Source: Candidatus Nomurabacteria bacterium (lineage in GTDB: Bacteria > Patescibacteriota > Minisyncoccia > Phycocordibacterales > UBA9973). Taken from it: a stretch of DNA of 57,766 nucleotides. The translations under genes were made by a program, and so were the position numbers. The stretch is taken from positions 1 to 57,766 of the forward strand of contig JAHFNO010000007.1 in NCBI GenBank assembly GCA_023267275.1, read 5' to 3'. The notes beneath the pieces are model-generated. The model was not told where the DNA came from and made no database searches. It saw only the letters and a program-made list of their open reading frames with translations. Shown here in pieces: positions 1 through 57,766 of the stretch (its first letter is position 1; the number at the start of each line of letters is the position of its first letter).

Positions 1-192
1 TACATCCACGCTTTTTTAATATGTAAATTTGATTTCTGTCTTCCTTCTGTATTCGAGAAATTTTTTTTTGCTTTCATACAATACAGAATACTTTGATGCA
101 ATACAAAACGGAAATTCGGTACATATTGTTTTGGGGTGAATTATATTCTTAAAAATTTCTTGAGAGTTTAATTCACCTTTAAAACAAAAAAA

Positions 193-666
193 ATGTTAAA
201 CCAGACACAAAAAATTTCGACCGATTACAGATGGCTCAAGCTAATTGGCTTAGTTGCCACTGCTGGAGCAATATGTGTGGCTAGTTCCATGCTATTTATA
301 AAAAACCGGGAGCAATATTCTAATGCCATGTGGGCAACTGTAGGATTTTTGTCTTTAGGGTTTTCATTTATTTATACCGCGAGACAACTTACCCAGTCTG
401 CCAAGCGGCGTATTAAGGTGCAGAAAGATGAAGAAACAATAAGCGCCATTGAAGCATTTGTGCAACGGATGAAATCCGGAGACAAATTGCTAAACAGCTT
501 CTTTGTTGAAAGACTGTTTCTGGATTACGATCGTGGAATGGCTGAATTGAAAAACGGCCAAATTGATACGATTTTTGGAATCCTTCTTATCATTCTCAAA
601 AATGTAAAAGGAACCCAGTACGAAAGTATTGTTCAAAATCTTATCGATAAAGTAAAAGAAATGTAA
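193..666 (+). CDS. hypothetical membrane protein (two N-terminal hydrophobic segments)
   Basis: 157-aa ORF with two TM-like stretches; no recognised family. Confidence 0.65.
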   Translation: MLNQTQKISTDYRWLKLIGLVATAGAICVASSMLFIKNREQYSNAMWATVGFLSLGFSFIYTARQLTQSAKRRIKVQKDEETISAIEAFVQRMKSGDKLLNSFFVERLFLDYDRGMAELKNGQIDTIFGILLIILKNVKGTQYESIVQNLIDKVKEM

Positions 667-703
667 TTTCTGTAAAAATTCACCAAATAAAAAAACAAGA
701 AGC

Positions 704-1180
704 ATGAGAAAAATGATCATCGCGCTTTGCGCTACTGTTGCTTTCGGGCAAATCGCTTACGCCCAGACCGGATTCAAAACGGTGGGTAATATTGATGTGA
801 CCGCCAAAAAAATCGGGATCGTTATAACGTATACCGACAACCAGTATGACAATGGCGGAAAAGGATTAGTTGTCAGGTATGAATCGATTGATACAGCCGG
901 CCAGCCTTTCCAAAAGGCTACCATTGATTCATGGACAGATCCTTCTGGTGCGGTTGGCCACTTAGTTGCGGAGGGCCAAATAAGCAATGGAGAGCAACAT
1001 GTTTCCGGCGCCAATGAAATCCGGGCCACGAATGAGGCAATTATCGTTACGCGATTTTTGCCGAATGATAAAGATCCCCAGACTGCCGTAAAGACAGTTT
1101 ATATCTTTAAAAAAAATGTTGCTGTCCGTGAAGTTCTTTATGCGGATGGCCGAAAAGAAAAAGAACAGGTTCTTCCATAA
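704..1180 (+). CDS. hypothetical secreted protein
   Basis: Signal-peptide-like N-terminus MRKMIIALCATVAFGQIAYA-Q; followed by a terminator. Confidence 0.7.
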   Translation: MRKMIIALCATVAFGQIAYAQTGFKTVGNIDVTAKKIGIVITYTDNQYDNGGKGLVVRYESIDTAGQPFQKATIDSWTDPSGAVGHLVAEGQISNGEQHVSGANEIRATNEAIIVTRFLPNDKDPQTAVKTVYIFKKNVAVREVLYADGRKEKEQVLP

Positions 1181-1198
1181 GGAAGAATCGAAATATTC

Positions 1199-1233
1199 AA
1201 ACAGCGTCAATAATTATTGACGCTGTTTTTTTT
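1199..1233 (+). terminator. intrinsic terminator (perfect 30-bp palindrome plus T tract)
   Basis: aaacagcgtcaataa|ttattgacgctgttt followed by T run. Confidence 0.75.
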
Positions 1234-1244
1234 GTATAAAACTC

Positions 1245-1272
1245 AAAGCAAAAACCAAACAGCAAAAAGCAA
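1245..1272. repeat. heptamer array; 20 nt identical to 1751-1770
   Basis: aaagcaa aaaccaa acagcaa aaagcaa; caaaaaccaaacagcaaaaa occurs at 1249-1268 and 1751-1770. Confidence 0.7.
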
Positions 1273-1391
1273 TTCTTTCAGTATCCCCAGATTTGCCGTT
1301 TCCTCTGTTGCATGGTCTAGAATATTGATATAATAAGAGCGAAAGGTATTTTTATGTGCATCATTATTAATTAGGGTGCTAATTTAAATGT

Positions 1392-1628
1392 ATGATGAAA
1401 GGTTGTGGAATGCATAAGCTTGCTGGTGCGTTGGTTATTATTGGCGGACTCAACTGGGGTCTTGTTGGTATCGGAATGCTCATGAAGAGCAACTGGGACG
1501 TAGTAAACCTTGTTCTTGGTAGTTGGCCAATGGCAGAAGCGATTGTATACATCCTTGTTGGTGTTGCAACAGTTATGATGCTTATGGGTTGTAAGTGTGA
1601 GAAGTGCAAGGCAGGCGGAGCAATGTAG
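1392..1628 (+). CDS. DUF378-family small membrane protein
   Basis: LVIIGGLNWGLVG and IVYILVG motifs typical of DUF378. Confidence 0.85.
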   Translation: MMKGCGMHKLAGALVIIGGLNWGLVGIGMLMKSNWDVVNLVLGSWPMAEAIVYILVGVATVMMLMGCKCEKCKAGGAM

Positions 1629-1656
1629 TCTCGAGGACTCATTTCTTGTATCTCTC

Positions 1657-1693
1657 GAAAACCCCGATTTTGCGTAGCAAAATCGGGGTTTTC
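1657..1693. terminator. long hairpin, probable terminator
   Basis: gaaaaccccgattttgc-gta-gcaaaatcggggttttc. Confidence 0.7.
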
Positions 1694-1745
1694 AAATGCC
1701 TCTTTTTGTGGTAAATTGGGCTAGTATTTGTGTTTGCATTTGCCT

Positions 1746-1773
1746 AACACCAAAAACCAAACAGCAAAAACCA
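1746..1773. repeat. heptamer array upstream of GT2 start
   Basis: aacacca aaaacca aacagca aaaacca. Confidence 0.75.
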
Positions 1774-1780
1774 CCCTTGT

Positions 1781-3028
1781 ATGGAGCCTATTTTTAATGT
1801 CATTTTCTATGCACTTACTTTCTGCGCGGTCTACGTGGAGATTTTTTTTCTATACACGTTTATCGAACGAAAGGATGAAATCGTAACTCGACTCGATGAT
1901 CGACCAGACCGTGTCTACCCAAGTGTTACCGTTATTGTGCCATGCTGGAACGAACAAGATACCGTAAAAGGCACCGTTGATTCTTTGCTTGCACTCGATT
2001 ATCCAAAAGACAAACTACACATTATGCTCGTGGATGACGGATCTACCGACAATACGTGGAAGGTCTTGCAAGAGTTTGCCAACATCCCAGGCATTCAAAT
2101 TTTTCAAAAAGAAAACGGCGGAAAACACACCGCAATGAATCTTGGAATCACGCATGCAACGACTGAATTTATCGGTTGTCTTGATGCTGATTCATTTGTC
2201 ACTTCAAGCGCACTCAAACGTATGATTCCGTATTTTGATGATCCTGAAGTGATGGCAGTTTCTCCTTCTATTATCGTCAACAATCCAAAGCGACACATTG
2301 AATGGGCACAAATGATTGAGTATCAGCTTTCAGTCTACATCAAAAAAATGCTTGGTTTGATGAATGGAATTCATGTGACCCCTGGACCATTTTCTATCTA
2401 CCGCATCGCTGTGTTTAAAAATCTTGGATTGTATCGCCTAGCACACAAAACAGAAGATATGGAAATTGCTTACCGTATGCATGAGCATGGTTACCGTATT
2501 GAACAATGTCACGACGCAGTGGTAAATACCAAAACCCCTCCGACAATTTACAAACTCTATCGTCAACGCCTTCGCTGGATTTACGGCTTTATCAATAACA
2601 CAATTGATTATCGTCGTTTGTTGTTCCGTAAAAAATATGGCACATTCGCTCTCTTTACAGTACCTGCGGGAATCGTTTCGATTTTTGCTGCGACCTATCT
2701 ATTTATTTACATGCTCTATTCATGGGGTAAGGTGATTGTGAATACTTTTTTACAAATTCAAGCCGTGGGGGTAAAGGCAACCACACTCAACTCGCATGTA
2801 TCCCTCGATTTGTTTTTTGTGAGTACGCATGCGCTCGTATTTATTTCAATTATACTGTACATTTTTGTTTTCATTTCTTTGCTGATTGGCTCAAAGATGG
2901 CAACAGGGAAGTTTCGTCCATCATTTGCCATGGTGTGGTACATTATTATCTATAGTATTATTGCGCCAGTTTGGATTATTACGGCATTGTTCAATACGAT
3001 TACACGGCGCGAGACATCGTGGAGATAA
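1781..3028 (+). CDS. GT2 processive glycosyltransferase (PgaC/IcaA/cellulose-synthase-like)
   Basis: DDGSTD, DAD, TED and QRLRW (QxxRW) motifs; N- and C-terminal TM helices. Confidence 0.9.
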   Translation: MEPIFNVIFYALTFCAVYVEIFFLYTFIERKDEIVTRLDDRPDRVYPSVTVIVPCWNEQDTVKGTVDSLLALDYPKDKLHIMLVDDGSTDNTWKVLQEFANIPGIQIFQKENGGKHTAMNLGITHATTEFIGCLDADSFVTSSALKRMIPYFDDPEVMAVSPSIIVNNPKRHIEWAQMIEYQLSVYIKKMLGLMNGIHVTPGPFSIYRIAVFKNLGLYRLAHKTEDMEIAYRMHEHGYRIEQCHDAVVNTKTPPTIYKLYRQRLRWIYGFINNTIDYRRLLFRKKYGTFALFTVPAGIVSIFAATYLFIYMLYSWGKVIVNTFLQIQAVGVKATTLNSHVSLDLFFVSTHALVFISIILYIFVFISLLIGSKMATGKFRPSFAMVWYIIIYSIIAPVWIITALFNTITRRETSWR

Positions 3029-3115
3029 AAAATCACTAAAACAATAAACATGAAAACATTAAAACAATAATTAAAATAAAAACTGTTCCCTTATCACTAA
3101 TCCCTTAGCCCTAAT

Positions 3116-3823
3116 ATGCAGAATACAAACACAAACAAAAATAGCATTTCAAAATATCTCGTCGTATTTCTTATTACGCTCGGATTGTTTGCGACGGTTT
3201 TTTACGTTAGTAGTACGCTTACCAACAAAAAGCTTACAGAATTGAATACGATTCAAAACAACATTTCCACTGATCTCTTGTCCGCTGAAACCCAGTATTC
3301 TTTGCTCGGCGAACTCGATTGTAGCCAGGTTTCAAATTCTGTACTTTCTGATCAGCTCAACGAACTTTCAAAAAAGATCAGCTATCTTGAAAGTAGTAGT
3401 GGAAAATCTGATGAGCTTACTCAGCTTGAAAAACAGTATTCATTGCTTGAAATCAAAGATTATCTCTTGATGAAAGCCATCACCAAGCGCTGCGGTCAGA
3501 AATCAGTATTTATTCTGTACTTCTATACAACAAGCGAGAATTGTAGTGAGTGTGTGAAGCAAGGATATGTACTCACCGATTTGCGCGAAAAGTATCCAGC
3601 ACTCCGCGTGTACTCGTTCGACTACGGTCTCAACCTCTCCGCGGTGGAAACGCTCATCAAGGTCTACAACGTGCAGGATACAAAGCTTCCAGCGCTTGTA
3701 TCAGATGGCAATATCTACACAGGATTCCATAGTGTGGAAGATATCGAAAAGCTCATCCCAAAACTCAAGGATACCTTGAAGAATCCAGCTCCTGTAAAAA
3801 GTACAAGCACAACAAATCAATAA
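3116..3823 (+). CDS. membrane-anchored protein with coiled coil and C-terminal thioredoxin-like CxxC domain
   Basis: N-terminal TM; ILYFYTTSENCSEC followed by a LPALV cis-Pro-like motif. Confidence 0.7.
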   Translation: MQNTNTNKNSISKYLVVFLITLGLFATVFYVSSTLTNKKLTELNTIQNNISTDLLSAETQYSLLGELDCSQVSNSVLSDQLNELSKKISYLESSSGKSDELTQLEKQYSLLEIKDYLLMKAITKRCGQKSVFILYFYTTSENCSECVKQGYVLTDLREKYPALRVYSFDYGLNLSAVETLIKVYNVQDTKLPALVSDGNIYTGFHSVEDIEKLIPKLKDTLKNPAPVKSTSTTNQ

Positions 3824-3828
3824 AATAT

Positions 3829-3974
3829 ATGAATTTGGAAGAAATTACAATAATTAAGTCGGACGACAGGGGAGTTATTTATGATTGCGGTAAATCAAAT
3901 TTTATTGTGCTCCGAATGAGTATCATAAACTCGTTGCACTTACAGATATTGAACTTGTTATTGATAGAAATTAG
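3829..3974 (+). pseudogene. cupin-like gene remnant with internal deletion or frameshift
   Basis: MNLEEITIIKSDDRGVIYDCGKSNFI joins out of frame to APNEYHKLVALTDIELVIDRN* (cupin motif-2-like). Confidence 0.55.
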
Positions 3975-3980
3975 TATTTT

Positions 3981-4016
3981 AAAAAAACCAGCAAGGTCGG
4001 ACCTTGCTGGTTTTTT
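3981..4016. terminator. bidirectional terminator
   Basis: aaaaaaccagcaaggtc-g-gaccttgctggtttttt between convergent ORFs. Confidence 0.8.
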
Positions 4017-4031
4017 AAGGTGAAATTCTGA

Positions 4032-4466
4032 TTACTTATTTTTGATATATTTCTCAGTTCGCCAACTCCTGCCTTTTCCAGCATTAAAATTTTTATAAAA
4101 TTCAGTTAGAGAGTGACAATTAGGGCAGAGAAGACGCAAATTTTTTTCAAGGTTATTTCGTGAATTACCATCTATATGGTCAATTTCGAGCGGAACTTTA
4201 CCAGATTTTGGATGATGCTTATTCCATCCGCAATCAGAGCATTTATCTTTAAATTTTTCTCGTAAATATCTTTTCAGTGGCCCAGCAATATTGCCAGTAC
4301 TGATTCCAACATTACCTGATTGTTTTCCTTGTTTCCATTCAGTAATATATTTTTTATATTGTAGTTCGCGTTGGCATTTATTTGAACAATACACGTATTG
4401 ATGCGTGACAAGTAGTATTGTGCAATTTTTACAGTGTCTTATGCGTCTCACCTGTACATTGTACAA
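4032..4466 (-). CDS. HNH endonuclease with Zn-binding Cys motifs
   Basis: CSDC...LEIDHIDGNSRNN..NLRLLCPNCH; N-terminal CKNC/YCSNKC; start uncertain. Confidence 0.88.
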   Translation of the reverse strand: MYNVQVRRIRHCKNCTILLVTHQYVYCSNKCQRELQYKKYITEWKQGKQSGNVGISTGNIAGPLKRYLREKFKDKCSDCGWNKHHPKSGKVPLEIDHIDGNSRNNLEKNLRLLCPNCHSLTEFYKNFNAGKGRSWRTEKYIKNK

Positions 4467-4470
4467 TTGT

Positions 4471-4512
4471 AAACGGAGACCAACAAGTAGTACTACTTGT
4501 TGGTCTCCGTTT
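4471..4512. repeat. perfect 42-bp palindrome
   Basis: aaacggagaccaacaagtagt|actacttgttggtctccgttt. Confidence 0.9.
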
Positions 4513-4514
4513 TT

Positions 4515-4534
4515 TGAGCCGGCAACAGGACTCG
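4515..4534 (-). repeat. direct duplicate of tRNA-Thr 3' end
   Basis: 4515-4530 identical to 4682-4697; 19/20 over 4515-4534. Confidence 0.85.
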
Positions 4535-4683
4535 GCTACCACGTAGTCAGGTATTTTTCAATTTCGAGTTGTGAGTATATACTCTCAATAATGAAAAATC
4601 TTTCGAATCCTGACGCAAGCAAAGAAGTTTGCTTGCTTTGCCGGATCAATAAAAAAGACCACCTTTCGGTGGCTTTTTATATG

Positions 4684-4756
4684 AGCCGGCAACAGGATTC
4701 GAACCCGTGACATCAACTTTACAAAAGTTGCGCTCTACCAACTGAGCTATGCCGGC
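4684..4756 (-). tRNA. tRNA-Thr(UGU), CCA not encoded
   Basis: GCCGGCATAGCTCAGTTGGTAGAGCG-CAACT-TTTGTAA-AGTTG...GGGTTCGAATCC-TGTTGCCGGCT cloverleaf. Confidence 0.96.
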
Positions 4757-4825
4757 TTTGTTTCGGTTTCAATATACTAGCATATTTTAAAAATATTGCA
4801 CCTTTTTATATCTTAAACAGAACTC

Positions 4826-5188
4826 TTATAATTCACCCTTATGTTCCCGAATCTGTTTGAGGAAACCAGATGGTTTGCCTTTTACGGGGAGGTGACCATT
4901 TTTGTGGATCACATGCATGAGACGGTCTTTGATATTTTTATCTGTTCGCTTTACCCAGTTTGTTGTAATGATCCATACTTTGAGTAAGAAAAGTACAAAG
5001 TGATGAATACTAAACTTGAGCAATTCAATAAGTCGAGCTCGCACCGATTCAATTGAGAGATCAGTCCATTCGGCTTCCTCATACGAACCCGCAACGATCT
5101 GTCCTTTTCGGATTTGCCAGATTTTGCGGGTAATCATTGCAAACGCAACGACGAGGGCGATAAAAAAAATGATGATGGTGGAGAGCAT
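4826..5188 (-). CDS. hypothetical membrane protein
   Basis: 120-aa ORF with N-terminal TM, co-oriented with tsf. Confidence 0.7.
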   Translation of the reverse strand: MLSTIIIFFIALVVAFAMITRKIWQIRKGQIVAGSYEEAEWTDLSIESVRARLIELLKFSIHHFVLFLLKVWIITTNWVKRTDKNIKDRLMHVIHKNGHLPVKGKPSGFLKQIREHKGEL

Positions 5189-5201
5189 GGATTTAAATAA
5201 T

Positions 5202-5314
5202 AATTTTTAATTTCAAATTTTTAATTTTATAAATAATACATTAATATCTGAATATTTTAATATTAATTCATTTGGATATTGTTTAAAAATTAAAAATGGA
5301 AAAATTATAAAATT
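5202..5314. repeat. AT-rich self-inverted octamer-arm element, copy 1
   Basis: Reverse complement is nearly identical to 6157-6277. Confidence 0.85.
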
Positions 5315-5323
5315 GTGTAAGAA

Positions 5324-6103
5324 CTATGCTGTCGCTACGCGCACAAACTCAACAAGACTAGCACCTCCTTGTTTCAAAAGAGTTTCTACCGTGATGTCTG
5401 GATTCTTAATAAAAGATTGATCAAGAAGTGTACGCTCTTTGAAGAATGTGTCGATTTTTCCAGCAAGCATTTTTTCTTTGATTTCAGCTGGCTTGTCTGA
5501 GTTTGCAACTTCTTCAGCGAAGAGCGCTTTTACTTTTTCTGATGCGTCAGCTGGTACATCTGCGCGAGTTTTGTATTCAGGATTCATTGCTGCGATATGC
5601 ATTGCAATATCCTTTGCGAGCGCTTCAGTACCACCAGAGAGGCCTACAAGAACGCCTACGCGACCATCGTGTACATATGAGCCTACGATTGGAGCAGAGA
5701 CTGTTGCAATCTCTCCAAGCTGAATGTTCTCACCGAGTTTTTGAATAGCAGAACCGATAAGGTCTGGGGCAGCTTTTTCAGCTTCCTCTTTTCCTTTTTC
5801 GAGCGCCATAGTTGCGAGAGTGTCAGCGAGAGTAGTGAAGTCGCTGTTTTTTGCAACGAAGTCTGTCTCACAGCGGAGAACAAGCAAGAGACCCATGCCA
5901 TCTTTCTGTGCTTTTGCTACAGCACCTGCAGTAGCTTCACGATCAGATTTTTTAGCTGCGATTTCAGTTGATTTCTTTTTCAAGATGAGAAGCGCTTTTT
6001 CTTTATCGCCATCTGCCTCTTCAAGAGCTTTTTTACACTGCATAACTGAAACGCCAGTAGCGTCTCGCAATTCTTTTACTTGTTCTGTGGTGATTGTTGC
6101 CAT
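5324..6103 (-). CDS. tsf: elongation factor Ts
   Basis: VKELRDATG..MQCKKAL, CETDFVA, AMHIAA motifs; downstream of rpsB. Confidence 0.98.
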   Translation of the reverse strand: MATITTEQVKELRDATGVSVMQCKKALEEADGDKEKALLILKKKSTEIAAKKSDREATAGAVAKAQKDGMGLLLVLRCETDFVAKNSDFTTLADTLATMALEKGKEEAEKAAPDLIGSAIQKLGENIQLGEIATVSAPIVGSYVHDGRVGVLVGLSGGTEALAKDIAMHIAAMNPEYKTRADVPADASEKVKALFAEEVANSDKPAEIKEKMLAGKIDTFFKERTLLDQSFIKNPDITVETLLKQGGASLVEFVRVATA

Positions 6104-6156
6104 AATTTTTTAATTATATAATTTTTCTTTTAAATAAGAAATACAAAGCACTAGAT

Positions 6157-6277
6157 AATTTTATAATTTTTCCATTTTTAATTTTTAAACAATATCCAAA
6201 TACTAAAATGAATTACTATTTATAACATTCAGATATTAATTATTATTTACAAAATTAAAAATTTGAAATTAAAAATT
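6157..6277. repeat. AT-rich self-inverted octamer-arm element, copy 2
   Basis: aattttataatttttccatttttaatttttaaacaatatccaaat...aaaattaaaaatttgaaattaaaaatt; inverted relative to copy 1. Confidence 0.85.
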
Positions 6278-6286
6278 CTTCGCGCT

Positions 6287-6976
6287 TTAATTCTGCTTGT
6301 ATGCGTCTGCAAGGAACTTCACAATGTATTCGATTGATGCACGTGATGCGTCGTTTGCAATGATAGGGTAGTCAGATACGGTGATATCACAGTCTGTACT
6401 TCCGAGAGCGATGATTGGCACTCCGAGGCGCTGTGCTTCAAGTACTGCAGAAACTTCTTTCTTTGGGTCTACGATAAGGAGGGCATCAGGAATACCTTTC
6501 AAAGAAACGATTCCAGCAAAAAGATCTTCCATCTTTGCGACTTCGCGGGCGATAAGAAGCTGTTCTTTCTTTGTATATTTCTTTTGGAGATCTCCAGAGA
6601 TTTTTGCTGCGCGGAGTTCCTCAAGACGATTGATACGCTTTTTGATTTCAGAGAAGTTTGTAAGCATTCCTCCAACCCAACGAGTTGTTACGAATGGCTG
6701 ACCAAGACCTTCTGCTGCGAGCTGAACTGCTACTTTTGCTTCTGGTTTTGAACCAACAAAAACAACAGTTTTGCCCTTTTGTCCGAGCTTGTTCATAAAC
6801 TCTGCTGCTTTCATGAGCTCTGCTTCTGTTTTCTCGATATCGATAATATCAACCTTGTTTTTTGTAGCAAAAAGGAATTTTGCTGCTGAAGGGTGACGGC
6901 GTGTTCGGGAATACCCGAAGTGTGCGCCAACTGCAAATAGCTCTTTTACGAGCGGAGATGACTTTGTGTCTTCCAT
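6287..6976 (-). CDS. rpsB: 30S ribosomal protein S2
   Basis: GAHFG, RWVGGMLTNF, PIIANDAS motifs. Confidence 0.98.
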   Translation of the reverse strand: MEDTKSSPLVKELFAVGAHFGYSRTRRHPSAAKFLFATKNKVDIIDIEKTEAELMKAAEFMNKLGQKGKTVVFVGSKPEAKVAVQLAAEGLGQPFVTTRWVGGMLTNFSEIKKRINRLEELRAAKISGDLQKKYTKKEQLLIAREVAKMEDLFAGIVSLKGIPDALLIVDPKKEVSAVLEAQRLGVPIIALGSTDCDITVSDYPIIANDASRASIEYIVKFLADAYKQN

Positions 6977-6983
6977 AAATAAA

Positions 6984-7015
6984 CTAGGTTCTAGGTGCTA
7001 GGTTTTAGGTGCTAG
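6984..7015. repeat. heptamer array next to rpsB start
   Basis: ctaggtt ctaggtg ctaggtt ttaggtg ctag. Confidence 0.8.
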
Positions 7016-7105
7016 CAGCCCAGTTAATTGTAATTCCGAGCGAAGGCTCGGTACAAACCGTTTTTAGGCATTTCAGCCAATTTACAGGGAAGAATTCTTG
7101 AGCCC

Positions 7106-7179
7106 AATTAAGAATTATTAATTAGGAATTAAAAATAGAATGCATTTCATTCCTAATTCTCAATTCCTCATTCCTAATT
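7106..7179. repeat. inverted heptamer arm pair with no gene, in rpsB leader
   Basis: aattaag aattatt aattagg aattaaa ... attccta attctca attcctc attccta att. Confidence 0.8.
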
Positions 7180-7240
7180 AGCTTTCCTCTCCCCACGGGA
7201 TGCCCAAGCATAGTAACAGAAATAAGGGTTTTTGGATATA

Positions 7241-7269
7241 TTGACAAAAATCAATTATAATGCTATCAT
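7241..7269 (+). promoter_or_regulatory. sigma70-type promoter
   Basis: TTGACA-17 bp-TATCAT with TG extension. Confidence 0.7.
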
Positions 7270-7307
7270 TCCATCAGAGAACAGGTCAGTTCTATAAAAT
7301 CAAAATC

Positions 7308-7664
7308 ATGATAAATAGTTTTGTTGTCGTTGAAAACGACATAGAGTACAAATTTACTCAAAAGCCCGTTGAGAGAGATGGGTTGTCAGAAATTTCAATT
7401 TCATTATTGTATGCTTTACTCATTAACCTTGAGGATTCAGCCAATATTATTGTCAACGGTAAGAGCTTAGTTATAAAGGATCCTATTTTAGGTTTTATGA
7501 AAGTTCGAATAGCTTCGTATGAAGAAGAGCTAATCAACACTAATGAGGAAAATCTGGATGTAAGGTGCTCTTTACACATAGAACGTTTAAGTGAAGATGA
7601 GGTTCCTGTACTTGAGAGTAGGGACACCTATTTTGTCAAGATAGAAGAAGGTAAGGTAATGTAA
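7308..7664 (+). CDS. hypothetical protein (AT-rich orphan)
   Basis: ORF 7260-7664; ATG 7308 chosen because it lies downstream of the promoter; terminator at about 7693-7722. Confidence 0.6.
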   Translation: MINSFVVVENDIEYKFTQKPVERDGLSEISISLLYALLINLEDSANIIVNGKSLVIKDPILGFMKVRIASYEEELINTNEENLDVRCSLHIERLSEDEVPVLESRDTYFVKIEEGKVM

Positions 7665-7729
7665 AATTATACGTGCTTAGCATAAGTATTTCAAAAGCAA
7701 TTCAGAAGTGGATTGCTTTTTTATTATAG

Positions 7730-7781
7730 AACACCCATTACTTTTGAAGTTTCGGCCGAAACTTAAAAAGTAATGGGTGTT
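7730..7781. repeat. near-perfect 52-bp palindrome
   Basis: aacacccattacttttgaagtttcgg|ccgaaacttaaaaagtaatgggtgtt. Confidence 0.8.
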
Positions 7782-7906
7782 TGATGGAATTGCTTGGTTT
7801 TCTTACGATTTAACTCGCGGTCGTTAGTGAAATCGTAAAGAGAATAAACTCGGAATATTATTGACATAGCTGGTTATTTGCTTATATTGTATAAAAACAA
7901 ATCGCT

Positions 7907-8344
7907 ATGAAGTTTTCATGTACACACAGGCTTAGCAAAAAGAAGCTTATGCCTCCGCTTCTTCATTTTTTTCCTGATTGCATAGTTGGCAATTTGGATC
8001 ACTCGATTACATTAGGCAAGTGTATTGTTGACGGAGATATGACGGTTAGACAAATTATTGACATGATTATTAGTACTACCGCCGATGATATATTTTTCTC
8101 TTCATATATGGAGGCAATTTCTTTGATTCAAGATGCAAAAAAATTGTTTATCCATAAAGGAAGAACTACTTTTGTTTTATACAAGGAAAATACAAGTTTG
8201 AAATTTTTACATGTGTATTATTGGGCAAAAGCGGGGAAGAAGTTCCGCACCTATGTAAAAGATGTAGATCTTGATCATATTTGGTCAGCCGATATAGGTA
8301 TCGTGGTTCTTTTTCAAAAAATGAAAAACGTTGAACTATATTAG
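7907..8344 (+). CDS. hypothetical protein (AT-rich orphan)
   Basis: 145-aa ORF; TTGACA at 7861; hairpin terminator at about 8372-8400. Confidence 0.6.
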   Translation: MKFSCTHRLSKKKLMPPLLHFFPDCIVGNLDHSITLGKCIVDGDMTVRQIIDMIISTTADDIFFSSYMEAISLIQDAKKLFIHKGRTTFVLYKENTSLKFLHVYYWAKAGKKFRTYVKDVDLDHIWSADIGIVVLFQKMKNVELY

Positions 8345-8454
8345 TTAATAGTTTCTACAAAATAGAAGTTTAAGGATGGCCGAAATGAGCCATCCTTTTT
8401 ATTTGTAAAAAGAGCGTTTGTAAGGTACTATCGACTCATAAGTAACTAATATAT

Positions 8455-9912
8455 ATGTCTCAAAATACTCAAAAAACCGAAGAACAGTCGTTTCAAATTA
8501 CTCCTCGTGCCGAAGATTATTCAGCTTGGTATCTCGATATTATTCGCGTTGCAGGTCTTGCCGAACATGGTCCAGCAAAAGGTACGATGGTTATCAAGCC
8601 GTATGGCTATGCTCTTTGGGAAAAAGTACAAAATGTACTCAACGCAAAATTTAAAGAAAGTGGAGTGGAGAATGCATATTTTCCTATGCTCATTCCTGAA
8701 AGTCTCTTGAAGCGTGAAGCCGATCATATTGAAGGATTTGCTCCTGAAGTTGCAGTTGTGACTCATGCTGGCGGAAAACAACTTGAGGAACCACTCATTG
8801 TTCGACCAACTTCAGAAACAATCATGTACGAAGTATTTTCTGGTTGGATTCATTCGTATCGTGATCTGCCACTTTTGATAAACCAATGGGCAAACGTTGT
8901 GCGCTGGGAAATGCGCCCACGTCTCTTTTTGCGTACAACAGAATTTCTTTGGCAAGAAGGACACACTGTGCACAAAGATGAAGCTGATGCAGATGCGCGC
9001 GCTCGTATGATGCTTGAGGTGTATCGAGAATTCGCAGAAAAATATATGGCGATTCCAGTGATTCCTGGACAAAAGTCAGATTCAGAAAAATTTGCTGGAG
9101 CACTTCGCACATATACGTGCGAAGCGATGATGCAAGATGGAAAAGCATTGCAGTTTGCAACATCACACAATCTGGGAGATCACTTTTCAAAAGTATTCAA
9201 CATCCAATTTTTAGACGAAAACAACGAACAGAAATACGGCTGGCAAACAAGCTGGGGTCTTTCGACTCGTACTATCGGCGGACTTGTGATGACACACAGT
9301 GATGACAAAGGTCTTGTACTTCCACCAAAGATGGCATCAATTCAGGCTGTACTTGTGCCAATCCTTACCGGAAAAGAAGATGATGGAAAAGTGTTGGAAA
9401 AAATTCAGGAAATGAATTCAGCTGTTTTAGCGCTCGGCATTACTACAAAAATCGATGACCGAAATACACGTCCTGGTGAAAAGTTTTATGAATGGGAACG
9501 CAAAGGTGTGCCTGTTCGCGTAGAGTTTGGACCAAAGGACATGGCAAACAACCAGGCTGTACTTGTTCGTCGCGACACAGGAGAAAAAGAAACGGTAGCA
9601 CTTTCTGATTTTGCTGATCGAGTTTCGCAGTTGCTTGAAATAATTCAGAAATCAATGTACGAGCGTGCACTCAATCTTCGTACGAGTAAAACGAAGTCAG
9701 TTGATACATGGAACGATTTTACCGAAGCAATCGAGGGAGGCAATTTGGTTCTCGCACATTGGGATGGAACAAAAGAAACTGAAGCTGAAATAAAAGAGGC
9801 GACCGGTGCTACGATTCGTTGTATTCCGTTTGATTCTCAAGAAGAAGTAGGTATTTGTATTAAATCAGGAAAGCCTTCAAATCGTCGTGTGCTTTTTGCG
9901 AAGGCATATTAG
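8455..9912 (+). CDS. proS: proline--tRNA ligase, archaeal/eukaryote type
   Basis: RPTSET, QWANVVRWE, FLRTTEFLWQEGHT, SWGLSTR, C-terminal FAKAY; no INS editing domain. Confidence 0.98.
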   Translation: MSQNTQKTEEQSFQITPRAEDYSAWYLDIIRVAGLAEHGPAKGTMVIKPYGYALWEKVQNVLNAKFKESGVENAYFPMLIPESLLKREADHIEGFAPEVAVVTHAGGKQLEEPLIVRPTSETIMYEVFSGWIHSYRDLPLLINQWANVVRWEMRPRLFLRTTEFLWQEGHTVHKDEADADARARMMLEVYREFAEKYMAIPVIPGQKSDSEKFAGALRTYTCEAMMQDGKALQFATSHNLGDHFSKVFNIQFLDENNEQKYGWQTSWGLSTRTIGGLVMTHSDDKGLVLPPKMASIQAVLVPILTGKEDDGKVLEKIQEMNSAVLALGITTKIDDRNTRPGEKFYEWERKGVPVRVEFGPKDMANNQAVLVRRDTGEKETVALSDFADRVSQLLEIIQKSMYERALNLRTSKTKSVDTWNDFTEAIEGGNLVLAHWDGTKETEAEIKEATGATIRCIPFDSQEEVGICIKSGKPSNRRVLFAKAY

Positions 9913-9957
9913 TATTTTGAATTTCCTAAAGCCTAGCGCCTAATTATCTAATTTTTC

Positions 9958-11004
9958 ATGTTCGACAAAATCTACAACACATTTTCAAACGATATTGGTA
10001 TTGACCTTGGTACTGCAAATACGCTTGTGTATTTGAAAGGGCACGGCATCGTCATCAACGAGCCGTCTGTTGTGGCGGTCAACCAAAAAACAGGACGCAT
10101 TGTGGCAGTAGGAATGGAAGCAAAAAATATGCTTGGTCGCACACCAGGGCATATCAAAGCCGTGCGCCCAATTATTGATGGTGTGATTTCAGATTTTGAA
10201 GTGACGGAAGAAATGCTTTCATATCTTATTGCGAAAGCCGAAAAAATTTCAAAGAAATTTTTTCGACCGCGTGTTGTCGTAGGTGTGCCATCTGGAATTA
10301 CGAATGTGGAAATTCGCGCCGTATATGATGCGGCAAAATCTGCTGGTGCACGTGAAGTATTCATTATTGAAGAACCAATGGCTGCAGCTATCGGTATTCG
10401 TTTGCCAGTAAAGGAACCAGTGGGATCAATGATTATTGATATTGGTGGGGGAACGACAGACATCGCCATCATCTCTCTTGGTGGAATCGTGTGTTCAAAA
10501 AATTCTAAAGTAGCTGGCGATCGTTTGAACTCAGATATCATTTCTTATTTGCGCGATGAATTTAAATTGCTCATCGGAGAAAAAACAGCAGAAAATGTAA
10601 AGATTGCTATTGGTTCAGTACTCGAAGGTAGTTTTATGGAGGCACAAGTTCGCGGACGTGATTTGGTCACCGGACTTCCACGTGAAGTTATTATTACCGA
10701 TTCAGATATTCGCGAAGCAATCGCTCCTGCAATTAATGATCTTGTTGATGGAATAAAAGAAGTACTCGAAACAACGCCACCAGAAATTCTCTCCGACGTA
10801 ATGCACCGTGGAATTGTGCTCACTGGCGGTGGGGCAATGCTCGTTGGCCTCGACCACTTACTTGAAGGAGTTTTGAAATTTCCTATCTACGTTGCCGAGG
10901 ACCCACTCACTGCCGTGGCGCGTGGAGCCGGTGTTGTTCTCGATTCAATAGATGAATTCCGTGAACAGCTCGTCAGCGCTACACATAATTTGCCACTGAG
11001 GTAG
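9958..11004 (+). CDS. mreB: rod shape-determining protein MreB
   Basis: IGIDLGTANT, EEPMAAAIG, DIGGGTTD, LTGGGA. Confidence 0.98.
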   Translation: MFDKIYNTFSNDIGIDLGTANTLVYLKGHGIVINEPSVVAVNQKTGRIVAVGMEAKNMLGRTPGHIKAVRPIIDGVISDFEVTEEMLSYLIAKAEKISKKFFRPRVVVGVPSGITNVEIRAVYDAAKSAGAREVFIIEEPMAAAIGIRLPVKEPVGSMIIDIGGGTTDIAIISLGGIVCSKNSKVAGDRLNSDIISYLRDEFKLLIGEKTAENVKIAIGSVLEGSFMEAQVRGRDLVTGLPREVIITDSDIREAIAPAINDLVDGIKEVLETTPPEILSDVMHRGIVLTGGGAMLVGLDHLLEGVLKFPIYVAEDPLTAVARGAGVVLDSIDEFREQLVSATHNLPLR

Positions 11005-11010
11005 AAAATC

Positions 11011-11109
11011 AAGTCTATAGACTCTAGTCTTTAGTCTATAGAGTGTATGCAAATAATAAGACTTTGTATTTATTACTAGAGACTAAAGACTGTAGACTAA
11101 AGACTAATT
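11011..11109. repeat. gene-less inverted heptamer cassette matching the four-helix-bundle gene flanks
   Basis: tagtctt/tagtcta left arm and actagag/actaaag right arm; 11083-11107 is the exact reverse complement of 47406-47430. Confidence 0.9.
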
Positions 11110-11112
11110 CAT

Positions 11113-11904
11113 ATGCATAATCGTCAATTTTCTCCATCACATAGCAAAGCCAGAACGATGCGCATATCTGGCGCAGTAATTGTTCTTGCACTGGTTTTTA
11201 GTATTCCCGTTACTCGCAACGCCGTTCGTTCTAGTATTCATGGAGTTGGTATGGCGATTGCTCGTAGCACTGGAGCTGTGGGAACATGGTTTGGCTCTAT
11301 CGGCACGGCTATTCGTTTCAAGTCTTCACTCGAAGCAGAAAATACTGATTTGAAAAATAAAATTTCTGCGCTTGCTTCGCAAAATGCGATGCAAAGCGAG
11401 CTTTCTTCGGAGAATGCCGATTTGAAAGCGACGCTCGGAAGATCTGAACACAATACATTTACACTCGCTGTTGTTTTGGAAAAACCACCACACTCAATGT
11501 ATGACACTATTATTATTGATGGGGGGAGCAAAGTAGGATTTGCAGTGGGGCAGAGTGTTTACACAAACGGCGAAACTCCAATCGGTACAATTACTGATGT
11601 GTATCCAAATTCTGCGTTGGTAAAACTTTTTTCAACTTCTGGAGAAAAAACAGAAGCGCGCCTCTCTCCATCAAATATCGATGTGACACTTGTAGGACAA
11701 GGTAGTGGCAATTTTTCTGCAACAGTTCCGCATGATTTACCGATTGCAAATGATATTGTCGCAGTTACAAAAGAATTAAATGCACATGTTATTGCACAAT
11801 ATCAAAAAGTCACATCAGATCCACGTGATCCATTTCAAACACTTCTCCTTTCTGCTCCAGTAAATATGAACGAACTCAATTTTGTAGAAGTGAAGAAGAA
11901 CTAG
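11113..11904 (+). CDS. mreC: rod shape-determining protein MreC
   Basis: TM, coiled coil (ENADLKATLG), IIIDGGS..G..VG beta domain; follows mreB. Confidence 0.9.
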   Translation: MHNRQFSPSHSKARTMRISGAVIVLALVFSIPVTRNAVRSSIHGVGMAIARSTGAVGTWFGSIGTAIRFKSSLEAENTDLKNKISALASQNAMQSELSSENADLKATLGRSEHNTFTLAVVLEKPPHSMYDTIIIDGGSKVGFAVGQSVYTNGETPIGTITDVYPNSALVKLFSTSGEKTEARLSPSNIDVTLVGQGSGNFSATVPHDLPIANDIVAVTKELNAHVIAQYQKVTSDPRDPFQTLLLSAPVNMNELNFVEVKKN

Positions 11905-12015
11905 TCGAAAGTTAAAAGTTTATAAAGTCTATAAAGTTACACGAGTTCTTTGCTTATTGAAATAAAAAAAGCCATCCTTTTGAGATGGCTTATAACTGAT
12001 TATTAACAAGCTATT

Positions 12016-12312
12016 TTATTCGAATTCCGTTTCCTTTGGAATACGGAAACGATAGAGTGTTGTTTGGCTTACGGGATCATTTTCAGATGTATGGCTGTCT
12101 ATTATTCCACCTACACTTTTTACTTTATTGACGAACGCCATTTTGTCTTGAGCATGTTTTTGTTCATCAAGGCTGTCTGTGCAAACATATCCACTCCTTT
12201 TTTCATAGAAGTTAGGATTATTTTGTATGATGTCCATTAGATCTTTCACTAATGAATATTGTTCCGCAGGATTTAATCCGCTGAAGACGTCTTTAAATGT
12301 GCTTGTGTTCAT
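12016..12312 (-). CDS. hypothetical protein (orphan)
   Basis: 98-aa ORF with consensus promoter upstream and hairpin at about 11969-11991 downstream. Confidence 0.65.
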   Translation of the reverse strand: MNTSTFKDVFSGLNPAEQYSLVKDLMDIIQNNPNFYEKRSGYVCTDSLDEQKHAQDKMAFVNKVKSVGGIIDSHTSENDPVSQTTLYRFRIPKETEFE

Positions 12313-12326
12313 TTTTGATTTTTTTA

Positions 12327-12355
12327 ATTATACACCCTTTTATTAATAATGTCAA
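12327..12355 (-). promoter_or_regulatory. consensus sigma70 promoter
   Basis: TTGACA-17 bp-TATAAT on the minus strand. Confidence 0.8.
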
Positions 12356-12419
12356 TAGCACAAAAACTCCTTATTTTGCTATAGTGCTTTTGGATTTGAA
12401 ACTGCGTATTGTGTATTGT

Positions 12420-12498
12420 GTCATCCTGAACTAGTTTCAGGATCCAGGTTTGTATTTGAATCTAACTAAAATAGATCCTGAAATAAATTCAGGATGAC
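12420..12498. repeat. GTCATCCTGAA double-hairpin palindromic element, copy 1
   Basis: gtcatcctgaactagtttcaggatcc...gatcctgaaataaattcaggatgac. Confidence 0.9.
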
Positions 12499-12507
12499 AC
12501 CCTTAAA

Positions 12508-13794
12508 ATGAAACCAATCAAATTTACCATCGAAAAAAAGATTCCAAACGCGCTTGGACGAGCGGGTGTACTTGAGACACCGCATGGAAAAATTCTCACT
12601 CCAGCATTTGTGCCGGTGGGAACAAAAGCTACAGTCAAAGGTATGACTCCCGAAATGCTCAAAGACGTCGGCGCGCAAGTGGTGCTCGCCAATACATATC
12701 ACTTGTATTTACAACCTGGCGACGAGCTTGTACGAGATGCTGGTGGACTACACAAAATGATGCACTGGGATCGTCCGACTGTTACCGACTCTGGAGGGTT
12801 TCAAGTATTTTCTCTCGGTGCTGCATATGGAAAAGGTATTTCAAAAATTTTGCATCCCGCCGATCCTTCTCTCCAGATTCCAGAACGCTCAAGCGCCGAC
12901 GAAGGCGTAGCACGTCTTGCGACGATCGGTGCAGGCGGTGTTTCTTTCCGTTCGCACATCGATGGATCGCTCCATTATTTCACCCCAGAAAAATCCATTG
13001 AGATTCAACACAATCTTGGTGCTGATATTATTTTTGCATTCGACGAATGTACTTCACCCACAGAAGATCGTCGCTATCAAGAAGAAGCGCTTGGTCGCAC
13101 ACATGCATGGGCAAAGCGCAGTCTCGATTATCATCATTCACGCAAAACTGCTCCCACCACCCCATCCGGAGTACCGTCCACCCCTCCTCAGGCAGGAGGG
13201 GAAAAACTTCCTCAAGCTTTGTTTGGAATTGTGCAGGGTGGTCGCGATGAAGAATTGCGCCGAAAATCTGCACAAGAGATTGCAAATATGAAAACGCTTG
13301 ATGGCGAAACATTCGATGGATATGGAATCGGCGGTAGTTTTGACAAAGACGATTTGCATTCGGCAGTGCGCTGGGTCAACGAAGAATTGCCGGAAGACAA
13401 ACCACGTCACTTGCTTGGTATTGGTGAACCAGAAGATTTGTTTATGGGTGTAGAAAATGGTGTAGATCTTTTTGATTGCGTTGCGCCAACACGCAACGCG
13501 CGCAGTGGTGCATCGCTCTATACAAAAGAGGGAAGAATGAATTTGCTCAACGCAGAATATCGCAATGATTTTTCTCCTATTGAAGCCGATTGTGGATGCT
13601 ATACGTGCAAACATTACACACGCGCATATATTGCCTATCTTTTTCGAGCAAAAGAAATGCTCGCTGGAATTCTCTCATCTGTGCACAATCTTTACTTCAT
13701 CATTCATCTCGTAGATAAAATGCGCGAGACTATTATCGATGGCACATTTGCTGAATACAAGGCAGATTTTTTGAGTCACTATCACAGGAAATAA
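12508..13794 (+). CDS. tgt: tRNA-guanine transglycosylase
   Basis: TPAFVPVGT, LANTYHL, TDSGGFQVFSL, GIVQGG, DLFDCVAPTR, CxCxxC...H Zn site. Confidence 0.97.
   Translation: MKPIKFTIEKKIPNALGRAGVLETPHGKILTPAFVPVGTKATVKGMTPEMLKDVGAQVVLANTYHLYLQPGDELVRDAGGLHKMMHWDRPTVTDSGGFQVFSLGAAYGKGISKILHPADPSLQIPERSSADEGVARLATIGAGGVSFRSHIDGSLHYFTPEKSIEIQHNLGADIIFAFDECTSPTEDRRYQEEALGRTHAWAKRSLDYHHSRKTAPTTPSGVPSTPPQAGGEKLPQALFGIVQGGRDEELRRKSAQEIANMKTLDGETFDGYGIGGSFDKDDLHSAVRWVNEELPEDKPRHLLGIGEPEDLFMGVENGVDLFDCVAPTRNARSGASLYTKEGRMNLLNAEYRNDFSPIEADCGCYTCKHYTRAYIAYLFRAKEMLAGILSSVHNLYFIIHLVDKMRETIIDGTFAEYKADFLSHYHRK
13151..13202. repeat. 52-bp CCCCTCCT/AGGAGGGG hairpin element in frame in tgt
   Basis: 43/52 identical to 17875-17926 in uvrA. 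Confidence 0.9.
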
Positions 13795-13798
13795 TTGC

Positions 13799-13881
13799 TG
13801 TTGATCCGGTAGTAGATCTTGCTGGTGTGGCTTCGCCACGCACTTCATAGTGCACCAGCAAGGCTCACTACCGGATTGACA
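13799..13881. other. multibranch inverted-repeat structure downstream of tgt
   Basis: Outer stem tgttgatccggtagt/actaccggattgaca, inner cttgctggtg/caccagcaag, two apical hairpins. Confidence 0.65.
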
Positions 13882-13935
13882 TATTTTTTGTATAGAGGAC
13901 AATAGAGGTAATAAAGTCACCTTAAATTTGTGTGT

Positions 13936-14307
13936 ATGAAAAACGGAGCAAAAACCCTACCTCCGCATGTAGCTGACATTTTAAAAACAGCTACGAGTGG
14001 CGTGCTGGGCACGGAACACAATGTTGTTTCAAGAGAATTTTCAGTTGATTGCAATTCGCTTCCTGATATTGCAATTAAACTCGACAATGATTCTAAACAT
14101 CACGAAGCTATTGTTGGATCGTCGGTAACAATCGTACTGCGTCCATCAGTATGGCAAAAAGCTGATAGGTACGCTTTTGTGGAGGGTGTTGTAAAAGAGA
14201 ACAATAATTTTTTTATCTTTACTGCTAAAAAAATTACTGTTCGAGAAAAAGGTGCTATGGTAGAGGTGTATGACACTTCTCATAAAGCAGCTAGTACTGC
14301 AGAATAA
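13936..14307 (+). CDS. hypothetical protein (orphan)
   Basis: ORF 13930-14307; promoter-like TTGACA-17-GACAAT at 13876. Confidence 0.6.
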   Translation: MKNGAKTLPPHVADILKTATSGVLGTEHNVVSREFSVDCNSLPDIAIKLDNDSKHHEAIVGSSVTIVLRPSVWQKADRYAFVEGVVKENNNFFIFTAKKITVREKGAMVEVYDTSHKAASTAE

Positions 14308-14348
14308 TATCTGCAGTACTTTATTTAAAAAAGATAACGTACATTTTT

Positions 14349-14711
14349 ATGGAAATAGAAAAAGGATTTTATTATCATTTTCGACACGACCCAAATAAAG
14401 GAGTGAATGATTGTGCGTACGAAATGATTGGTACCGCTTTCAATACAGAAACCGTCACATCCGGTACAGGAAAAACCGAAGACCCAACCGAGTTTTTTAA
14501 AGACGAAATGGTTATTTATCGTCCACTTTACAATACTTCACTTGTCTATAAAGCAGGGAAGCGATTTTGGGTTCGCCCAGCTCATATGTTTTTGGGAATA
14601 GTAGAAAAAGAAGGAAAAACATTTCAACGATTTCAAAAGATTACTGATCCTGTTACCATACAGAAGCTTAAAGAAATAAAGGATGAAATGTATGGAAAAG
14701 AAAGTATTTAA
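14349..14711 (+). CDS. DUF1653-like protein
   Basis: G.Y.HF...Y.MIG.A...E, MVIYRPLY, WVRPAHMF...RF pattern. Confidence 0.75.
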   Translation: MEIEKGFYYHFRHDPNKGVNDCAYEMIGTAFNTETVTSGTGKTEDPTEFFKDEMVIYRPLYNTSLVYKAGKRFWVRPAHMFLGIVEKEGKTFQRFQKITDPVTIQKLKEIKDEMYGKESI

Positions 14712-16809
14712 ATTACAATCTGAATATAAGCCAGCCGGCGATCAGCCGAATGCTATCAAAGGCTTGGTAGAAGGTCTTGATCAGGGTTTGCGTAAGCAAA
14801 CCCTCTTGGGCGTGACTGGCTCTGGAAAGACATTCACCATGGCAAACGTTATTGCCGAGCACAACAAGCCCACACTCGTGATTGCCCACAACAAAACACT
14901 CGCCGCTCAACTCGCACAAGAATATCGAGAGTTTTTTCCCGATGCTGCCGTGCATTACTTTGTTTCTTATTACGACTTCTATCAACCAGAAGCATATTTG
15001 CCGACGAGCGATACCTATATTGAAAAAGATGCATCGATCAACGAAGAAATCGATCGTCTTCGTCATGCTTCGACACAGGCACTGCTCATTCGCCGTGATG
15101 TGATTATTGTTGCGTCGGTCTCATGTATTTACGGTTTGGGTTCACCAGAAGATTACAAGGAACAAAATCTGCAAATTTCTGTCGGAACAAAAATTCAAAA
15201 AATAGAATTGATGCGCAAGCTTATCGGCAATCATTTTGAACGTACCAATGCCGATGTGGGTAGTGCGCAGTTTCGCGCGGTCGGAAATCGTGTTGATGTC
15301 GTGCCAGTATCGGAGACATACATGTATCAGATATTTTTTGAAGGCGACACAATCTCTCGCATTGCAGTTGTAGATCCCGTATCATCAAAAATTCTTGAAG
15401 AAGTGCAAGATATTTTTCTTTTTCCAGCAAAGCACTTTATGACAAACGAGAGTCAGAAAGCAAAAGCCATTAAATCGATTCAAGCTGAACTCAAAACACA
15501 ACTCGCAAAATTTGAAAAAGAAGGAAAACTTCTTGAAGCACAACGTTTGAAACGCCGTACCACATACGATCTCGCCATGATTAAAGAGATTGGGTATTGT
15601 AACGGTATTGAAAACTACTCTCGGCATCTTTCAGGAAAGAAACCGGGTGAAGCGCCAGAAACATTGCTTTCCTATTTTCCGCACAAGGCCGATGGTACAC
15701 CAGACTTTTTGACAGTTATTGATGAATCGCACGTCACTGTGCCACAACTCGGCGGTATGTTTGCTGGTGATCAATCTCGAAAGAAAACACTTATTGAATT
15801 CGGTTTTCGGTTGCCATCTGCCGCTGACAACCGTCCGTTGAAATATCCAGAATTTGAAGAGCGAGTTGGGCAAGTGATTTACACTACGGCAACTCCATCA
15901 GAGTATGAACGCAAGGAAAGCGAAAAAATAGTTGAACAGATCATTCGTCCAACAGGACTCATCGATCCAGAAATAATTTTGCGTCCGATTTTAGAATCTA
16001 ACACCAAACACCAAACACCTAACACCACGAGTTATCCCGGGCAGATTCAGGACTTCATCGCTGAAACAGAAAAAACAATTGCGCGTGGTTTTCGCGTGAT
16101 CGCGACTACGCTCACAAAAAAAATGGCCGAGGATCTTTCTGTGTATTTGAAAGACAAAAAAATCAAAGCCGAATATTTGCATAGCGATATTAAAACCATC
16201 GAACGTATTCAGATTCTTACGCAGTTCCGTAGGGGAGAGTTCGATGTCATCGTGGGGGTCAACTTACTCCGCGAAGGTCTCGATCTTCCGGAAGTAGCAC
16301 TCATTGGAATTCTTGATGCGGACAAGGAAGGATTTTTGCGTTCTGAGACATCACTCATCCAGACAATCGGTCGTGCAGCCCGCAACTCGGAAGGACGAGT
16401 TATTCTTTATGCCGATAAACTCACCGGAAGTATGGAGCGAGCAATCGGCGAAACAAATCGTCGCCGCACTATCCAGCTCGAATATAACAAAAAGCACGGC
16501 ATTACTCCAAAAACTATCTTGAAACAAATCAAAGATATTACGGAGCAGATGGAGTCGCGTCATGCAAAAGCTGTAAACAGCGAGCTTGATCTTGATATTG
16601 AACTCTTTAAAAAGGGTGTTAAGGCTGGAAAAGTAGGGAAGAGTAAACTCTCAACGCTTTCAGATGAAGATCGCGATAAGGCAGTGTATGAAAAAATAAT
16701 TAAGATAAAGGAAAAAGAAATGAATCACGCAGTAAAAGAACTCGACTTTGAGACCGCAGCTATTTTGCGCGATGAGATAGTCGTACTGCGGGAGAGAATG
16801 ACAAAATAA
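14692..16809 (+). CDS. uvrB: excinuclease ABC subunit B
   Basis: LLGVTGSGKT, FVSYYDFYQPEAY, DESH, C-terminal LDFETAAILRD UVR domain; start 14683 or 14692. Confidence 0.98.
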   Translation: MEKKVFKLQSEYKPAGDQPNAIKGLVEGLDQGLRKQTLLGVTGSGKTFTMANVIAEHNKPTLVIAHNKTLAAQLAQEYREFFPDAAVHYFVSYYDFYQPEAYLPTSDTYIEKDASINEEIDRLRHASTQALLIRRDVIIVASVSCIYGLGSPEDYKEQNLQISVGTKIQKIELMRKLIGNHFERTNADVGSAQFRAVGNRVDVVPVSETYMYQIFFEGDTISRIAVVDPVSSKILEEVQDIFLFPAKHFMTNESQKAKAIKSIQAELKTQLAKFEKEGKLLEAQRLKRRTTYDLAMIKEIGYCNGIENYSRHLSGKKPGEAPETLLSYFPHKADGTPDFLTVIDESHVTVPQLGGMFAGDQSRKKTLIEFGFRLPSAADNRPLKYPEFEERVGQVIYTTATPSEYERKESEKIVEQIIRPTGLIDPEIILRPILESNTKHQTPNTTSYPGQIQDFIAETEKTIARGFRVIATTLTKKMAEDLSVYLKDKKIKAEYLHSDIKTIERIQILTQFRRGEFDVIVGVNLLREGLDLPEVALIGILDADKEGFLRSETSLIQTIGRAARNSEGRVILYADKLTGSMERAIGETNRRRTIQLEYNKKHGITPKTILKQIKDITEQMESRHAKAVNSELDLDIELFKKGVKAGKVGKSKLSTLSDEDRDKAVYEKIIKIKEKEMNHAVKELDFETAAILRDEIVVLRERMTK
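16000..16027. repeat. heptamer array in frame in uvrB
   Basis: aacacca aacacca aacacct aacacca, encoding NTKHQTPNT. Confidence 0.85.
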
Positions 16810-16848
16810 AAAAAGCCGTTTCCAAAAAATTGGGCGTACTTTTTATGT

Positions 16849-17193
16849 TTAAGGATAACAGTTCCAGAGTTCTCTTATTTGTGCCCCTAAAATTTTATTA
16901 GGGTGAACTCCAAAGCGCATTTCGTTTGGTGGGGAATCTTTTGTTACGTTTATACTATTTTCAGACCACTGTAATTCTATATATAGTGAATCACTGTCTG
17001 AATATTTATTTAACCAAACAAATCCAGATTTTGTTGAATAGTCAGAAAATAGGATTTCTAAATGTAATTGTTCTCCATACTTGATACGTATATCGCTTTT
17101 CTTGAAAAGTTCTAATGGTTTATCGGTATGGATTATCGTACAAAATTCTTTCCATGTTAAAAAACTAGACAAGCTGTTTTCTATATTTTTCAT
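16849..17193 (-). CDS. hypothetical protein (orphan)
   Basis: 114-aa AT-rich ORF; TTGACA-17-TAAAAT at 17240-17212 (minus strand). Confidence 0.65.
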   Translation of the reverse strand: MKNIENSLSSFLTWKEFCTIIHTDKPLELFKKSDIRIKYGEQLHLEILFSDYSTKSGFVWLNKYSDSDSLYIELQWSENSINVTKDSPPNEMRFGVHPNKILGAQIRELWNCYP

Positions 17194-17328
17194 AATAAAT
17201 TTCTTTTCTTTATTTTATATACAAATTAGTATTTTGTCAAATTTAAATTTTATGCTATAGTATGCCTAGTTAAATAGCGATACACACCCCCTAGGAGTCT
17301 TGGCGGGTGAAGTTTGCGTGAGGGTCGG

Positions 17329-17388
17329 GTCATCCTGAACTTGTTTCAGGATCCATAATACTAGATCCTGAAACAAGTTCAGGATGAC
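17329..17388. repeat. GTCATCCTGAA element, copy 2
   Basis: gtcatcctgaacttgtttcaggatcc-ataatacta-gatcctgaaacaagttcaggatgac. Confidence 0.9.
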
Positions 17389-17401
17389 ATTCAAAAATTT
17401 T

Positions 17402-20053
17402 ATGAAATGCGAAAAAGAAAACAATCAAAACTGGATTCGTGTGAAGGGTGCAAAGACCCACAATCTCAAAAATGTAGATGTGGAAATGCCTCGCGACAAA
17501 ATGGTCGCAATCACTGGAATGTCCGGATCAGGAAAATCGTCTCTCGCATTCGATACTATTTTTGCCGAGGGTCAGCGTCGCTATGTGGAATCACTTTCTT
17601 CATATGCACGACAATTCCTCCAGCAGATGCCAAAGCCAGATGTAGAAGAAATCACTGGGCTCTCTCCGGCAATCTCTATCGACCAAAAATCTCGCTCAAA
17701 CAATCCGCGCTCAACGGTTGCGACGATCACTGAAATCTACGACTATCTTCGTGTGTTGTATGCGCGTATCGGACGACCGTTTTCTCCAATCTCTGGTCTT
17801 GAAGTAAAAAAACTTTCTAATCAAGAAATTTCTGATTTCGTTTTGAAGAAAGTAAAAGAAGTTCTCAAAAATTCCTCCCACCACCCCGCCTCGAGTACGA
17901 GTCACCCCTCCTCGGGCAGGAGGGGAGGAAAACGTGCTGTGATGGGTGTTGAATGGAACGATGCGCCAATCGAAATCTATGCGCCAATGGTGCGTGGACG
18001 AAAAGGTGAATACTATCAGTTGCTCTACGATATGCTTTCAAAAGGATATGAAAAAGCGCGCATCGATGGCAAAGTGCACAATCTGCGCGATCGTATTGAG
18101 CTCTCAAAAACAGCCAAGCATGAAATCGATATTATGATCGATAGTTTTGCCGTACATGAATTTGCCGATCGTCCAGCCGATATGGAAATGCGTCTTGCTG
18201 AAGCTATCGAGCGAGCGATTCTTGAAAGCGATGGACTCATTCGCATTGTCACTCCGGAAGAAGACGCACTGCTCTCCGCAAAACTTATCTGTCCCGAAGA
18301 CGGCTATGTGTTTCCAGAAGTAGAACCACGACTCTTTTCTTTCAACTCTCCGTACGGCGCGTGTGCTGCATGTAATGGTCTTGGAACAAAACATTTCTTT
18401 GGTGATGAACCATGTGATACCTGTCACGGTGCGCGTTTGCGTGAAGAAGCACTCAATATTTTTCTTGGCGGAAAAGAACACGGAAAAAATGTTGTTGATT
18501 TTACCAAGATGACTGTCCGTGAAGCCGTAGACTTCATGGCGACAATCAAACTTACGCCAAAAGAAAAAGAAATCGGCGCAGGAATCTTGAAAGAAATTTC
18601 AGATCGATTGCAATTTATGCTCAACGTTGGTTTGGATTATCTTGGTCTTGATCGCCGTGCGAACACGCTCTCTGGCGGAGAATCGCAACGCATTCGTCTT
18701 GCTTCACAGCTCGGTTCGCGACTCGTCGGTGCCATGTATGTACTCGACGAGCCAACGATTGGTCTGCATCAACGCGACAATGACAAGCTCATTGCGACAC
18801 TGCTTGAACTTCGTGATTTGGGAAATACGATTATTGTGGTTGAACACGATGAAGATACTATTTATGCTTCTGACTATATTGTAGATATCGGTCCGGCTGC
18901 TGGCGTGCATGGTGGAAATATTATTGAATCCGGTTGGCTTGAAAAATTGCTCACCGCAAAAACAAATCCATCTGGATCTCGCACACTCGCATATTTGCGT
19001 GGTGAAGCAAAAATTGCCATTCCAGAAAAGCGTCGCGATTCCGACAAAGGCATGTTGCAAATTGTGGGCGCAAAGATACACAATATCGACAACATCAACG
19101 TCGATATTCCGCTCGGGCGTCTCGTCTGTGTGACAGGAGTTTCTGGTGCAGGGAAGTCGAGCTTTGTCGATGATGTGCTCGCGGCAAATCTTTCGGCTCA
19201 ATTTGATAAAAAATATCGTACAAACAAAATTTATAACTGTGCAAAATTCCTCGGTCGTGAATATCTCACTCGTGCAATTCTTATCGACCAGAGTCCTATT
19301 GGACGCACGCCACGTAGTAACATTGCTACCTACACTGGTGCATGGAGTCATATTCGCGATATGTTTGCCGAGACTGAAGAAGCACGACTTCGTGGATGGA
19401 AAGCAAATCGTTTTTCTTTCAACGTAAAAGGTGGACGCTGTGAAGCCTGTGAAGGTCGCGGCGTGATTGCTGTGGAGATGCATTTCTTACCGACAGTGTA
19501 CGTTATTTGTGATGTTTGTGACGGAAAGCGTTTCGACAAAGAAACACTGAAAGTAAAATACAAAAAGAAGAGCGTATATGATGTGCTTGAAATGACCGTG
19601 GAAGAAGCAAACGAATTTTTTCGCGATATTCCAGCTATCTCAGATCGACTGCAAACACTTGTGGATGTGGGACTTTCGTATATAAAAATCGGACAGAACG
19701 CGACAACGCTTTCCGGCGGAGAGGCGCAGCGCGTAAAAATCGCATCAGAACTTTACCGGCCGTTTATTCAAAAAGCGATGTATCTTCTCGACGAACCGAC
19801 AGTGGGATTGCATTATGATGATGTGGCAAATCTTATTGATGTGTTGCAGAAGCTTGTAAATCGCGGCAACAGTGTGGTGGTGATTGAACACAATCTTGAT
19901 CTCATAAAATGCGCCGACTACCTCATCGACTTCGGTCCAGAAGGGGGAGACAAGGGTGGAAAGGTTGTGGCAAAAGGAACCCCAGAAGAAGTGGCGAATA
20001 ATGCAAAATCACACACGGGATATTATTTAAAAAAAGTGCTGAAGAGGAAATAG
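17402..20053 (+). CDS. uvrA: excinuclease ABC subunit A
   Basis: Two ABC modules ([17 protein letters not shown]; [17 protein letters not shown]) and Zn fingers; ATG 17384 lies inside the repeat, so 17402 is preferred. Confidence 0.98.
17875..17926. repeat. 52-bp hairpin element in frame in uvrA
   Basis: ctcccaccaccccgcctcgagtacgagtcacccctcctcgggcaggagggga. Confidence 0.9.
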
Positions 20054-20064
20054 TATTTAATTAA

Positions 20065-20093
20065 AAACGGGAAAGGTCATACCTTTCCCGTTT
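20065..20093. terminator. bidirectional hairpin after uvrA
   Basis: aaacgggaaaggt-cat-acctttcccgttt. Confidence 0.75.
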
Positions 20094-20108
20094 GCACATT
20101 TGTTGCTT

Positions 20109-20435
20109 TTAACCGATAGCTTCAGCGATGCATTCAAGTAATTTATCTAAAGCATAGTGCTTTTGAATTTCCTTGTCGCGAGCTATGTCTTCATCATTTA
20201 CTGGATTTTTAAGATATTCTTTCTTAAAAATTATTTTGTGAGACACTTCTTTCCTTTGGATATCAGGTTTTGCTGCAATATCGCAAAATCTTTCATACTG
20301 CTCATTGGTGAGCTCTTTTGCAATTGTAGTATTTATGGCTTCTGATATTTCAATATTAGATCCATAGAAATATGAAAGTTGTGCACCGAGTGTTAATGCT
20401 TCAAGTATTTTTATGAGATTGAATTTTGTTTGTTT
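20109..20435 (-). pseudogene. start-less ~108-codon orphan reading frame
   Basis: Open frame ...IKILEALTLGAQLSYFYG...LLECIAEAIG*; nearest ATG (20442) is out of frame. Confidence 0.5.
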
Positions 20436-20453
20436 TTACCATATAGTATATCC

Positions 20454-21761
20454 GTGAAAAGTCAAGAATTAGCTAAAGCCAAATTGCCAGATGTACCCGG
20501 TGTATATTTCTTCCGAAAAGGGAAGGATATTTTGTATATTGGCAAAGCTACTTCGCTCCGTGATCGTACGAAGAGCTATTTTGCCAAGGATTTAATTGCA
20601 ACTCGTGGTCCACTCATCGTGGATATGGTGTTTAAGGCTGACACTGTGAAGTGGCAAGAGACAGACTCTGTACTCGAAGCGCTCATTCTTGAAGCCAATC
20701 TTATCAAGCAACATCAGCCGTACTACAATACAAAAGAAAAAGACGATAAGAGTTGGAACTATGTTGTGATAACTAAGGATGACCTCCCGAAAGTATTGGT
20801 TATACGAGGCAAGGATTTATTTTCCAAACACCAAACACCAAACACCAAAAACCATTCAGCTATCTTCGGTCCTTTTACAAGCGGACTACAGCTCAAAGAA
20901 GCGCTCAAGATTGTGCGCAAGATTTTTCCGTTTGTGGATGCGAGTTCAGCCAAGCGCGACAATTATGAATTTTATCGTCAATTAGGTTTAACTCCTGATT
21001 TGGGTTCGGGCGTCGGTGTCATCCCGGACTTGATCCGGGATCCACGAAAAATACGAATGGATTCCGGCTCGGAGGCCGGAATGACAAGGGCTATGGATGT
21101 GTACAAGAGAAATTTAAAAAACATCAAACTTTTTTTTGAAGGAAAGAAAAAAGATATTGTAAAAAATTTGAATGGGGAAATGAAGCTCGCGGCCAAGGCG
21201 TGCCGCTTTGAAGAAGCGGCGCGCCTGCGCAATCAGATTTTTGCGCTTGAGCATATCAATGACATAGCTTTGCTTAAGAATGACCTAGCACCAAACACCA
21301 AACACCAAAAACCAGGCTTCCGTATTGAAGCATATGACGTCGCACACATGAGTGGAAAAAACATGGTGGGTGTGATGACTGTGCTTGAGGATGGCGAAAT
21401 CAATAACAAAGAATATCGTTCATTCAATATCAAAGGATTTACTGATGCCAATGATACCGGCGCACTTGAAGAAATGCTCTCTCGGCGTTTTCGTCATGTT
21501 GAATGGGGAATGCCAGACCTCGTGGTAGCGGACGGTGGTGAAGCGCAACTGCGCGTGGCAAAACAAGTCTTGAAGCGATACCAACTCGAAATTCCTGTGG
21601 TGTCAGTAGTAAAAGACGAACGACACAAACCAAAAGATATTTTGGGAGATGAAGTCATGGCGAAAAAAATGAAAAAGGAAATCCTACTCGGCAACAGCGA
21701 GGCACACCGCTTTTCAATCAAATTGCATAAAAACAAACGCAACAAGAACTTTCTCAAGTAG
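20454..21761 (+). CDS. uvrC: excinuclease ABC subunit C (short; no C-terminal HhH)
   Basis: PGVY..LYIGKA GIY-YIG, FEEAARLRNQI UVR, RIEAYDVAH and PDLVVADGG RNase H-like domain; GTG start inferred. Confidence 0.93.
   Translation: MKSQELAKAKLPDVPGVYFFRKGKDILYIGKATSLRDRTKSYFAKDLIATRGPLIVDMVFKADTVKWQETDSVLEALILEANLIKQHQPYYNTKEKDDKSWNYVVITKDDLPKVLVIRGKDLFSKHQTPNTKNHSAIFGPFTSGLQLKEALKIVRKIFPFVDASSAKRDNYEFYRQLGLTPDLGSGVGVIPDLIRDPRKIRMDSGSEAGMTRAMDVYKRNLKNIKLFFEGKKKDIVKNLNGEMKLAAKACRFEEAARLRNQIFALEHINDIALLKNDLAPNTKHQKPGFRIEAYDVAHMSGKNMVGVMTVLEDGEINNKEYRSFNIKGFTDANDTGALEEMLSRRFRHVEWGMPDLVVADGGEAQLRVAKQVLKRYQLEIPVVSVVKDERHKPKDILGDEVMAKKMKKEILLGNSEAHRFSIKLHKNKRNKNFLK
20824..20854. repeat. heptamer array in frame in uvrC
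   Basis: ccaaaca x3, ccaaaaa, cca. Confidence 0.85.
21018..21085. repeat. GTCATCC-type element, copy 3, in frame in uvrC
   Basis: gtcatcccggacttgatccgggatcc...ggattccggctcggaggccggaatgac, encoding VIPDLIRDPRKIRMDSGSEAGMT. Confidence 0.9.
21284..21314. repeat. second heptamer array in frame in uvrC
   Basis: cctagca ccaaaca ccaaaca ccaaaaa cca. Confidence 0.85.
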
Positions 21762-21826
21762 CACTCAACATTTTAAACCCAGTAGGTGAATTTGCTAATT
21801 CACGACCGTTTAAAATGTTGAGTGCT
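21760..21826. repeat. ACTCAAC...GTTGAGT palindromic element, copy 1
   Basis: 19-bp perfect arms; core 28/29 identical to the reverse complement of 40558-40586. Confidence 0.85.
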
Positions 21827-21881
21827 TTTTTTCTAACTTTTTTGCTTTGAACTTTGAGCTTTACGCTTTATACTTGTACAT

Positions 21882-22802
21882 ATGATACGTGTTGGAGTTA
21901 TTCGCGGAGGTACTGGCCATCAATATGAAAAATCGCTCGCCACTGGCGGGTTTGTTTTGCAAAATCTCCCAAAAGATTTGTATCAGACTGTTGATATCTA
22001 TATCGACCGCGAAGGAGTATGGCACTTGAATGGACTTCCTGTTACCGAAGAAATGCTTGCGAGTCGTATCGACATGGTTTGGAATGCACTCCACGGATTT
22101 TACGGAGAAGATGGAAAGATACAGCAAGTGTTACAAAATCTCGGCATTCCATATATCGGCAGTGATCCATTTACCTCAATGGTGACAATGGACAAAAAAC
22201 TCTTGCGTGAACTTCTGACAAATTTGCAGGTAAAGGTGCCGCGCGGAATATATATTGAAGATTGGGGAAATGAAGATCGGGACGAGACCGTCGCCGAAAC
22301 CGTGCGTACAGTTTCAACAAAACTTTCTCCACCATGGATTGTTGAGCCAATTTCAAAAGGTGCAGGGGATGGCGGTATTCGCGCAAACACACGCGATGAA
22401 CTTGTTACCGTACTTTCTCAAATGTTTGAATTGCAGATGCCGGTGCTCGTGGAAGAAATGGTGCTTGGAAAAGATGTCAGTATTTCTACTACGACCGATT
22501 TTCGTGGCGAGCCAATCTACGCATTTCTTCCGACTGAAAAAGACAACCATCGCACGCATTTGACCAAAAAAGAAAGTGAACCACTTCAGAAACTCGCAAA
22601 AGAAATTCACAAGAACATGAATCTCGGACACTATTCTCGCGTGGAAGCGACGATTACTCCACGAGGACATATTTATGTGCGAAATATTGAGACTATTCCA
22701 TCGCTCCATGAAGGTGCGGATTTACACAAGGCACTCGCCGATGTTGGTTCCTCGTTCAAAGAACTCGCGGCAAGTTTGATTTCAAAAGCGATGGGGAAAT
22801 AA
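21882..22802 (+). CDS. ddl: D-alanine--D-alanine ligase-like ATP-grasp protein (degenerate)
   Basis: RVGVIRGG, ALHGFYGEDGKIQ, PYIGS, MDK motifs; several catalytic residues altered. Confidence 0.8.
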   Translation: MIRVGVIRGGTGHQYEKSLATGGFVLQNLPKDLYQTVDIYIDREGVWHLNGLPVTEEMLASRIDMVWNALHGFYGEDGKIQQVLQNLGIPYIGSDPFTSMVTMDKKLLRELLTNLQVKVPRGIYIEDWGNEDRDETVAETVRTVSTKLSPPWIVEPISKGAGDGGIRANTRDELVTVLSQMFELQMPVLVEEMVLGKDVSISTTTDFRGEPIYAFLPTEKDNHRTHLTKKESEPLQKLAKEIHKNMNLGHYSRVEATITPRGHIYVRNIETIPSLHEGADLHKALADVGSSFKELAASLISKAMGK

Positions 22803-22926
22803 CGTTTTTAGCTTTGCATAAGTGTTCCCTTATAAGATATTGCAAAAATACGATTATTCGGCTAGAATACTCGTGTTGTTATATAAGGTAAAACATTCCT
22901 TTGGAATGTTCGCCCGACGAAGTTTA

Positions 22927-22999
22927 GGGCCGTTAGCTCATCTGGTAGAGCACCTCATTTGCAATGAGGGGGTGGCAGGTTCGAGTCCTGTACGGTCCA
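22927..22999 (+). tRNA. tRNA-Ala(UGC)
   Basis: GGGCCGT/ACGGTCC acceptor with G3:U70, CCTCA-TTTGCAA-TGAGG anticodon arm, GGTTCGAGTCC T arm. Confidence 0.96.
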
Positions 23000-23114
23000 C
23001 AAAACGTTGCTAAATAAAGGTATTTTAGGAAAATGGCTGTTTTGCTAGACCACCTCTTGCACTAAACAGGTCGTTGACTTCAAGGAAAATACATTGCGCG
23101 GTATATAATGCTCC

Positions 23115-24023
23115 ATGGACATCTCTATTCTGTGTGAGAACTTTTGTGATTATTGTGTTTCAATTCGCGGGCAATCTAAAGCAACAATACGAAGATACAG
23201 GTATGTCATTGGTTGTTTCTGTAAGTTCACTGAAGTTACAGAACTGAACCAAATTACCGATGAAAAGGTCAGAGGGTTATTTTACTACGGCAGAACTGAA
23301 CGAAAATGGTCAGTGAACACTTTCATTGTGTACCACGTATCCTTGCTGGTATTCTTTCGCTGGTGTGTGAAGCAGGGGTACATGGAAAAGAATCCCATTG
23401 TTGATATAGAAGTACCGAAGCTTGAAAAGAAGCTCCCAGTACGGCTGACAAAGCAGTCTGCTCTTCGGCTTCTTGAGGTTGTATATAACTATCCGTATAA
23501 TAACAAGTTCTTGCGATCTCGGAACCACGCCATATTCGCAACTTTTATTTTTGCTGGCCTTCGTAAGCAGGAACTTCTGAATCTAAAGTTTGCTGATGTG
23601 GATATTGAAAATCTGACACTCTTTGTTCGGCAAGGCAAAGGAAACAAGGATCGTATTGTTCCTATTAGCTACACCCTGGCGCAGAGCTTAAAAAGGTATA
23701 CTGATGAAAGAAAGCGGCTTAACAAGACCTGCCCTGAGTTCTTTGCTTCTTTGACTCTTAATCGGGGATACTCAAACGATGGTTTAAAAAGGTTGGTAGC
23801 GCAAATGAGTGAAGCATCGGGAATTACATTCAGTGTTCATAAACTAAGACACACATTTGCAACACTCATGCTTGAGGGTGGTTGCGACATATACAGCCTT
23901 TCAAGAATGATGGGGCACAGCGACATAAAGACAACTACAATTTATCTTTCAGCAAGTGTACAGCATTTAAGAGGGCAGATAACGAAGCATCCATTAAATG
24001 ACATGCTTATTCAAAATGGATAA
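23115..24023 (+). CDS. tyrosine recombinase/integrase (XerC/D-like)
   Basis: AGLRKQEL, GKGNKDR, HKLRHTFAT, MGHSDIKTTTIY catalytic motifs. Confidence 0.95.
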   Translation: MDISILCENFCDYCVSIRGQSKATIRRYRYVIGCFCKFTEVTELNQITDEKVRGLFYYGRTERKWSVNTFIVYHVSLLVFFRWCVKQGYMEKNPIVDIEVPKLEKKLPVRLTKQSALRLLEVVYNYPYNNKFLRSRNHAIFATFIFAGLRKQELLNLKFADVDIENLTLFVRQGKGNKDRIVPISYTLAQSLKRYTDERKRLNKTCPEFFASLTLNRGYSNDGLKRLVAQMSEASGITFSVHKLRHTFATLMLEGGCDIYSLSRMMGHSDIKTTTIYLSASVQHLRGQITKHPLNDMLIQNG

Positions 24024-24067
24024 ACTGGGCAATAGATCAATACTGCCGGTGATTATTATAATCAAGA

Positions 24068-24337
24068 CTATTTCCTCAATTCCAAGATTTTGGAATTATA
24101 TGCAAACAACCAGCTGCTCAGTTTTTTGTGCAATTTCGGATACATGCCTTTTAAATTAACATGCTCAGATGTACCAAGCACAATGCAGAGCATGACGTGC
24201 TCTCCTAAGGTTGGCAGTGTCTTATCCTTCTTAATATCAGCAAACAGCCTATCTACTCCTTTCAGCTCCTTCTTGAGATTATATCCCTTGACAGATTTTC
24301 TTTTCTTTGTGGTAGTCATATTTTCCACTCTACTCAC
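24068..24337 (-). CDS. hypothetical protein
   Basis: 89-aa ORF divergent from the XRE gene. Confidence 0.55.
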   Translation of the reverse strand: MSRVENMTTTKKRKSVKGYNLKKELKGVDRLFADIKKDKTLPTLGEHVMLCIVLGTSEHVNLKGMYPKLHKKLSSWLFAYNSKILELRK

Positions 24338-24450
24338 CGGATATTTTTTGTCAAGCGAATGGAAAAATGTTCAGTTATCCCCATAAATATCCATAAGTGG
24401 GTGTTTTTCCTATCCTGACAACAGTCTGCTCTGATTGGTATCGTATATGT

Positions 24451-24747
24451 ATGGCTTTTGTTCATGAGTCAATTGGATATCGGTTAAAGAAACACCGTAC
24501 TTGCATGGGATATTCTCTGCGTGAAGCGGCAGAACTTGCAGGTGTAAGTGCCACAAGGCTTTCACAATGGGAGCGCAATATCAGAATGCCAAGTATTCAG
24601 AACCTTGTGAAGCTTGCTGTTCTTTACCGGGTTATGGTAGATGAACTTTGTTTTGATTTACGAAGGGAATCAGCAAGAACTCTAGGTAAACGATTTAAAA
24701 AAATAAATGAAGATTATTCAAGGATAATCAAGGACAGCCCTACATAG
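24451..24747 (+). CDS. XRE-family HTH regulator
   Basis: IGYRLKKHR...SLREAAELAGVSATRLSQWERNIRMPS..NLVKLA. Confidence 0.9.
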   Translation: MAFVHESIGYRLKKHRTCMGYSLREAAELAGVSATRLSQWERNIRMPSIQNLVKLAVLYRVMVDELCFDLRRESARTLGKRFKKINEDYSRIIKDSPT

Positions 24748-24871
24748 ATAAAATGTTTCCTTTTTTGTTCACGTTATTTGATCGTGTTTCCGTTTGTGAA
24801 AACAGGCTTCTTTCCCATGCTTTCTTCTGTATTTAATCCTCATTGTATCGTTCGATATTCCGTTCATCGAT

Positions 24872-25630
24872 TTATTTATTAGAAATAAATAACGATATCA
24901 ACAGTGCGGCAACTGCGACAATTGATTTTTTATTTCGCTTAATTATATTGATGAATAGATAGAATAGATTACTTCGATTATTATTTTTCTTATTCTTTTT
25001 TTCATCGGGTTTTTCATAGATATCTTCCACTAACACTATAGGATTAGGCATGTTAATCGGTTGTGCTGCAGCTTGATTTTCCAATATTGTCTGGAATTTA
25101 TTATCTGGGACAGAATCTTTGTCCAATAATTTAGTGTCTTGCTTAATGAAAATTGCAGTGTCCGAATTGTCCGGGGGTATAATTTTAGCTTTTTCGTGGT
25201 CTGCTAACTGTTGAATGGCATATGCAGGCAATATAACTTCATATTTAACTAGGTTTTTATCTTTTTTGATTGCACTTTCATCATAATCGAATTGCAAGAG
25301 TTCATCAATAAGCGTTTTATTCTTCTTGCATACATGGCAGATGAAGTCTAAAAGTTGGAAAGTTGCACCATCAGCTGATCTACCTATTGCTCGGGAAATT
25401 GCCTTATGATGGAGGGTAATGCCGATACTAGTACATTCTTCGTATAAGTCTGGATTATTCCTTTTGAACTCACCTTCAAATATTTCTTCCAAATATTTTG
25501 AAATATACAAATAACTATCACCTCCTTTAGTAGCCTCAGCATTTACTCTCAATTGAGAATTAAAATGCACCAAGAGTTTAGTGGGCATTTTTACCTTTTT
25601 CTCAAAGAAAAGAGAATGTCTCTGTTCCAT
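24872..25630 (-). CDS. hypothetical protein with C-terminal hydrophobic tail
   Basis: 252-aa ORF; no family recognised. Confidence 0.65.
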   Translation of the reverse strand: MEQRHSLFFEKKVKMPTKLLVHFNSQLRVNAEATKGGDSYLYISKYLEEIFEGEFKRNNPDLYEECTSIGITLHHKAISRAIGRSADGATFQLLDFICHVCKKNKTLIDELLQFDYDESAIKKDKNLVKYEVILPAYAIQQLADHEKAKIIPPDNSDTAIFIKQDTKLLDKDSVPDNKFQTILENQAAAQPINMPNPIVLVEDIYEKPDEKKNKKNNNRSNLFYLFINIIKRNKKSIVAVAALLISLFISNK

Positions 25631-25713
25631 CTTATATCAATTTTCCAGTGTCCGAAATGTCTTAAATAAGTGGCTAAATTATTGATATTCTCAAAGTAAT
25701 CAAATTGAAATAA

Positions 25714-25806
25714 TAAAAACCCGCCAAAAGACGGGTCCATCTCCAAAAGGTTTCAGCACCCTATGAAGATGTGGAAGTTCAGGTTAAAAAGGAACCGAAA
25801 CTACTT
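25714..25806 (-). ncRNA. candidate short structured RNA or attenuating leader
   Basis: TTGCCT-16-TATAAT promoter (25841-25814), stem catcttca/tggagatg, terminator acccgtc-tttt-ggcgggt plus T run. Confidence 0.4.
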
Positions 25807-26811
25807 ATGTAAGATTATACACATGTATTGCTTTTAGGCAAGTATTGATCTTTTGTATTGACTAGGTTCCATAAAAATAGCAAATATGGGCCAGTCAAAT
25901 TTTTCATTGCTTCTTTCTTTACACGGCGAATACAACAATATCTTGGGGTTGCTAATTCAACGAGTAGAATTGTACGTAGCAGTCCATTTGGTTGTGATAT
26001 TTTCCCACATTTATTTCCTCCCAGGAATATTTTCTTTTCCAGACATCAATTACTATTCGAATTATTTCCTTGTGGTTAAAAGAAGAAATCCACAGTCTGC
26101 CATCATTCTTTCTAATAACAAAGGACCGCCGATAAAATACTCTATAAGTCAAAAAGCTCTAATGGGACAGCAGTGACATCAACTAATAAATTCAACCAAA
26201 GTTGTATTGTAGACCATATCTATAAGTAGATATTTTCCCTACCTATATTCACTCAGGATGATTTTGTCAACTTGCCACAATATTCAATGTATTTAAAGCT
26301 AATGATTGATGGGGCTAATTCAAAAGCTTTCAGCGCAAAAAGTATAAAATCAAATAACATGACCTTGACTTAATTCGTTAATTGTTTTAGTATTAACCCG
26401 AAAGTAGCTCTTTTACAATTTCGATCTATATTAATAGACTACTTAATTTTCTATCCCATCAACAAAATTTTAGGTTTCTATATTCATTAGGCATGTCAAC
26501 ATGAAAATCTGAATGCAACTGGTTTTTCATGTATGCAGTCTTTTATTCCTAAAAAATATGCGAGTATATTTGATAAAGACTTATTGAGTCCTGTTTTCAC
26601 CATAAGTAGCTACCTACCTCATAGGTAGCTTAAAGATCAATTATTAAATGTAAAATCAAGAATTAATACAAATCAATGATTGAGAATAGCAATCGTAGTG
26701 TAAAACATAAAATACAATTTGACATTGAATCAATGAGAAATCTGCGGTATTAATAAGAAAATAGAATGGGAAATTAAGTAGTCTATTAATTAATCTAAAA
26801 AACCACTACTT

Positions 26812-27093
26812 ATGTGCGAAGATCGCGATATTATTATTGAAATGTTCATTAAATGGATTGAGATGGATAAGCCCTGTAATGTTTATCTTAATACTACTGG
26901 AGGAAAATTAACAATGAAACAGGTTTTAGAGCAAATGGAAAAAGGAATTGGGTTTGGGAAAAAATTAAAATTTCAAATTTCATTAAAATGTTTGAACCAC
27001 AGTAACCATTTCTCAGATTTACCGGAACAAACAAAGGAATCACTTGTTATTATTTTTATCAGGGAAACGATAAATAAAATAAAAGCTTCTTAA
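26812..27093 (+). CDS. hypothetical protein (orphan)
   Basis: 93-aa ORF followed by a hairpin and T tract at about 27115-27152. Confidence 0.55.
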   Translation: MCEDRDIIIEMFIKWIEMDKPCNVYLNTTGGKLTMKQVLEQMEKGIGFGKKLKFQISLKCLNHSNHFSDLPEQTKESLVIIFIRETINKIKAS

Positions 27094-27173
27094 TTTTCAA
27101 CTTATAATCATCTGAAAAACACCTCCTTTATATTTCAAGGTGGTGTTTTTTCTTAGTAAAATAAATATCACAA

Positions 27174-27770
27174 ATGAACAGTGCTGATAATAGATTAAAT
27201 AAAAAACAGTATAATATACTTGATCTTGCAGCTGGTGACATTTCATTTTTAAGAAGACTATTAAATTTTCACGAAGGTTCAAAATGTTCGGATACTAATT
27301 GTACAAAATTCGGAAGAGAATTTGCTGAAAATGTAAAATATGTAGCAATAGATTATAAATTCTCCCCAGAAATAATAAAAGCCCACAAAAAATTCGTTTC
27401 TAAATACCCTAAGTGCATTAAATATATTCCTCATAAATTTAATCTTGTTTGCGAGGCAGATTTATTATCTCTTAAAGAAAAATACAAAAATGCAAAATTT
27501 GATTTAATCATTTTAAACAATGCTCTTCATGAAATATCTCTAAATAAGTGGCCAACAATACTACTTACAGTATACGATCTTTTAAAAGTGGATGGTCACT
27601 TTGCCTTAATTGATCTTACAAATCCGATGGCCTTAGTAGATATTGAGCAATCCTATACAAGATTTAAAAAGAAGTGTTCCTTTTGGGATGCTGATGCAAT
27701 TTATTGTATTAACTCGGCTGCCGGAAAATTAATTAGCCATATTGGGCTAAAATCGGATTGCATTCATTAA
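27174..27770 (+). CDS. class I SAM-dependent methyltransferase-like (possibly frameshifted, continuing to 28009)
   Basis: ILDLAAGD motif I, YVAID, FDLIILNNALHEI, LLKVDGHFALID. Confidence 0.7.
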   Translation: MNSADNRLNKKQYNILDLAAGDISFLRRLLNFHEGSKCSDTNCTKFGREFAENVKYVAIDYKFSPEIIKAHKKFVSKYPKCIKYIPHKFNLVCEADLLSLKEKYKNAKFDLIILNNALHEISLNKWPTILLTVYDLLKVDGHFALIDLTNPMALVDIEQSYTRFKKKCSFWDADAIYCINSAAGKLISHIGLKSDCIH

Positions 27771-28087
27771 ATTTGTCACTTTTGGTGAAGGAAAAATGTT
27801 TCATTGAAACCTTTAAGGTTGATGATGATTTTAAAATTTTTCATCGGGCATCACCGAGTGAGAATTTTTCAGGGAAGGGAATAAGTCCAATACAAGTAAT
27901 CGCCCAGTACATTTCAAACGATGGCATCAGGCTAGACACCAATTATGGTAACTTGCCTTATGTTCTTGTAATAGAAAAAATAAAGGCACTTATTAAAGAG
28001 GGTAAATAGTATGTTAATACAAGAGCTGGCTTATAATGCCAGCTCTTTTATATTTCTCCTCCACTTGAAAATGTGTATACTATTCAA

Positions 28088-29005
28088 ATGCATATCCTCA
28101 ACGCTATTCTTATTATTCTCGGACTCGCCGTCTTTGAAATTGTTTCTTCTATCGACAATGCCGTTATCAATGCCGAAATTCTCGATACGATGAGTCCACG
28201 CGGACGTCGTTGGTTTATGCTCTGGGGATTCCTTTTTGCAGTGTTTGCGGTGCGCGGTCTTTTGCCTTGGCTCATTGTTTGGGCGACAAATCCTGCGCTC
28301 GGCCCCGTTGGTGCATTCACCGCAACATTTTCAAACGATCCAGCAATCGCACAATCGATTGCACAATCTGCACCACTCCTCCTTGCTGGCGGTGGAATAT
28401 TTCTCGTATTTCTTTTTTTGCATTGGCTCTTTCTCGAACCGAAGGCGCTTGGTCTTCGTCACGAAAAATTCTTTTTGAAGCAAGGCGTTTGGTTTTATGG
28501 AGTATCGGCAGTCCTTCTTTCTGTCGTTGTCTGGTATGGACTTAAAACAAATCCGATTATGGCATTTGGCGCCGTCATTGGCTCAACCGCATTTTTCATT
28601 ATGCACGGTTTCAAAGAGAACGCAGAACGCGCCGAAGAAAAATTGAAAAAAGGTGATAGTGGACGTTCTGATCTTTCAAAAATTTTGTATCTCGAAATTA
28701 TCGATGCCTCATTTTCAATTGATGGTATTCTCGGCGCGTTCGCGTTTACACTCTCTGTTCCATATATTCTTATTGGAAATGGTATCGGCGCGTTTGTTTT
28801 ACGTGAGCTCACTGTCAAAAATATTGAAAATATCAAGAAATATAAATTTCTCAAAAACGGAGCAATGTACGCAATAGGCGCACTTTCCATCATTATGTTG
28901 CTCGGGGCTTTTGGTCACGAAGTACCCGAATGGGTTTCTCCAGCCGTAATGCTCGCCATAGTTGGGTATTTCTTTATAAAGTCTCGAAAAATAGTAAGTG
29001 CTTAA
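28088..29005 (+). CDS. DUF475 / TerC-like membrane protein
   Basis: FEIVSSIDNAVINAEIL, LYLEIIDASFSIDGILGAFA, LKNGAMYAIG. Confidence 0.9.
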   Translation: MHILNAILIILGLAVFEIVSSIDNAVINAEILDTMSPRGRRWFMLWGFLFAVFAVRGLLPWLIVWATNPALGPVGAFTATFSNDPAIAQSIAQSAPLLLAGGGIFLVFLFLHWLFLEPKALGLRHEKFFLKQGVWFYGVSAVLLSVVVWYGLKTNPIMAFGAVIGSTAFFIMHGFKENAERAEEKLKKGDSGRSDLSKILYLEIIDASFSIDGILGAFAFTLSVPYILIGNGIGAFVLRELTVKNIENIKKYKFLKNGAMYAIGALSIIMLLGAFGHEVPEWVSPAVMLAIVGYFFIKSRKIVSA

Positions 29006-29038
29006 CAATTCACGTCAGCTGACGTAGATTGTTAAGCA
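28999..29038. repeat. TTAACAAT-CGTCAGCTGACG palindrome, copy 1
   Basis: tgcttaacaattcacgtcagctgacgtagattgttaagca; related to 30936-30973. Confidence 0.8.
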
Positions 29039-29123
29039 AAAGAGCAAAAATATATAGCACCTACGACGGCCGTCGTTCGTGCTATATATTTCTAAAACCC
29101 CCTTTTTCTGGTAGAGTAGTGTG

Positions 29124-30899
29124 ATGTTCTCGTTTCGAAAAATAATGAAATATGTGTGGCCCTCAATGCGGAAACATAAGGCCGCTTTTTTGGGTATTCT
29201 TGTTCTATTTCTTTTTCGTATCGTTGTTGATACTATTCGACCGCTTTTTCTTAAGAAAATTATCGATCTTATTGCTTTCCATGGTATTGATCGCAGTCTT
29301 GTTTCAGCACAGCTCTATCACACTATTTTTATTCTCTTTTTTCTGTATTTCTTTGCTTTTGCGTTTGGCCGAATCAGTAAATATCTCCATCTCCGATTTG
29401 AATTTAACGTAATCAAAGAATTGCGTGATTTTGCGTTTCAAAAAATTCAAGGACAATCGAATGTGTTCTTTTCGAATATGTTTGCGGGAAGTTTGGTTAC
29501 AAAATCAAACCGTTTTGTCGGTTCGTTTGAAAAGATGTTTGATATTTTTATCTACAACTTCTATTACACCACAGTAACTTTTATCACTATTTTTGTCGTG
29601 TTGTTTATTCAGTCAAAATTTATTTGTTTCGTATTCTCACTTTGGGTTCTCTTTTTTATATCGATTGTTGGATTCTTTGTTCGCAAGAAGATTAAATATG
29701 ACCTCGAAGAAGCAGAAGCTGATTCGCGTATTTCTGGTCGTCTCGCCGATGTGTTTGGAAACAATATTGCCGTAAAAACATATTCGGCTGGTCCAATTGA
29801 GTACAGTTCGTTTCAGGATCTTACGACAGAAGCAAAAGCAAAAAGTGAAAAGGCTTGGTACTTTGCAAATCGCATTGACAGTCTTCAAGGATTTTTGAAC
29901 TTTATCGTGCAATGTTGTGTGTTGTTTACTCTTGTATATTTCTGGATTGCGGGAAAAATTTCTGCAGGTACTGTGGTGCTTGTACAGTCGTACATGGGAA
30001 GTGTCTTTGATCGTCTATGGGATCTAGGAAACTCACTCGGTCAATTTATGAAGCGCGCGGCCGACATGCAAGAAGTTGTTGATATTTTTGAAATGCCAGT
30101 CGTTGTGCAGGATCCAATACATCCTGAGCCGCTCAAAATGAAAGAAGGTCGTATTGTGTTTGATTCGATGTCATTCTCATACAACGAAGGCCGTGAGATT
30201 TTTGCTAATTTGAATCTAGTTATTGAACCAGGAGAGAAAATTGGTATTGTGGGGCATTCCGGTGCTGGAAAATCAACGATTACAAAATTATTGTTGCGTT
30301 TTTCTGATGTAACCGAGGGCTCGATCACCATTGATGGTCAGGATGTGCGTGTAGTTACGCAAAATGATCTGCATTCAGTGATTTCTTATGTGCCACAAGA
30401 ACCACTACTTTTCCATCGTACAATTCGTGAAAATATTGCATATGGTAATCCTGATGTAACACTCGAGGAAGTAATGGAAGCTGCGAAGCGTGCAAATGCT
30501 CATGAATTTATTGAAGCACTTCCGTATGGATATGATACATATGTTGGTGAGCGTGGTGTAAAACTCTCGGGCGGTGAACGCCAGCGTGTAGCTATTGCGC
30601 GTGCGATTCTCAAAAACGCACCGATACTTTTGCTTGATGAAGCAACCAGCTCGCTTGATTCGCATTCTGAAAATCTCATTCAAGGAGCGTTCGATGAATT
30701 GATGAAGGGGAAGACGACGATTGTCATTGCACACCGACTCTCCACTATTCAAAAAATGGATCGCATTATCGTGTTGGAAAACGGCGTAATTGCCGAGGAA
30801 GGAACACACACAAAACTTTTGGAAAATCCAAACAGTCTCTATTCTGCTATGTGGAATCTACAAGCAGGTGGATTTATCGATACTGAAGAACGCGAATAA
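29124..30899 (+). CDS. ABC exporter, fused TMD-NBD (MsbA/ABCB-like)
   Basis: TM domain, GHSGAGKST, LSGGERQR, LLDEATS, IAHRLST. Confidence 0.95.
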   Translation: MFSFRKIMKYVWPSMRKHKAAFLGILVLFLFRIVVDTIRPLFLKKIIDLIAFHGIDRSLVSAQLYHTIFILFFLYFFAFAFGRISKYLHLRFEFNVIKELRDFAFQKIQGQSNVFFSNMFAGSLVTKSNRFVGSFEKMFDIFIYNFYYTTVTFITIFVVLFIQSKFICFVFSLWVLFFISIVGFFVRKKIKYDLEEAEADSRISGRLADVFGNNIAVKTYSAGPIEYSSFQDLTTEAKAKSEKAWYFANRIDSLQGFLNFIVQCCVLFTLVYFWIAGKISAGTVVLVQSYMGSVFDRLWDLGNSLGQFMKRAADMQEVVDIFEMPVVVQDPIHPEPLKMKEGRIVFDSMSFSYNEGREIFANLNLVIEPGEKIGIVGHSGAGKSTITKLLLRFSDVTEGSITIDGQDVRVVTQNDLHSVISYVPQEPLLFHRTIRENIAYGNPDVTLEEVMEAAKRANAHEFIEALPYGYDTYVGERGVKLSGGERQRVAIARAILKNAPILLLDEATSSLDSHSENLIQGAFDELMKGKTTIVIAHRLSTIQKMDRIIVLENGVIAEEGTHTKLLENPNSLYSAMWNLQAGGFIDTEERE

Positions 30900-30935
30900 T
30901 TCAAATATTTAATCACTTAGGTTTTCCTCAGGCTT

Positions 30936-30973
30936 TATTAACAATCCGCGTCAGCTGACGCGGATTGTTAATA
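30936..30973. repeat. perfect 38-bp palindrome, copy 2
   Basis: tattaacaatccgcgtcag|ctgacgcggattgttaata. Confidence 0.85.
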
Positions 30974-31116
30974 TGAATACAAATAGGTTGCCGTTTTAGC
31001 ACCAACACCAGATATCAACTCGTACTCTTGAGTAGGGGTAGTTGAGGTGTATAATATAGGTCCGTTATTATAAATAATTAATTTTATGTGTAATTAGTTT
31101 TGGTTTTTAAGAGGTT

Positions 31117-31147
31117 ATTCTTAATTCCTAATTCTTAATTCCTAATT
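31117..31147. repeat. heptamer array upstream of gdhA
   Basis: attctta attccta attctta attccta att. Confidence 0.8.
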
Positions 31148-31153
31148 TTTCTC

Positions 31154-32377
31154 ATGTCCAATCCATTCGAGAATGCAATGATGCAGTTGAAGCGTGCTAC
31201 CGCAGTTCAGCCTTTTCCTGAAGCCTTTATGAAGCAGATCTCCACGCCAAATCGTGAAGTGCGTATTTCTATTCCTGTGATGATGGACAATGGCACACTT
31301 GAGGTGTTTGAAGGATATCGTGTAGAGCACAACAATGCTCGTGGTCCATACAAAGGTGGTATTCGCTACCATCATAATACTGATATCAACGAAGTGAAAG
31401 CGCTCGCATTTTGGATGGCACTCAAATGTGCCGTGGCAAATATTCCGATGGGTGGAGGAAAAGGTGGTATCACTGTTGACCCAAAAATACTTTCAAAAAA
31501 TGAACTCGAAAAACTTTCACGTGGTTGGGCGCGCGGTATGGCAGATATTCTTGGACCGAAAAAAGATGTCCCAGCTCCAGATGTAAACACGACTCCAGAA
31601 ATCATGGCATGGATGAATGATGAATTCATGACTATCTCCGGTGAAAAAACACTCGCAACATTTACCGGTAAACCACTCGACAAGGGAGGTTCAGAAGGTC
31701 GTGGTGCGGCAACAGGACTCGGAGGATTTTATGTCTTCGATGTGCTTCGTGAAAAATTCAATGTTGCTCCGGGTGCGAGCGTGGTCATTCAAGGATTTGG
31801 AAATGTGGGTGGAAACGCCGGAGAAATTTTTGTGGCAAATGGCTACAAGGTAATAGCCATGAGTGATTCAAAAGGTGGAATTGTAAAAGACGATGGACTT
31901 GATATTAAAGCGCTTGAAGAATGGAAAAAGACAAATGGCACACTCGCAGGATTCCCTGGATCACGCATAGTGACAAATGCCGAACTTCTTGAACTTCCAT
32001 GTGATGTGCTTATTCCTGCCGCACTCGAAAATCAAATTACAGCTGACAATGCAGACAAAATTAAGGCCAAGTTTATTCTTGAGCTTGCCAATGGTCCAAT
32101 CACACCTGAGGCTGATGAAATTTTGTACAAGAAAAATATTCCCGTCGTGCCAGACATTCTTGCAAACTCTGGTGGTGTGACTGTTTCGACATTTGAATGG
32201 GAGCAAAATTTAAAAGGGGAACATTGGAGTGAAATGGATGTAAATGCAAAACTCAAAGAATTGCTCAATCGTGAAGCGCTTGCAATTTATGAAAAATCAG
32301 TGGCAGTAAAAACCGATCTTCGTCGTGCAGCATTTATTGTGGCACTCGAACGTATTGCCTCTGCTATGGGGTACTAG
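31154..32377 (+). CDS. gdhA: Glu/Leu/Phe/Val dehydrogenase, probably glutamate dehydrogenase
   Basis: GPYKGGIRY, GGGKGG, DVPAPD, QGFGNVG, ELANGP, DILANSGGVTVS. Confidence 0.93.
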   Translation: MSNPFENAMMQLKRATAVQPFPEAFMKQISTPNREVRISIPVMMDNGTLEVFEGYRVEHNNARGPYKGGIRYHHNTDINEVKALAFWMALKCAVANIPMGGGKGGITVDPKILSKNELEKLSRGWARGMADILGPKKDVPAPDVNTTPEIMAWMNDEFMTISGEKTLATFTGKPLDKGGSEGRGAATGLGGFYVFDVLREKFNVAPGASVVIQGFGNVGGNAGEIFVANGYKVIAMSDSKGGIVKDDGLDIKALEEWKKTNGTLAGFPGSRIVTNAELLELPCDVLIPAALENQITADNADKIKAKFILELANGPITPEADEILYKKNIPVVPDILANSGGVTVSTFEWEQNLKGEHWSEMDVNAKLKELLNREALAIYEKSVAVKTDLRRAAFIVALERIASAMGY

Positions 32378-32410
32378 CAGAAAATTTTGATTACAAAATT
32401 TTCTGCAGGG

Positions 32411-32438
32411 TATAGGGGCTAGGTTCTAGGGTCTAGCT
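32411..32438. repeat. heptamer array downstream of gdhA
   Basis: tataggg gctaggt tctaggg tctagct. Confidence 0.7.
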
Positions 32439-32519
32439 AATATGCAATACAAGAGCGCGACTAAAAGTCGCGCTCTTGTATTTGGGAAAAAGAGGGTGTG
32501 CGGGTATACTTATTTCGTA

Positions 32520-33842
32520 ATGTCTCGCGCAAATAAAATTCAAATCATTAAATATGCGCCACCGCCATCAGACCTTCCAGTATATGGAAATGTAAATCAG
32601 GCCGAAGTCTCATTTATTGGACGCACTAATTACGTCGCAGCACTCGAAGAGAAAAAATTTATTTTTGGCATTAAACGCGCAGATCGAAAACGTCATTTAT
32701 ATATTCTTGGGAAGTCTGGTGTAGGTAAAACAAAACTCCTTGAGCTTTTTATCCGCCAGGATATTGCATATGGTCACGGCGTGTGTGTTATCGATCCACA
32801 TGGAGAGCTTATCAACGATTTACTCGATTTTATTCCAGAGAAGCGAATCAATGATGTGTGTTTGATTGATCCATCAGATACTGAATCACCGGTGGTTTTT
32901 AATCCTATCTATAAAGTAGATCCTGAGTTCAAACATCAATTTACCCAGAATTTTATTGAATTGCTTCAATTACAGTTTGGTTCCAATTGGACACCTCGTC
33001 TCGAGCACGTACTTCGATTTACATTGCTTGCTCTTCTCGATTATCCTGAAGCAACTCTACAAGGAATTGTATTGATGCTTACCGATGCCTCCTATCGAGA
33101 AAAAGTACTTGAACAAAGTAGTGACGAAATGGTGAAGCGTTTTTGGAAGAATGAATTTGCTGAATGGTCTGAAAAATTCAATACTGATGCCGTTATTCCA
33201 ATCATCAATAAACTCTCTCAGTTTTTTTCCAATGCCGGACTGCGTGCAATGTTCAGTCAGCATGATAACAAAATCAATTTTGATGAAATGATGGATCAAA
33301 AAAAGATCGTGCTTGTAAATCTTGCGCAAGAACAGATCGGTGAAGAAAATGCGAGTTTCCTTGGCTCTATTATTTTGACCAAGATAAAAGAGGCTGGAAT
33401 GCATCGCGCTCGTCGAGGTAAAGAAGCTCTCGCTGATTTTTATTTGTATCTTGATGAATTTCAAAAAATTATTACAGATTCTTTCGAGGGTTTTCTTGCT
33501 GCTTCAAGAAAGTACGGTATCAATCTTACTCTTGCAAATCAGTATGTGAGCCAGCTCTCAAAAAAGATTGAACATGCAGTGCTCGGTAATGCTGGAACAC
33601 TGATCGTCTTTCGTGTGGGTGGTGAAGACGCTACGTTACTCAAGCCAGAGTTTGCACCAGTATTTGATGTGAAGGATTTAATCAATCTAGGAATCGGTGA
33701 ATTTTATATCAAGACAATAATCGACGGGGAATCGAACGATCCATTTTCCGCCGAAACGCTTAAAGTGCTTCCTGCACCGAGTGCAAGCAATAAGGAAAAA
33801 ATTATCGAAGCTTCTCGAGCACAGTTTTCTCGTTCAGAGTAG
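32520..33842 (+). CDS. TraG/VirD4/TrwB-like (HerA/FtsK superfamily) ATPase
   Basis: RHLYILGKSGVGKT, IDPHGEL, LYLDEFQ, SRKYG..LANQY; start 32520 inferred. Confidence 0.88.
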   Translation: MSRANKIQIIKYAPPPSDLPVYGNVNQAEVSFIGRTNYVAALEEKKFIFGIKRADRKRHLYILGKSGVGKTKLLELFIRQDIAYGHGVCVIDPHGELINDLLDFIPEKRINDVCLIDPSDTESPVVFNPIYKVDPEFKHQFTQNFIELLQLQFGSNWTPRLEHVLRFTLLALLDYPEATLQGIVLMLTDASYREKVLEQSSDEMVKRFWKNEFAEWSEKFNTDAVIPIINKLSQFFSNAGLRAMFSQHDNKINFDEMMDQKKIVLVNLAQEQIGEENASFLGSIILTKIKEAGMHRARRGKEALADFYLYLDEFQKIITDSFEGFLAASRKYGINLTLANQYVSQLSKKIEHAVLGNAGTLIVFRVGGEDATLLKPEFAPVFDVKDLINLGIGEFYIKTIIDGESNDPFSAETLKVLPAPSASNKEKIIEASRAQFSRSE

Positions 33843-33892
33843 ATGTATAGACGTAGCAATTTTTATATGGTAATGTGAAGAAAACTTGCCGT

Positions 33893-34732
33893 ATGAAAAT
33901 GAATAATCTAATACACATACATTTTTACTTTAACAATAAAGTATACTGTCGCAAATTTGTTCTTGGAGATTATCCTGTAACAAAAAGATCACTCGGAATA
34001 CTAAATAGTTTAAATAATTCGGACCATCCGGTTATTCAAAAAATCTATACTTTTCTTCATGGGATTTGGCGTTTGAAGAAAGGCAAGGATCCTTGTCTGG
34101 CATATAAAGGAGAAAAAAATCCCAAGCTTGCGTTTACTAATGTTTGCACTGAAATTGCCCGAAGGGAGATTATGATTCATGTTCACGAGTTGATGTATAT
34201 TACAACATCAATAAAAGACATTCTTGAAAACGTCCATGATAATCTAGCAGAGATATTTGGTCTTATGCTTATTGATCAACATTTCGATTCTGCGAAAAAA
34301 GTATGCCACCTGGAAGTTTCGTATGAAGATTTTGGCTTTAAAGAAAAAGATTTGAGGGCTAAAATTGCCCTGGCAGCCATTCAAAAATTGAAGGATACAG
34401 GATTTGATTTTTACCTCGATATTGCTAGGGATGAATTACAAAAATGTTCCCTTTCATTTTCCGATATTGGAATTGATGAAAGACAGATTCTTGTCGAAGC
34501 AGCAAAAATAAGAGCAAAAACTGAAATTCAAAATTACCTTTCTCGGTATAAAGCAGAAATTCCCTGGTCTATGCAGTACTATAGTTTTTTTCTTATTGCT
34601 GCAATTCAAATACTTGAGCCATTTGGTTTAAGTTTGCAGGCAATTATGTCAAAGAAGAAAGCAGAATATCTGGAAGCACTTGCTGAACAATACGAAAAAG
34701 AAAAACAACACAAAAACCTTGCTGCTGCATAG
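33893..34732 (+). CDS. hypothetical protein (AT-rich orphan between the two ATPases)
   Basis: ORF 33875-34732; no family recognised. Confidence 0.65.
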   Translation: MKMNNLIHIHFYFNNKVYCRKFVLGDYPVTKRSLGILNSLNNSDHPVIQKIYTFLHGIWRLKKGKDPCLAYKGEKNPKLAFTNVCTEIARREIMIHVHELMYITTSIKDILENVHDNLAEIFGLMLIDQHFDSAKKVCHLEVSYEDFGFKEKDLRAKIALAAIQKLKDTGFDFYLDIARDELQKCSLSFSDIGIDERQILVEAAKIRAKTEIQNYLSRYKAEIPWSMQYYSFFLIAAIQILEPFGLSLQAIMSKKKAEYLEALAEQYEKEKQHKNLAAA

Positions 34733-34841
34733 CGGTAAGGTTTTTTCTTTTGTATATATACCAGATACCGAATACTCCATATCGTATACCCACACACTTA
34801 CCTTTTGCTAAAAAGTAAGTGTGTGGGTATACTTATACCAT

Positions 34842-37079
34842 ATGGACTTTCTCCCCGATGGGGTTGCTTTTAATAAAGAAATCACGTACCTGGCGAAAAC
34901 AAATTTCCGAAACCAGGAGCAGGTTTTTGGCATCAAACGCCGAGACCGTCGTCAGCATATGTACATACTCGGAAAATCTGGATCCGGTAAATCTGCAATG
35001 CTCGGCAACATGATTGTGCAAAATATTTGGAATGGCGAAGGTGTGTGTGTCGTGGATCCGCACGGCGAGCTCGTTGAATCGATCCTTGCTACTATTCCGG
35101 CGCATCGCGTGAAAGACGTGGTGTATTTCAATCCTGCCGATACCGACTTTCATATTGGGTTCAATGTGTTGCAAATTGATGACCCAAAATATAAGCATCT
35201 TGTGGCATCGGGACTCATGGGAATCTTTACAAAGATTTGGGCAAATGCTTGGTCTGCTCGTATGGAATACATTTTGAACAATGCGATTCTTGCGTTGGCG
35301 GATACACCGGGTTCGACACTGCTTGGAATTCCGCGACTTCTCGTGGACAAAGATTATCGTCAGCTCGTGGTAAACAATTTGAAGGATCCAGTGATCAAAG
35401 CGTTTTGGGTGCATGAGTACGAAGCGTGGCGTGATCAATATCGTAATGAAGCAATCGCTCCAATTCAAAACAAAGTGGGGCAATTTCTCTCTGCCTCAAT
35501 GGTGCGCAACGTTGTCGGTCAATCAAAATCCACGATTGATCTTTTTGAAATGATGAACAGTGGAAAAATTTTCTTGGTCAACGTTTCAAAGGGACGTATC
35601 GGTGAAGACAATTCTGCGCTTTTGGGTGGAATGCTCATCACCAAGATTCAGCTTGCGGCGATGGAACGTGTGCGTATTCCGGAAGATGAGCGTAAAGATT
35701 TCTTTTTGTATGTGGACGAATTCCAAAACTTCGTGACCGATTCATTTGCTTCGATTCTTTCTGAGGCACGAAAATACCGTCTCAACCTTACACTGGCGCA
35801 TCAATATATTGCTCAGCTTGTCACCAAAGATTCTGAGGCGGTGCGTGATGCCGTGTTCGGCAACGTGGGAACGATGATTATTTTCCGCGTGGGTGCTGCC
35901 GATGCAGAATTTTTGGAAAAAGAATTTGAGCCAGAATTTATGATTCAAGATCTCGTGAATTTGCCGAACTATCAAATATATTTGAAGCTCATGGTAGATG
36001 GCATTACGAGTCGTCCATTTTCTGCAAAAACACTTCCACCATTCAAAACTCCAGCAAGTAGCAATGTGGCAGAAGAAATTATTGAGTCATCACGCAAGCT
36101 CTACGCACGCCCACGCGAAATTGTAGAACGCGAAATCAACGAGTGGAGCGGTATGGTGAGTAGTGGATCAGCAAATGAAGGTGAAGGAAAATTTAAGGCC
36201 ATTTGTTCTTCATGTGGAAAGGAGACGACGGTACCATTTGAACCAGAACCAGGACGACCAATCTATTGTAAAGATTGTATTGCAAAAATTAAGTCGGGAG
36301 AATTGAAGCCGTTGAAGGGGACTCGCAGTAAGGCACTTGAACCGCAATCATTTGCCCCACTCGCAAATCTTGGAATCGAATTTGCTCCGGAGAAAACTGA
36401 AGTGACAATGCCGGCACCAGCTTCGGCTCCACGTATGCAAACTACTCCGCTTCAATCGAGTGCTCCAATGAAAACAATGCCTGCACCAGCGACACAACCT
36501 GTTGCACCGCAAGCACAAAAACCTGTAGAAAATAGACCAACATCACGTCCGGCACGATTTGTTCGACCTGCTCCAGTTGCTCCAGTGATTGCTTCAGTAA
36601 AAACTCCACCAGTCGTCGATAAAGCGATCCATGAACCACGAGAGAAAAAAGGACCCGACCACGAAGGTTTGCAGAATATTTTGAAACAGGCACTTGGCGA
36701 TGCATTGAATATGATTGAAGAAAAAAAGCCAGCTACTCCACCAGCACCAGTCGCTCCCAAAACTGAAGAGAAAAAAACCATTTCACTTGCTTCTTTGAAG
36801 AAAACTGAACCAAGCGCAAATGGTATAAAGATGCAGACAAAGACTGCTTCAGATCAAAACGTTTCTTCGCTCGCCGCTGCGATTGCTGCTGCAAGAAATA
36901 GTGTTGCAAAACCAGCACAGAAACCAGAGAACATAAAAATACAAGAACAGGAAAACAAGAAAACCGAAGAAAAAAAAGAGGAAGAAACTGAAGAAAAAAA
37001 GGAAACAGTAAAAGAAGCAAAACCCAAAAAAATCAAAGAAGTTCCTGAGGAAGTATTACGAAAAGTGTTAAACGAGTAA
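34842..37079 (+). CDS. TraG/VirD4-like ATPase with CxxC-x17-CxxC domain and Pro/Lys/Glu-rich tail
   Basis: GKSGSGKS, VDPHGEL, YVDEFQN, SEARKY; CSSC-GKETTVPFEPEPGRPIY-CKDC. Confidence 0.9.
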   Translation: MDFLPDGVAFNKEITYLAKTNFRNQEQVFGIKRRDRRQHMYILGKSGSGKSAMLGNMIVQNIWNGEGVCVVDPHGELVESILATIPAHRVKDVVYFNPADTDFHIGFNVLQIDDPKYKHLVASGLMGIFTKIWANAWSARMEYILNNAILALADTPGSTLLGIPRLLVDKDYRQLVVNNLKDPVIKAFWVHEYEAWRDQYRNEAIAPIQNKVGQFLSASMVRNVVGQSKSTIDLFEMMNSGKIFLVNVSKGRIGEDNSALLGGMLITKIQLAAMERVRIPEDERKDFFLYVDEFQNFVTDSFASILSEARKYRLNLTLAHQYIAQLVTKDSEAVRDAVFGNVGTMIIFRVGAADAEFLEKEFEPEFMIQDLVNLPNYQIYLKLMVDGITSRPFSAKTLPPFKTPASSNVAEEIIESSRKLYARPREIVEREINEWSGMVSSGSANEGEGKFKAICSSCGKETTVPFEPEPGRPIYCKDCIAKIKSGELKPLKGTRSKALEPQSFAPLANLGIEFAPEKTEVTMPAPASAPRMQTTPLQSSAPMKTMPAPATQPVAPQAQKPVENRPTSRPARFVRPAPVAPVIASVKTPPVVDKAIHEPREKKGPDHEGLQNILKQALGDALNMIEEKKPATPPAPVAPKTEEKKTISLASLKKTEPSANGIKMQTKTASDQNVSSLAAAIAAARNSVAKPAQKPENIKIQEQENKKTEEKKEEETEEKKETVKEAKPKKIKEVPEEVLRKVLNE

Positions 37080-37091
37080 TCACGCTTCTGT

Positions 37092-38648
37092 ATGAGATAT
37101 AAAAATGGAAACACGTTTTTGTATACACCGATTTTTATTCTCATATTCGTTCTTTTTCATACCACACTTGTACATGCAAGTAGTGCGATTTCGATTACAG
37201 AAATAATGTATGACGCGCAAGATTCTGATACCGATCGCGAGTGGATTGAAATACATAATAATTCAGATAGTGCTATTGATCTCACAAAATATCGATACAA
37301 CGATGGCGTGAGTTCTTCAAATCATACGTTTGTGAGTCCTCCTGCTTTTCCCGCGGGAGCGTATTTGCTTTTGGTAGATAAACCAACAAATTTTGTAGCG
37401 GCAAATCCTACCATTAGCAGCGCGTTGCTTGTCGATACCGTAGTTCCTTCGCTCAACAATACGAGTGGAACACTTTCTATTTTTGATTGCACTACGACAC
37501 CGTGTGTTTCCATAGATTCGGTGACCTACAATTCCAGTCAGGGTGCAAATGGTGATGGAAAGTCACTACAGAAAAAGTCCGATGGTACTTGGATTGCAGC
37601 GACGCCCACACCAGGAACGGCAACGGTGGCAAGCTCATCAAACACAACAGACACCACGGTGAATACTGGTTCATCTGGTGGTTTACCTGCACCAGATACT
37701 TCTATTACATCACTTCCACCCAAAATTCCACCTCCTCCGCACATGCAAGTGCAACTTTCCGTACCTGACAATTCACTGACAGGAATCGAAGTACCAATTT
37801 CTGTCCGGGTCATAGGACTCTCTGGTGAAAATCGCGGATATGGTCTTTTCCATTATTCTTTTGGTGATGGAACGGATCTCAATACTACTTCGGCGGAACC
37901 AGTTACACATCTGTATGAATTTCCAGGGACATATATTGTCTCGTTTCAATATAAAGAAAATAATTTTGTACATAGTTCTGATATTGGAACGCGAACTACC
38001 ATCGATATTGTTGATTCACCTGTGCGTGTTTCTGTAAATCAAGCACTTGGCGTAGTTACAATTTCGAATACTGGAACAAGCGAGGTTGATATTTCAAAAT
38101 GGAATCTCGTTGCAACAACTGAAGCCGGAACAAGTACTTCATTTACCATACCAACGGACACCATTATTCTTCCCGGTAAAACGATGCATCTTTCGAAAAA
38201 AGTCACTCAATTTGATTTTTCACTTAATCCATCGATTTCACTATTGCTTCCGACCGGTATTGCATCTTCGAATTATGAAAATGCAGAAATTACAGATAGC
38301 AGCGCACAAGTAAAAAGTAGCGGAGGCGTTGCCTCTGTTGTCGAACAATATACACCGAGTGTTACAGAAGAAATACCAACGGTAGTAAACGATACTGTCT
38401 CACAAAATAATCTTGGTGCGAATGCATTACAAGCGGTAGAGAATTCTCCAGAAATCGCACAACAAAAAAATTCAATTTTTCCCTACATCATTGCGCTCGT
38501 TGGCATCATCATTGGTGCGATTGTTGCACTGAAAACTTCAGGTACTTTTTCTGGAAAAAAGAGCTCTGGCAATGGAGAAGATGATGAAGATTCAGAAACA
38601 AAGGCAATCGCTGACAAGATTCGAATTATTGACGAGGAGGATGTATAA
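37092..38648 (+). CDS. surface protein with lamin-tail domains, PKD-like domain and C-terminal TM
   Basis: Signal peptide; ISITEIMYD...EWIEIHN...TPG; SFGDGT..H.Y..PGTY; ISNTG...DISKW; C-terminal TM. Confidence 0.85.
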   Translation: MRYKNGNTFLYTPIFILIFVLFHTTLVHASSAISITEIMYDAQDSDTDREWIEIHNNSDSAIDLTKYRYNDGVSSSNHTFVSPPAFPAGAYLLLVDKPTNFVAANPTISSALLVDTVVPSLNNTSGTLSIFDCTTTPCVSIDSVTYNSSQGANGDGKSLQKKSDGTWIAATPTPGTATVASSSNTTDTTVNTGSSGGLPAPDTSITSLPPKIPPPPHMQVQLSVPDNSLTGIEVPISVRVIGLSGENRGYGLFHYSFGDGTDLNTTSAEPVTHLYEFPGTYIVSFQYKENNFVHSSDIGTRTTIDIVDSPVRVSVNQALGVVTISNTGTSEVDISKWNLVATTEAGTSTSFTIPTDTIILPGKTMHLSKKVTQFDFSLNPSISLLLPTGIASSNYENAEITDSSAQVKSSGGVASVVEQYTPSVTEEIPTVVNDTVSQNNLGANALQAVENSPEIAQQKNSIFPYIIALVGIIIGAIVALKTSGTFSGKKSSGNGEDDEDSETKAIADKIRIIDEEDV

Positions 38649-39235
38649 TGCGCGCCATGACGAAGACTGAAAAGCTCAGCGATCTAAATAAGCGCTGGTC
38701 TCTAAAGAATACCTGTGAACTAAAGACTTCTGCGACTCAGCCGGTCTTTGGTGATGGAAATCCCAATGCGGACATTGTATTTATCGGCGAGGCTCCTGGA
38801 AAATCTGAAGATAAAACAGGGAAGCCGTTTGTTGGTGCAGCAGGGAAGTTTTTGGCTGAAATGCTTCAGTCGATCAAGTTGAAACGAGAAGATGTGTATA
38901 TTACAAACATTGTAAAATATCGTCCGCCAAACAACCGCGATCCAAAGCCATCAGAAAAAGAATCTTGTGCGAAGTGGCTTGTCGAAGAATTGAATCTCAT
39001 CGAACCCAAACTCATTGTGTTTCTTGGACGACATGCAATGCACAATTTCTTTCCTGAACTTATTATTGGAGATGCACACGGCAAACTCATTCAGAAAAAA
39101 TTGCCAGGAATTGCAACAGAATATTTTTTGCCACTCTATCATCCTGCAGCTGCGCTCTACAATGGCGGTATGCGCGAAACACTCAAAAAAGATTTCGCCG
39201 TAATCGCAAAGAGTATTAAAAAACTGAAAAAATAA
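38648..39235 (+). CDS. uracil-DNA glycosylase family 4
   Basis: [31 protein letters not shown]. Confidence 0.95.
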
Positions 39236-39245
39236 GTTCAGTTTT

Positions 39246-40502
39246 TTAATTACAATAATTTTCTTTTTTTTCGCAATCGGGGCAGGACTCACAAATTTTC
39301 CCACCGTTTCGCCAAATGGTAAATGCTTTTTGTGCTGGCAGAATCGAAAGGAAAAATCGTAAATCAATGAGTTCACGAAGCCATCGAATAATGCGACCAG
39401 AAAGCACGATGTCTTTGTAGGTGAGCACCGCCCAGTGTTTGCCAAGGGGAACAACATAGGGAGTTTCTCGTGGCTGATATTCCATCATTGTTGTGTGAGT
39501 AATTATTGATTCAATAATATGAGGAACATATGCACCGTCGTAATTTGCAGTTTGTGCAGTGCCGGCATGCGGGGTGCTAGCACTGTCGCCAATAGCGAAT
39601 ACATTTTGTGTATTGATTGCTTGTAGGTGTTCGTCGACTAAAATTCTTCCGCCTTTATCAAGAGAGAGCCCAATTATTGTTCCATAGGCATGGCTCGCGC
39701 GAACACCAGCCGTCCAAACAATTGTTTTAGCATTGAGTTTAATGTCCTTCAAATATACTCCGCTTGCATCCTCGCTGGTCACCGGTTTGCCGAGAATAAT
39801 GTTGATGCCGAGTATGTTGAGCTTTTGGGTGACGCGGCGCGACACCTCTTCGTTCATTGTGGGAAGTAGGCGTGGTGTCGCTTGTAAAATATCTACTGTG
39901 ACATATTTTTTTGCTACACCGTGATAGGTTGCAAGTTTGCGTGCGTACTCACGGATGACGCTTGCGAGTTCAACTCCCGCCGGACCACCACCGACAACCA
40001 CAAATTGGAATTGAGAGATGAGTGCACCTTTGGAAAGTCCACGGGCAGTTTTGAAAAGTGTGTGCAGGTGGCGTTTCAGTCGAAGTGTTGTCTCAACATT
40101 TTTGAGAGTGAACGAATTTTCAGCAATTCCAGGAATATTGTAGTACGTTGTTTCTGCGCCGAGTGCGAGTACAAGAAAATCGTACTGATATTTTGATCCC
40201 GATTTTCCAACGAGCACTTTGTCTGCAGTCGAACCACTCACTATTGTATCTACGAGAAGCTCGACATCGGTGTGTTCAAAAATATCGCCGAGCGGAATAC
40301 ATGTTTCCATGGGGGGTGCGCCAGTAGCGAGTTTGTAGAGTGTAGGTGTATAAACAAAATGATGAGAATCCGAAACAAGAGTGATTTTTGTATTTGGAAG
40401 ATTCTTTTTTGCCAGATCAAGTGCGGTGCGTACGCCACCAAAACCACCACCAACGATTAAAATTCGTTTTGGCACCAATATATTGTTTGAATTACTGTTC
40501 AT
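39246..40502 (-). CDS. ndh: type II NADH dehydrogenase-like FAD oxidoreductase
   Basis: GGGFGG, YDFLVLALG, VVVGGGPAGVELA, WTAGV, VFAIGD. Confidence 0.85.
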   Translation of the reverse strand: MNSNSNNILVPKRILIVGGGFGGVRTALDLAKKNLPNTKITLVSDSHHFVYTPTLYKLATGAPPMETCIPLGDIFEHTDVELLVDTIVSGSTADKVLVGKSGSKYQYDFLVLALGAETTYYNIPGIAENSFTLKNVETTLRLKRHLHTLFKTARGLSKGALISQFQFVVVGGGPAGVELASVIREYARKLATYHGVAKKYVTVDILQATPRLLPTMNEEVSRRVTQKLNILGINIILGKPVTSEDASGVYLKDIKLNAKTIVWTAGVRASHAYGTIIGLSLDKGGRILVDEHLQAINTQNVFAIGDSASTPHAGTAQTANYDGAYVPHIIESIITHTTMMEYQPRETPYVVPLGKHWAVLTYKDIVLSGRIIRWLRELIDLRFFLSILPAQKAFTIWRNGGKICESCPDCEKKENYCN

Positions 40503-40542
40503 GTACCAATAAGTATACCAAACATTTTTCTGTCTGTGTTTC

Positions 40543-40605
40543 CACTCAACAATTTATACGATCGTGAATTAGCAAATTCACCTACTAGGTAAGAATTGTT
40601 GAGTG
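40543..40605. repeat. ACTCAAC...GTTGAGT palindromic element, copy 2 (opposite orientation)
   Basis: cactcaacaatt...acgatcgtgaattagcaaattcacctact...aattgttgagtg. Confidence 0.85.
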
Positions 40606-40686
40606 ATATCTTTTTTGTTCTAATGTTTTTATATTCATTGATTTCTTGTTCTTGTGATTTATTGTTCTTGTGTTATATTGGTTCCC

Positions 40687-40998
40687 ATGGGAATCAAATC
40701 ATTTTTAATCAAGAAGACATTACAGGCAAAAGGAGTATCAAGCGACCAGGCCGAGCTTATTGCAGACAAGATTGCTGCTGATCCAGCATTTGCTGAAAAA
40801 TTGAAGGTGCTTCAGGACAACAAAGAAGTCAAAACTCTTTTTGAAAATATTCAAAAGGAAATGGAGGCAAAAAAGAAAGAGGGAATGCCTGAGCAGTACG
40901 CAATGATGGCCGTCATGACAAAATACAAGGCCGAAATCACAAAACATCGCGAAGAACTCGCTCCACTCATGGAACTCATGATGGGCCTAAAGCAGTAA
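40687..40998 (+). CDS. hypothetical helical protein
   Basis: Core-like codon usage; start MGIKSF after a -10-like TGTTATATT. Confidence 0.75.
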   Translation: MGIKSFLIKKTLQAKGVSSDQAELIADKIAADPAFAEKLKVLQDNKEVKTLFENIQKEMEAKKKEGMPEQYAMMAVMTKYKAEITKHREELAPLMELMMGLKQ

Positions 40999-41035
40999 CA
41001 AAAATGACCAGAGGAAACTCTGGTCATTTTTGTTA
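40996..41035. terminator. long hairpin
   Basis: taacaaaaatgaccagag-gaaa-ctctggtcatttttgtta. Confidence 0.7.
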
Positions 41036-41051
41036 TACTGTATTTACTTAT

Positions 41052-43682
41052 ATGAATACGCTTAAACGCATTGCGCAAAATAAGAAGAACGCCGACCATC
41101 CACTTTCGGACACGCAAAAAGTGCTGTTCGATGCAGTGTATTTGTTTGCTAAAAATGATCCGAGTTTTGCCCTGGGTGAACTCCATTCACAAACATGTGG
41201 ACTTTCGTCTACTGACGCTGCGATGCGATTGAAAAAACATGGTCCCAATGATATTTCTGATGAGAAAAAAACCAATCATCTCGTAAAACTATTTGGAATT
41301 ATAAAAAGCCCCATCAATCTATTGCTCATTGTATTGGCAATCATTTCATTTATCGTAGGCGATACGAAAGCCTTCGGCATCATCATTCTCATGGTGACAC
41401 TCAGTGTGAGTCTCAATTTCTACCAAGAAACCAAGGCCGCACTTGCCGTAGACAAACTCAAATCTATCATTCGAACAAAAACGACAGTTTTGCGCGACAA
41501 TACACAGCAAGAAATCTTTTCAAAAAATGTTGTGCCAGGCGATATTGTTTCTTTGAATTCAGGAAGTATTATTCCTGGCGATGTTCGACTTATTTCTTCA
41601 AAAGATTTGTATATCAATCAGGCAATGCTCACGGGCGAATCGTTACCAGCCGAAAAACATGTTACCGATCCTGATATCGATCAGAAAAGTTTGATTGAAT
41701 TTAATACGATTTGTTTTTCCGGAACGAGTGTTCAGAGTGGTATTGCCACTGCCGTTGTGTTGCGCACGGGAAAAGATACGTATCTTGGAAGTATTGCCGA
41801 AGACATGAGTGTGAGTGGTCATGTTTCTGATTTTGACAAACAACTTAAACAATTTGTGTTGCTCATCATCAAATTTATGGTGGTGATGGTGCCAGCAGTT
41901 TTTTTGCTCAACGGATTTTTTAAAGGCAATTGGTTCGAGGCCTTCCTTTTTGCGTTGGCTGTAGCTGTGGGTATGGCACCAGAAATGGTTTCGACAATTG
42001 TATCGGTCAATCTGTATAAGGGAGCGCTCGCAATGGCAAAGAAAAAAGTTATTGTAAAACATCTCGATGCTATTGAAAATTTTGGTGTCATGGATATTTT
42101 GTGTACGGACAAGACGGGAACACTCACTGAAGGTAGAGTAGTGCTCGAAAAACATTTGGATGTGTATGGAAAGGAAAGCGAGGATACGCTCATGTATGGA
42201 TATATCAATAGTTCTTTTCAAACTGGTATAAAAGATATTATTGATGCGGCAGTGTTTGCGCACGCAGGAGAAAAAGAGCAGAGAGATATCAAACAGTACG
42301 CAAAGATAGATGAAATTCCATTTGATTTCAATCGCAGACGCATGTCGGTCATTGTGACAAATTCGGCAACGCAAAAAAATCAGCTTGTATGTAAGGGCGC
42401 AGCAGAAGAGATTTTTTCTGTATGTACAAATGCATTGATTGACGGCAGTGTCGTGTCGCTCGATACTCTGGGTGCAGACGTAAAATTCAAGATACAGCAA
42501 AACTTAAACAAAGAAGGGTATCGTGTGGTGGCTATTGCATACAAGGATACCGACCCAAATCAAAAAAGCTTTTCTGAGAGTGATGAACAAGGTCTCACGC
42601 TCGTGGGATTTCTCGCATTTTTCGATCCACCAAAACAATCGGCAAAACAAGCGATCCAGGATTTGCAAAAGCTTGGCGTGACAATAAAAATTTTGACAGG
42701 TGACAATGATCTTGTTGCACGTAAGGTTTGTGAGGAAGTGGGTTTGCAAGTCGATACGATTTTGCTTGGTAAGGAAATAGAAAGTTTGAGTGATGAAGAG
42801 TTGTACACAAAGGCAAAAGATATTTCACTCTTTGCTAAACTCTCTCCGTACAACAAAGAACGCATCATTAAAATATTGTGCACCAACAATCACGTTGTTG
42901 GATTTTTAGGTGATGGTATCAATGATTCGCTTTCGCTCATTGCTGCCGACGTAGGTATTTCTGTGGACACGGCAGCTGATATTGCTAAAGAATCTTCCGA
43001 TATTATTTTGCTCGAAAAGAGTTTGCTTGTTTTGAAAGATGGAATCAAAGAGGGTAGAGCGATATTTGAAAACATTATCAAATATATCAAGATGGCTGCG
43101 AGTTCAAACTTCGGTAATATGTTCAGTGTTGTAGGTGGAAGTATTTTCCTGCCATTTCTGCCGATGTTGCCAGTGCAAATTTTGGCAAACAATATGCTCT
43201 ACGATTTTTCGCAAACAACCATTCCAACGGATACGGTGGACGAGGAGCGTTTGTTGAAACCAAAGAATTGGGATTTCAAAAATATTAAGCGATTCATTTT
43301 GTTTTTTGGTCCAATCAGTTCGCTTTTTGACTACGCAACATTTTTTGTAATGCTCTACGTATTTCATGCTTGGAACAATGAGGCACTCTTTCATACTGGC
43401 TGGTTTGTCGAATCACTTCTCACACAAACACTCATCGTGCATATTATTCGCACGGCGAAAATTCCATTTTTCCAGAGTCGTTCAAGCTGGCCAGTGGCGC
43501 TCTCCACACTCTCAATAATTGCGATTGGAATCTATCTTCCGTTTTCTCCGCTTCGTGACGCATTGAAATTGACTGCACTGCCACCACTCTATTTTGGTCT
43601 CTTGTTTATCGGCATTATTTTGTATTTCATCATTACGCAACTTTTGAAAATGTGGTTTATCAAAAAGTACGAATGGATATAA
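41052..43682 (+). CDS. mgtA: Mg2+-transporting P-type ATPase
   Basis: TGES, AVAVGMAPEM, DKTGT, TGDN, GDGIND, SSNFGNMFS, FHTGWFVES. Confidence 0.95.
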   Translation: MNTLKRIAQNKKNADHPLSDTQKVLFDAVYLFAKNDPSFALGELHSQTCGLSSTDAAMRLKKHGPNDISDEKKTNHLVKLFGIIKSPINLLLIVLAIISFIVGDTKAFGIIILMVTLSVSLNFYQETKAALAVDKLKSIIRTKTTVLRDNTQQEIFSKNVVPGDIVSLNSGSIIPGDVRLISSKDLYINQAMLTGESLPAEKHVTDPDIDQKSLIEFNTICFSGTSVQSGIATAVVLRTGKDTYLGSIAEDMSVSGHVSDFDKQLKQFVLLIIKFMVVMVPAVFLLNGFFKGNWFEAFLFALAVAVGMAPEMVSTIVSVNLYKGALAMAKKKVIVKHLDAIENFGVMDILCTDKTGTLTEGRVVLEKHLDVYGKESEDTLMYGYINSSFQTGIKDIIDAAVFAHAGEKEQRDIKQYAKIDEIPFDFNRRRMSVIVTNSATQKNQLVCKGAAEEIFSVCTNALIDGSVVSLDTLGADVKFKIQQNLNKEGYRVVAIAYKDTDPNQKSFSESDEQGLTLVGFLAFFDPPKQSAKQAIQDLQKLGVTIKILTGDNDLVARKVCEEVGLQVDTILLGKEIESLSDEELYTKAKDISLFAKLSPYNKERIIKILCTNNHVVGFLGDGINDSLSLIAADVGISVDTAADIAKESSDIILLEKSLLVLKDGIKEGRAIFENIIKYIKMAASSNFGNMFSVVGGSIFLPFLPMLPVQILANNMLYDFSQTTIPTDTVDEERLLKPKNWDFKNIKRFILFFGPISSLFDYATFFVMLYVFHAWNNEALFHTGWFVESLLTQTLIVHIIRTAKIPFFQSRSSWPVALSTLSIIAIGIYLPFSPLRDALKLTALPPLYFGLLFIGIILYFIITQLLKMWFIKKYEWI

Positions 43683-43731
43683 ATATCTATTCATAGTTTG
43701 AAAATACCCATATTTTTGCTAGTATCGAAGA

Positions 43732-44844
43732 ATGTCACTTTCTATTGGAATTGTGGGGCTACCAAACGTCGGCAAGTCGACGCTTTTCAACGCACTTACG
43801 AAAAAGGGTGTACCTGCCGAAAACTATCCATTTTGTACTATCGATCCATCGGTCGGTATTGTTGGCGTGCCTGATGAACGACTGCAAAAACTCTCTGAAT
43901 TTTCTCATACACAAAAAACAATTCCTGCAGCGATTGAATTTGTCGATATTGCCGGCCTTGTTGCCGGAGCTGCAAAAGGTGAAGGATTGGGAAATAAATT
44001 TCTCGCAAATATTCGTGAGACCGATGCAATTCTCGAAATCGTACGTATCTTTCCGCTCAAATCTGAAAAAGGAGGTGAGGTAATGCATGTCTATGGCGAT
44101 ATTGATCCACTCCGCGATATTCGTGTAATCAATCTTGAGCTTATTCTCGCCGATCTTGAAACAGCAACAAAGCGTTTGGGAAATGTATCTCGCGAAGCAA
44201 AGCGAGGAGATAAAGAAGCAATCATTGAAGAAGCTGCGCTCAACAAATTGATCCCGGCACTTGAGGCGGAAAAAATGGCAAATACGGTAGATTTTGACGA
44301 GAAGGAATTACCAAAAATGCAGCAGCTCAATCTCCTCACTATCAAACCTATTTTGTATGGGCTCAACAAACGTGCTGGTACAAAAAACCTCGATGAATCA
44401 CATCCAGAGTTATTCAAAGAATTGACCGACTATATTCTTTCGACTGGAGCACAGTATGTCGTGCTTGATGCAAAGATTGAAGATGAGCTGAAAGATTTTG
44501 AAGGTGAGGAAAAAGAAATGTTTCGCGTAGAAATGGGTGGAGGAGAAAACGGAATCAACAATCTTATTACGCAAGCGTACAAACTGCTTGGACTCGAAAC
44601 ATATTTTACGACTGGCGAAAAAGAAACGCGTGCGTGGACAATACACAAGGGAAGTACGGCGCCAGTAGCTGGTATGGCTATTCATACCGATTTCAAAGAT
44701 AAATTTATTCGTGCCGAGATTATCAATTGGAAAGATCTCATCGACTCAGGCTCATTTGGCGAAGCTCGCGCAAAAGGCAAAGTTCGCACGGAAGGGAAGG
44801 AATATATAGTGAAAGATGGAGATGTAATCGAATTTAAAATTTAA
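43732..44844 (+). CDS. ychF: redox-regulated ribosome-binding ATPase YchF
   Basis: [40 protein letters not shown]. Confidence 0.98.
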
Positions 44845-44915
44845 CCTAATTGAGGAGAAAAAATCAAAATAAGCATTTCTCGCCCCATAGGAAGTGTAAT
44901 CACTTTCCTTCTGGG

Positions 44916-44954
44916 GTAGTTAAAGACGGAGACGTGATTGAGTTTAAAATCTAG
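44916..44954 (+). repeat. synonymously diverged duplicate of the ychF 3' end
   Basis: Encodes [12 protein letters not shown], versus [12 protein letters not shown] at 44806-44844. Confidence 0.9.
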
Positions 44955-45028
44955 AATCCTATACATAAATAAATATATGTGGTAATGTGCGAGTGATAAA
45001 ACTATTGTGTACCTTAAAATTTGATCTA

Positions 45029-45529
45029 TTGAAAAAGATAATTTATATGATTTTTGTCCTTGTTGTGTTTTTTCAACAACAAACAACAGCACAAATATGG
45101 AGTACCGACTCTAGTGCTCGTATATTTTTTGTGTATGAAAGTAGTCAAAATTTTCAACAAGTGAGAAATTATTTTCAGTGGTTGTTGAATCCTAGAAATA
45201 TGCAAGATAGCTTAGGAAACTTTTTGCGGATGAATAAAGATTCATCAGTTACTATAATTGCAAATGAGGAAATTGATGGATATTTTGATACTCCACTTGA
45301 TTTTGTACTAGAGAAGGAAAAATATTGGATTGATTCTATCGTTTTGAGAAAGTCATACCAATATGTCGAAGAAGGATGGGTTCCAGGAGGATATTGGTCA
45401 GATGAAGGTAAATTTTACCCGCAGGCAAGTATAAAAATGCGAGATGAAGGTGATAATACACTTGTTGTTCAAGTATTTGTTCATCGAGAAACTCTATTTG
45501 AAACGATTCTTTCCGAAGAGAAGAAATAA
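45029..45529 (+). CDS. hypothetical secreted protein (orphan)
   Basis: TTG start gives MKKIIYMIFVLVVFFQQQTTA-Q signal-like peptide; hairpin at about 45533-45567. Confidence 0.6.
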   Translation: MKKIIYMIFVLVVFFQQQTTAQIWSTDSSARIFFVYESSQNFQQVRNYFQWLLNPRNMQDSLGNFLRMNKDSSVTIIANEEIDGYFDTPLDFVLEKEKYWIDSIVLRKSYQYVEEGWVPGGYWSDEGKFYPQASIKMRDEGDNTLVVQVFVHRETLFETILSEEKK

Positions 45530-45582
45530 TTTTACCCGCGACACATTTTGTGTTGCGGGTATTTTTTTGTTACTATGCCTGC

Positions 45583-46167
45583 GTGGAAAATAAACAAGTG
45601 ATTTCAATATTGAAAAACAACGGCATTGGTATACTGCCCACCGATACTTTATATGGGGTAGTTGGTAGTGCCTTTTCAAAAAAAGCTGTTGAGCGAATAC
45701 ATCAAATTAAAGAACGAGATGAAAACAAACCGTTTATTGTTCTTCTCTCGCAAATTTCTGATCTTGCCAAATTTGGTATCACATTAAATTCAACGCAGAA
45801 GAATTATCTTGATTCTGTTTGGCCTGGACCGGTTTCTGTGATATTGCCATGTTATGCAAATAAATTTGCATATTTACATCGCGATACAAAATCAATCGCA
45901 TTTCGAATACCGAAAAATAAAAAACTGCGTGAATTTTTACTACAGACGGGTCCACTCGTAGCTCCATCTGCAAATCCGCAAGGAGAGATGCCAGCCACAA
46001 CAATTCGTGAAGCAAAAAAATATTTTAGTGACAATGTTGATTTTTATATCGCCGGAGGCAAGAAAAAAGGCAACGAGAATGTATTCATACCGGCGCCCCC
46101 GAAAGGGGGCAAGCCATCCAAAATTGTATCGCTTGCCTCAGATTCTCCTGTTATAATTCGAGAATAA
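45583..46167 (+). CDS. tsaC: L-threonylcarbamoyladenylate synthase (TsaC/YrdC)
   Basis: PTDTLYG, IKER..KP, WPGP, AFRIP, APSANP; GTG start inferred. Confidence 0.93.
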   Translation: MENKQVISILKNNGIGILPTDTLYGVVGSAFSKKAVERIHQIKERDENKPFIVLLSQISDLAKFGITLNSTQKNYLDSVWPGPVSVILPCYANKFAYLHRDTKSIAFRIPKNKKLREFLLQTGPLVAPSANPQGEMPATTIREAKKYFSDNVDFYIAGGKKKGNENVFIPAPPKGGKPSKIVSLASDSPVIIRE

Positions 46168-46176
46168 ACAAAGGTT

Positions 46177-46259
46177 GGGTCATCCTGAACTTGTTTCAGG
46201 ATCTATATAAATCAAAATACAGTACAAACCTGGATCCTGAAACAAGTTCAGGATGACCC
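46177..46259. repeat. GTCATCCTGAA element, copy 4
   Basis: gggtcatcctgaacttgtttcaggatc...ggatcctgaaacaagttcaggatgaccc. Confidence 0.9.
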
Positions 46260-46270
46260 GGGAATAAAGG

Positions 46271-46771
46271 TTACTTTTGATTTCGACGCTTCATCTCGCT
46301 AATCTCTTCACCCAAAGCCTTCAGTGAATGTTCGATGCGTTCGAGCACTTCACGCTCAATAATTTCTTCTTTTGTTTCTTTTTCATCGTCCTCCTGGATG
46401 TCTTCCACATCTTCTTGAATCTCGTCGACATCTTCCTGAATTTCATCAATGTCTTCCTGGATTTCTTCCACATCTTCCTGGATTTCCTCCACGTCTTCTG
46501 ACACTTCCTCAAGTTGTTTTGCCTGGCGATTGACGCTCATTTGAATAAATATTGAAAGATAGATTGCTTCGAGCGAAACTATTGTGGTAAGCACGAGCAA
46601 AATGGTATTGAACGGCACTCCAAAAAAATACAAAAGAAACGAAACAATAAACATCGCCGTGTGAAATACGAGAGAACCAGTGGAGCCGATTGAACGCGTT
46701 GCTCGCATGGAAACATATTCAAGAAGTGATTCGTTTGTGAGTCGAGGGTTGCGATTTTTTCGAGCTATCAT
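46271..46771 (-). CDS. DUF1003-like membrane protein with acidic heptad coiled coil
   Basis: IGS...LTTIVSLEAIYLSIFIQMSVNRQ, then EDVEEIQ-type repeats. Confidence 0.8.
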   Translation of the reverse strand: MIARKNRNPRLTNESLLEYVSMRATRSIGSTGSLVFHTAMFIVSFLLYFFGVPFNTILLVLTTIVSLEAIYLSIFIQMSVNRQAKQLEEVSEDVEEIQEDVEEIQEDIDEIQEDVDEIQEDVEDIQEDDEKETKEEIIEREVLERIEHSLKALGEEISEMKRRNQK

Positions 46772-46842
46772 AGAAATTTTGAGTTTTGCATAAGCGTGCC
46801 CTTACGATTGAAAATTAAGCCTTTTTATTATACTATGGGTTC

Positions 46843-47397
46843 ATGGATACTCAAACAACAAAAGGTTCAAAATTTACTAAATGGGCGATGATTATTGCAA
46901 TCGTTGTTGTTCTCAATTTGTTTTTCAATTATGCGATCTCTCTCGTATATAAAGCACCTGCCTACGAAGATTTTATAAAACCAACACAGGTAGTTGAGCC
47001 GATCACTACAAAAGATGATTGTTTGAAAGTGGGTGGTCAGTGGACCGATCCAGATACTCGCTACGAAAATATTCCAACTCCTGGAATGAAAAGTGCACCA
47101 GCTGTTGGGTATTGTGATCCAAATTACACGAAGCAAATGGAATTCAATACAGCTACAAAAAATTATAGCCGCACAGTATTTATTATTCTTGTGATACTCG
47201 GCGTAATTTCACTCGGACTTTCTGCTCTGTTTACCAATGCAATACTTTCGCCTGCATTTTCTTGGGGTGGGGTACTTTCCTTGATCATTGCATCAATGCG
47301 CTACTGGAGTGACGCAGACAATTTTGTAAAAGTACTTATTCTTGGAGTTGCTCTCGGTGCACTCATCTGGCTCGCGGTTAAAAAATTCCAAAATTAA
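46843..47397 (+). CDS. hypothetical multi-pass membrane protein
   Basis: TM, Cys-containing loop (CLKVGGQW, GYCD), then three TM segments. Confidence 0.8.
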   Translation: MDTQTTKGSKFTKWAMIIAIVVVLNLFFNYAISLVYKAPAYEDFIKPTQVVEPITTKDDCLKVGGQWTDPDTRYENIPTPGMKSAPAVGYCDPNYTKQMEFNTATKNYSRTVFIILVILGVISLGLSALFTNAILSPAFSWGGVLSLIIASMRYWSDADNFVKVLILGVALGALIWLAVKKFQN

Positions 47398-47399
47398 AC

Positions 47400-47430
47400 T
47401 AGTCGTTAGTCTTTAGTCTACAGTCTTTAG
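47400..47430. repeat. left heptamer arm of four-helix-bundle cassette
   Basis: tagtcgt tagtctt tagtcta cagtctt tag. Confidence 0.9.
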
Positions 47431-47432
47431 AA

Positions 47433-47801
47433 ATGCCAGAACAAACAAAAATAAACTCATTTAAAGACTTGATTGTTTGGCAAAAAAGCTTCCAGCTTGT
47501 TAGGCAGATATATAAAATAACTGAAAAAATACCATCTACCGAAATGTATGGATTGAAATCTCAGATGCAGAGGTCATCAGTTTCTATTCCTTCAAACATT
47601 GCAGAGGGGTTTTACCGAAGAACACCAAAAGATTTTAAACAATTTTTACATATAGCATTTGGTTCAACCGCTGAACTTGAGACACAGTTGCTGTTGTGTA
47701 AAGAGCTGTATTCGATTAATATCGAAGAAGAAGGAAAATTGCTTACAGAAGTTAGTAAAATGCTCAGAGTATTTATTACTAAACTAGAGACTAAAGACTA
47801 A
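47433..47801 (+). CDS. four helix bundle protein (23S rRNA IVP / TIGR02436-like)
   Basis: SFKDLIVWQKS...EMYGLKSQMQRSSVSIPSNIAEG..R...F..IAFGSTAELETQL. Confidence 0.95.
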   Translation: MPEQTKINSFKDLIVWQKSFQLVRQIYKITEKIPSTEMYGLKSQMQRSSVSIPSNIAEGFYRRTPKDFKQFLHIAFGSTAELETQLLLCKELYSINIEEEGKLLTEVSKMLRVFITKLETKD

Positions 47802-47817
47802 GCACTATAAACTATGA
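47783..47817. repeat. right heptamer arm; contains the cassette stop codon and the leuS ATG
   Basis: actagag actaaag actaagc actataa actatga. Confidence 0.9.
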
Positions 47818-50800
47818 ATAATTACGATCATACGAAAATAGAAAAAAAATGGCAGAAGGAATGGGATACAAAAAAAACCTACGCAACTGCATCCTCTAAA
47901 AAAGCGAAAGGTAAAAAACCTTTTTATGTACTTGATATGTTTCCGTATCCATCTGGTGCAGGTCTTCATGTAGGTCATCCTCGCGGGTATATTGGTAGTG
48001 ATGTGATTGCGCGAAAAATGCGTATGGAGGGATACAATGTATTGCATCCAATGGGTTATGACGCTTTTGGTCTGCCTGCAGAACAATACGCAATCCAAAA
48101 CAATATTCATCCGCGCAAAGCTGTAGAACAAAATGTAAAAACATTTGAGCACCAGCTTTCTATCCTTGGTCTCTCATATGACTGGTCACGAAAAATAAAT
48201 ACAACTGATCCAGAGTATTACAAATGGACACAATGGATTTTTGAAAAAATATATGAATCCTGGTTTGATACTGAGAAAAATTCTGCACGACCAATAGCCG
48301 AACTTGTTGCACTATTTGAAAAGCGTGGCAACGTCGGTATTTCTGCGTGTTCATCAAATACTCAATTGTTTTCTGCAAAGGAGTGGCTGCTGATGAGCGA
48401 GATGGAAAAGCAAAATACACTCATGCAGTATCGCCTCGCATATGAAGGATATTCAGAGGTGAATTGGTGTCCTGAACTCGGCACGGTGCTCGCCAACGAC
48501 GAAATCGTTGATGGTCCAAATGGTCCAGTATCAGAACGTGGCGGATATCCTGTAGAAAAGAAAACAATGCGCCAATGGTTTATGCGTATTACTGCATATG
48601 CGGATCGACTTATTTCTGGTCTCGACAATCTCGACTGGCCAAGCCACATCAAAGAAATTCAAAAAAATTGGATCGGAAAAAGTGAAGGAGCAGAAATCGA
48701 GTTTAAAGTTGAAAGTGTAAAGTCGAAAGTCGGTACAATCAAGGTATTTACGACACGAGCGGATACTCTATTTGGTGTGACGTATGTTGTGCTCGCGCCA
48801 GAACATCCATTAATCTCAAATCTCAAATCTCAAATCTCAAATCTGACTGAAGTTGAACAATACCTTGCAGAAGCAAAAAAGAAAGACGACATTATTCGTG
48901 CATCTACCGACAAGGAAAAGAGTGGTGTTGAGCTGAAAGGCATTCGCGCAATCAATCCGGCAAACGGCGAAGAGGTGCCAGTATGGGTAGCAGATTATGT
49001 GTTGCCACAATATGGCACGGGAGCAGTAATGGCCGTACCTGCGCACGACGAACGAGATTTTGCATTTGCGAAGAAATATAATTTGCCGATGAAGCAGGTT
49101 GTTAAGCCTGTGTTTATTGATCCTATAAATCCACCACGATTCGGACTTAGTGAAGTTGTTCGTAATACTGTTTATATTTTTTTAAAAAACAAACAAACAG
49201 GTTTATACGCATTATTGCGCTGGCATGGAACTCTTGAAGGTATTACTACTGTGGTAATGGGCGGACAAGAAGAAGGAGAGACTCGCGAAGAGGCTTGTCT
49301 TAAAGAAATTAAGGAAGAAACTGGTTTAGTGAATGCTTGTTTTGTAAAAGAAATGCCATGGGTATCAGATGCCAAATATTGTGCTTCGCATAAAAATCAA
49401 AATCGGTTATCTATTTCATATGCATATTTATATGAAATTGATTCACTTGATGGGCAAATATTAGTTTCAGAAGAAGAAAAAAAGTTAGCTACACTTTATT
49501 GGGGTACAGCAGAAGAATTAGCTAAAAAAGTTCCTGAGCATCAAAAATATTTATGGGCACAGTTGTGTGTAGTGTCTCCAGTTTTAAACGATGGTTTATT
49601 AATGAATTCTGGAAAATTTGACGGACTGTCATCAGAAGAAGCTCGAGAAAAAATCACTCAATCCGTCGGAGGAAGAATTGTTACGAAGTTTAAACTTCGC
49701 GATGCTATTTTTGCACGTCAGCGATATTGGGGCGAGCCGATTCCACTTTTTACCAAGGATGGAATTATTCACGAAGTCGCAGAGAAAAAATTACCACTCG
49801 AACTACCGAATGTAAAAAGTTATGAGCCGACTGGCACCGGAGAGAGCCCACTTGCCGGAGTTGCTTCATGGGTAAAAGCTGGATACGAGACAAATACAAT
49901 GCCGGGTTGGGCGGGAAGTTCTTGGTATTTCTTGCGCTATGCCGATCCAAAAAATAAAAAAGCTTTTGCCGATAAAAATGAACTCGATTATTGGTTCGAC
50001 AAAAAGAATCAGGGAGGAGTAGATGTGTATGTGGGTGGAGCGGAACATTCTACCGGACACTTGCTCTATTCGCGTTTTTGGCATCAATTTCTTTTTGATA
50101 TGGGATTTGTTCCAACACCAGAACCATTTCAAATGCTTCGAAATCAAGGAATGATTTTGGCTTCCGATGGACGCAAAATGTCAAAGCGATGGGGAAATGT
50201 AATCAATCCTGACGATATTGTAAAAACGTATGGAGCAGACACGCTTCGTTTGTATGAAATGTTTATTGGACCATTTGATTCGAGTTTGCCATGGCAGACC
50301 GATAGTATTATCGGTCCACGACGTTTTATTGAACGTGTTTGGAAAATGGGGGCGCGTGTCCTCGAAACAAAATCAAAAACTACAAGCGCTGATGCAGAGC
50401 GTGCAATTCATTTTGCTATCAAAAAAGTAAGTGAAGATATTGCAAGCTTTGGTTTCAACACGGCAGTGTCTGCAATGATGATTTGTTTGAATGAAATGGA
50501 AAAAGGGGAAACCATCTCGATAGCTGATTTCAAAAAGTTTTTGCAATTGCTTGCACCGTTTGCGCCATATGTTTCTGAAGAACTCTGGCACGAAATCTCG
50601 AATCTTGAATCTCGAAACTCAAATCTTCAGATACAAGATACAAGAAATGAGATACAAGTTTCAAGCATTCATCTTTCTGGTTGGCCAATGTTTGATCCCG
50701 CAAAACTTGTTTCAGATACTATGACAATAGTTGTTTCGGTAAACGGTAAACCACGCGAACATCTTACTGTTGCTCGAACCGCTACGCAAAAGGATATTGA

Positions 50801-50903
50801 GGACATGGCACGTCAATCAGAAAAGGTGCAAACATTTTTGCAGGGAGTAGAACCAAAGCGGGTGATTTATGTACCAGAGAAATTAATTAATTTTGTGCTG
50901 TAA
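47814..50903 (+). CDS. leuS: leucine--tRNA ligase with inserted NUDIX domain
   Basis: MFPYPSGAGLHVGH, CP1 FTTRADT/GTGAVMAVPAHDERD, RQRYWGEPIP, KMSKR. Confidence 0.98.
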   Translation: MNNYDHTKIEKKWQKEWDTKKTYATASSKKAKGKKPFYVLDMFPYPSGAGLHVGHPRGYIGSDVIARKMRMEGYNVLHPMGYDAFGLPAEQYAIQNNIHPRKAVEQNVKTFEHQLSILGLSYDWSRKINTTDPEYYKWTQWIFEKIYESWFDTEKNSARPIAELVALFEKRGNVGISACSSNTQLFSAKEWLLMSEMEKQNTLMQYRLAYEGYSEVNWCPELGTVLANDEIVDGPNGPVSERGGYPVEKKTMRQWFMRITAYADRLISGLDNLDWPSHIKEIQKNWIGKSEGAEIEFKVESVKSKVGTIKVFTTRADTLFGVTYVVLAPEHPLISNLKSQISNLTEVEQYLAEAKKKDDIIRASTDKEKSGVELKGIRAINPANGEEVPVWVADYVLPQYGTGAVMAVPAHDERDFAFAKKYNLPMKQVVKPVFIDPINPPRFGLSEVVRNTVYIFLKNKQTGLYALLRWHGTLEGITTVVMGGQEEGETREEACLKEIKEETGLVNACFVKEMPWVSDAKYCASHKNQNRLSISYAYLYEIDSLDGQILVSEEEKKLATLYWGTAEELAKKVPEHQKYLWAQLCVVSPVLNDGLLMNSGKFDGLSSEEAREKITQSVGGRIVTKFKLRDAIFARQRYWGEPIPLFTKDGIIHEVAEKKLPLELPNVKSYEPTGTGESPLAGVASWVKAGYETNTMPGWAGSSWYFLRYADPKNKKAFADKNELDYWFDKKNQGGVDVYVGGAEHSTGHLLYSRFWHQFLFDMGFVPTPEPFQMLRNQGMILASDGRKMSKRWGNVINPDDIVKTYGADTLRLYEMFIGPFDSSLPWQTDSIIGPRRFIERVWKMGARVLETKSKTTSADAERAIHFAIKKVSEDIASFGFNTAVSAMMICLNEMEKGETISIADFKKFLQLLAPFAPYVSEELWHEISNLESRNSNLQIQDTRNEIQVSSIHLSGWPMFDPAKLVSDTMTIVVSVNGKPREHLTVARTATQKDIEDMARQSEKVQTFLQGVEPKRVIYVPEKLINFVL
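48704..48731. repeat. heptamer array in frame in leuS
   Basis: taaagtt gaaagtg taaagtc gaaagtc, encoding KVESVKSKV. Confidence 0.75.
48812..48846. repeat. heptamer array in frame in leuS
   Basis: aatctca x4 plus aatctga, encoding ISNLKSQISNL. Confidence 0.9.
50594..50665. repeat. inverted heptamer arm pair in frame in leuS
   Basis: aatctcg aatcttg aatctcg aaactca aatcttc | agataca agataca agaaatg agataca agtttca ag. Confidence 0.85.
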
Positions 50904-50910
50904 TGAATTT

Positions 50911-50984
50911 GTCATTCCCGGCTCCGACCGGGAATCCAGTCTAATTTAATTCAAACCTGGATCCTGAATCAAGTTCAGGATGAC
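50911..50984. repeat. GTCAT-type element, copy 5 (hybrid arms)
   Basis: gtcattcccggctccgaccgggaatcc...ggatcctgaatcaagttcaggatgac. Confidence 0.9.
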
Positions 50985-50996
50985 ACAACCCAAAAA

Positions 50997-52673
50997 ATGA
51001 TACGTAAATTACTCAGATTAATAAACCGAAGAGAAGACGAAGGTGGTATGCATCAAGCAGCCATTCTTCTTGGTGTTTTTTCATTGATTTCTCAGCTCAT
51101 TGGTCTCTGGCGTGATCGAATGCTCGCACATACTATTGGCCCTGGACCATTGCTTGATGTGTATTATTCTGCATTTCGTATTCCGGATTTTATTTATCTC
51201 TCCATTGCCTCACTTGCTTCCATTACAGTACTCATGCCGTTTTTGATTGATCACATGAATAGCAACGGCAAGGATTCTGCGCGGAAATTTTTCAACGACG
51301 TGCTCTCCGGATTTTTTCTTTTGCTCACACTCGTTTCGATAGCCGTATATTTTATGATGCCACGCTTGGCTCAGTATATTGCGCCAGGATTTTCTACTCT
51401 GCAATTGCACGAGCTTGTGGGTGTGAGTCGCATTATGTTGCTCTCTCCGATTTTTATGGGTCTCTCCAACATGATTGGAACTGTCACTCAGCTCATGCGC
51501 AAGTTTGTTGTGTTTTCTTTGTCTCCCATTTTTTACAATCTGGGAATTGTATTCGGTATTCTCTTTTTGTATCCGAAATACGGCGTGTATGGTCTTGCGA
51601 TCGGTGTGGCACTTGGAGCATTGATGCATTTGCTCATCCAAATTCCTACAATAGTCAAAGCTGGATTTACTCCGAAGCTTGCAGCTCGTCTTGAACATGC
51701 AACGCTTCGCCAAGTTGTCTCGCTTTCACTTCCACGCACACTTGGTCTTTCGATGAATAGCATTGCACTTATCGTGATTCTTGCGATGGCATCCAAACTT
51801 TCTTCTGGGTCAATTTCTATTTTCAACTTTTCGTACAACCTTGAAACCACGCCGGTCGGTATCATTGGAATATCGTATGCCGTTGCATCGTTTCCACTTC
51901 TATCAGAAGCATTTGCACGAGGGGACATGGATAAATGGCAGAAGAGTATTATTTCTGCATTGCGACAAATTATTTTTTGGTCGCTACCACTTTCCGCACT
52001 TTTTATTGTGGTACGTGCGCAGATTGTACGCGTGACACTCGGCTCCGGCGCATTTTCTTGGAATGATACCAAGCTTACCGCAGCAGCATTTGCATTGTTT
52101 ACACTCGGCCTCATTGCACAAAATATGATTCTCGTTTCGGTGCGCGCATTTTATGCAGCACACAATACAAAGACCCCGCTCATCATCAATGCTTTTTGTT
52201 CTATCGTCATTGTGGCACTCGCATATTTTCTTCTCCATGCATTTGAAACTGTTCCAATGTTCCGCTACTTCATTGAGTCGCTACTTCGTGTACCAGACAT
52301 ACCACAGACTGCCGTACTCATGCTTCCACTCGCATACTCAATCGGTACATTGCTCAACGCATGGCTCCATTGGGTGGATTTGCGACGACAATATCTCACA
52401 TCAGTCGGTAGCTTGCCTCGCACATTGTTTGAAGCAGTCGCAGCGTCATTTGCGGTTGGAATTACTGCATACGCCTCGCTCAATGCACTTTCCTATGTGT
52501 TTAGTATGAATACATTTTTTGGAGTGCTTATGCAGGGAGGCATCGCCTGTATTTTGGGAACACTTGCTGGTCTTATTTTGCTCTATCTTTTGAAGAGTGA
52601 ATCATTGTTTGAAATATTGAATGCTGCTCGCAAAAAATTCTGGAAAGTGGATTTTGTAGAACCAGAAAAATAA
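50997..52673 (+). CDS. murJ: lipid II flippase MurJ (MviN)
   Basis: SQLIGLWRDRMLA, YYSAFRIPD, PIFYN, RAFYA..NTKTP; many TM helices. Confidence 0.92.
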   Translation: MIRKLLRLINRREDEGGMHQAAILLGVFSLISQLIGLWRDRMLAHTIGPGPLLDVYYSAFRIPDFIYLSIASLASITVLMPFLIDHMNSNGKDSARKFFNDVLSGFFLLLTLVSIAVYFMMPRLAQYIAPGFSTLQLHELVGVSRIMLLSPIFMGLSNMIGTVTQLMRKFVVFSLSPIFYNLGIVFGILFLYPKYGVYGLAIGVALGALMHLLIQIPTIVKAGFTPKLAARLEHATLRQVVSLSLPRTLGLSMNSIALIVILAMASKLSSGSISIFNFSYNLETTPVGIIGISYAVASFPLLSEAFARGDMDKWQKSIISALRQIIFWSLPLSALFIVVRAQIVRVTLGSGAFSWNDTKLTAAAFALFTLGLIAQNMILVSVRAFYAAHNTKTPLIINAFCSIVIVALAYFLLHAFETVPMFRYFIESLLRVPDIPQTAVLMLPLAYSIGTLLNAWLHWVDLRRQYLTSVGSLPRTLFEAVAASFAVGITAYASLNALSYVFSMNTFFGVLMQGGIACILGTLAGLILLYLLKSESLFEILNAARKKFWKVDFVEPEK

Positions 52674-52761
52674 GAACACAGCTTTCTGGTTTTTGGTTTT
52701 AGTTTGAAATAAAAAAGACCTCTGTTTTAAAGAGATCTTTCGTTCTTAAGCGATTATGAAA

Positions 52762-53379
52762 TTACATTTTATTCACATAAACTAATGCACGATTATTCCA
52801 ACTGAATGTATCACCCCCATTCATTTTTGAAATTGTTTTTGTACCGGTTGTAATTTTGCCATTTTCTTTTGACAACCATCTTACGTATTTACCTGCGTTA
52901 TCTTCATATATGGTTCCCCAAAATATTATATATACAAGTTTAGATACTACTCCTGAGGGTTCACTAAACCAGCAATCTTGTATTAAGTGGGGATAAGCCA
53001 GAAGATAATCCAAAAATGTCGCGTTTGCAGTTGGTTCATCTTTTAATGCTTCCATCAAGTCGATACCATAGGAAAACTTATTTTCATTCTGCACTCTTGT
53101 TACATAAGTATCAAAATCTTCCGGATGAAAAATTACATCTCCAAAGTGATTATGGCTCACTATTTTGGAACCATTTTCACAAAAAGGGGTTTCATGGGTT
53201 GGGATTAAGTGCATAATTTTTTCAGTTTGTTCAATGAATCTGATAATTTTCATTGCCAGTTCATTGTTTTTTGAATCAATCACTTTTTGTAGGTGCATAT
53301 ACATGCCACCAGCTTTTTCAAATTTTTTGGCGAACTCAAGCCACTGACCGAGTCCTTTGCTCACATCATCTTTTTTCAT
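52762..53379 (-). CDS. hypothetical protein (orphan)
   Basis: 205-aa AT-rich ORF with promoter-like TTGCAT-16-TATAAT upstream and hairpin downstream. Confidence 0.7.
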   Translation of the reverse strand: MKKDDVSKGLGQWLEFAKKFEKAGGMYMHLQKVIDSKNNELAMKIIRFIEQTEKIMHLIPTHETPFCENGSKIVSHNHFGDVIFHPEDFDTYVTRVQNENKFSYGIDLMEALKDEPTANATFLDYLLAYPHLIQDCWFSEPSGVVSKLVYIIFWGTIYEDNAGKYVRWLSKENGKITTGTKTISKMNGGDTFSWNNRALVYVNKM

Positions 53380-53511
53380 GACGCATACAGTATTAAATTG
53401 TTAGGGAACCAATATTAGTTCTCGATTCGTATTATACAACTAATTATTAAAAATGCAAGCGAAAATAATGCTTTATAAAACAAGCATTTTCTGCTAGGAT
53501 GGCAGTATCTT

Positions 53512-55341
53512 ATGGATTTAAAGCATATTCGAAACTTTAGTATTATCGCGCATATCGACCACGGCAAGTCTACGCTTGCCGATAGAATGCTTGAGGTTAC
53601 GGGCACGATCGAGGCACGTAAAATGCGTGACCAAGTGCTCGACAACATGGAACTCGAACGTGAACGTGGTATTACGATCAAAATGCAACCCGTCAGAATG
53701 GAATACCATTCTGACGGGAGTCAAAAGTCAAAAGTCGAAAGTGGAAAGTATCAACTCAATCTGATAGACACGCCAGGGCACATAGATTTTTCTTACGAGG
53801 TCTCAAGAGCTCTGAAGGCCGTAGAAGGTTCTATTTTGCTTGTAGACTCCACACAGGGCGTGCAAGCACAAACACTCACCACACTCGAAGCAGCGCGTGC
53901 AGAAGGGCTCATTATTGTGCCAGCTGTTTCAAAAATCGATTCTCCGCTTGCTCGACCAGAAGAAGTAAAATTGGAAATTGCGACGTTGCTCGATATCGAT
54001 CCCGATATGATTCTTTCTGTTTCCGGAAAAACAGGTGAAGGTGTTGCCGAACTTTTGCAGGCCGTGATCGAACGCATTCCTCCACCAGCCATGGCAAAGG
54101 AACCAGGACTCAAAGCACTTGTGTTTGATTTTAAATATGACGATCATCGCGGAGTTATTGTGTACGTTCGTATTTTTGAAGGAAGCGTGAGAAAAAATGA
54201 TCGACTGCTTTTTTCGATTGCGAAAGAAAAATTCATTGCACTTGAAGTGGGCATTTTTACTCCGGGAGAAGAAGCACGTGATTCGTTGAATGCTGGAGAG
54301 ATTGGCTACATTGTGACTGGCGTCAAACAACCAGGTATCGCTTCTGTGGGAGACACTATCACTACTGAAAAAAATCCGTTGCCACCACTTCCTGGATATG
54401 CAAATCCACGACCAGTGGTATGGGCATCTATTTATCCTGAAAGTCAGGACGATTTTCCAACACTCAAAATGGCACTTAGTCGTTTAAAACTTTCGGACTC
54501 AGCCTTTACGTTTGAAGAAGAATCTTCTGGTGCACTCGGTCGCGGATTCCGTGCCGGCTTTCTTGGAATGCTTCATCTTGAAATCATTACCGAACGTTTG
54601 CGTCGTGAATATCGACTCGAACTTATTGTGACTACACCATCGATTACATACATGGTGACAAAAAGAAATGGCGGAGTTGAAACAATTTATTCTCCACATT
54701 TGTTTCCCGATGATAGTCAGATTATTTCTGTAGAAGAACCATGGGCAAGCATGCATATCATTACGCCAGAGCGATATATAGGAGTACTCATGCCGTTTTT
54801 ATATGAACATGAAGGGGAAGTCGGCACAACTGAATCATTCGGTGAAGGACGTTCTTCTATTTCCGTGATGATGCCTCTTCGCGAAATGATGCGTGGATTT
54901 TTTGATGAACTTAAAAGTATTACGAGTGGTTATGCTTCTATCACTTACACTATTGCCGGACTTCGCCCTGCGTCAGTGACTCGTCTAGATATTGTGATTG
55001 CCGATGAAGTGGTACCTGCGTTTACACGTGTGATTGCTCGTCGTCGTGCGCAAGAAGAAGCCGATGAAGCGACAGAAAAATTGCAAAAGGTGCTGCCTCG
55101 CCAACAATTTGAAATGAAAGTGCAAGGTGTGGCGCTCGGAAAAATTCTTTCGTCAAAAACGATCAAAGCATTTCGAAAGGACGTGCTCATGCATGGAAGT
55201 AAAATGGTGGGAGGTGGTGACGTGTCTCGAAAAAAGAAACTTTTGGAAAAACAGAAAAAAGGAAAGGCACGCATGCGCAATTCCGGAAAAGTGAATATTC
55301 CACACGATGTGTTTCTGAAGATGATGCAGAGAGGGGAATAG
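53512..55341 (+). CDS. lepA: elongation factor 4
   Basis: IRNFSIIAHIDHGKSTLADR, DTPGH, GFLGMLHLEI, KKKLLEKQKKGK. Confidence 0.98.
   Translation: MDLKHIRNFSIIAHIDHGKSTLADRMLEVTGTIEARKMRDQVLDNMELERERGITIKMQPVRMEYHSDGSQKSKVESGKYQLNLIDTPGHIDFSYEVSRALKAVEGSILLVDSTQGVQAQTLTTLEAARAEGLIIVPAVSKIDSPLARPEEVKLEIATLLDIDPDMILSVSGKTGEGVAELLQAVIERIPPPAMAKEPGLKALVFDFKYDDHRGVIVYVRIFEGSVRKNDRLLFSIAKEKFIALEVGIFTPGEEARDSLNAGEIGYIVTGVKQPGIASVGDTITTEKNPLPPLPGYANPRPVVWASIYPESQDDFPTLKMALSRLKLSDSAFTFEEESSGALGRGFRAGFLGMLHLEIITERLRREYRLELIVTTPSITYMVTKRNGGVETIYSPHLFPDDSQIISVEEPWASMHIITPERYIGVLMPFLYEHEGEVGTTESFGEGRSSISVMMPLREMMRGFFDELKSITSGYASITYTIAGLRPASVTRLDIVIADEVVPAFTRVIARRRAQEEADEATEKLQKVLPRQQFEMKVQGVALGKILSSKTIKAFRKDVLMHGSKMVGGGDVSRKKKLLEKQKKGKARMRNSGKVNIPHDVFLKMMQRGE
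53719..53749. repeat. heptamer array in frame in lepA
   Basis: agtcaaa agtcaaa agtcgaa agtggaa agt, encoding SQKSKVESGK. Confidence 0.8.
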
Positions 55342-55460
55342 TCATTGAACATAAAAACAAAAGAACAATGAGCAAAAAAATGCATACAACGAATCCTCAT
55401 TTGCGTCTCAGACGTAAATGAGGATTTTGTTCGTTGTTCTTGTGTTCCTTGTTCTTTTGT

Positions 55461-55574
55461 CTACTTTGTAAACAAAACTGGCATGTAGAGGGCAATCATC
55501 AAGAGAATGATAAGCACTGAAACGATACCCCAGACAATATTTACTTTTCGGCGGTGTTTTCGTGAAAATAGCAT
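55461..55574 (-). CDS. 37-aa single-pass membrane protein (below the ORF-track cutoff)
   Basis: MLFSRKHRRKVNIVWGIVSVLIILLMIALYMPVLFTK*. Confidence 0.65.
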   Translation of the reverse strand: MLFSRKHRRKVNIVWGIVSVLIILLMIALYMPVLFTK

Positions 55575-55580
55575 ATAAAT

Positions 55581-55613
55581 TACAGGTTCTAGTTGCTAGG
55601 TTCTAGGTTATAG
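55581..55613. repeat. heptamer array upstream of the small ORF
   Basis: tacaggt tctagtt gctaggt tctaggt tatag. Confidence 0.75.
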
Positions 55614-55670
55614 TAATACAATAGAACAGGTGTAGTGTATCATGTACATAAAAAGTATCAACTGCCTATT

Positions 55671-56066
55671 ATGGCTTCCTATCTAAAGAAACAAAATCTA
55701 TTTAAAGAAATCCTTTTTTCTCGAACGACTGCGTTGGTGGTTTTGTTTGCTGTCTTTTTTACTGGATATGGACTGGTGTCGTTGATTGGCAAAAGTATCA
55801 ACGAGGCCAAGGCGCGCAAGGTTGCCGAAGCACAGGCTTCTGAGCTTTCAAAAAAACAAACAGAACTTTCTGAAAAACTTTCCGTGCTCAATACTGCAGA
55901 CGGACAAGAATCCGCACTGCGAGAACAATTTCCTGTGGTGAAAGAGGGCGAGCATGTGGTGGTGATTACCGGGAGTGAAGATACAACAAGCAATCCCGAC
56001 GGTAGTGGCGCAAATCAATCGAAGCAATCTGGGTTTTGGAATTTTGTAAAAAGCGTTTTTAAATAG
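55671..56066 (+). CDS. septum formation initiator (FtsB/DivIC-like)
   Basis: TM, coiled coil, then E..LREQF..VKEGE.VVVI. Confidence 0.8.
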   Translation: MASYLKKQNLFKEILFSRTTALVVLFAVFFTGYGLVSLIGKSINEAKARKVAEAQASELSKKQTELSEKLSVLNTADGQESALREQFPVVKEGEHVVVITGSEDTTSNPDGSGANQSKQSGFWNFVKSVFK

Positions 56067-56113
56067 AGTATCCGGTAGATTTTTTATGGTATAATAAAGA
56101 AAAACAACTTTTT

Positions 56114-56332
56114 ATGGGAAAAATTATAGTTAGGAGACTTACAAAGAAAGAAAAAATAGATCAAAGTAAGGCTGATGATCAATATGCAAAACTTATTTCC
56201 GATAATACAATAGAAGCTCGAGAAAAAAGAGTTGCTTTGTATAGACACATGTCTGGTATGGCAAAACTATACTATACTGATATGTACACCACCGACCTTC
56301 TTTGTATTTCGAATGAAGGAAAAAAAGCATGA
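56114..56332 (+). CDS. hypothetical protein (orphan)
   Basis: 72-aa ORF after TGGTATAAT; terminator aaaagccacggcatgccgtggctttt. Confidence 0.55.
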   Translation: MGKIIVRRLTKKEKIDQSKADDQYAKLISDNTIEAREKRVALYRHMSGMAKLYYTDMYTTDLLCISNEGKKA

Positions 56333-56512
56333 GAAAAAATTTTATTATAAAAGCCACGGCATGCCGTGGCTTTTTGTTTTTGCTTTGAACTTTGTATTTT
56401 TGGGCGGAGTGAGCTTAATTTTTGAAAGACCTCTGCTGGCTCGACGGAGCCAAAAGGAGAAAATCCTCAGCAGAGGATTTTCGCGTCTTTCAAAAATTTA
56501 TGCGAGCGTATT

Positions 56513-57562
56513 TTATTCTTCTAGATTTGGTTTTTCAAGAGTCAGTGCTTCAAGTTGTGGTGCTTCGCCAGCGATACGCATGACGTCTTTGTCTACTTTT
56601 TTAAATTCCTTACCGCTCGCATTGTAATGATTGACCGCAGTGGAGAGCGCATTCCCAAGCTTTGCATGATAGTCCTCAAATGATTTCAAATGTTTTCCAA
56701 GCTCGCCGACGCGTTTGACGATGTCCTTTGCCGTCTCTTCAATTTGGAGCGCGCGTAATCCTTGCAATACTGTTTGCAAGTAGGCAAGGAATGAAGTAGG
56801 GGAAACAATGATAACTTTGTACTTTGATGCCGCGCGCTGGATGAGATTTTCAGCATTTTCTTCTGTGGATCCAACATTGTTTACGAGAAGATCATAGTAG
56901 ATGGCTTCGTGTGGAATAAACATAAAGGCAAATTCCATTGTTCCGTTTTCTGGCTGAATATATTTTGCTGTTTCTGTGATGCGAAGCTTTAAATCATTTA
57001 CAAACATTTTTTCATACTCGGCTTTGCGGATCGGATCTTTTTCTCCGGCAAGACGATTGTAGTTGTCGAGAGAAAATTTTGAATCTACAGGAATGACTTT
57101 GTCTTTTACAAATACGGCTGCATCCACAATAGTGCCGTCGGGGAATGTGTACTGCATTTCGTATCCATTGGAAGGAAGAATGTTTTTAAGCAGTGCCTCG
57201 AGATAATATTCGCCGAGGATTCCGCGTTGCTTTGGATTTTTCAAAATATCTTGAAGTTCCTCGAGCTGTTCTGTGAAGCCAACAACTTGTTTGTTGGTGA
57301 CATCAAGCAGTGTGAGTTTTTCCGTAACCTCCTGAATAATCTTTGTCGACTCGCTCGCTTGATGACGCATAGCCTGGTTGATTTCTTTTGAACTTTCGCC
57401 GAGCTTCATGTCGACTGTGCGGGTGAGCTCGTTCATTTGTTGCAGAAGGAGTTTGAGACCAGTGTCGTCAGCGGCTGCGGGCGCGGTTTTTTTACGCAGT
57501 AAAAAAACCGCGCTTCCAATGCCGACCAGGATTCCAATAATGATGAGAAGTATTGTTTGCAT
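56513..57562 (-). CDS. rmuC: DNA recombination protein RmuC
   Basis: N-terminal TM, KQRGILGE, PVDSKF, AFMFIPHE, SPTS. Confidence 0.93.
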   Translation of the reverse strand: MQTILLIIIGILVGIGSAVFLLRKKTAPAAADDTGLKLLLQQMNELTRTVDMKLGESSKEINQAMRHQASESTKIIQEVTEKLTLLDVTNKQVVGFTEQLEELQDILKNPKQRGILGEYYLEALLKNILPSNGYEMQYTFPDGTIVDAAVFVKDKVIPVDSKFSLDNYNRLAGEKDPIRKAEYEKMFVNDLKLRITETAKYIQPENGTMEFAFMFIPHEAIYYDLLVNNVGSTEENAENLIQRAASKYKVIIVSPTSFLAYLQTVLQGLRALQIEETAKDIVKRVGELGKHLKSFEDYHAKLGNALSTAVNHYNASGKEFKKVDKDVMRIAGEAPQLEALTLEKPNLEE

Positions 57563-57598
57563 AAATAGATTGTAACATATGGCTATTTTTGCTATATA

Positions 57599-57627
57599 TT
57601 GACTTTTTATATTATAAGTAGTATAAT
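57599..57627 (+). promoter_or_regulatory. near-consensus sigma70 promoter
   Basis: TTGACT-17 bp-TATAAT. Confidence 0.7.
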
Positions 57628-57672
57628 TCTATTAAATTCATTTACCCTAGCGGACGGGCTCAATCCGAACAC

Positions 57673-57766
57673 CTACAATTTCCCATCTAGGGAATTTTTT
57701 TGTTTCAAATACTCGCTAAGCACTTCACTCGGAGTCTTGTAGTCCAAACATTTCATCGACCGTCGA
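57673..57766 (-). mobile_element. 3' end of probable IS30-family transposase (truncated by window edge)
   Basis: ...RRSMKCLDYKTPSEVLSEYLKQKNSLDGKL* resembles the IS30 C-terminal RPRKCLGYKTP motif. Confidence 0.65.

Follow-up and report, generated by a model that had tools for sequence, protein, structure and literature searches.

Short heptamer arrays, present in the genome analysed here both between and within its genes, are probably parts of very small selfish cassettes that make up one family: either their terminal arms or their ORF-less remains. In its full form a cassette comprises a 5′ arm of about 31–33 nt, with five cores of 4–5 nt placed 7 nt apart and separated by variable spacers, a PF05635 gene of about 120 codons, whose product is a four-helix-bundle protein (the 23S rRNA intervening-sequence protein S23p, which is Avd-like), and a 3′ arm in reverse complement to the 5′ arm. 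The element would be of the same kind as the classical rRNA intervening sequences (IVSs). Here it is lodged in the very short spacers that separate protein genes, and its arms also occur in frame within surface loops of proteins. This reading draws on the anatomy of the cassettes, the link between arrays and gene, insertion polymorphisms and turnover between species, each of which is directly documented in the genomes compared.

The window, i.e., the whole stretch of 57,766 nt that was analysed, comes from the genome (G000) of a small groundwater bacterium, and the arrays treated span positions 1245–55613 (Table 1). TRF returns 27 period-7 rows in the window and 262 period-7 arrays genome-wide, against 32, 93 and 124 arrays of periods 6, 8 and 9, respectively. 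A stricter scan of our own detects 86 arrays of period 7 in the genome and 0–16 for the other periods from 5 to 13, while a Markov-2 shuffle leaves it a single period-7 array. The abundance of such arrays in the window, first claimed in a sequence-only reading, is borne out, and so is the claim that they nearly always hold 4–5 units: the usual make-up is 4–5 conserved cores at 7-nt spacing, and among 207 non-redundant arrays 79 have four and 97 have five in-phase cores, the others having two (5 arrays), three (16), six (7) or seven (3), with counts of three or fewer truncated by the detection threshold. Array length has its mode at 30–33 nt (108/262 period-7 TRF arrays) and exceeds 33 nt in 19/262. 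Borders are sharp and flanked by no decayed units, mismatches between units are clustered in 2–3 adjacent columns, and identical internal variants recur in copies at several distant loci. Consensus units are mostly A/T (A 441, T 383, C 192, G 175). A geometric, slippage-type distribution of copy number, one of the outcomes which the sequence-only reading had listed as refuting it, is rejected (chi2 85.6, p 2e-18); the arrays are real and are not slippage microsatellites.

Table 1. Arrays, hairpin elements and the full cassette in the window (positions counted from the first letter of the window)
Position	Strand	Feature	Detection	Comparison or further observation
1245..1272	.	Solo heptamer array (4.0 units) lying between two convergent ORFs	TRF, sequence	
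1746..1773	.	A/C-rich array; 7 nt separate its end from the glycosyltransferase-gene ATG at 1781		Orthologous site in G013 has an array with another unit
3087..3115	.	CTA-type array abutting the ATG at 3116	TRF	
5201..5228	.	A/T-rich array, inverted partner of 6251..6277	TRF	27/27 complementary to its partner, 1022 nt apart; the two flank tsf (5324-6103, -)
6156..6188	.	A/T-rich array, period 7-8, indels	TRF	
6251..6277	.	A/T-rich array, inverted partner of 5201..5228	TRF	
6984..7015	-	Array 7 nt 5′ of the rpsB start (6976, -); CTA-type on the transcript		
7106..7179	.	ORF-less hairpin element: inverted arrays 7106-7136 and 7147-7179, 10-nt loop		Fold -11.6 kcal/mol, z -2.5
9925..9951	+	CTA-type array of only 3-4 units, 6 nt upstream of an ATG (9958)	Below TRF threshold	
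11012..11107	+	ORF-less hairpin element: TAG-type arm 11012-11041, CTA-type arm 11075-11107		33-nt loop, in which a 10-codon remnant ORF begins; takes up the space between a stop (11004) and an ATG (11113); fold -35.8 kcal/mol, z -5.45
16000..16027	+	A/C-rich array, in frame, uvrB aa 440-449	TRF	
20824..20854	+	A/C-rich array, in frame, uvrC aa 132-142	TRF	Common to G013; loop length similar in four other congeners
21289..21314	+	A/C-rich array, in frame, uvrC aa 287-295	TRF	Common to G013; +2 aa vs four other congeners
31117..31147	+	CTA-type array, 6 nt upstream of the Glu/Leu/Phe/Val dehydrogenase-gene ATG (31154)		Unfolded (fold prediction)
32407..32436	+	TAG-type array, 30 nt past the stop at 32377, 5 nt before the ATG at 32442		
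47400..47430	+	Cassette 5′ arm, TAG every 7 nt	TRF, sequence	Begins 2 nt past the stop of the upstream gene; ends 2 nt from the cassette ATG
47433..47801	+	Cassette gene, 122-aa PF05635 / TIGR02436 four-helix-bundle protein (23S rRNA IVS protein, Avd-like)		Pfam E 7.8e-37; TIGR02436 E 1.9e-34; PDB 2gsc E 3e-21
47780..47814	+	Cassette 3′ arm, CTA-type, overlapping the ORF end and reaching the leuS ATG at 47814		
48700..48732	+	In-frame 33-nt array in the editing domain of LeuRS, +3 aa vs relatives		Same site in G008: array of the same unit family, opposite orientation
48812..48844	+	Perfect 33-nt array, in frame, LeuRS, no length change		Degenerate copy in G013
50594..50658	+	LeuRS, in-frame pair of inverted arrays side by side (33 + 30 nt)		+18 aa vs five congeners; double array recurs in frame in IleRS (G000:C22)
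52685..52706	+	Weak G/T-rich array, ~2.5 units, after the stop at 52673	Not among TRF rows	
53719..53749	+	31-nt array, in frame, LepA loop	TRF	+8 aa vs 17 other aligned sequences; G013 has two arrays at this site, inverted orientation, +22 aa
55427..55460	.	G/T-rich array beside a terminator-like hairpin, downstream of lepA	TRF	
55584..55613	-	Array 9 nt 5′ of a small-ORF ATG; CTA-type in that orientation		Position before a start depends on whether the 37-aa ORF 55461-55574 (-) is real

The full cassette of the window is sited between a protein gene and leuS, outside rRNA, and its arms pair at 18/20 positions in the best ungapped segment. Two relatives, G001 and G011, are without the whole cassette, and the corresponding stop and ATG are there 6 nt apart. 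The genome holds 8 cassettes (one split over two contig ends, one broken), and every place with a PF05635 gene has arrays at both ends or at the sole assembled end. The 8 cassettes have 8 different units, most array families match one of them, and three large unit families are without a matching cassette in the assembly. Outside this genome, all 28 loci inspected by eye, from more than 20 genomes of the order, carry an array before the ATG and an inverted array at the stop. An automated lag-7 score of at least 9 is attained by 12/34 5′ arms and 16/34 3′ arms, a detector that misses over half of the arms accepted by eye, and five is the commonest core count among the arms so detected. Among 80 loci drawn from many phyla, 30 of the 5′ and 40 of the 3′ flanks have a lag-7 score of at least 10, against 0–1 for control lags 4, 5, 6, 9, 10 and 11, and 4–5 for lag 8. 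Across 35 cassettes, 760 of 868 arm positions are paired in the best stems; the mismatches (18 G-U, 25 A-C, 65 other) include no excess of G-U wobble and thus nothing that points to selection on RNA pairing.

The classical rRNA IVSs, found in the 23S rRNA of Coxiella burnetii and in Leptospira, provide a close parallel. Parts of one report (PMC4990558) describe the Coxiella IVS as having an inverted-repeat stem of 28 bp, which RNase III cuts, and 3–4 tandem heptamers directly 5′ of the S23p ATG; they also note that the Xanthomonas S23p is a homopentamer and that an rRNA IVS with an S23p ORF is regarded as a selfish element. The cassettes share with these IVSs a PF05635 / TIGR02436 ORF, terminal inverted repeats pairing as a stem of ~28–30 bp and, as described for Coxiella, the tandem heptamers just before the ATG. 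Moreover, G053, a relative of the present genome, has a cassette (L049) within its 16S rRNA gene. The window cassette differs in lying between protein-coding genes, and it is accompanied here by solo and paired arrays without an ORF, at a density of roughly 180 per megabase, some arrays being in frame within proteins. Excision by RNase III is predicted here, and the genome encodes two RNase III genes.

The arrays track the PF05635 gene and occur almost only in genomes that have it. G001, which has no PF05635 gene, has no array of at least 26 nt in 400 kb, and G013, the closest relative, yields 8 PF05635 matches, with 83 arrays counted in 338 kb. Within the genus, TAG arrays are found in 7/7 genomes with the gene and 0/8 without it. 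Among 60 relatives the figures are 21/24 and 8/36, three of the latter 8 having 20–22 hits each. In a sample of 300 genomes of the phylum, at least 5 hits are found in 90/176 genomes with the gene and 4/124 without it (at least 2 hits in 15/124 of the latter). Array number, which the sequence-only reading had proposed to compare with the count of four-helix-bundle genes, is indeed correlated with it in this sample (Spearman rho 0.71), but all of these association tests overstate significance because related genomes are kin. Among distant cassette-holding genomes, 4/5 carry 32–255 TAG arrays, against 0–13 for a reversed control pattern.

Of 186 arrays, 137 are intergenic, in a genome that is 88% coding, and arrays often end 0–12 nt upstream of a start codon. 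The other 49 lie within ORFs, in the window among others those of UvrB, UvrC, LeuRS and LepA; in-ORF arrays are absent from the sequence-only reading. Its claim of a polarity at gene boundaries can be upheld in part. Arrays within 40 nt before starts are preferentially A/C-rich (52 vs 25 G/T-rich, p 0.003), as claimed, whereas the expected G/T-rich bias after stops is weak (35 vs 24 A/C-rich, p 0.19), and the polarity does not hold nearly always. When typed arrays are considered, the ratio of CTA to TAG is 24:8 before starts and that of TAG to CTA 14:12 after stops (Fisher p 0.03). Its eight examples before starts all exist, but the one at 9925 is short and the one at 55581 is conditional on a small ORF; three of its four examples after stops are good, the one at 52685 being only a partial array. 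An inverted partner lies within 1.5 kb of 49/186 arrays, compared to 6/186 in a control with random places. Roughly three quarters of the arrays are therefore solo and unable to form a stem.

Turnover of the sites is rapid. At 36 array sites that are orthologous in G013, 22 are without a detected array and 9 have one with a different unit. In-frame insertions are seen in LepA, LeuRS and IleRS, but other in-gene arrays (LeuRS 48812, UvrC 20824) replace a loop with no or nearly no change in length, unlike the outcome of a plain insertion. No clear target-site duplication emerges when empty and filled sites are compared, and PF05635 is not known to have a transposase-like activity. Many dispersed copies share their ends with cassettes, since for most families the units of solo and hairpin arrays match cassette arms. 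A motif at the junction between arm and start codon, found post hoc in the same rows, is present on the inner side of 11/44 typed solo arrays and on the outer side of 0/44 (background 1.9%). Together with the arms on all PF05635 cassettes and the association with the gene, this motif supports the earlier suggestion that solo arrays are arms left from cassettes.

Decay of a cassette may first leave a hairpin pair (two arms around a short loop) and later a solo arm; alternatively, the hairpin and solo derivatives may spread independently, as MITEs do. On the transcript, the arms would pair into a stem of ~30 bp, cleavable by RNase III as in rRNA IVSs. The usual handedness, with the TAG-type arm first and the CTA-type arm last on either strand, would close all three reading frames with stop codons where the element is entered and leave a G-poor, unstructured leader ahead of the next start codon. 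This would suit a genome almost without Shine-Dalgarno sites, so that insertions would be nearly harmless. A homopentameric protein, as in solved relatives, would bind the arm with one protomer per core; such putative binding is plausible, as it fits the modal count of five, and would account for a period of 7 and some five units being kept from phylum to phyla-wide scale despite a free sequence. A resident reverse transcriptase (RT) would be unnecessary for movement.

Small mobile derivatives are familiar from MITEs and REP elements, which are likewise short, dispersed, palindromic and non-coding. The Rickettsia palindromic elements, also short and dispersed, are in some cases found in frame in conserved genes, where they are tolerated as extra loops, and some copies here are similarly placed. 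Unlike all of these, the elements here have arms with an internal period (5 x 7 nt) and exist mostly as single arms, no target-site duplication was seen, and the partner gene encodes no known transposase.

The arrays might instead form a host regulon, serving as mRNA operators through which a pentameric protein would block or tune initiation of translation downstream. TRAP and HutP offer a model: these ring proteins bind spaced triplet repeats in RNA, with cores corresponding to protomers and variable spacers. The modal five cores equal the five chains per entry of the solved homologues (PDB 2gsc and 2rld), a numerical coincidence that would suit a putative binding of this type, and the TAG triplets 7 nt apart are like the HutP site. 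The nearness of many arrays to start codons, the correspondence of most array families to one of the 8 cassettes with their 8 units, and the conservation of period and unit number across phyla while the sequence drifts are also in line with a regulon. We nevertheless consider it unlikely. Core sequences differ between cassettes and sites are not conserved between species; that at most shared sites the closest relative has no detected array or one with a different unit is unlike a conserved regulon, and arrays are also inserted in frame in coding regions and kept in some genomes without the gene. Furthermore, arrays at host starts are mostly CTA-type, the complement of the TAG-type array before the protein's own start, and a single RNA-binding specificity could not recognise the two. 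An effect on initiation of translation, as first suggested, is unsupported: Shine-Dalgarno motifs are hardly used (9% of genes), no structure is predicted for solo arrays, and the sites are not conserved.

That the arrays are ordinary simple-sequence repeats, produced by a slippage that favours 7-nt units and only incidentally near PF05635, is very improbable and already largely refuted. A 2007 study cited in PMC4692102 found heptameric simple-sequence repeats to be over-represented in many bacteria, and a proposed link with polymerase slippage is cited there too; copy number varies between Coxiella strains (PMC4990558), and rare long arrays do exist (more than 10 units in G021). However, the copy-number distribution, the sharp borders and the identical variants at distant loci are not those of slippage products, nor would slippage account for a congener without any array of at least 26 nt in 400 kb, the strong association with the gene or the pairing of arrays as inverted repeats.

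Equally hard to credit is a role as structural signals of the host (terminators, promoters or G-quadruplex DNA), of the sort put forward for the G-rich heptamers of Xanthomonas and Nostoc. The passages of PMC4692102 on these dispersed repeats (GGGAATC in Xanthomonas, GGGGAYT in Nostoc/Anabaena, with tandem heptanucleotides of Calothrix cited) describe period-7 sequences of up to 14 units, G-rich and read as quadruplex formers, mostly intergenic and with many convergent inverted pairs; at 0–50 bp from ORFs the G-rich strand follows stops and the C-rich strand precedes starts. Placement and strand bias near ORFs are thus shared with the arrays here, whose intergenic hairpin pairs also fold well (z -5.45). 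Nevertheless, the units here are diverse, mostly A/T-rich and tied to PF05635 cassettes, they lack the G-tracts from which quadruplexes could form, solo arrays are without predicted structure, arrays are present within genes, and the flanking of every PF05635 gene is left unexplained. The terms S23, 23S, XCC0516 and four-helix do not occur in the main text of PMC4692102.

A retroelement origin, with an Avd-like protein and an RT writing templated heptamer tracts into targets as in diversity-generating retroelements, is already weak and the least credible of all: PF05635 is homologous to the pentameric four-helix-bundle protein Avd (PMC10053308), the genome has three RT genes and such writing would explain the length-keeping loop replacements, but RT tracks arrays weakly (16/25 relatives with RT vs 13/35 without, Fisher p 0.066), G048, G051 and G049 (99–100% complete) have arrays although no RT is found in them, no array occurs in G010 or G012 with their three RT matches each, and the RT genes of the present genome lie elsewhere, none adjoining a cassette.

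Arms and remains of a selfish PF05635 cassette are therefore the reading we favour, and the link between array and cassette may help to explain the commonness of seven-base repeats in bacteria.

In the genome of Candidatus Nomurabacteria bacterium (G000, 1.02 Mb in 33 contigs, the window being contig C30), short heptamer arrays are tied to a small cassette whose PF05635 gene is framed by a TAG-type 5' arm and an inverted, CTA-type 3' arm (see the table). Three DNA sequencing runs, all from a single groundwater metagenome study, contain the window stretch, and no RNA run was found to contain it; the genomes of relatives measure 0.5-0.9 Mb. The nearest solved homologue of the cassette protein is Xanthomonas XCC0516 (2gsc, E 3e-21). 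PDB entries 2gsc and 2rld hold five chains each, and the Xanthomonas protein is described as a homopentamer (PMC4990558) and the PF05635 protein as resembling Avd (PMC10053308). In the congeners G001 and G011, the host genes that flank the window cassette lie 6 nt apart and the cassette is missing. The ten PF05635 matches of G000 amount to eight cassettes, one of which is broken by stop codons and another split across the ends of contigs C23 and C22. Every assembled cassette end carries an array, whose unit differs from cassette to cassette. The genome has two RNase III genes, one of them located immediately upstream of the broken cassette and in the same orientation.

Location of the cassette, of selected arrays and of neighbouring or related genes (bare coordinates refer to the window)
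Feature	Location	Strand	Remark
Cassette gene	47433-47801	+	PF05635/TIGR02436 four-helix-bundle protein, 122 aa
5' arm	47400-47430	+	TAG every 7 nt, precedes cassette gene
3' arm	47780-47814	+	Inverted array after the gene, reaching leuS ATG
Hairpin element	11008-11110		
Weakly folding solo array	6981-7018		
Perfect array in LeuRS	48812-48844		
LeuRS gene	47814-50903		
A/T-rich arrays	5241-5314, 6102-6188		Period 8
Period-21 tandem repeat	46392-46498		Within ORF 46271-46771(-)
Hydrophobic ORF	55461-55574	-	37 aa
RNase III gene beside broken cassette	G000:C21:38365-39378		
IleRS gene	G000:C22:59723-63265		1180 aa
RT genes of G000	C31:46425-47030, C22:67940-68611, C1:22728-23216		
Long TAG-type arrays of relative G021	G021:C2:157981-158088, G021:C1:112763-112835		10 or more units
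Cassette in 16S rRNA gene of relative G053	L049:1366-2853		RF00177, 549 bits

The window holds 27 period-7 rows detected by TRF, and G000 as a whole 262 period-7 arrays; for periods 6, 8 and 9 the counts are 32, 93 and 124. A stricter scan of the genome against shuffled sequence, as the sequence-only reading had suggested, confirms the excess: 86 arrays of period 7 were found, 0-16 at the other periods from 5 to 13, and a single one in a Markov-2 shuffle. The arrays are short and sharply bounded. In 108 of the 262 the length is 30-33 nt, just 19 exceed 33 nt, and at the first base past the array identity to the periodic consensus is already at background (0.2-0.39). Mismatches between units are confined to 2-3 adjacent columns, and an array therefore consists of conserved 4-5-nt cores with variable spacers between them. 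Four or five in-phase cores are the rule (2 cores in 5 arrays, 3 in 16, 4 in 79, 5 in 97, 6 in 7 and 7 in 3; n=207, counts of three or fewer being truncated by the detection threshold), and a geometric fit to the copy numbers is rejected (chi2 85.6, p 2e-18). The arrays are not microsatellite-like. Rare TAG-type arrays of G021 indicate that expansion far past five units is possible. Period 8 replaces period 7 in some cassette arms (the flanks of loci L125, L134, L136 and L137) and in some A/T-rich arrays of the window, which also contains a period-21 repeat (5.1 copies, TRF score 109) unrelated to the heptamer arrays.

The arrays follow the gene. G001 (100 % complete) has no PF05635 match and, in 400 kb, no period-7 array of at least 26 nt, while for the relative G013 the figures are eight matches and, in 338 kb, 83 arrays. 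Counting as a hit four TAGs spaced 7 nt, G000 yields 61 hits, its shuffles 0 and other spacings 0-3. Among 60 relatives, at least two hits occur in 21 of 24 genomes with PF05635 and in 8 of 36 without (Fisher p 8e-7, a value that overstates significance, as gene-array p-values do here, because related genomes are not independent); within the genus, hits are present in all seven carriers and in none of eight non-carriers. The three hitless carriers (G053, G056 and G058) have cassette arms devoid of TAG, and the eight relatives that retain arrays without the gene include three with 20-22 hits. Across 300 genomes of the phylum (at least 90 % complete), at least five hits were found in 90 of 176 carriers versus 4 of 124 non-carriers, and the correlation of arrays with four-helix-bundle gene count, another check proposed from the sequence, gives a Spearman rho of 0.71. 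Distant carriers behave similarly when scored against a reversed control, with 32 hits versus 0 in Thiohalocapsa, 88 versus 0 in Collinsella, 255 versus 13 in Kiritimatiellaeota and 77 versus 13 in Peregrinibacteria; a Cyclobacteriaceae carrier is unremarkable (11 versus 13). An origin of the arrays that depends on reverse transcriptase (RT) was dropped, the association being weak: arrays occur in 16 of 25 relatives with RT and in 13 of 35 without (p 0.066), and several near-complete array-rich genomes give no RT match. None of the three RT genes of G000 adjoins a heptamer cassette. Two of them encode about 390-400 aa, a size typical of the enzymes of diversity-generating retroelements (DGR).

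Cassettes of the same build are found well beyond this genome. Arms on both sides were seen by eye at 28 of 28 loci, which come from over 20 further genomes of the order. A stricter, automated lag-7 score computed locally recovers 5' arms at 12 of 34 loci and 3' arms at 16 of 34, with five as the commonest core count. A species-genome scan supplied 80 further loci from Gammaproteobacteria, Bacteroidota, Clostridia, Actinobacteria, Planctomycetota, Acidobacteriota, Nitrospirota, Elusimicrobiota and several candidate phyla. The lag-7 score reaches at least 10 in 30 of their 5' flanks and 40 of their 3' flanks; lags 4, 5, 6, 9, 10 and 11 do so in 0-1 flanks and lag 8 in 4-5, and by the lag-7 score 30 of the 80 loci are armless. 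Heptamer arms in so many phyla are therefore a general trait of the PF05635 family and no quirk of G000. The relative G053 carries a PF05635 cassette, heptamer arms included, close to the 5' end of a 16S rRNA gene; this cassette is thus a true rRNA intervening sequence (IVS) in a relative, and ties the intergenic cassettes to the classical rRNA intervening sequences.

Besides complete cassettes, the arrays occur in reduced forms. An inverted partner (identity 75 % or more, distance up to 1.5 kb) accompanies 49 of 186 arrays, compared with 6 of 186 at random places. Of these partners, 34 lie at 9-52 nt and define hairpin elements, 2 at 92-98 nt, 5 at 350-410 nt (the cassettes) and 8 at 724-1251 nt; about three quarters of the arrays are solo. 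The hairpin element of the table is predicted to fold at -35.8 kcal/mol (z -5.45). For three of four solo arrays folded, no structure is predicted; the remaining one, also tabulated, folds weakly (-6.5 kcal/mol, z -1.6). The sequence-only reading had offered lone arrays as solo arms left behind by cassettes, and the data support this: a 6-nt motif matching the junction between 5' arm and start codon is kept at the inner side of 11 of 44 typed solo arrays and at the outer side of none of the 44 (background 1.9 %), the motif having been picked post hoc from the rows in which it was counted. The idea that palindromic unit cores would make the two arms recombine like direct repeats, with a solo arm as the product, was dropped, since no enrichment was seen (palindromic 4-mers in 87 of 186 units versus 71.5 expected, 6-mers in 22 versus 17.1; mean self-complement distance 3.67 versus 3.72).

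Identical internal variants recur in array copies at distant loci; arrays are thus copied as units. Of 43 site pairs between G000 and G013, 36 could be compared, the G000 array not being re-found by a simple detector at 7. In G013, no array was detected at 22 of the 36, whereas 5 have an identical or almost identical unit and 9 a different one; unit distance at paired sites averages 1.86, more alike than random pairs (2.87). Turnover is thus fast at the scale of species within one genus. No target-site duplication is clearly readable, the intergenic DNA of G013 being too diverged for comparison; the sole clean empty site, before leuS in G001 and G011, shows an ambiguous 5-nt similarity overlapping the arm. 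Metagenome contigs on 38001-57766 show no difference at the arrays they cover (contigs drop rare variants and are therefore uninformative on polymorphism), and many foreign contigs terminate at the perfect LeuRS array.

Arrays are found in frame in genes for conserved proteins as well. An in-frame array adds 8 aa to LepA, and at the same loop the LepA of G013 carries a pair of arrays in inverted orientation (+22 aa), with none in 17 other aligned sequences. In LeuRS, an in-frame double array adds 18 aa relative to five congeners and recurs in frame in IleRS; the array at 48700 adds 3 aa, the relative G008 having the same unit family there, inverted, and the perfect array at 48812 leaves the length unchanged. 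The two in-frame arrays of UvrC are common to G013, with length changes of -1 and +2 aa. Length-neutral arrays might, at a guess, be older insertions that were later trimmed. LeuRS also has a NUDIX domain inserted at aa 450-578 (Pfam E 1.2e-8), common to G013 and absent in four other congeners. IleRS has an apparent inserted domain of about 200 aa, whose RHG motif looks, by eye, like that of a histidine-phosphatase or phosphoglycerate-mutase fold.

Relative to genes, arrays with at least four cores (n=186) are intergenic in 104 cases, overlap a gene end in 33 and lie inside ORFs in 49 (coding share of G000 88 %, gene calls being a crude greedy ORF set), and many have a start codon 0-12 nt downstream. 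The sequence-only reading had listed arrays at starts and stops with opposite polarity. The listed arrays hold up, save that those at 9925 and 52685 are short and that at 55581 precedes only a 37-aa minus-strand ORF; at 32407 an array is present, but it is TAG-type and just upstream of a start. Before starts the polarity stands (52 A/C-rich versus 25 G/T-rich arrays, p 0.003; 24 CTA-type versus 8 TAG-type), but after stops it is weak (35 G/T-rich versus 24 A/C-rich, p 0.19; 14 TAG-type versus 12 CTA-type). The observation of arrays was sound and their polarity overstated. The 37-aa ORF is hydrophobic, absent from the 60-aa gene set and located in a region that aligns with G013; it may encode a real small membrane protein. 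Upstream regions in G000 are A/T-rich and G-poor, with Shine-Dalgarno (SD)-like motifs at about 9 % of genes, a composition that suggests SD-independent initiation. Displacement of SD motifs by arrays was dropped because there is nothing to displace, such motifs preceding just 77 of 861 array-free and 1 of 79 array-preceded genes. An action of the arrays on translation initiation, as had been proposed, finds no support.

From the observed cassette anatomy, gene-array association, insertions and turnover, a mechanism may be sketched. Since an inverted repeat is identical on both strands, an element of the usual handedness would present its TAG-type arm first and its CTA-type arm last in either insertion orientation. 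Five TAGs spaced 7 nt fall in all three frames, so that translation from an upstream gene would stop at element entry. The exit arm, G-poor and probably unfolded, would fit a genome whose array-free genes so seldom carry an SD-like motif, and the two properties together would account for insertion tolerance and pre-start polarity. The paired arms would be a putative RNase III substrate, by analogy with the Coxiella IVS, whose cleavage by RNase III in vitro is reported in PMC4990558. Stem mismatches comprise 18 G-U, 25 A-C and 65 others. With G-U not in excess, selection on the stems at the RNA level was dropped, and arm pairing, if it has any role, may have it in the DNA. From Proteobacteria to candidate phyla, period 7 and a count of about five cores are retained as the sequence varies freely, and the solved homologues are pentamers. 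On these grounds we tentatively propose, with somewhat less than even confidence, that the PF05635 protein binds its own arm, one protomer per core; the data are consistent with the pentamer idea. More doubtful is the wider proposal that PF05635 proteins would be sequence-specific nucleic-acid-binding rings, each protomer reading one core of a five-fold 7-nt array by a TRAP-like code that co-evolves in each paralogue. Such pairing would drive the spread or upkeep of the mini-elements across phyla, and the long-noted excess of heptamer simple repeats in Xanthomonas, Nostoc, candidate-phyla bacteria and Collinsella would be their footprint rather than a product of slippage or G-quadruplexes.

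Heptamer repeats are reported to be oddly over-represented in bacterial genomes, and we know of no accepted cause. PF05635, a large family whose function is not known, is met in rRNA intervening sequences and related to the DGR protein Avd. In its gene family, its terminal inverted repeats and the tandem heptamers upstream of its ORF, the window cassette agrees with an rRNA IVS, from which it differs in place of insertion. The dispersed heptamer repeats of Xanthomonas and Nostoc resemble those described here in placement, pairing and strand bias; they were interpreted as quadruplex formers, and the available text of that paper contains no occurrence of S23, 23S, XCC0516 or four-helix (PMC4692102). 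In the literature searched, which excluded subscription journals and supplements, no general link between heptamers and PF05635 is stated; the Coxiella study alone mentions heptamers beside the S23p gene, in one species (PMC4990558). Cassettes and arrays are thus a known kind of element in a new form, with a reach well past the window. Heptamer excess and PF05635 are tied together by inverted arrays flanking the gene in many phyla, by array counts that track gene counts in 300 genomes and by the usual five cores, which equal the pentamer of solved homologues. The elements likely represent a new class, mobile or selfish and very small, which can extend essential proteins by extra loops even in genomes that are among the smallest known.

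Follow-up and report, generated by a model that had tools for sequence, protein, structure and literature searches.

How do short tandem arrays of 7-bp units come to lie in frame inside the UvrB, UvrC, LeuRS and LepA proteins of an ultra-small groundwater bacterium, a Paceibacteria genome of 1.02 Mb (G000)? In the window, the whole stretch of 57,766 nucleotides analysed here, a preliminary description had placed six such arrays, and TRF recovers all of them, in frame and at or within 5 bp of where they had been put; one start moves from 21284 to 21289, and a further double array in LeuRS had been overlooked. The peptides that it quoted are correct, and the host ORFs, confirmed by Pfam, have no interruption and can be aligned over their full length with solved homologues. 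Two readings had been offered: footprints of a single element family tolerated in loops, and contingency loci in DNA-repair genes. Our results bear out the former, as the units recur genome-wide and in cassette arms and the coding copies sit in loops and linkers, and speak against the latter. On balance, we think it probable that the in-frame arrays are passengers, copied from a family of ~30-bp, period-7 blocks native to the arms of IVS-type hairpin cassettes, and not phase-variation switches.

Heptamer arrays occur throughout this genome. TRF returns 262 period-7 rows and 66 period-14 rows, against a mean of 27.3 and 5, respectively, in the three order-3 Markov simulations that served as the chance control. 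About 207 non-overlapping period-7 arrays result, 121 intergenic, 54 within ORFs and 32 at ORF edges, as delimited by crude ORF calls under which at least four “coding” arrays really lie upstream of true start codons. Around 60 different heptamer units are spread over about 200 sites; AAACACC makes up 15 arrays, runs of at least three AAAGT+NN units number 36, and GCCTA+NN accounts for 27 runs. Array lengths peak at 30-33 bp (108 of the 262 rows), with about 4.4 units typical, only 13 rows exceeding five copies and 10 of 178 arrays perfect. Arrays in coding DNA have passed a stop-free filter: 47 of the 54 are free of stops in the sense orientation, all 10 AAACACC coding arrays are sense-oriented, and 77 of the 121 intergenic arrays contain stops in both orientations. 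The 25 named hosts of coding arrays are mostly translation and tRNA enzymes, many of them essential, and include LeuRS, IleRS, ValRS, LepA and LigA.

Mapping had been proposed earlier for predicted structures; mapping onto solved homologue structures puts the in-frame arrays of the window, all on the forward strand, in loops or linkers. The AACACCA-type array in UvrB (16000-16027; 4.0 copies, 90% matches; peptide NTKHQTPNT) is a clean insertion of 27 bp (9 aa), found among five congeners only in the sister genome G013, and it falls inside a 15-aa insertion relative to the solved UvrB 9gy7_E. As had been noticed, its unit is shared with an intergenic forward-strand array at 1746-1773, also of AACACCA type, which stops 8 nt short of the start codon at 1781. 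UvrC carries two further AACACCA-type arrays. The first (20824-20854; 4.4 copies, 95%) lies in the variable loop that follows the GIY-YIG domain, a region not covered by the solved UvrC domains; G013 has the identical unit, G021 has another unit at the same site, and the G015 protein is 8 aa shorter there. The second (21289-21314; 3.7 copies, 94%) occupies the linker leading into the RNase H-like domain, the solved endonuclease domain beginning at aa 296-298, and adds just 2 aa relative to relatives; G013 again has the identical unit and G008 a different one.

LeuRS holds three such sites. An AAAGT+NN array in the loop where the editing domain begins (48700/48704-48732; 4.0-4.4 copies, 79-80%) adds 3 aa relative both to relatives and to 1h3n_A, and other heptamer arrays stand at this site in G025, G008 and G021. 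The perfect AATCTCA array at 48812-48844/48846 (4.7 copies, 100%; peptide ISNLKSQISNL) overlays an existing segment, leaving the length as it is in 15 of 16 orthologues and one residue greater than in 1h3n_A; G006 has the same array and G013 a decayed one. Near the C-terminus, the double array that had been missed, AATCTCG-type at 50594-50626 followed by AGATACA-type at 50629-50658, is an insertion of 17-19 aa present in G000 only. In LepA, an AAAGT+NN-type array (53719-53749; 4.4 copies, 91%; peptide SQKSKVES) adds 8 aa relative to four congeners and 7 aa relative to 5imq_B, and the same loop in G013 contains different heptamer arrays and is 22 aa longer. The UvrB, LepA and LeuRS C-terminal arrays are true loop insertions. 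The orthologue alignments that the preliminary description had called for support insertion at five of the seven sites, where the extra residues are absent from close relatives; they do not at LeuRS 48812 or at array 2 of UvrC. Neither of these two is a simple insertion; each overlays pre-existing sequence with little or no change of length.

Where are such blocks at home? Directly upstream of LeuRS, on the forward strand, a 23S_rRNA_IVP gene (PF05635, an Avd-like four-helix bundle; 47433-47801; E = 7.8e-37, 126 bits against a cut-off of 33.8) is enclosed by a left arm of TAGTCTT units (47400-47430) and a right arm of AGACTAA units (47783-47814; periodicity 16/21), each the reverse complement of the other, the right arm abutting the LeuRS start codon. 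Periodic arrays stand on both flanks of four of the seven PF05635 hits in G000 for which both flanks are available; two of these seven genes have no array arms and a third has one clear arm. Two additional hits at contig ends are the halves of one gene, with an array on each available flank. In G013, G008 and G015, array-type arms flank 7 of 12 PF05635 genes on both sides, the other five falling below threshold, and the arms in relatives are of AACACCA, ACAGTAT, AGGTTCT and AATTAGG types. The cassette spanning the end of contig C23 and the start of C22 has an arm pair identical to the LeuRS module at 50594-50658, and IleRS (C22:62363-62427) holds this same module with identical boundaries; both are the arms of such a cassette minus its PF05635 gene.

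The same unit families recur as inverted pairs in cassette arms, in a 23S rRNA insertion and in gene-less hairpins. Neighbouring arrays form 46 pairs, 15 of them inverted-like and 3 direct-like; the inverted-like pairs fold into arms of about 30 bp, and the genome has at least 15 gene-less hairpins with heptamer arms. Two lie in the window, neither assigned a strand, one with AATTAAG and ATTCCTA arms at 7106-7179, a pair with five copies in the genome, and one with AGTCTAT and ACTAAAG arms at 11012-11107, with an RNA fold of -35.5 kcal/mol. Other intergenic arrays, likewise unstranded, are solitary (CTAGGTG/CTAGGTT at 6984-7015; ATTCTTA/ATTCCTA at 31117-31147) or follow LepA as a TTGTTCC and an AGGTTCT array within 55427-55613. 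The orthologous G013 array has a shifted unit at the first of these places and is a CTAGACC array at the second; at the two post-LepA places one G013 array has an identical unit and the other a different one.

The usual positions of the 23S rRNA IVS are helices 25 and 45. The G000 elements resemble it in the inverted-arm stem around a PF05635 gene (at 47400-47814 and elsewhere) and in an arm-only insertion in 23S rRNA itself, with AAAGT+NN arms at model position ~583. They differ in that most cassettes lie between protein genes, that their arms are built of tandem heptamers, and that single arm blocks are found, in frame, within protein genes as well. In published accounts, PF05635 is described as Avd-like and is reported from insertions in the rRNA of CPR bacteria.

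Across relatives, array density rises with the number of PF05635 genes. The rank correlation over 19 genomes is 0.87 (rho; 0.75 without cassette-adjacent arrays), a value that overstates the support, since the genomes are kin and the four array-rich ones amount to about two independent lineages; contigs of G002, G004 and G006 had moreover been sampled for carrying PF05635 genes. The four genomes with at least six copies, one of which (G021) belongs to another family, contain 0.175-0.46 arrays per kb, and the other 15 at most 0.073. G025, whose LeuRS gene holds two arrays, has 0.062 arrays per kb and no PF05635 match above the cut-off, and G027 has three PF05635 genes with just 0.033 arrays per kb.

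Coding copies are conserved as nucleotide sequence and in heptamer register. G000 and G013 differ at 22.1% of positions over whole genes and at 54% of 4-fold sites, and the arrays that they have in common differ at 5 of 87 bases. Within these arrays one of 29 third codon positions has changed, where the figure for 2-fold codon boxes is 35%, and the changes track the heptamer and not the codon register. We infer that a force acting at the DNA or RNA level keeps each unit family uniform; either selection for what the arms do, or repeated copying from a source that is itself conserved, could supply it.

Taken together, these observations suggest a course of events. The native context of the blocks would be the paired inverted arms around Avd-like 23S_rRNA_IVP genes, the 23S rRNA insertion and the gene-less hairpins. 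Single arms may have entered loop- or linker-coding DNA of housekeeping enzymes, inserting or overwriting, and LeuRS and IleRS would have received an entire gene-less arm pair. Only copies whose units are stop-free in any phase, sense-oriented and hydrophilic as peptides would survive in coding DNA, translated as roughly 7-19 additional loop residues. A local origin of the arrays is disfavoured because the units recur and the empty UvrB site in four congeners has no AACACCA-type seed unit; that the blocks spread as copies of other arrays or of cassettes, and not by local slippage, is the better inference. What weighs against it is that neither a target-site duplication nor conserved ends nor a recombinase was identified that would point to a mobility mechanism. 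Rickettsia palindromic elements (RPEs), which are MITE-like, offer a precedent: PMC10969869 describes them in frame in unrelated metabolic genes at fold-compatible positions. G000 has a comparable dispersed family in frame in housekeeping genes, and its LeuRS/IleRS module is palindromic. RPEs are about 150 bp long and encode a conserved peptide, whereas the G000 blocks are 27-65 bp and 7-bp periodic, mostly non-palindromic singly, and in some cases replace sequence without length change.

The strongest competitor, which we nevertheless hold to be unlikely, is that these are ordinary heptanucleotide microsatellites produced in place by a lineage-specific slippage bias in replication, surviving in permissive loops, with cassette arms as one more site. 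Heptamer repeats are over-represented in many bacteria and polymerase slippage has been proposed (Mrazek et al. 2007, as cited in PMC4692102), examples in PMC4692102 being Xanthomonas GGGAATC, Nostoc GGGGA(T/C)T and the tandem STRR heptamers of Calothrix. Those long simple-sequence repeats (LSSRs), as described there, are mainly intergenic, occur in inverted, stem-loop-capable pairs and are of unknown function, much as in G000. Sharp differences in array density among congeners would suit a mutator-like trait; some flanks are unit-like (GAAATC ahead of the C-terminal array in LeuRS, and AGAAAT-like local sequence), and the length-neutral arrays are consistent with in-place homogenisation. Against this, array lengths cluster at 4.3-4.7 units and are sharply bounded above, with no monotonic decay, identical units turn up at numerous unrelated sites, a whole two-arm module stands in two genes, and unit identity goes with the genome rather than the site. 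Length changes over the seven coding sites are +27, +24, +24, +9, +6, 0 and about +51 bp, never +21, and 6% array divergence alongside 54% at 4-fold sites is incompatible with neutral slippage. G000 further departs from the heptanucleotide LSSRs, as far as the excerpts of PMC4692102 characterise them, in its narrow array size, its many families with a constant 5-nt core, the roughly one quarter of arrays read through in housekeeping genes, the PF05635-cassette link, and a stable unit number in place of “extensive length variation”.

It is rather improbable that the arrays, coding copies included, are functional cis-elements in heptad register, whether protein-binding arrays or RNA-level signals, for which an omega/ParB-like oligomer or the pentameric Avd-like IVP protein could be the reader. 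Omega sites have a 5+2 unit layout, and G000 units similarly keep 4-5 contiguous positions constant with two variable, the variable columns being adjacent in 71 of 106 two-variable-column arrays (one third expected). The ribbon-helix-helix ParB omega of pSM19035 acts at parS sites of contiguous 7-bp heptads, direct or inverted, at least four being needed for function (PMC9499535), a layout and a minimum that recall the contiguous heptads and narrow 4-5 copy number here. Heptamer-register conservation also fits, and arrays often lie right beside a start codon (64 of the 153 array-to-start distances are below 10 bp). G000 differs from pSM19035, however, in having about 200 sites, coding ones included, and about 60 units would require many readers; Pfam matches in G000 include no Omega_Repress and a single, sub-threshold RHH_1. 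A given site may carry another unit in a sister genome, and coding copies are dispensable, because arrays are missing altogether from close relatives.

We regard it as very improbable that 7-bp gain or loss toggles UvrB, UvrC and other genes to give transient mutator states. Phase-variable heptanucleotide repeats do exist in Haemophilus, and as in such contingency loci (e.g., of Haemophilus influenzae) the unit is not a multiple of three and lies within or beside genes, so that a single-unit change would shift the frame. The G000 tracts, in contrast, are only about four units long and mostly interrupted, every ORF is intact, and the hosts are housekeeping genes in which a frameshift (LeuRS, IleRS, ValRS, LepA, LigA) would be lethal or costly. 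Unit number in G013 is identical for the common arrays, and the read-level check suggested earlier, made on contigs of three samples (depth about 3-8) from which rare variants had been dropped, so that low-frequency unit-number variants would escape, listed no ±7-bp indel at any covered array.

That the peptides are ordinary conserved linkers with incidental 7-bp periodicity, equally improbable overall, is refuted by the ortholog alignments at five of the seven sites, and comparable periodicity appears in just 29 of 3000 random segments; the part of this reading that stands is at LeuRS 48812, where LISNLKSQISNL gaplessly matches LIDKLKPQIENW or LIQDLKDKISNF of distant orthologues and is one residue longer than Thermus LeuRS, yet where the periodicity has not decayed but is perfect (21/21) and G025 has an unrelated heptamer unit.

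We find that the heptamer arrays lying in frame in four core genes of the window (short runs of 7-bp tandem units) belong to a genome-wide family. The best-supported reading is that they are stray arm blocks of a PF05635-linked family of hairpin cassettes of the IVS type; translation would filter such blocks, and loops and linkers would tolerate them. The six in-frame arrays named in the preliminary description are present where it placed them (16000-16027 in UvrB, 20824-20854 and 21284-21314 in UvrC, 48704-48731 and 48812-48846 in LeuRS, 53719-53749 in LepA), with 3.7-4.7 copies and 79-100% matches by TRF, and the intergenic array at 1746-1773 has the AACACCA-type unit ascribed to it (TRF). 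The host ORFs, assigned by Pfam, span 14683-16809 (UvrB), 20430-21761 (UvrC), 47814-50903 (LeuRS) and 53512-55341 (LepA); all four frames are open and align over their full length with solved homologues. LeuRS holds a seventh site beyond those already described, a double array at 50594-50626 and 50629-50658. The two UvrC arrays (20824-20854 and 21289-21314) are direct repeats spaced by exactly 465 bp (155 codons), and recombination between them would remove the UVR region in frame. An array of 21-bp period at 46392-46498 (5.1 copies, inside the minus-strand ORF 46271-46771) is a 7-aa protein repeat and no heptamer DNA array.

Across the genome (1.02 Mb in 33 contigs, 40.6% GC) TRF returned 262 rows of period 7, where three order-3 Markov simulations averaged 27.3, and 66 rows of period 14 against 5. 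Array length peaks at 30-33 bp (108 of the 262 rows), a peak seen in intergenic arrays as well, and copy number at 4-5 (126 rows; mode 4-4.7 units), with more than 5 copies in 13 rows only. Perfect arrays are rare (10 of the 178 without indels). Canonical units number 60, several of them highly recurrent: runs of at least three units with an exact core number 36 for AAAGT+NN and 27 for GCCTA+NN. Where arrays have exactly two variable columns, these are adjacent in 71 of 106, the expectation being one third; DGR-style adenine mutagenesis is excluded as their source, as the constant cores AAAGT and GCCTA hold invariant A's. Placed on crude gene calls (1057 ORFs, or 86% of the genome), the 207 non-overlapping arrays with at least three copies divide into 121 intergenic, 54 within ORFs and 32 at ORF edges, so that the family is mainly intergenic or ORF-edge (153/207) although ORFs make up most of the sequence. 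Several 33-mers of the ACAGTAT type, four of which are identical, stand 6-12 nt upstream of start codons (C10:4439-4471, C2:14098-14130, C32:1475-1507 and C6:18874-18906 among others); they resemble promoters or operators, or may be solo arms, and the ACAGTAT unit also forms PF05635 cassette arms in the relatives G013 and G008 (loci L165 and L166).

Neighbouring arrays no more than 500 bp apart form 46 pairs, of which 15 look inverted and 3 direct, with 1 fitting both classes and 27 fitting neither, and the inverted pairs are predicted to fold into arms of about 30 bp, some with a GC-rich, terminator-like hairpin inside. Within the window, the array at 47400-47430 is the reverse complement of that at 47783-47814, and the two flank an ORF (47433-47801) that matches 23S_rRNA_IVP (PF05635; E 7.8e-37, 126 bits against a cut-off of 33.8). 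PF05635 is described in a preprint as an uncharacterised protein that occurs in CPR rRNA insertions (bioRxiv 10.1101/2024.02.27.582315), and a second paper likens it to the DGR accessory protein Avd (PMC10053308). The genome has 10 PF05635 matches; one gene is split by the assembly between the end of contig C23 and the start of C22, and one broken gene on C21 gives two matches, so that the 10 correspond to 8 loci. Periodic arrays (at least 15/21 on each side) occur on both flanks of four of the seven matches for which both flanks are available; of the other three, one has a single clear arm and two have none, and each of two matches cut by a contig end has an array on its available flank. The arms are of the AACACCA type in the cassette at C27:5894, GCCTA+NN at C31:17749, TAGTCTT in the 47400 cassette and AATCTTG / AAGATAC in that across the C23 end and C22 start; these types are the major unit families of the genome. 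Both-flank periodic arms also accompany 7 of 12 PF05635 genes in relatives (G013 5/6, G008 1/5, G015 1/1), with arm types that include AACACCA, ACAGTAT, AGGTTCT and AATTAGG. The duplex energy between 130-nt gene flanks was no guide to which small genes are cassettes (median -36 kcal/mol in controls). By Rfam alignment, a partial 23S rRNA on C11 carries a geneless insertion at about position 583 of the LSU model, both of whose arms are AAAGT+NN arrays, a unit family that also makes up the arrays in LepA and at LeuRS 48704. The contig-end-cut 23S rRNA at C11:28141-30103 (L232) has a second insertion, of about 120 nt, near model position 283.

Inside genes, the arrays bear the mark of translation. 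A heptamer array runs through all three frames, and a stop triplet in the unit is therefore fatal; the units of 47 of the 54 coding arrays are stop-free in their sense orientation, whereas in 77 of the 121 intergenic arrays neither orientation is free of stops. The AAACACC unit runs in the sense orientation in each of its 10 coding arrays, and the sense strand of coding arrays as a whole is rich in A and poor in G (A 716, C 356, T 336, G 176). At least 4 of the 54 arrays counted as coding are really of the ACAGTAT type, upstream of true starts inside over-extended ORF calls. The host ORFs total 36 and are unrelated housekeeping genes. We named 25, namely 20 sampled from the 31 outside the window, IleRS and the four window genes; the sampled hosts are NifS/IscS, GatA, LigA, a pilin-like protein, RNase HI, CysRS, XerC/D, PNPase, YifB, ValRS, TsaD, TrmD, RNase R, PheT, MurD, an rRNA methyltransferase, ArgRS, MnmA, a RecD2-like helicase and the CCA enzyme. 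Named hosts are mainly translation and RNA enzymes, and the arrays are not specific to repair genes.

One of the two readings offered in the preliminary description was that of footprints of an element family tolerated in loops. Alignment to orthologues and solved structures gives insertions at five sites, and at two, UvrC array 2 and LeuRS 48812, the array overlies resident sequence; placement in loops rests on alignment to solved homologues. The UvrB array is a clean 27-bp (+9 aa) insertion, common among five congeners to G013 only, within a 15-aa insertion relative to 9gy7_E. In LepA the gain is 8 aa relative to four congeners and 7 aa relative to 5imq_B; the double array at the LeuRS C-terminus brings 17 aa relative to 17 orthologues and 19 aa relative to 1h3n_A; LeuRS 48704 adds 3 aa against both orthologues and 1h3n_A; and UvrC array 1, which sits in a loop that varies in length, adds 8 aa relative to G015. 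UvrC array 2, immediately before the RNase H-like domain, adds 2 aa only, and at LeuRS 48812 the length equals that in 15 of 16 orthologues and exceeds that in Thermus LeuRS by 1 aa; the peptide there aligns with a LIDKLKPQIENW-like sequence. No in-frame site has changed in length by +21 bp. In IleRS (C22:62363-62427) the double array of the LeuRS C-terminus occurs again with identical boundaries, and its arm pair is that of the C23/C22 cassette, so that this module amounts to a cassette minus its gene; at about 65 bp it is the only palindromic in-frame copy, the single arrays being direct repeats of 27-33 bp.

A NUDIX domain (Pfam E 1.2e-8) is inserted after the LeuRS editing domain (49161-49547, aa 450-578), a segment present in some relatives and missing in others. 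Three congener LeuRS, L042 (G015), L032 (G010) and L031 (G012), match only query aa 1-292 and 624-1029; with open frames of 677-711 aa, they have no editing (CP1) domain at all. The LeuRS under study (47814-50903) looks mosaic against L023/L041 and L022/L027: its N-terminal part, including the 150-205 insertion, resembles one congener type, and its editing domain is nearer the G006/G013 type, with which identity elsewhere is only 55%. In UvrC, a GC-rich double-hairpin element at about 21009-21095 (aa 194-222), which G013 alone among the relatives shares, is read in frame, and peptides like its own are encoded at several other sites in G013 and G015; different in-frame insertions lie near the UvrC N-terminus in L002, L009, L014 and L016.

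Divergence within the arrays does not follow the codons. The closest relative found, G013, has 93% amino-acid identity in UvrB and differs at 602 of 1109 4-fold sites (54%), and the three arrays shared with it (one in UvrB, two in UvrC) differ at 5 of 87 bases against 22.1% in the rest of the genes (binomial p 3e-5). In these arrays 1 of 29 third codon positions has changed, compared with 35% for 2-fold codon boxes (p 6e-5), and four of the five changes are non-synonymous; together these indicate change in heptamer rather than codon register. Array sequence thus keeps to a 7-base register as it evolves, in essential genes too, and changes at a far lower rate than neutral sites do. Since neutral homogenisation alone is unable to lower divergence between species, either selection or a conserved source sequence probably acts on the units. 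G013 has a different unit at the orthologous LepA, 31117, 55427 and 11012 sites. Heptamer arrays recur in the UvrC array 1 loop in 3 of 20 rows, this genome included (another unit in G021), in the UvrC array 2 loop in 3 of 20 (another unit in G008), in the LeuRS 48704 loop in 4 of 18 (G025, G008, G021), at LeuRS 48812 in 3 of 18, plus G013 at 16/21, and at the LeuRS C-terminus in 1 of 18, against a background periodicity of 29 in 3000 random segments. Position therefore tends to follow the gene, and unit identity the genome.

Array density, counted per kb of sampled DNA, is highest in G013 (0.46), G008 (0.23), the genome under study (0.20) and G021 (0.175), followed by G002 (0.087), G004 (0.074), G006 (0.073), G025 (0.062), G015 (0.049), G003 (0.047), G027 (0.033), G019, G023 and G009 (0.017 each) and G001 (0.013), and is zero in G007, G028, G011 and G010. 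These four array-richest genomes have 10, 8, 6 and 8 PF05635 matches over the cut-off, and the others 0-3; PF05635 count follows density with a Spearman rho of 0.87 (n=19, the genomes being kin). The coefficient is 0.75 once arrays adjoining PF05635 genes are removed, a correction that matters for G002 and G004 because their sampled contigs were picked for carrying such genes. Each of the four genomes with at least six copies is denser than all the other 15, the four representing about two independent lineages. Counter-examples are G025, which has arrays and no PF05635 over the cut-off, and G027, with three genes and few arrays. Among 80 UvrB loci of other Paceibacteria (599 kb) only 11 arrays were found, in 9 loci, and the UvrB array was common to L055 only, which may be the G013 genome. 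GC content (rho -0.27, p 0.26 over 19 genomes; no correlation in the 80 loci) and reverse transcriptase were rejected as drivers of density: RVT_1 counts (3 each in G010 and G012, 2 in G015, at least 1 in every array-rich genome) do not track it, and there were no arrays in the 34 kb sampled from G010 or the 4 kb of loci from G012.

As to how the blocks arose, we infer whole-block copying over local slippage, given the recurrent units, the common two-arm module, the seedless empty UvrB site and the absence of any +21-bp change; copying does not cover the two length-neutral sites or the fixed size of 4-5 units. The blocks might be the sites used in cis by a cassette system not described before, with the Avd-like PF05635 protein at its centre. 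By templated replacement rather than insertion, that system would write or re-write stretches of about 31 bp (4-5 heptads) at fixed places in the genome, among them coding loops. We consider this improbable; if true, it would cover the length-neutral arrays, the tracking of unit identity by genome and of position by gene, and the uniformity of unit families between species at the nucleotide level.

Among known systems, the IVS-type cassette with 23S_rRNA_IVP cargo shares with this genome the PF05635 gene, the inverted arms and the 23S rRNA insertion. The family also resembles long heptanucleotide SSRs or STRRs, being head-to-tail 7-nt units above chance and mainly intergenic; heptanucleotide SSR length is reported to vary between close relatives in Xanthomonas, whereas the arrays compared with G013 have equal unit number. 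RPEs, a published neighbour of in-frame arrays (PMC10969869), are likewise a dispersed family in frame in unrelated housekeeping genes, but they are palindromic, about 100-150 bp long and encode a conserved peptide, unlike single arrays. The heptad sites of pSM19035 need at least four contiguous heptads (PMC9499535), a number these arrays also reach; Omega/ParB sites may serve as a working analogy only. For a ribbon-helix-helix reader, PF07764 gave no match in this genome, nor in control genomes, which makes its null result uninformative, and PF01402 gave one match below cut-off.

A search mostly outside subscription journals found no publication that describes heptamer arrays read in frame in Patescibacteria, or PF05635 cassettes with heptamer arms. 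The unexplained excess of heptanucleotide repeats in bacterial genomes, known since 2007 (as cited in PMC4692102), is tied here to a concrete object, the arms of IVS-type hairpin cassettes with an Avd-like gene. The cassette link offers testable handles on possible heptad binding by PF05635, possible arm cutting by RNase III and the possible birth of arrays as whole blocks. In annotating and modelling proteins of Patescibacteria, the 7-19 aa inserted in loops of UvrB, UvrC, LepA and aminoacyl-tRNA synthetases are best read as repeat passengers rather than as functional motifs of the lineage, and they are not to be taken as a sign of phase-variable repair genes.

The alternative offered in the preliminary description, that the arrays are contingency loci, is not supported. 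Contingency loci have long perfect tracts and loss-tolerant hosts; here tracts are of 4-4.7 units, mostly imperfect and not of the long, slippage-prone kind, and hosts such as LeuRS, IleRS, ValRS, CysRS, ArgRS, PheT, LepA, LigA, TsaD and TrmD are not loss-tolerant. Unit number is equal in the three coding arrays common to G013. It was followed further in Logan contigs from the three runs of one groundwater study in which the stretch occurs, none of them an RNA run (X1-X3; depth about 6-8 in X1 and about 3 in X2), aligned over 38000-57766 (19.8 kb): those spanning the arrays at 47400, 47783, 50594-50658, 53719, 55427 and 55584 have no gaps, and no indel is listed inside any covered array, a result blind to rare variants, which contigs drop, and to the UvrB and UvrC arrays, outside the range. 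The AATCTCA array (48812-48844) is also carried by dozens of unrelated metagenome contigs of X2 and X3, or forms the point where they end. Its sharing by many foreign contigs makes it a contig break point, and the AATCTCA unit therefore occurs in other organisms of the groundwater community.

What the first reader, a model, noticed from the sequence alone, without database searches (positions are those of the whole stretch)
47400..47817. Four-helix-bundle gene cassette with inverted heptamer arms, plus a sequence-matched empty site between mreB and mreC
Seen: the IVP/TIGR02436-like gene is bracketed by inverted heptamer arrays (tagtctt-type on the left, actaaag-type on the right). The right arm supplies its stop codon and the leuS ATG. 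At 11011-11109 the same arms enclose only about 33 bp. 11083-11107 is the exact reverse complement of 47406-47430 (25 nt), and gtatttattact-agagactaaagact at 11066-11091 matches the gene's 3' end (47769-47799) apart from a 5-nt indel. Inference: these are full and empty alleles of a mobile cassette that encodes no recognisable transposase or recombinase. Known: this fold is shared with the DGR accessory protein bAvd, a pentameric nucleic-acid binder.
Basis: partly seen in the sequence, partly recalled or inferred. Interest (0 to 1): 0.88.

Follow-up and report, generated by a model that had tools for sequence, protein, structure and literature searches.

The report
Heptamer-armed four-helix-bundle gene cassette

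Summary
Gene 47433-47801 (PF05635/TIGR02436) is flanked by inverted TAGTCTT-type heptamer arrays. A geneless hairpin with the same arms lies between mreB and mreC: it has a 25-nt exact reverse-complement match and shares 13 nt of the gene's 3' end. These are two copies at different loci, not alleles.

The whole about 410-nt cassette, arms included, is missing from 7 of 7 syntenic same-genus genomes, where the junction is 15-33 nt.

The design is family-wide. In this genome, 6 of 7 testable paralogues have their own inverted arms, against 56 of 1126 other genes. Across many phyla, 56 of 75 homologues have them, against 9 of 267 controls.

This genome holds 116 period-7 arrays (period 8 gives 1; a shuffled genome gives 0). 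Array counts track PF05635 copy number: 16 of 16 against 6 of 25 relatives, and rho 0.68 in 120 genomes of the phylum.

The nearest precedent is the Coxiella 23S rRNA IVS, which has heptamers in a stem cut by RNase III.

Best reading: an IVS-type selfish hairpin cassette at an operon junction, with geneless derivatives. RNase III processing, protein-repeat binding and the means of movement are inferred.

The parts
46843..47397 (+). Upstream host gene (184-aa predicted membrane protein). Its TAA stop (47395-47397) abuts the left arm.
   Evidence: ORF list. Orthologues sit directly upstream of leuS in 7 same-genus genomes. No Pfam family reaches its cut-off.
47395..47400 (+). TAAACT, left copy of a 6-nt direct repeat that brackets the cassette (a candidate target-site duplication).
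   Evidence: Read. The second copy is at 47808-47813. No comparable duplication was seen at the other two insertion sites compared, so this is weak.
47400..47430 (+). Left arm: about 4.5 tandem heptamers of TAGTCTT type, with TAG in all three frames.
   Evidence: It pairs with the right arm in the MFE and centroid folds.
47433..47801 (+). 122-aa four-helix-bundle protein gene (23S rRNA IVS protein family).
   Evidence: PF05635 E 7.8e-37 and TIGR02436 E 1.9e-34. PDB 2gsc_A at E 3.2e-21. The Q44/R47/S51/N55/E58 face is invariant among 7 paralogues.
47784..47807 (+). Right arm: AGACTAA-type heptamers, the inverted complement of the left arm. It contains the gene's stop codon.
   Evidence: Flank complementarity is 14 of 16.
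47808..47813 (+). TAAACT, right copy of the direct repeat, directly before the leuS ATG.
   Evidence: Read.
47814..50903 (+). leuS, the downstream host gene. It carries three in-frame heptamer arrays (48705-48732, 48807-48849, 50593-50623) and an inserted NUDIX domain.
11011..11043 (+). Left arm of the geneless hairpin between mreB (9958-11004) and mreC (11113-11904).
11044..11075 (+). Loop of the geneless hairpin. Its last 12-13 nt match the 3' end of the 4HB gene (47769-47781).
11076..11107 (+). Right arm of the geneless hairpin. 11083-11107 is the exact reverse complement of 47406-47430.
   Evidence: Hairpin energy is -36.8 kcal/mol, z -5.0.

Best explanation
The locus is an IVS-type selfish hairpin cassette. 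A four-helix-bundle (PF05635) gene is carried in the loop of a long stem made of two inverted arrays of tandem heptamers. The unit (about 47400-47807) was inserted, arms included, into the few bases between the stop codon of a membrane-protein gene and the start of leuS, in the same orientation as both. It has no promoter or terminator signal of its own, so it is presumably transcribed with the host operon. In the transcript the arms should pair. By analogy with rRNA intervening sequences of the same gene family, RNase III would then cut the stem, releasing the cassette RNA and separating the flanking cistrons. The hairpin between mreB and mreC is a geneless derivative of the same arm lineage, so a second copy, not an allele. 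Together with about 15 other short heptamer hairpins and about 90 solo arrays in this genome, it would be non-autonomous progeny of such cassettes, with the 4HB protein as the element's own factor. Shown here: the anatomy, the insertion polymorphism, the family-wide arms, purifying selection on protein and arms, and the link between gene copy number and arrays. Inferred: co-transcription, RNase III cleavage, any protein-repeat binding, and the mechanism of movement.
For: Anatomy. The arms close both the MFE and centroid folds of 47385-47830 (-95.5 kcal/mol, z -3.5, 0 of 100 shuffles as good).

Insertion: in 7 of 7 same-genus genomes with memb-leuS synteny the junction is 15-33 nt, with no arms and no gene. 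The C31 cassette site has junctions of 3-31 nt in the 4 relatives read base by base, and small or no gaps by BLAST coordinates in 6 more. The C23:33109 cassette is orthologous in G013 and G002. That site has a 0-2 nt gap in 5 genomes by BLAST coordinates and was read as stop-T-ATG in the one (L127) read base by base.

Enrichment: 6 of 7 testable paralogues have flanks complementary at 13 of 16 or better, against 56 of 1126 other crude genes. Across phyla the figures are 56 of 75 homologues against 9 of 267 shifted controls. Period-7 self-match of 11 of 14 or better occurs in 38 of 75 left arms and 35 of 75 right arms, against 23 of 534 control flanks.

Operon context: 7 of 7 cassettes here are co-oriented with both neighbours, with 25-48 nt to the upstream gene. 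In the 75 loci, 65 of 73 upstream and 58 of 73 downstream neighbours are co-oriented. There is no promoter excess and there are 0 terminator-like sites.

Selection: orthologous cassettes give dN/dS 0.06-0.12 with dS about 2, yet their arms are nearly identical.

Arms travel with the gene: protein identity rises with heptamer similarity, from 0.48 at distance 3-4 to 0.61 at distance 0 (permutation 0 of 1000), including one cross-phylum pair.

Link to arrays: PF05635-positive relatives have TAG-heptamer arrays in 16 of 16 genomes, against 6 of 25 negatives, and 8 of 8 against 0 of 8 within the genus. In an evenly drawn sample of 120 genomes of the phylum, Spearman rho is 0.68, with 5 or more hits in 34 of 68 positives against 4 of 52 negatives. 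Only 6 of 79 hits in this genome lie within 100 nt of a 4HB ORF.

Precedent (PMC4990558, passages read): the Coxiella IVS has the S23p ORF in the loop of a 28-bp terminal-inverted-repeat stem. It has 3-4 tandem GACAGAT heptamers before the ATG. RNase III cuts it in vitro at the first repeat.

This genome has two RNase III genes.
Against: No RNA data exist for this organism: only DNA runs were listed. Co-transcription and RNase III cutting are therefore untested.

No mobilising enzyme is identified. A flanking direct repeat (TAAACT) is seen at 1 of 3 sites compared.

The stem model does not explain solo arrays, which lie on either strand (19 sense, 20 antisense). It also does not explain the 41 of 116 arrays inside ORFs.

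19 of 75 homologues fall below my arm threshold. One paralogue here scores 12 of 16. Only 4 of 8 pass the stricter 15 of 18 test.

In the phylum sample, 17 of 68 PF05635-positive genomes have no TAG x4 array and 13 of 52 negatives have at least one. Related genomes are not independent.

The Coxiella authors concluded that their S23p is probably not translated.
Confidence: 0.65

Rival explanations
1. The heptamer hairpins are REP/REPIN-like repeats moved in trans by a Y1 (RayT/IS200-like) tyrosine transposase. The 4HB gene is only a passenger in the loop.
For: The genome has 5 PF01797 hits: two IS200-type TnpA of about 150 aa and three RayT-like proteins of 225-243 aa. Among 41 relatives, arrays occur in 14 of 17 Y1-positive genomes against 8 of 24 Y1-negative ones. 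5 of the 6 array-positive, PF05635-negative genomes have a Y1 gene. REP doublets that form hairpins are an established class (PMC3116915; search listing and abstract start only).
Against: Within the genus, 4 of 8 array-positive genomes have no Y1 hit, whereas 8 of 8 have PF05635. The Y1 genes here are not flanked by heptamer arrays, and the IS200 copies have ordinary non-heptamer hairpins. Each cassette has a different arm sequence, which is hard to square with one transposase that recognises a fixed end. Arms co-vary with the 4HB protein.
Confidence: 0.15
2. The 4HB gene is a domesticated cellular gene. Its arms are a cis-regulatory RNA structure controlling mRNA stability or translation. Its patchy distribution reflects ordinary horizontal transfer and loss, not self-mobility, and the other arrays are unrelated.
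For: There is strong purifying selection on the protein (dN/dS 0.06-0.12). The start codon lies 2 nt after the left arm and the stop codon lies inside the right arm, so translation and stem formation could be coupled. No transposase lies in the cassette.
Against: There are 8-10 diverged copies in a 1-Mb genome and 0-10 copies among species of one genus. Insertions fall exactly between tightly packed housekeeping genes at three sites. Geneless copies with the same arms exist. Different hairpin types occupy the same mreB-mreC junction in different species. Array counts scale with gene copies.
Confidence: 0.12
3. Heptamer arrays are ordinary simple-sequence repeats made by polymerase slippage. 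Their position around the 4HB gene is coincidence in a repeat-rich genome.
For: Heptamer repeats are reported as over-represented among bacterial simple-sequence repeats, with slippage proposed as the cause (cited in PMC4692102; passages read). Repeat number varies among Coxiella strains (PMC4990558).
Against: Empty sites in relatives have no arrays. The enrichment is 6 of 7 against 56 of 1126 in the same genome and 56 of 75 against 9 of 267 across phyla. Arrays were found in none of the 8 congeners without a PF05635 match over the cut-off. Arms stay conserved while synonymous sites are saturated.
Confidence: 0.04
4. The protein is the Avd accessory factor of a diversity-generating retroelement.
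For: There are distant matches to bAvd (PF22296, E 0.0034) and to NF033474 (E 0.0038). The genome has 3 RT genes. A review states that Avd and PF05635 are homologous (PMC10053308; passages read).
Against: Both matches are far below their cut-offs (18.3 against 40 bits; 17.5 against 80 bits). None of the 3 RT hits lies on the window's contig C30; the nearest RT-paralogue pair, on C22, is about 12 kb apart. In relatives the sub-threshold Avd-like hits sit next to RT genes, and two such genomes (G010, G012) have 0 arrays. RT presence tracks arrays poorly: 11 of 16 RT-positive genomes against 11 of 25 RT-negative ones.
Confidence: 0.02

Closest known systems
23S rRNA intervening sequences that carry an S23p/IVP ORF (Coxiella burnetii helix 45; also reported for Leptospira). 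PMC4990558, passages read.
   Same: Same protein family in the loop. Terminal inverted repeats form a stem of about 28 bp. Tandem heptamers lie just upstream of the ATG, and their number varies between strains. The element size is similar (428 nt there, about 410 nt here). There is no transposase and the origin is unknown. RNase III excision is shown there.
   Different: This cassette lies between protein-coding genes of an operon, not in an rRNA helix: no rRNA is found in the window. The gene here is under purifying selection, whereas the Coxiella ORF is described as decaying. Here the element has geneless and solo-array relatives genome-wide.
Heptanucleotide tandem-repeat arrays: Xanthomonas GGGAATC with 70-75 convergent pairs (PMC4692102), Beggiatoaceae/cyanobacterial/Bacteroidetes TAACTGA (PMC4679880), cyanobacterial STRR (name recalled; the Calothrix heptanucleotides are cited in PMC4692102).
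   Same: Tandem 7-nt units of a few copies. Mostly intergenic and close to gene ends. Often in inverted pairs able to form stem-loops. Patchy phylogenetic distribution. Function unknown.
   Different: Those papers describe one heptamer per genome and do not use the terms 'four helix', 'S23' or 'intervening' (0 occurrences). Here dozens of heptamer types coexist, and they track PF05635 gene copies.
REP/REPIN-RAYT systems and MITEs
   Same: Short hairpin-forming intergenic repeats in many copies. Non-autonomous copies would depend on a factor encoded elsewhere.
   Different: The arms are internally tandem-periodic and differ between copies. [quoted passage not shown] A target duplication is not consistent.
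DGR accessory protein Avd (bAvd)
   Same: Related four-helix-bundle fold. The solved relative 2GSC is reported as a pentamer (statement in PMC4990558).
   Different: No RT, template or variable repeat lies nearby, and scores are below the family cut-offs.
23S_rRNA_IVP genes reported inside cas operons (PMC3936711, passage read)
   Same: The same gene family is wedged between adjacent operon genes, for example between cmr3 and cmr2 with gaps of 85 and 5 nt by the coordinates quoted. The RxxxSxxxNxxE motif is the same.
   Different: There it was read as a functional CRISPR association. The present data suggest that operon-junction insertion is the family's general habit.

Membership tests
PF05635 / TIGR02436 (23S rRNA IVS protein; four helix bundle protein) | Profile score above the curated cut-off | tested here: met
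   PF05635 scores 126.2 bits against 33.8. TIGR02436 scores 118.1 against 24.
PF05635 / TIGR02436 (23S rRNA IVS protein; four helix bundle protein) | Conserved helix-face motif RxxxSxxxNxxE | tested here: met
   R47, S51, N55 and E58 (plus Q44, E81) are invariant among 7 paralogues. The motif is as quoted in PMC3936711.
PF05635 / TIGR02436 (23S rRNA IVS protein; four helix bundle protein) | Four-helix bundle that assembles into a pentameric ring | not tested
   Only sequence homology to 2gsc_A (E 3.2e-21). No structure or complex was predicted.
rRNA intervening sequence (IVS) element | Inserted in a helix of an rRNA gene | tested here: not met
   It lies between a membrane-protein gene and leuS. 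Rfam finds only two tRNAs in the window.
rRNA intervening sequence (IVS) element | Complementary termini form a long stem with the ORF in the loop | tested here: met
   Both the MFE and centroid folds pair 47400-47430 with 47784-47807.
rRNA intervening sequence (IVS) element | Tandem heptamers between the stem base and the ORF start (Coxiella) | tested here: met
   The comparison is from PMC4990558.
rRNA intervening sequence (IVS) element | Excised from the transcript by RNase III | not testable with these tools
   Two RNase III genes are present. No RNA run is listed.
DGR accessory protein Avd | Profile score above the cut-off, and adjacency to an RT with template/variable repeats | tested here: not met
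   NF033474 scores 17.5 against 80 bits and PF22296 scores 18.3 against 40. None of the 3 RT hits lies on the window's contig C30; the nearest RT-paralogue pair, on C22, is about 12 kb apart.
MITE / REP-like non-autonomous element | Terminal inverted repeats and multiple geneless copies | tested here: met
   16 short hairpins with loops of 9-99 nt were found among 26 inverted pairs. The mreB-mreC copy shares arms with the cassette.
MITE / REP-like non-autonomous element | Target-site duplication and a cognate transposase | tested here: inconclusive
   A TAAACT repeat is seen at 1 of 3 sites. Y1 genes are present but associate with arrays less well than PF05635 does.
Bacterial heptanucleotide tandem-repeat arrays (STRR-like) | Tandem 7-nt units in excess over other periods, mostly outside or at the ends of genes | tested here: met
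   116 arrays at period 7, against 3 (period 6), 1 (period 8), 7 (period 9) and 0 in a shuffled genome. 54 are intergenic, 21 at gene edges and 41 inside ORFs.

The most novel reading that the evidence does not exclude
PF05635 proteins are the element-encoded, repeat-specific factors of a widespread class of hairpin elements. Each paralogue would recognise its own heptamer, as DNA or RNA, and would seed, spread or maintain arrays of that heptamer. On this reading the unexplained heptanucleotide tandem repeats of bacteria (STRR, GGGAATC, TAACTGA and the like), the rRNA intervening sequences, and in-frame heptamer insertions in proteins are all products of one system that moves without a transposase of any known kind. 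In favour: arms are conserved while synonymous sites are saturated. Arm type co-varies with protein sequence. 61.8% of the 110 arrays outside cassettes match a resident cassette's unit within one mismatch, against a mean of 34.5% for foreign decoy sets (0 of 500 as high). Copy number and array count scale together.
Probability: 0.3. Interest if true: 0.9.

Novelty: new variant of a known kind. Interest (0 to 1): 0.78.

Why it matters
Three puzzles have been described separately and none has a mechanism: (1) rRNA intervening sequences with an ORF, (2) the widespread "four helix bundle protein" family of unknown function, and (3) the over-representation of 7-base tandem repeats in bacterial genomes. 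This locus and the surveys built on it tie them together. The gene family almost always sits in a hairpin of inverted heptamers. The unit is gained and lost at operon junctions. Genomes with the gene have the arrays, and most genomes without it do not.

If this holds, it gives a testable origin for heptamer arrays, which are used as fingerprinting markers and have been proposed as regulators. It also reinterprets IVP genes found inside cas and other operons as insertions. And it points to a mobile element that carries no recognisable transposase.

For annotation, such cassettes and arrays split operons, break assemblies, and add low-complexity segments to essential proteins such as LeuRS.

Tried and rejected
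Target-site duplication. TAAACT brackets the focal cassette, but I saw no comparable repeat at the C31 and C23:33109 sites. It is not used as evidence of transposition.

Terminator or promoter reading. There are 0 terminator-like sites and no promoter excess in 46800-48000. The terminator-like hits in 10700-11400 lie outside the hairpin. The hairpin has an AT-rich stem and no T-run, so it is not an intrinsic terminator.

Rfam. No family covers either element.

"Stop-codon insulator" idea. TAG is enriched in left-arm units (21 of 38) and CTA in right-arm units (20 of 35), against about 12% expected. This used only arms with period-7 score of 11 of 14 or better: 38 and 35 of 75. However, solo TAG arrays show no strand bias (19 against 20), and several families (AAACACC, AAAGTCG) have no stops. 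I keep it as an observation, not a mechanism.

Covariation in the three orthologous cassettes. There are too few changes to count.

RT involvement. It associates poorly with arrays.

Loop remnants as proof of descent. The 13-nt match alone is weak (40 of 1000 shuffles).

Expression. No RNA holder was listed. Contigs laid from two DNA runs showed no joint that skips the cassette, and contigs cannot show rare variants.

Not used. I did not run the large protein searches, structure prediction or complex prediction, because family membership was already clear. I did not check whether this genome's rRNA genes carry a cassette.

Supplementary files of the papers were not seen. The MacGregor and Rehm repeat tables could hold neighbouring-gene lists that bear on the 4HB link.

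Literature. No paper linking PF05635 genes in general to heptamer arms turned up in searches. Subscription-journal papers are not covered: the original Leptospira IVS report by Ralph and McClelland, and the Xcc0516 structure paper by Lin et al.

Rows dropped. 5 of 80 loci were unusable. One search used 49 loci plus 5 cassettes of this genome that had clear arms. In one search I counted 10 genomes with only weak PF05635 matches (E above about 1e-8) as negative, whereas the tool reports 9 below the cut-off, so one may be misplaced. My gene calls are a crude longest-ORF caller.
Full report
1. WHAT IS THERE

The window is contig C30 of a 1.02-Mb, 33-contig genome with about 40% G+C.

At 47433-47801 (+) lies a 122-aa ORF. 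It matches PF05635 (23S_rRNA_IVP, 126.2 bits, cut-off 33.8) and TIGR02436 (four helix bundle protein, 118.1 bits, cut-off 24). Its matches to bAvd and to the DGR Avd model are far below their cut-offs. Its only solved relative by sequence is 2gsc_A, XCC0516 (E 3.2e-21).

Two bases upstream of the ATG ends a run of TAGTCTT-type heptamers (47400-47430). The last codons, the TAA stop and the next few bases (47784-47807) form the inverted complement. The upstream gene ends at 47397 and leuS starts at 47814, so the arms fill the whole intergenic space.

Between mreB (stop at 11004) and mreC (ATG at 11113) lies a 97-nt hairpin with the same arms around about 32 nt of loop. The motif occurs 6 times in the window against 0.06 expected.

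As RNA, the long-range pairing of the two arms closes both the MFE and centroid structures of 47385-47830 (z -3.5). The short element folds into a near-perfect hairpin (-36.8 kcal/mol, z -5.0).

2. THE GENE PLUS ARMS IS AN INSERTED UNIT

Seven same-genus genomes keep the membrane-gene/leuS synteny. In all seven the junction measured is 15-33 nt, which includes up to five unaligned end codons of the upstream gene, so only a few bases separate its stop from the leuS ATG. None has heptamers or a gene there. The remaining four leuS loci had no upstream-gene match within the stretch fetched.

Two other paralogue sites give the same picture:
- The C31 cassette is replaced by 3-31 nt in the four relatives I read base by base. 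By BLAST coordinates there is little or nothing in six more. G013, G006, G015 and G008 hold other inserts there.
- The C23:33109 cassette is orthologous in G013 and G002. By BLAST coordinates the flanks abut within 0-2 nt in G001, G011, G004, G007 and G005. In the one read base by base (G005, L127), stop and ATG are separated by a single base.

So the true empty allele has no arms, and the arms arrive with the gene.

The mreB-mreC junction is a hot spot:
- This genome has the TAGTCTT hairpin.
- G006 has a GGTGTTT-type heptamer hairpin at the same place.
- G013 has a solo CTAGACC array.
- G015 has 5 nt.
- G002, G011 and G001 have no array.
- G004 and G008 have a non-heptamer inverted repeat.
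- G005 has another inverted repeat plus heptamers.

The hairpin here shares a 25-nt exact match with the leuS cassette. It also shares 13 nt that in both elements directly abut the right arm. The TAGTCTT family is otherwise rare in the genome (solo arrays at C6:18802 and C17:25475). I therefore read the hairpin as a geneless copy of the same lineage at a second locus, not an allele.

3. ALL PARALOGUES, AND THE FAMILY AT LARGE, HAVE SUCH ARMS

An iterated HMM search of six-frame ORFs finds 8 paralogues. The Pfam search adds a fragment at a contig start. Each paralogue has its own flanking heptamers.

On a uniform measure (best complementary 16-mer between 70 nt upstream and 55 nt downstream), 6 of 7 testable paralogues score 13 or more, and the seventh scores 12. 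The comparison is 56 of 1126 other crude genes. With a stricter test (15 of 18), 4 of 8 pass. Periodicity is weak in C23:14991 and C21.

I then fetched the 80 best of 587 relatives found in one-genome-per-species contigs. Their record titles include Gammaproteobacteria, Bacteroidota, Patescibacteria, Clostridia, Planctomycetota, Elusimicrobiota, Ignavibacteriota and Methanophagales. Of these, 75 were usable:
- 56 of 75 have complementary flanks at 13 of 16 or better, against 9 of 267 position-shifted controls.
- Period-7 self-match of 11 of 14 or better occurs in 38 of 75 left arms and 35 of 75 right arms, against 23 of 534 control flanks.
- The heptamer differs from locus to locus.
- Left-arm units contain TAG in 21 of 38 cases and right-arm units contain CTA in 20 of 35, against about 12% expected.

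Proteins with the same heptamer are more alike: mean identity is 0.61 at heptamer distance 0 and 0.48 at distance 3-4 (0 of 1000 permutations reach this). One example is a Ruminococcus and a Thiohalocapsa locus with the same unit at 58% protein identity. So the arms are inherited and transferred with the gene.

Cassettes sit in the sense orientation inside gene strings. All 7 here are co-oriented with both neighbours. In the 75 loci, 65 of 73 upstream and 58 of 73 downstream neighbours are co-oriented, with median gaps of 58 and 46.5 nt.

4. SELECTION

For the cassette shared by G000, G013 and G002, dN/dS is 0.06-0.12 and dS is about 2, which is saturated. Yet the arms differ at only a few positions. 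Both the protein and the primary sequence of the arms are therefore constrained. Part of each arm overlaps the first and last codons, but the non-coding parts are conserved too.

5. THE GENOME IS FULL OF HEPTAMER ARRAYS, AND THESE TRACK THE GENE FAMILY

A periodicity scan finds 116 arrays at period 7. Other periods give 44 (period 4), 13 (period 5), 3 (period 6), 1 (period 8) and 7 (period 9). A shuffled genome gives 0.

Of the 116 arrays, 54 are intergenic, 21 are at gene edges and 41 are inside crude ORFs. The types most often found inside ORFs (AAACACC, AAAGTCG) are stop-free on both strands.

30 of 116 arrays have an inverted partner within 1.2 kb, against 1 of 116 random controls. The 26 pairs break down as follows:
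- 16 are short geneless hairpins.
- 4 enclose 4HB genes.
- The rest bracket, among others, rpmB and the rplQ-rplM-rpsI string.

Across 41 relatives I compared the pattern TAG-N4 x4 with PF05635 matches over the cut-off:
- The pattern occurs in 16 of 16 positive genomes, with 2-158 hits each.
- It occurs in 6 of 25 genomes without such a match.
- Within the genus the split is 8 of 8 against 0 of 8.
- On an mreB tree of 12 of these genomes, the 4 negatives included form two separate, well supported pairs.

In an evenly drawn sample of 120 further genomes of the phylum, rho is 0.68. The share with 5 or more hits rises with copy number: 8% (0 copies), 15% (1), 47% (2-3), 72% (4-6) and 77% (7 or more).

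This is not just the cassette arms being counted. In this genome only 6 of 79 hits lie within 100 nt of a 4HB ORF.

61.8% of the 110 arrays away from cassettes match a resident cassette's unit within one mismatch. Decoy sets of foreign cassettes give a mean of 34.5% and a maximum of 60% (0 of 500 as high).

Two caveats apply. Kin are not independent. And 17 of 68 positive genomes in the phylum sample have no TAG x4 array.

6. WHAT MOVES IT

Nothing in the cassette looks like a transposase.

The genome has 3 RT genes, 2 RNase III genes, and 5 Y1 transposase-like genes.
- RT presence tracks arrays poorly. The Avd-like sub-threshold hits next to RTs occur in genomes without arrays.
- Y1 presence tracks arrays moderately (14 of 17 against 8 of 24). 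It covers 5 of the 6 array-positive, PF05635-negative genomes. But it is missing from 4 of 8 array-positive congeners, and the Y1 genes here are not flanked by heptamers.

The mover remains unknown. I keep a Y1-driven, REP-like mechanism as the main rival.

7. COMPARISON WITH WHAT IS KNOWN

The closest precedent is the rRNA intervening sequence. In Coxiella the S23p ORF lies in the loop of a 28-bp terminal-repeat stem. Three to four GACAGAT heptamers precede the ATG and vary in number among strains. RNase III cuts in the stem at the first repeat in vitro (PMC4990558; passages). IVP ORFs also occur in rRNA insertions of CPR bacteria (bioRxiv 10.1101/2024.02.27.582315; passages).

Heptamer arrays, including 70-75 convergent pairs per Xanthomonas genome, have been described without reference to this gene family (PMC4692102; PMC4679880).

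IVP genes wedged between cas genes were read as a CRISPR association (PMC3936711).

Eight literature searches found no paper that states the general link. Subscription journals and supplements were not visible.

I therefore file the locus as a member of PF05635/TIGR02436. It is IVS-like in design, but it is not an rRNA IVS (location feature tested, not met) and not a DGR Avd (features tested, not met).

8. VERDICT

The most likely mechanism is an operon-junction hairpin cassette that is co-transcribed and processed at its heptamer stem, with geneless derivatives. It rests on solid comparative evidence for insertion, architecture and constraint. It rests on analogy for the RNA-processing step. 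The protein's role is open.

Noticed in passing
window 48705-48732, 48807-48849, 50593-50623 (inside leuS): Three in-frame heptamer arrays lie in LeuRS surface segments (KVESVKSKVG, LISNLKSQISNLTEV, EISNLESRNSNLQ). The second replaces a segment of equal length in the five relatives whose sequence spans it, so it looks converted in place rather than inserted. Genome-wide, 41 of 116 arrays lie inside ORFs; the commonest such types (AAACACC, AAAGTCG) are stop-free on both strands.
   Followed up: partly
window 49161-49547 (LeuRS residues 450-578): A NUDIX hydrolase domain (PF00293, 35.5 bits, cut-off 21.1; Nudix box GGQEEGETREEACLKEIKEETGL) is inserted in LeuRS after the editing domain, making the protein 1029 aa long.
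   Followed up: partly
G000 contig C21:38365-39378 (locus L134): One of the two RNase III genes is followed directly by a degenerate 4HB cassette with internal stops (1 TGA, 1 TAG) and AAAGTNT-type arms.
   Followed up: no
G000 contig C24:19838-21201 and C7:23005-23510: Heptamer arrays and hairpins punctuate ribosomal-protein genes. They lie upstream of rplQ, between rplM and rpsI, after rpsI, and around rpmB.
   Followed up: partly
G000 contigs C5:7975-8014 and C6:6494-6525: Arrays of AGGGTTT/TTTAGGG units. As I recall, this is the same unit as the plant-type telomere repeat; probably coincidence.
   Followed up: no
window 47814-47822 and 11113-11121: Both genes that follow a TAGTCTT-armed element begin ATG-[A/C]AT-AAT. 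Codons 2-3 of leuS (NN) differ from the seven syntenic relatives read (KA, KE, KV or RE). Either the insertion reshaped the first codons, or this is chance.
   Followed up: no
G000 contigs C31:46425-47030, C22:67940-68611, C1:22728-23216; relatives G010:C8, G012:C34, G006:C26, G008:C19: Three reverse-transcriptase genes are present in this genome. In relatives, sub-threshold Avd-like four-helix-bundle ORFs sit right next to RT genes, so these are probably DGRs and are distinct from the heptamer-armed cassettes.
   Followed up: partly
window 46271-46771 (- strand): A 166-aa protein with a tandem acidic repeat (EEIQEDV-like units). The contigs laid on it show high summed depth and back-joints, as expected for a repeat shared with other organisms in the sample.
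   Followed up: no
G000 contigs C21:58184-58861, C21:72767-73477, C28:13841-14572: Three RayT-like Y1 proteins of 225-243 aa (N-terminal YH[IVL]YNRG motif), besides two IS200-type TnpA genes. They are candidate trans-acting mobilisers of hairpin repeats.
   Followed up: partly
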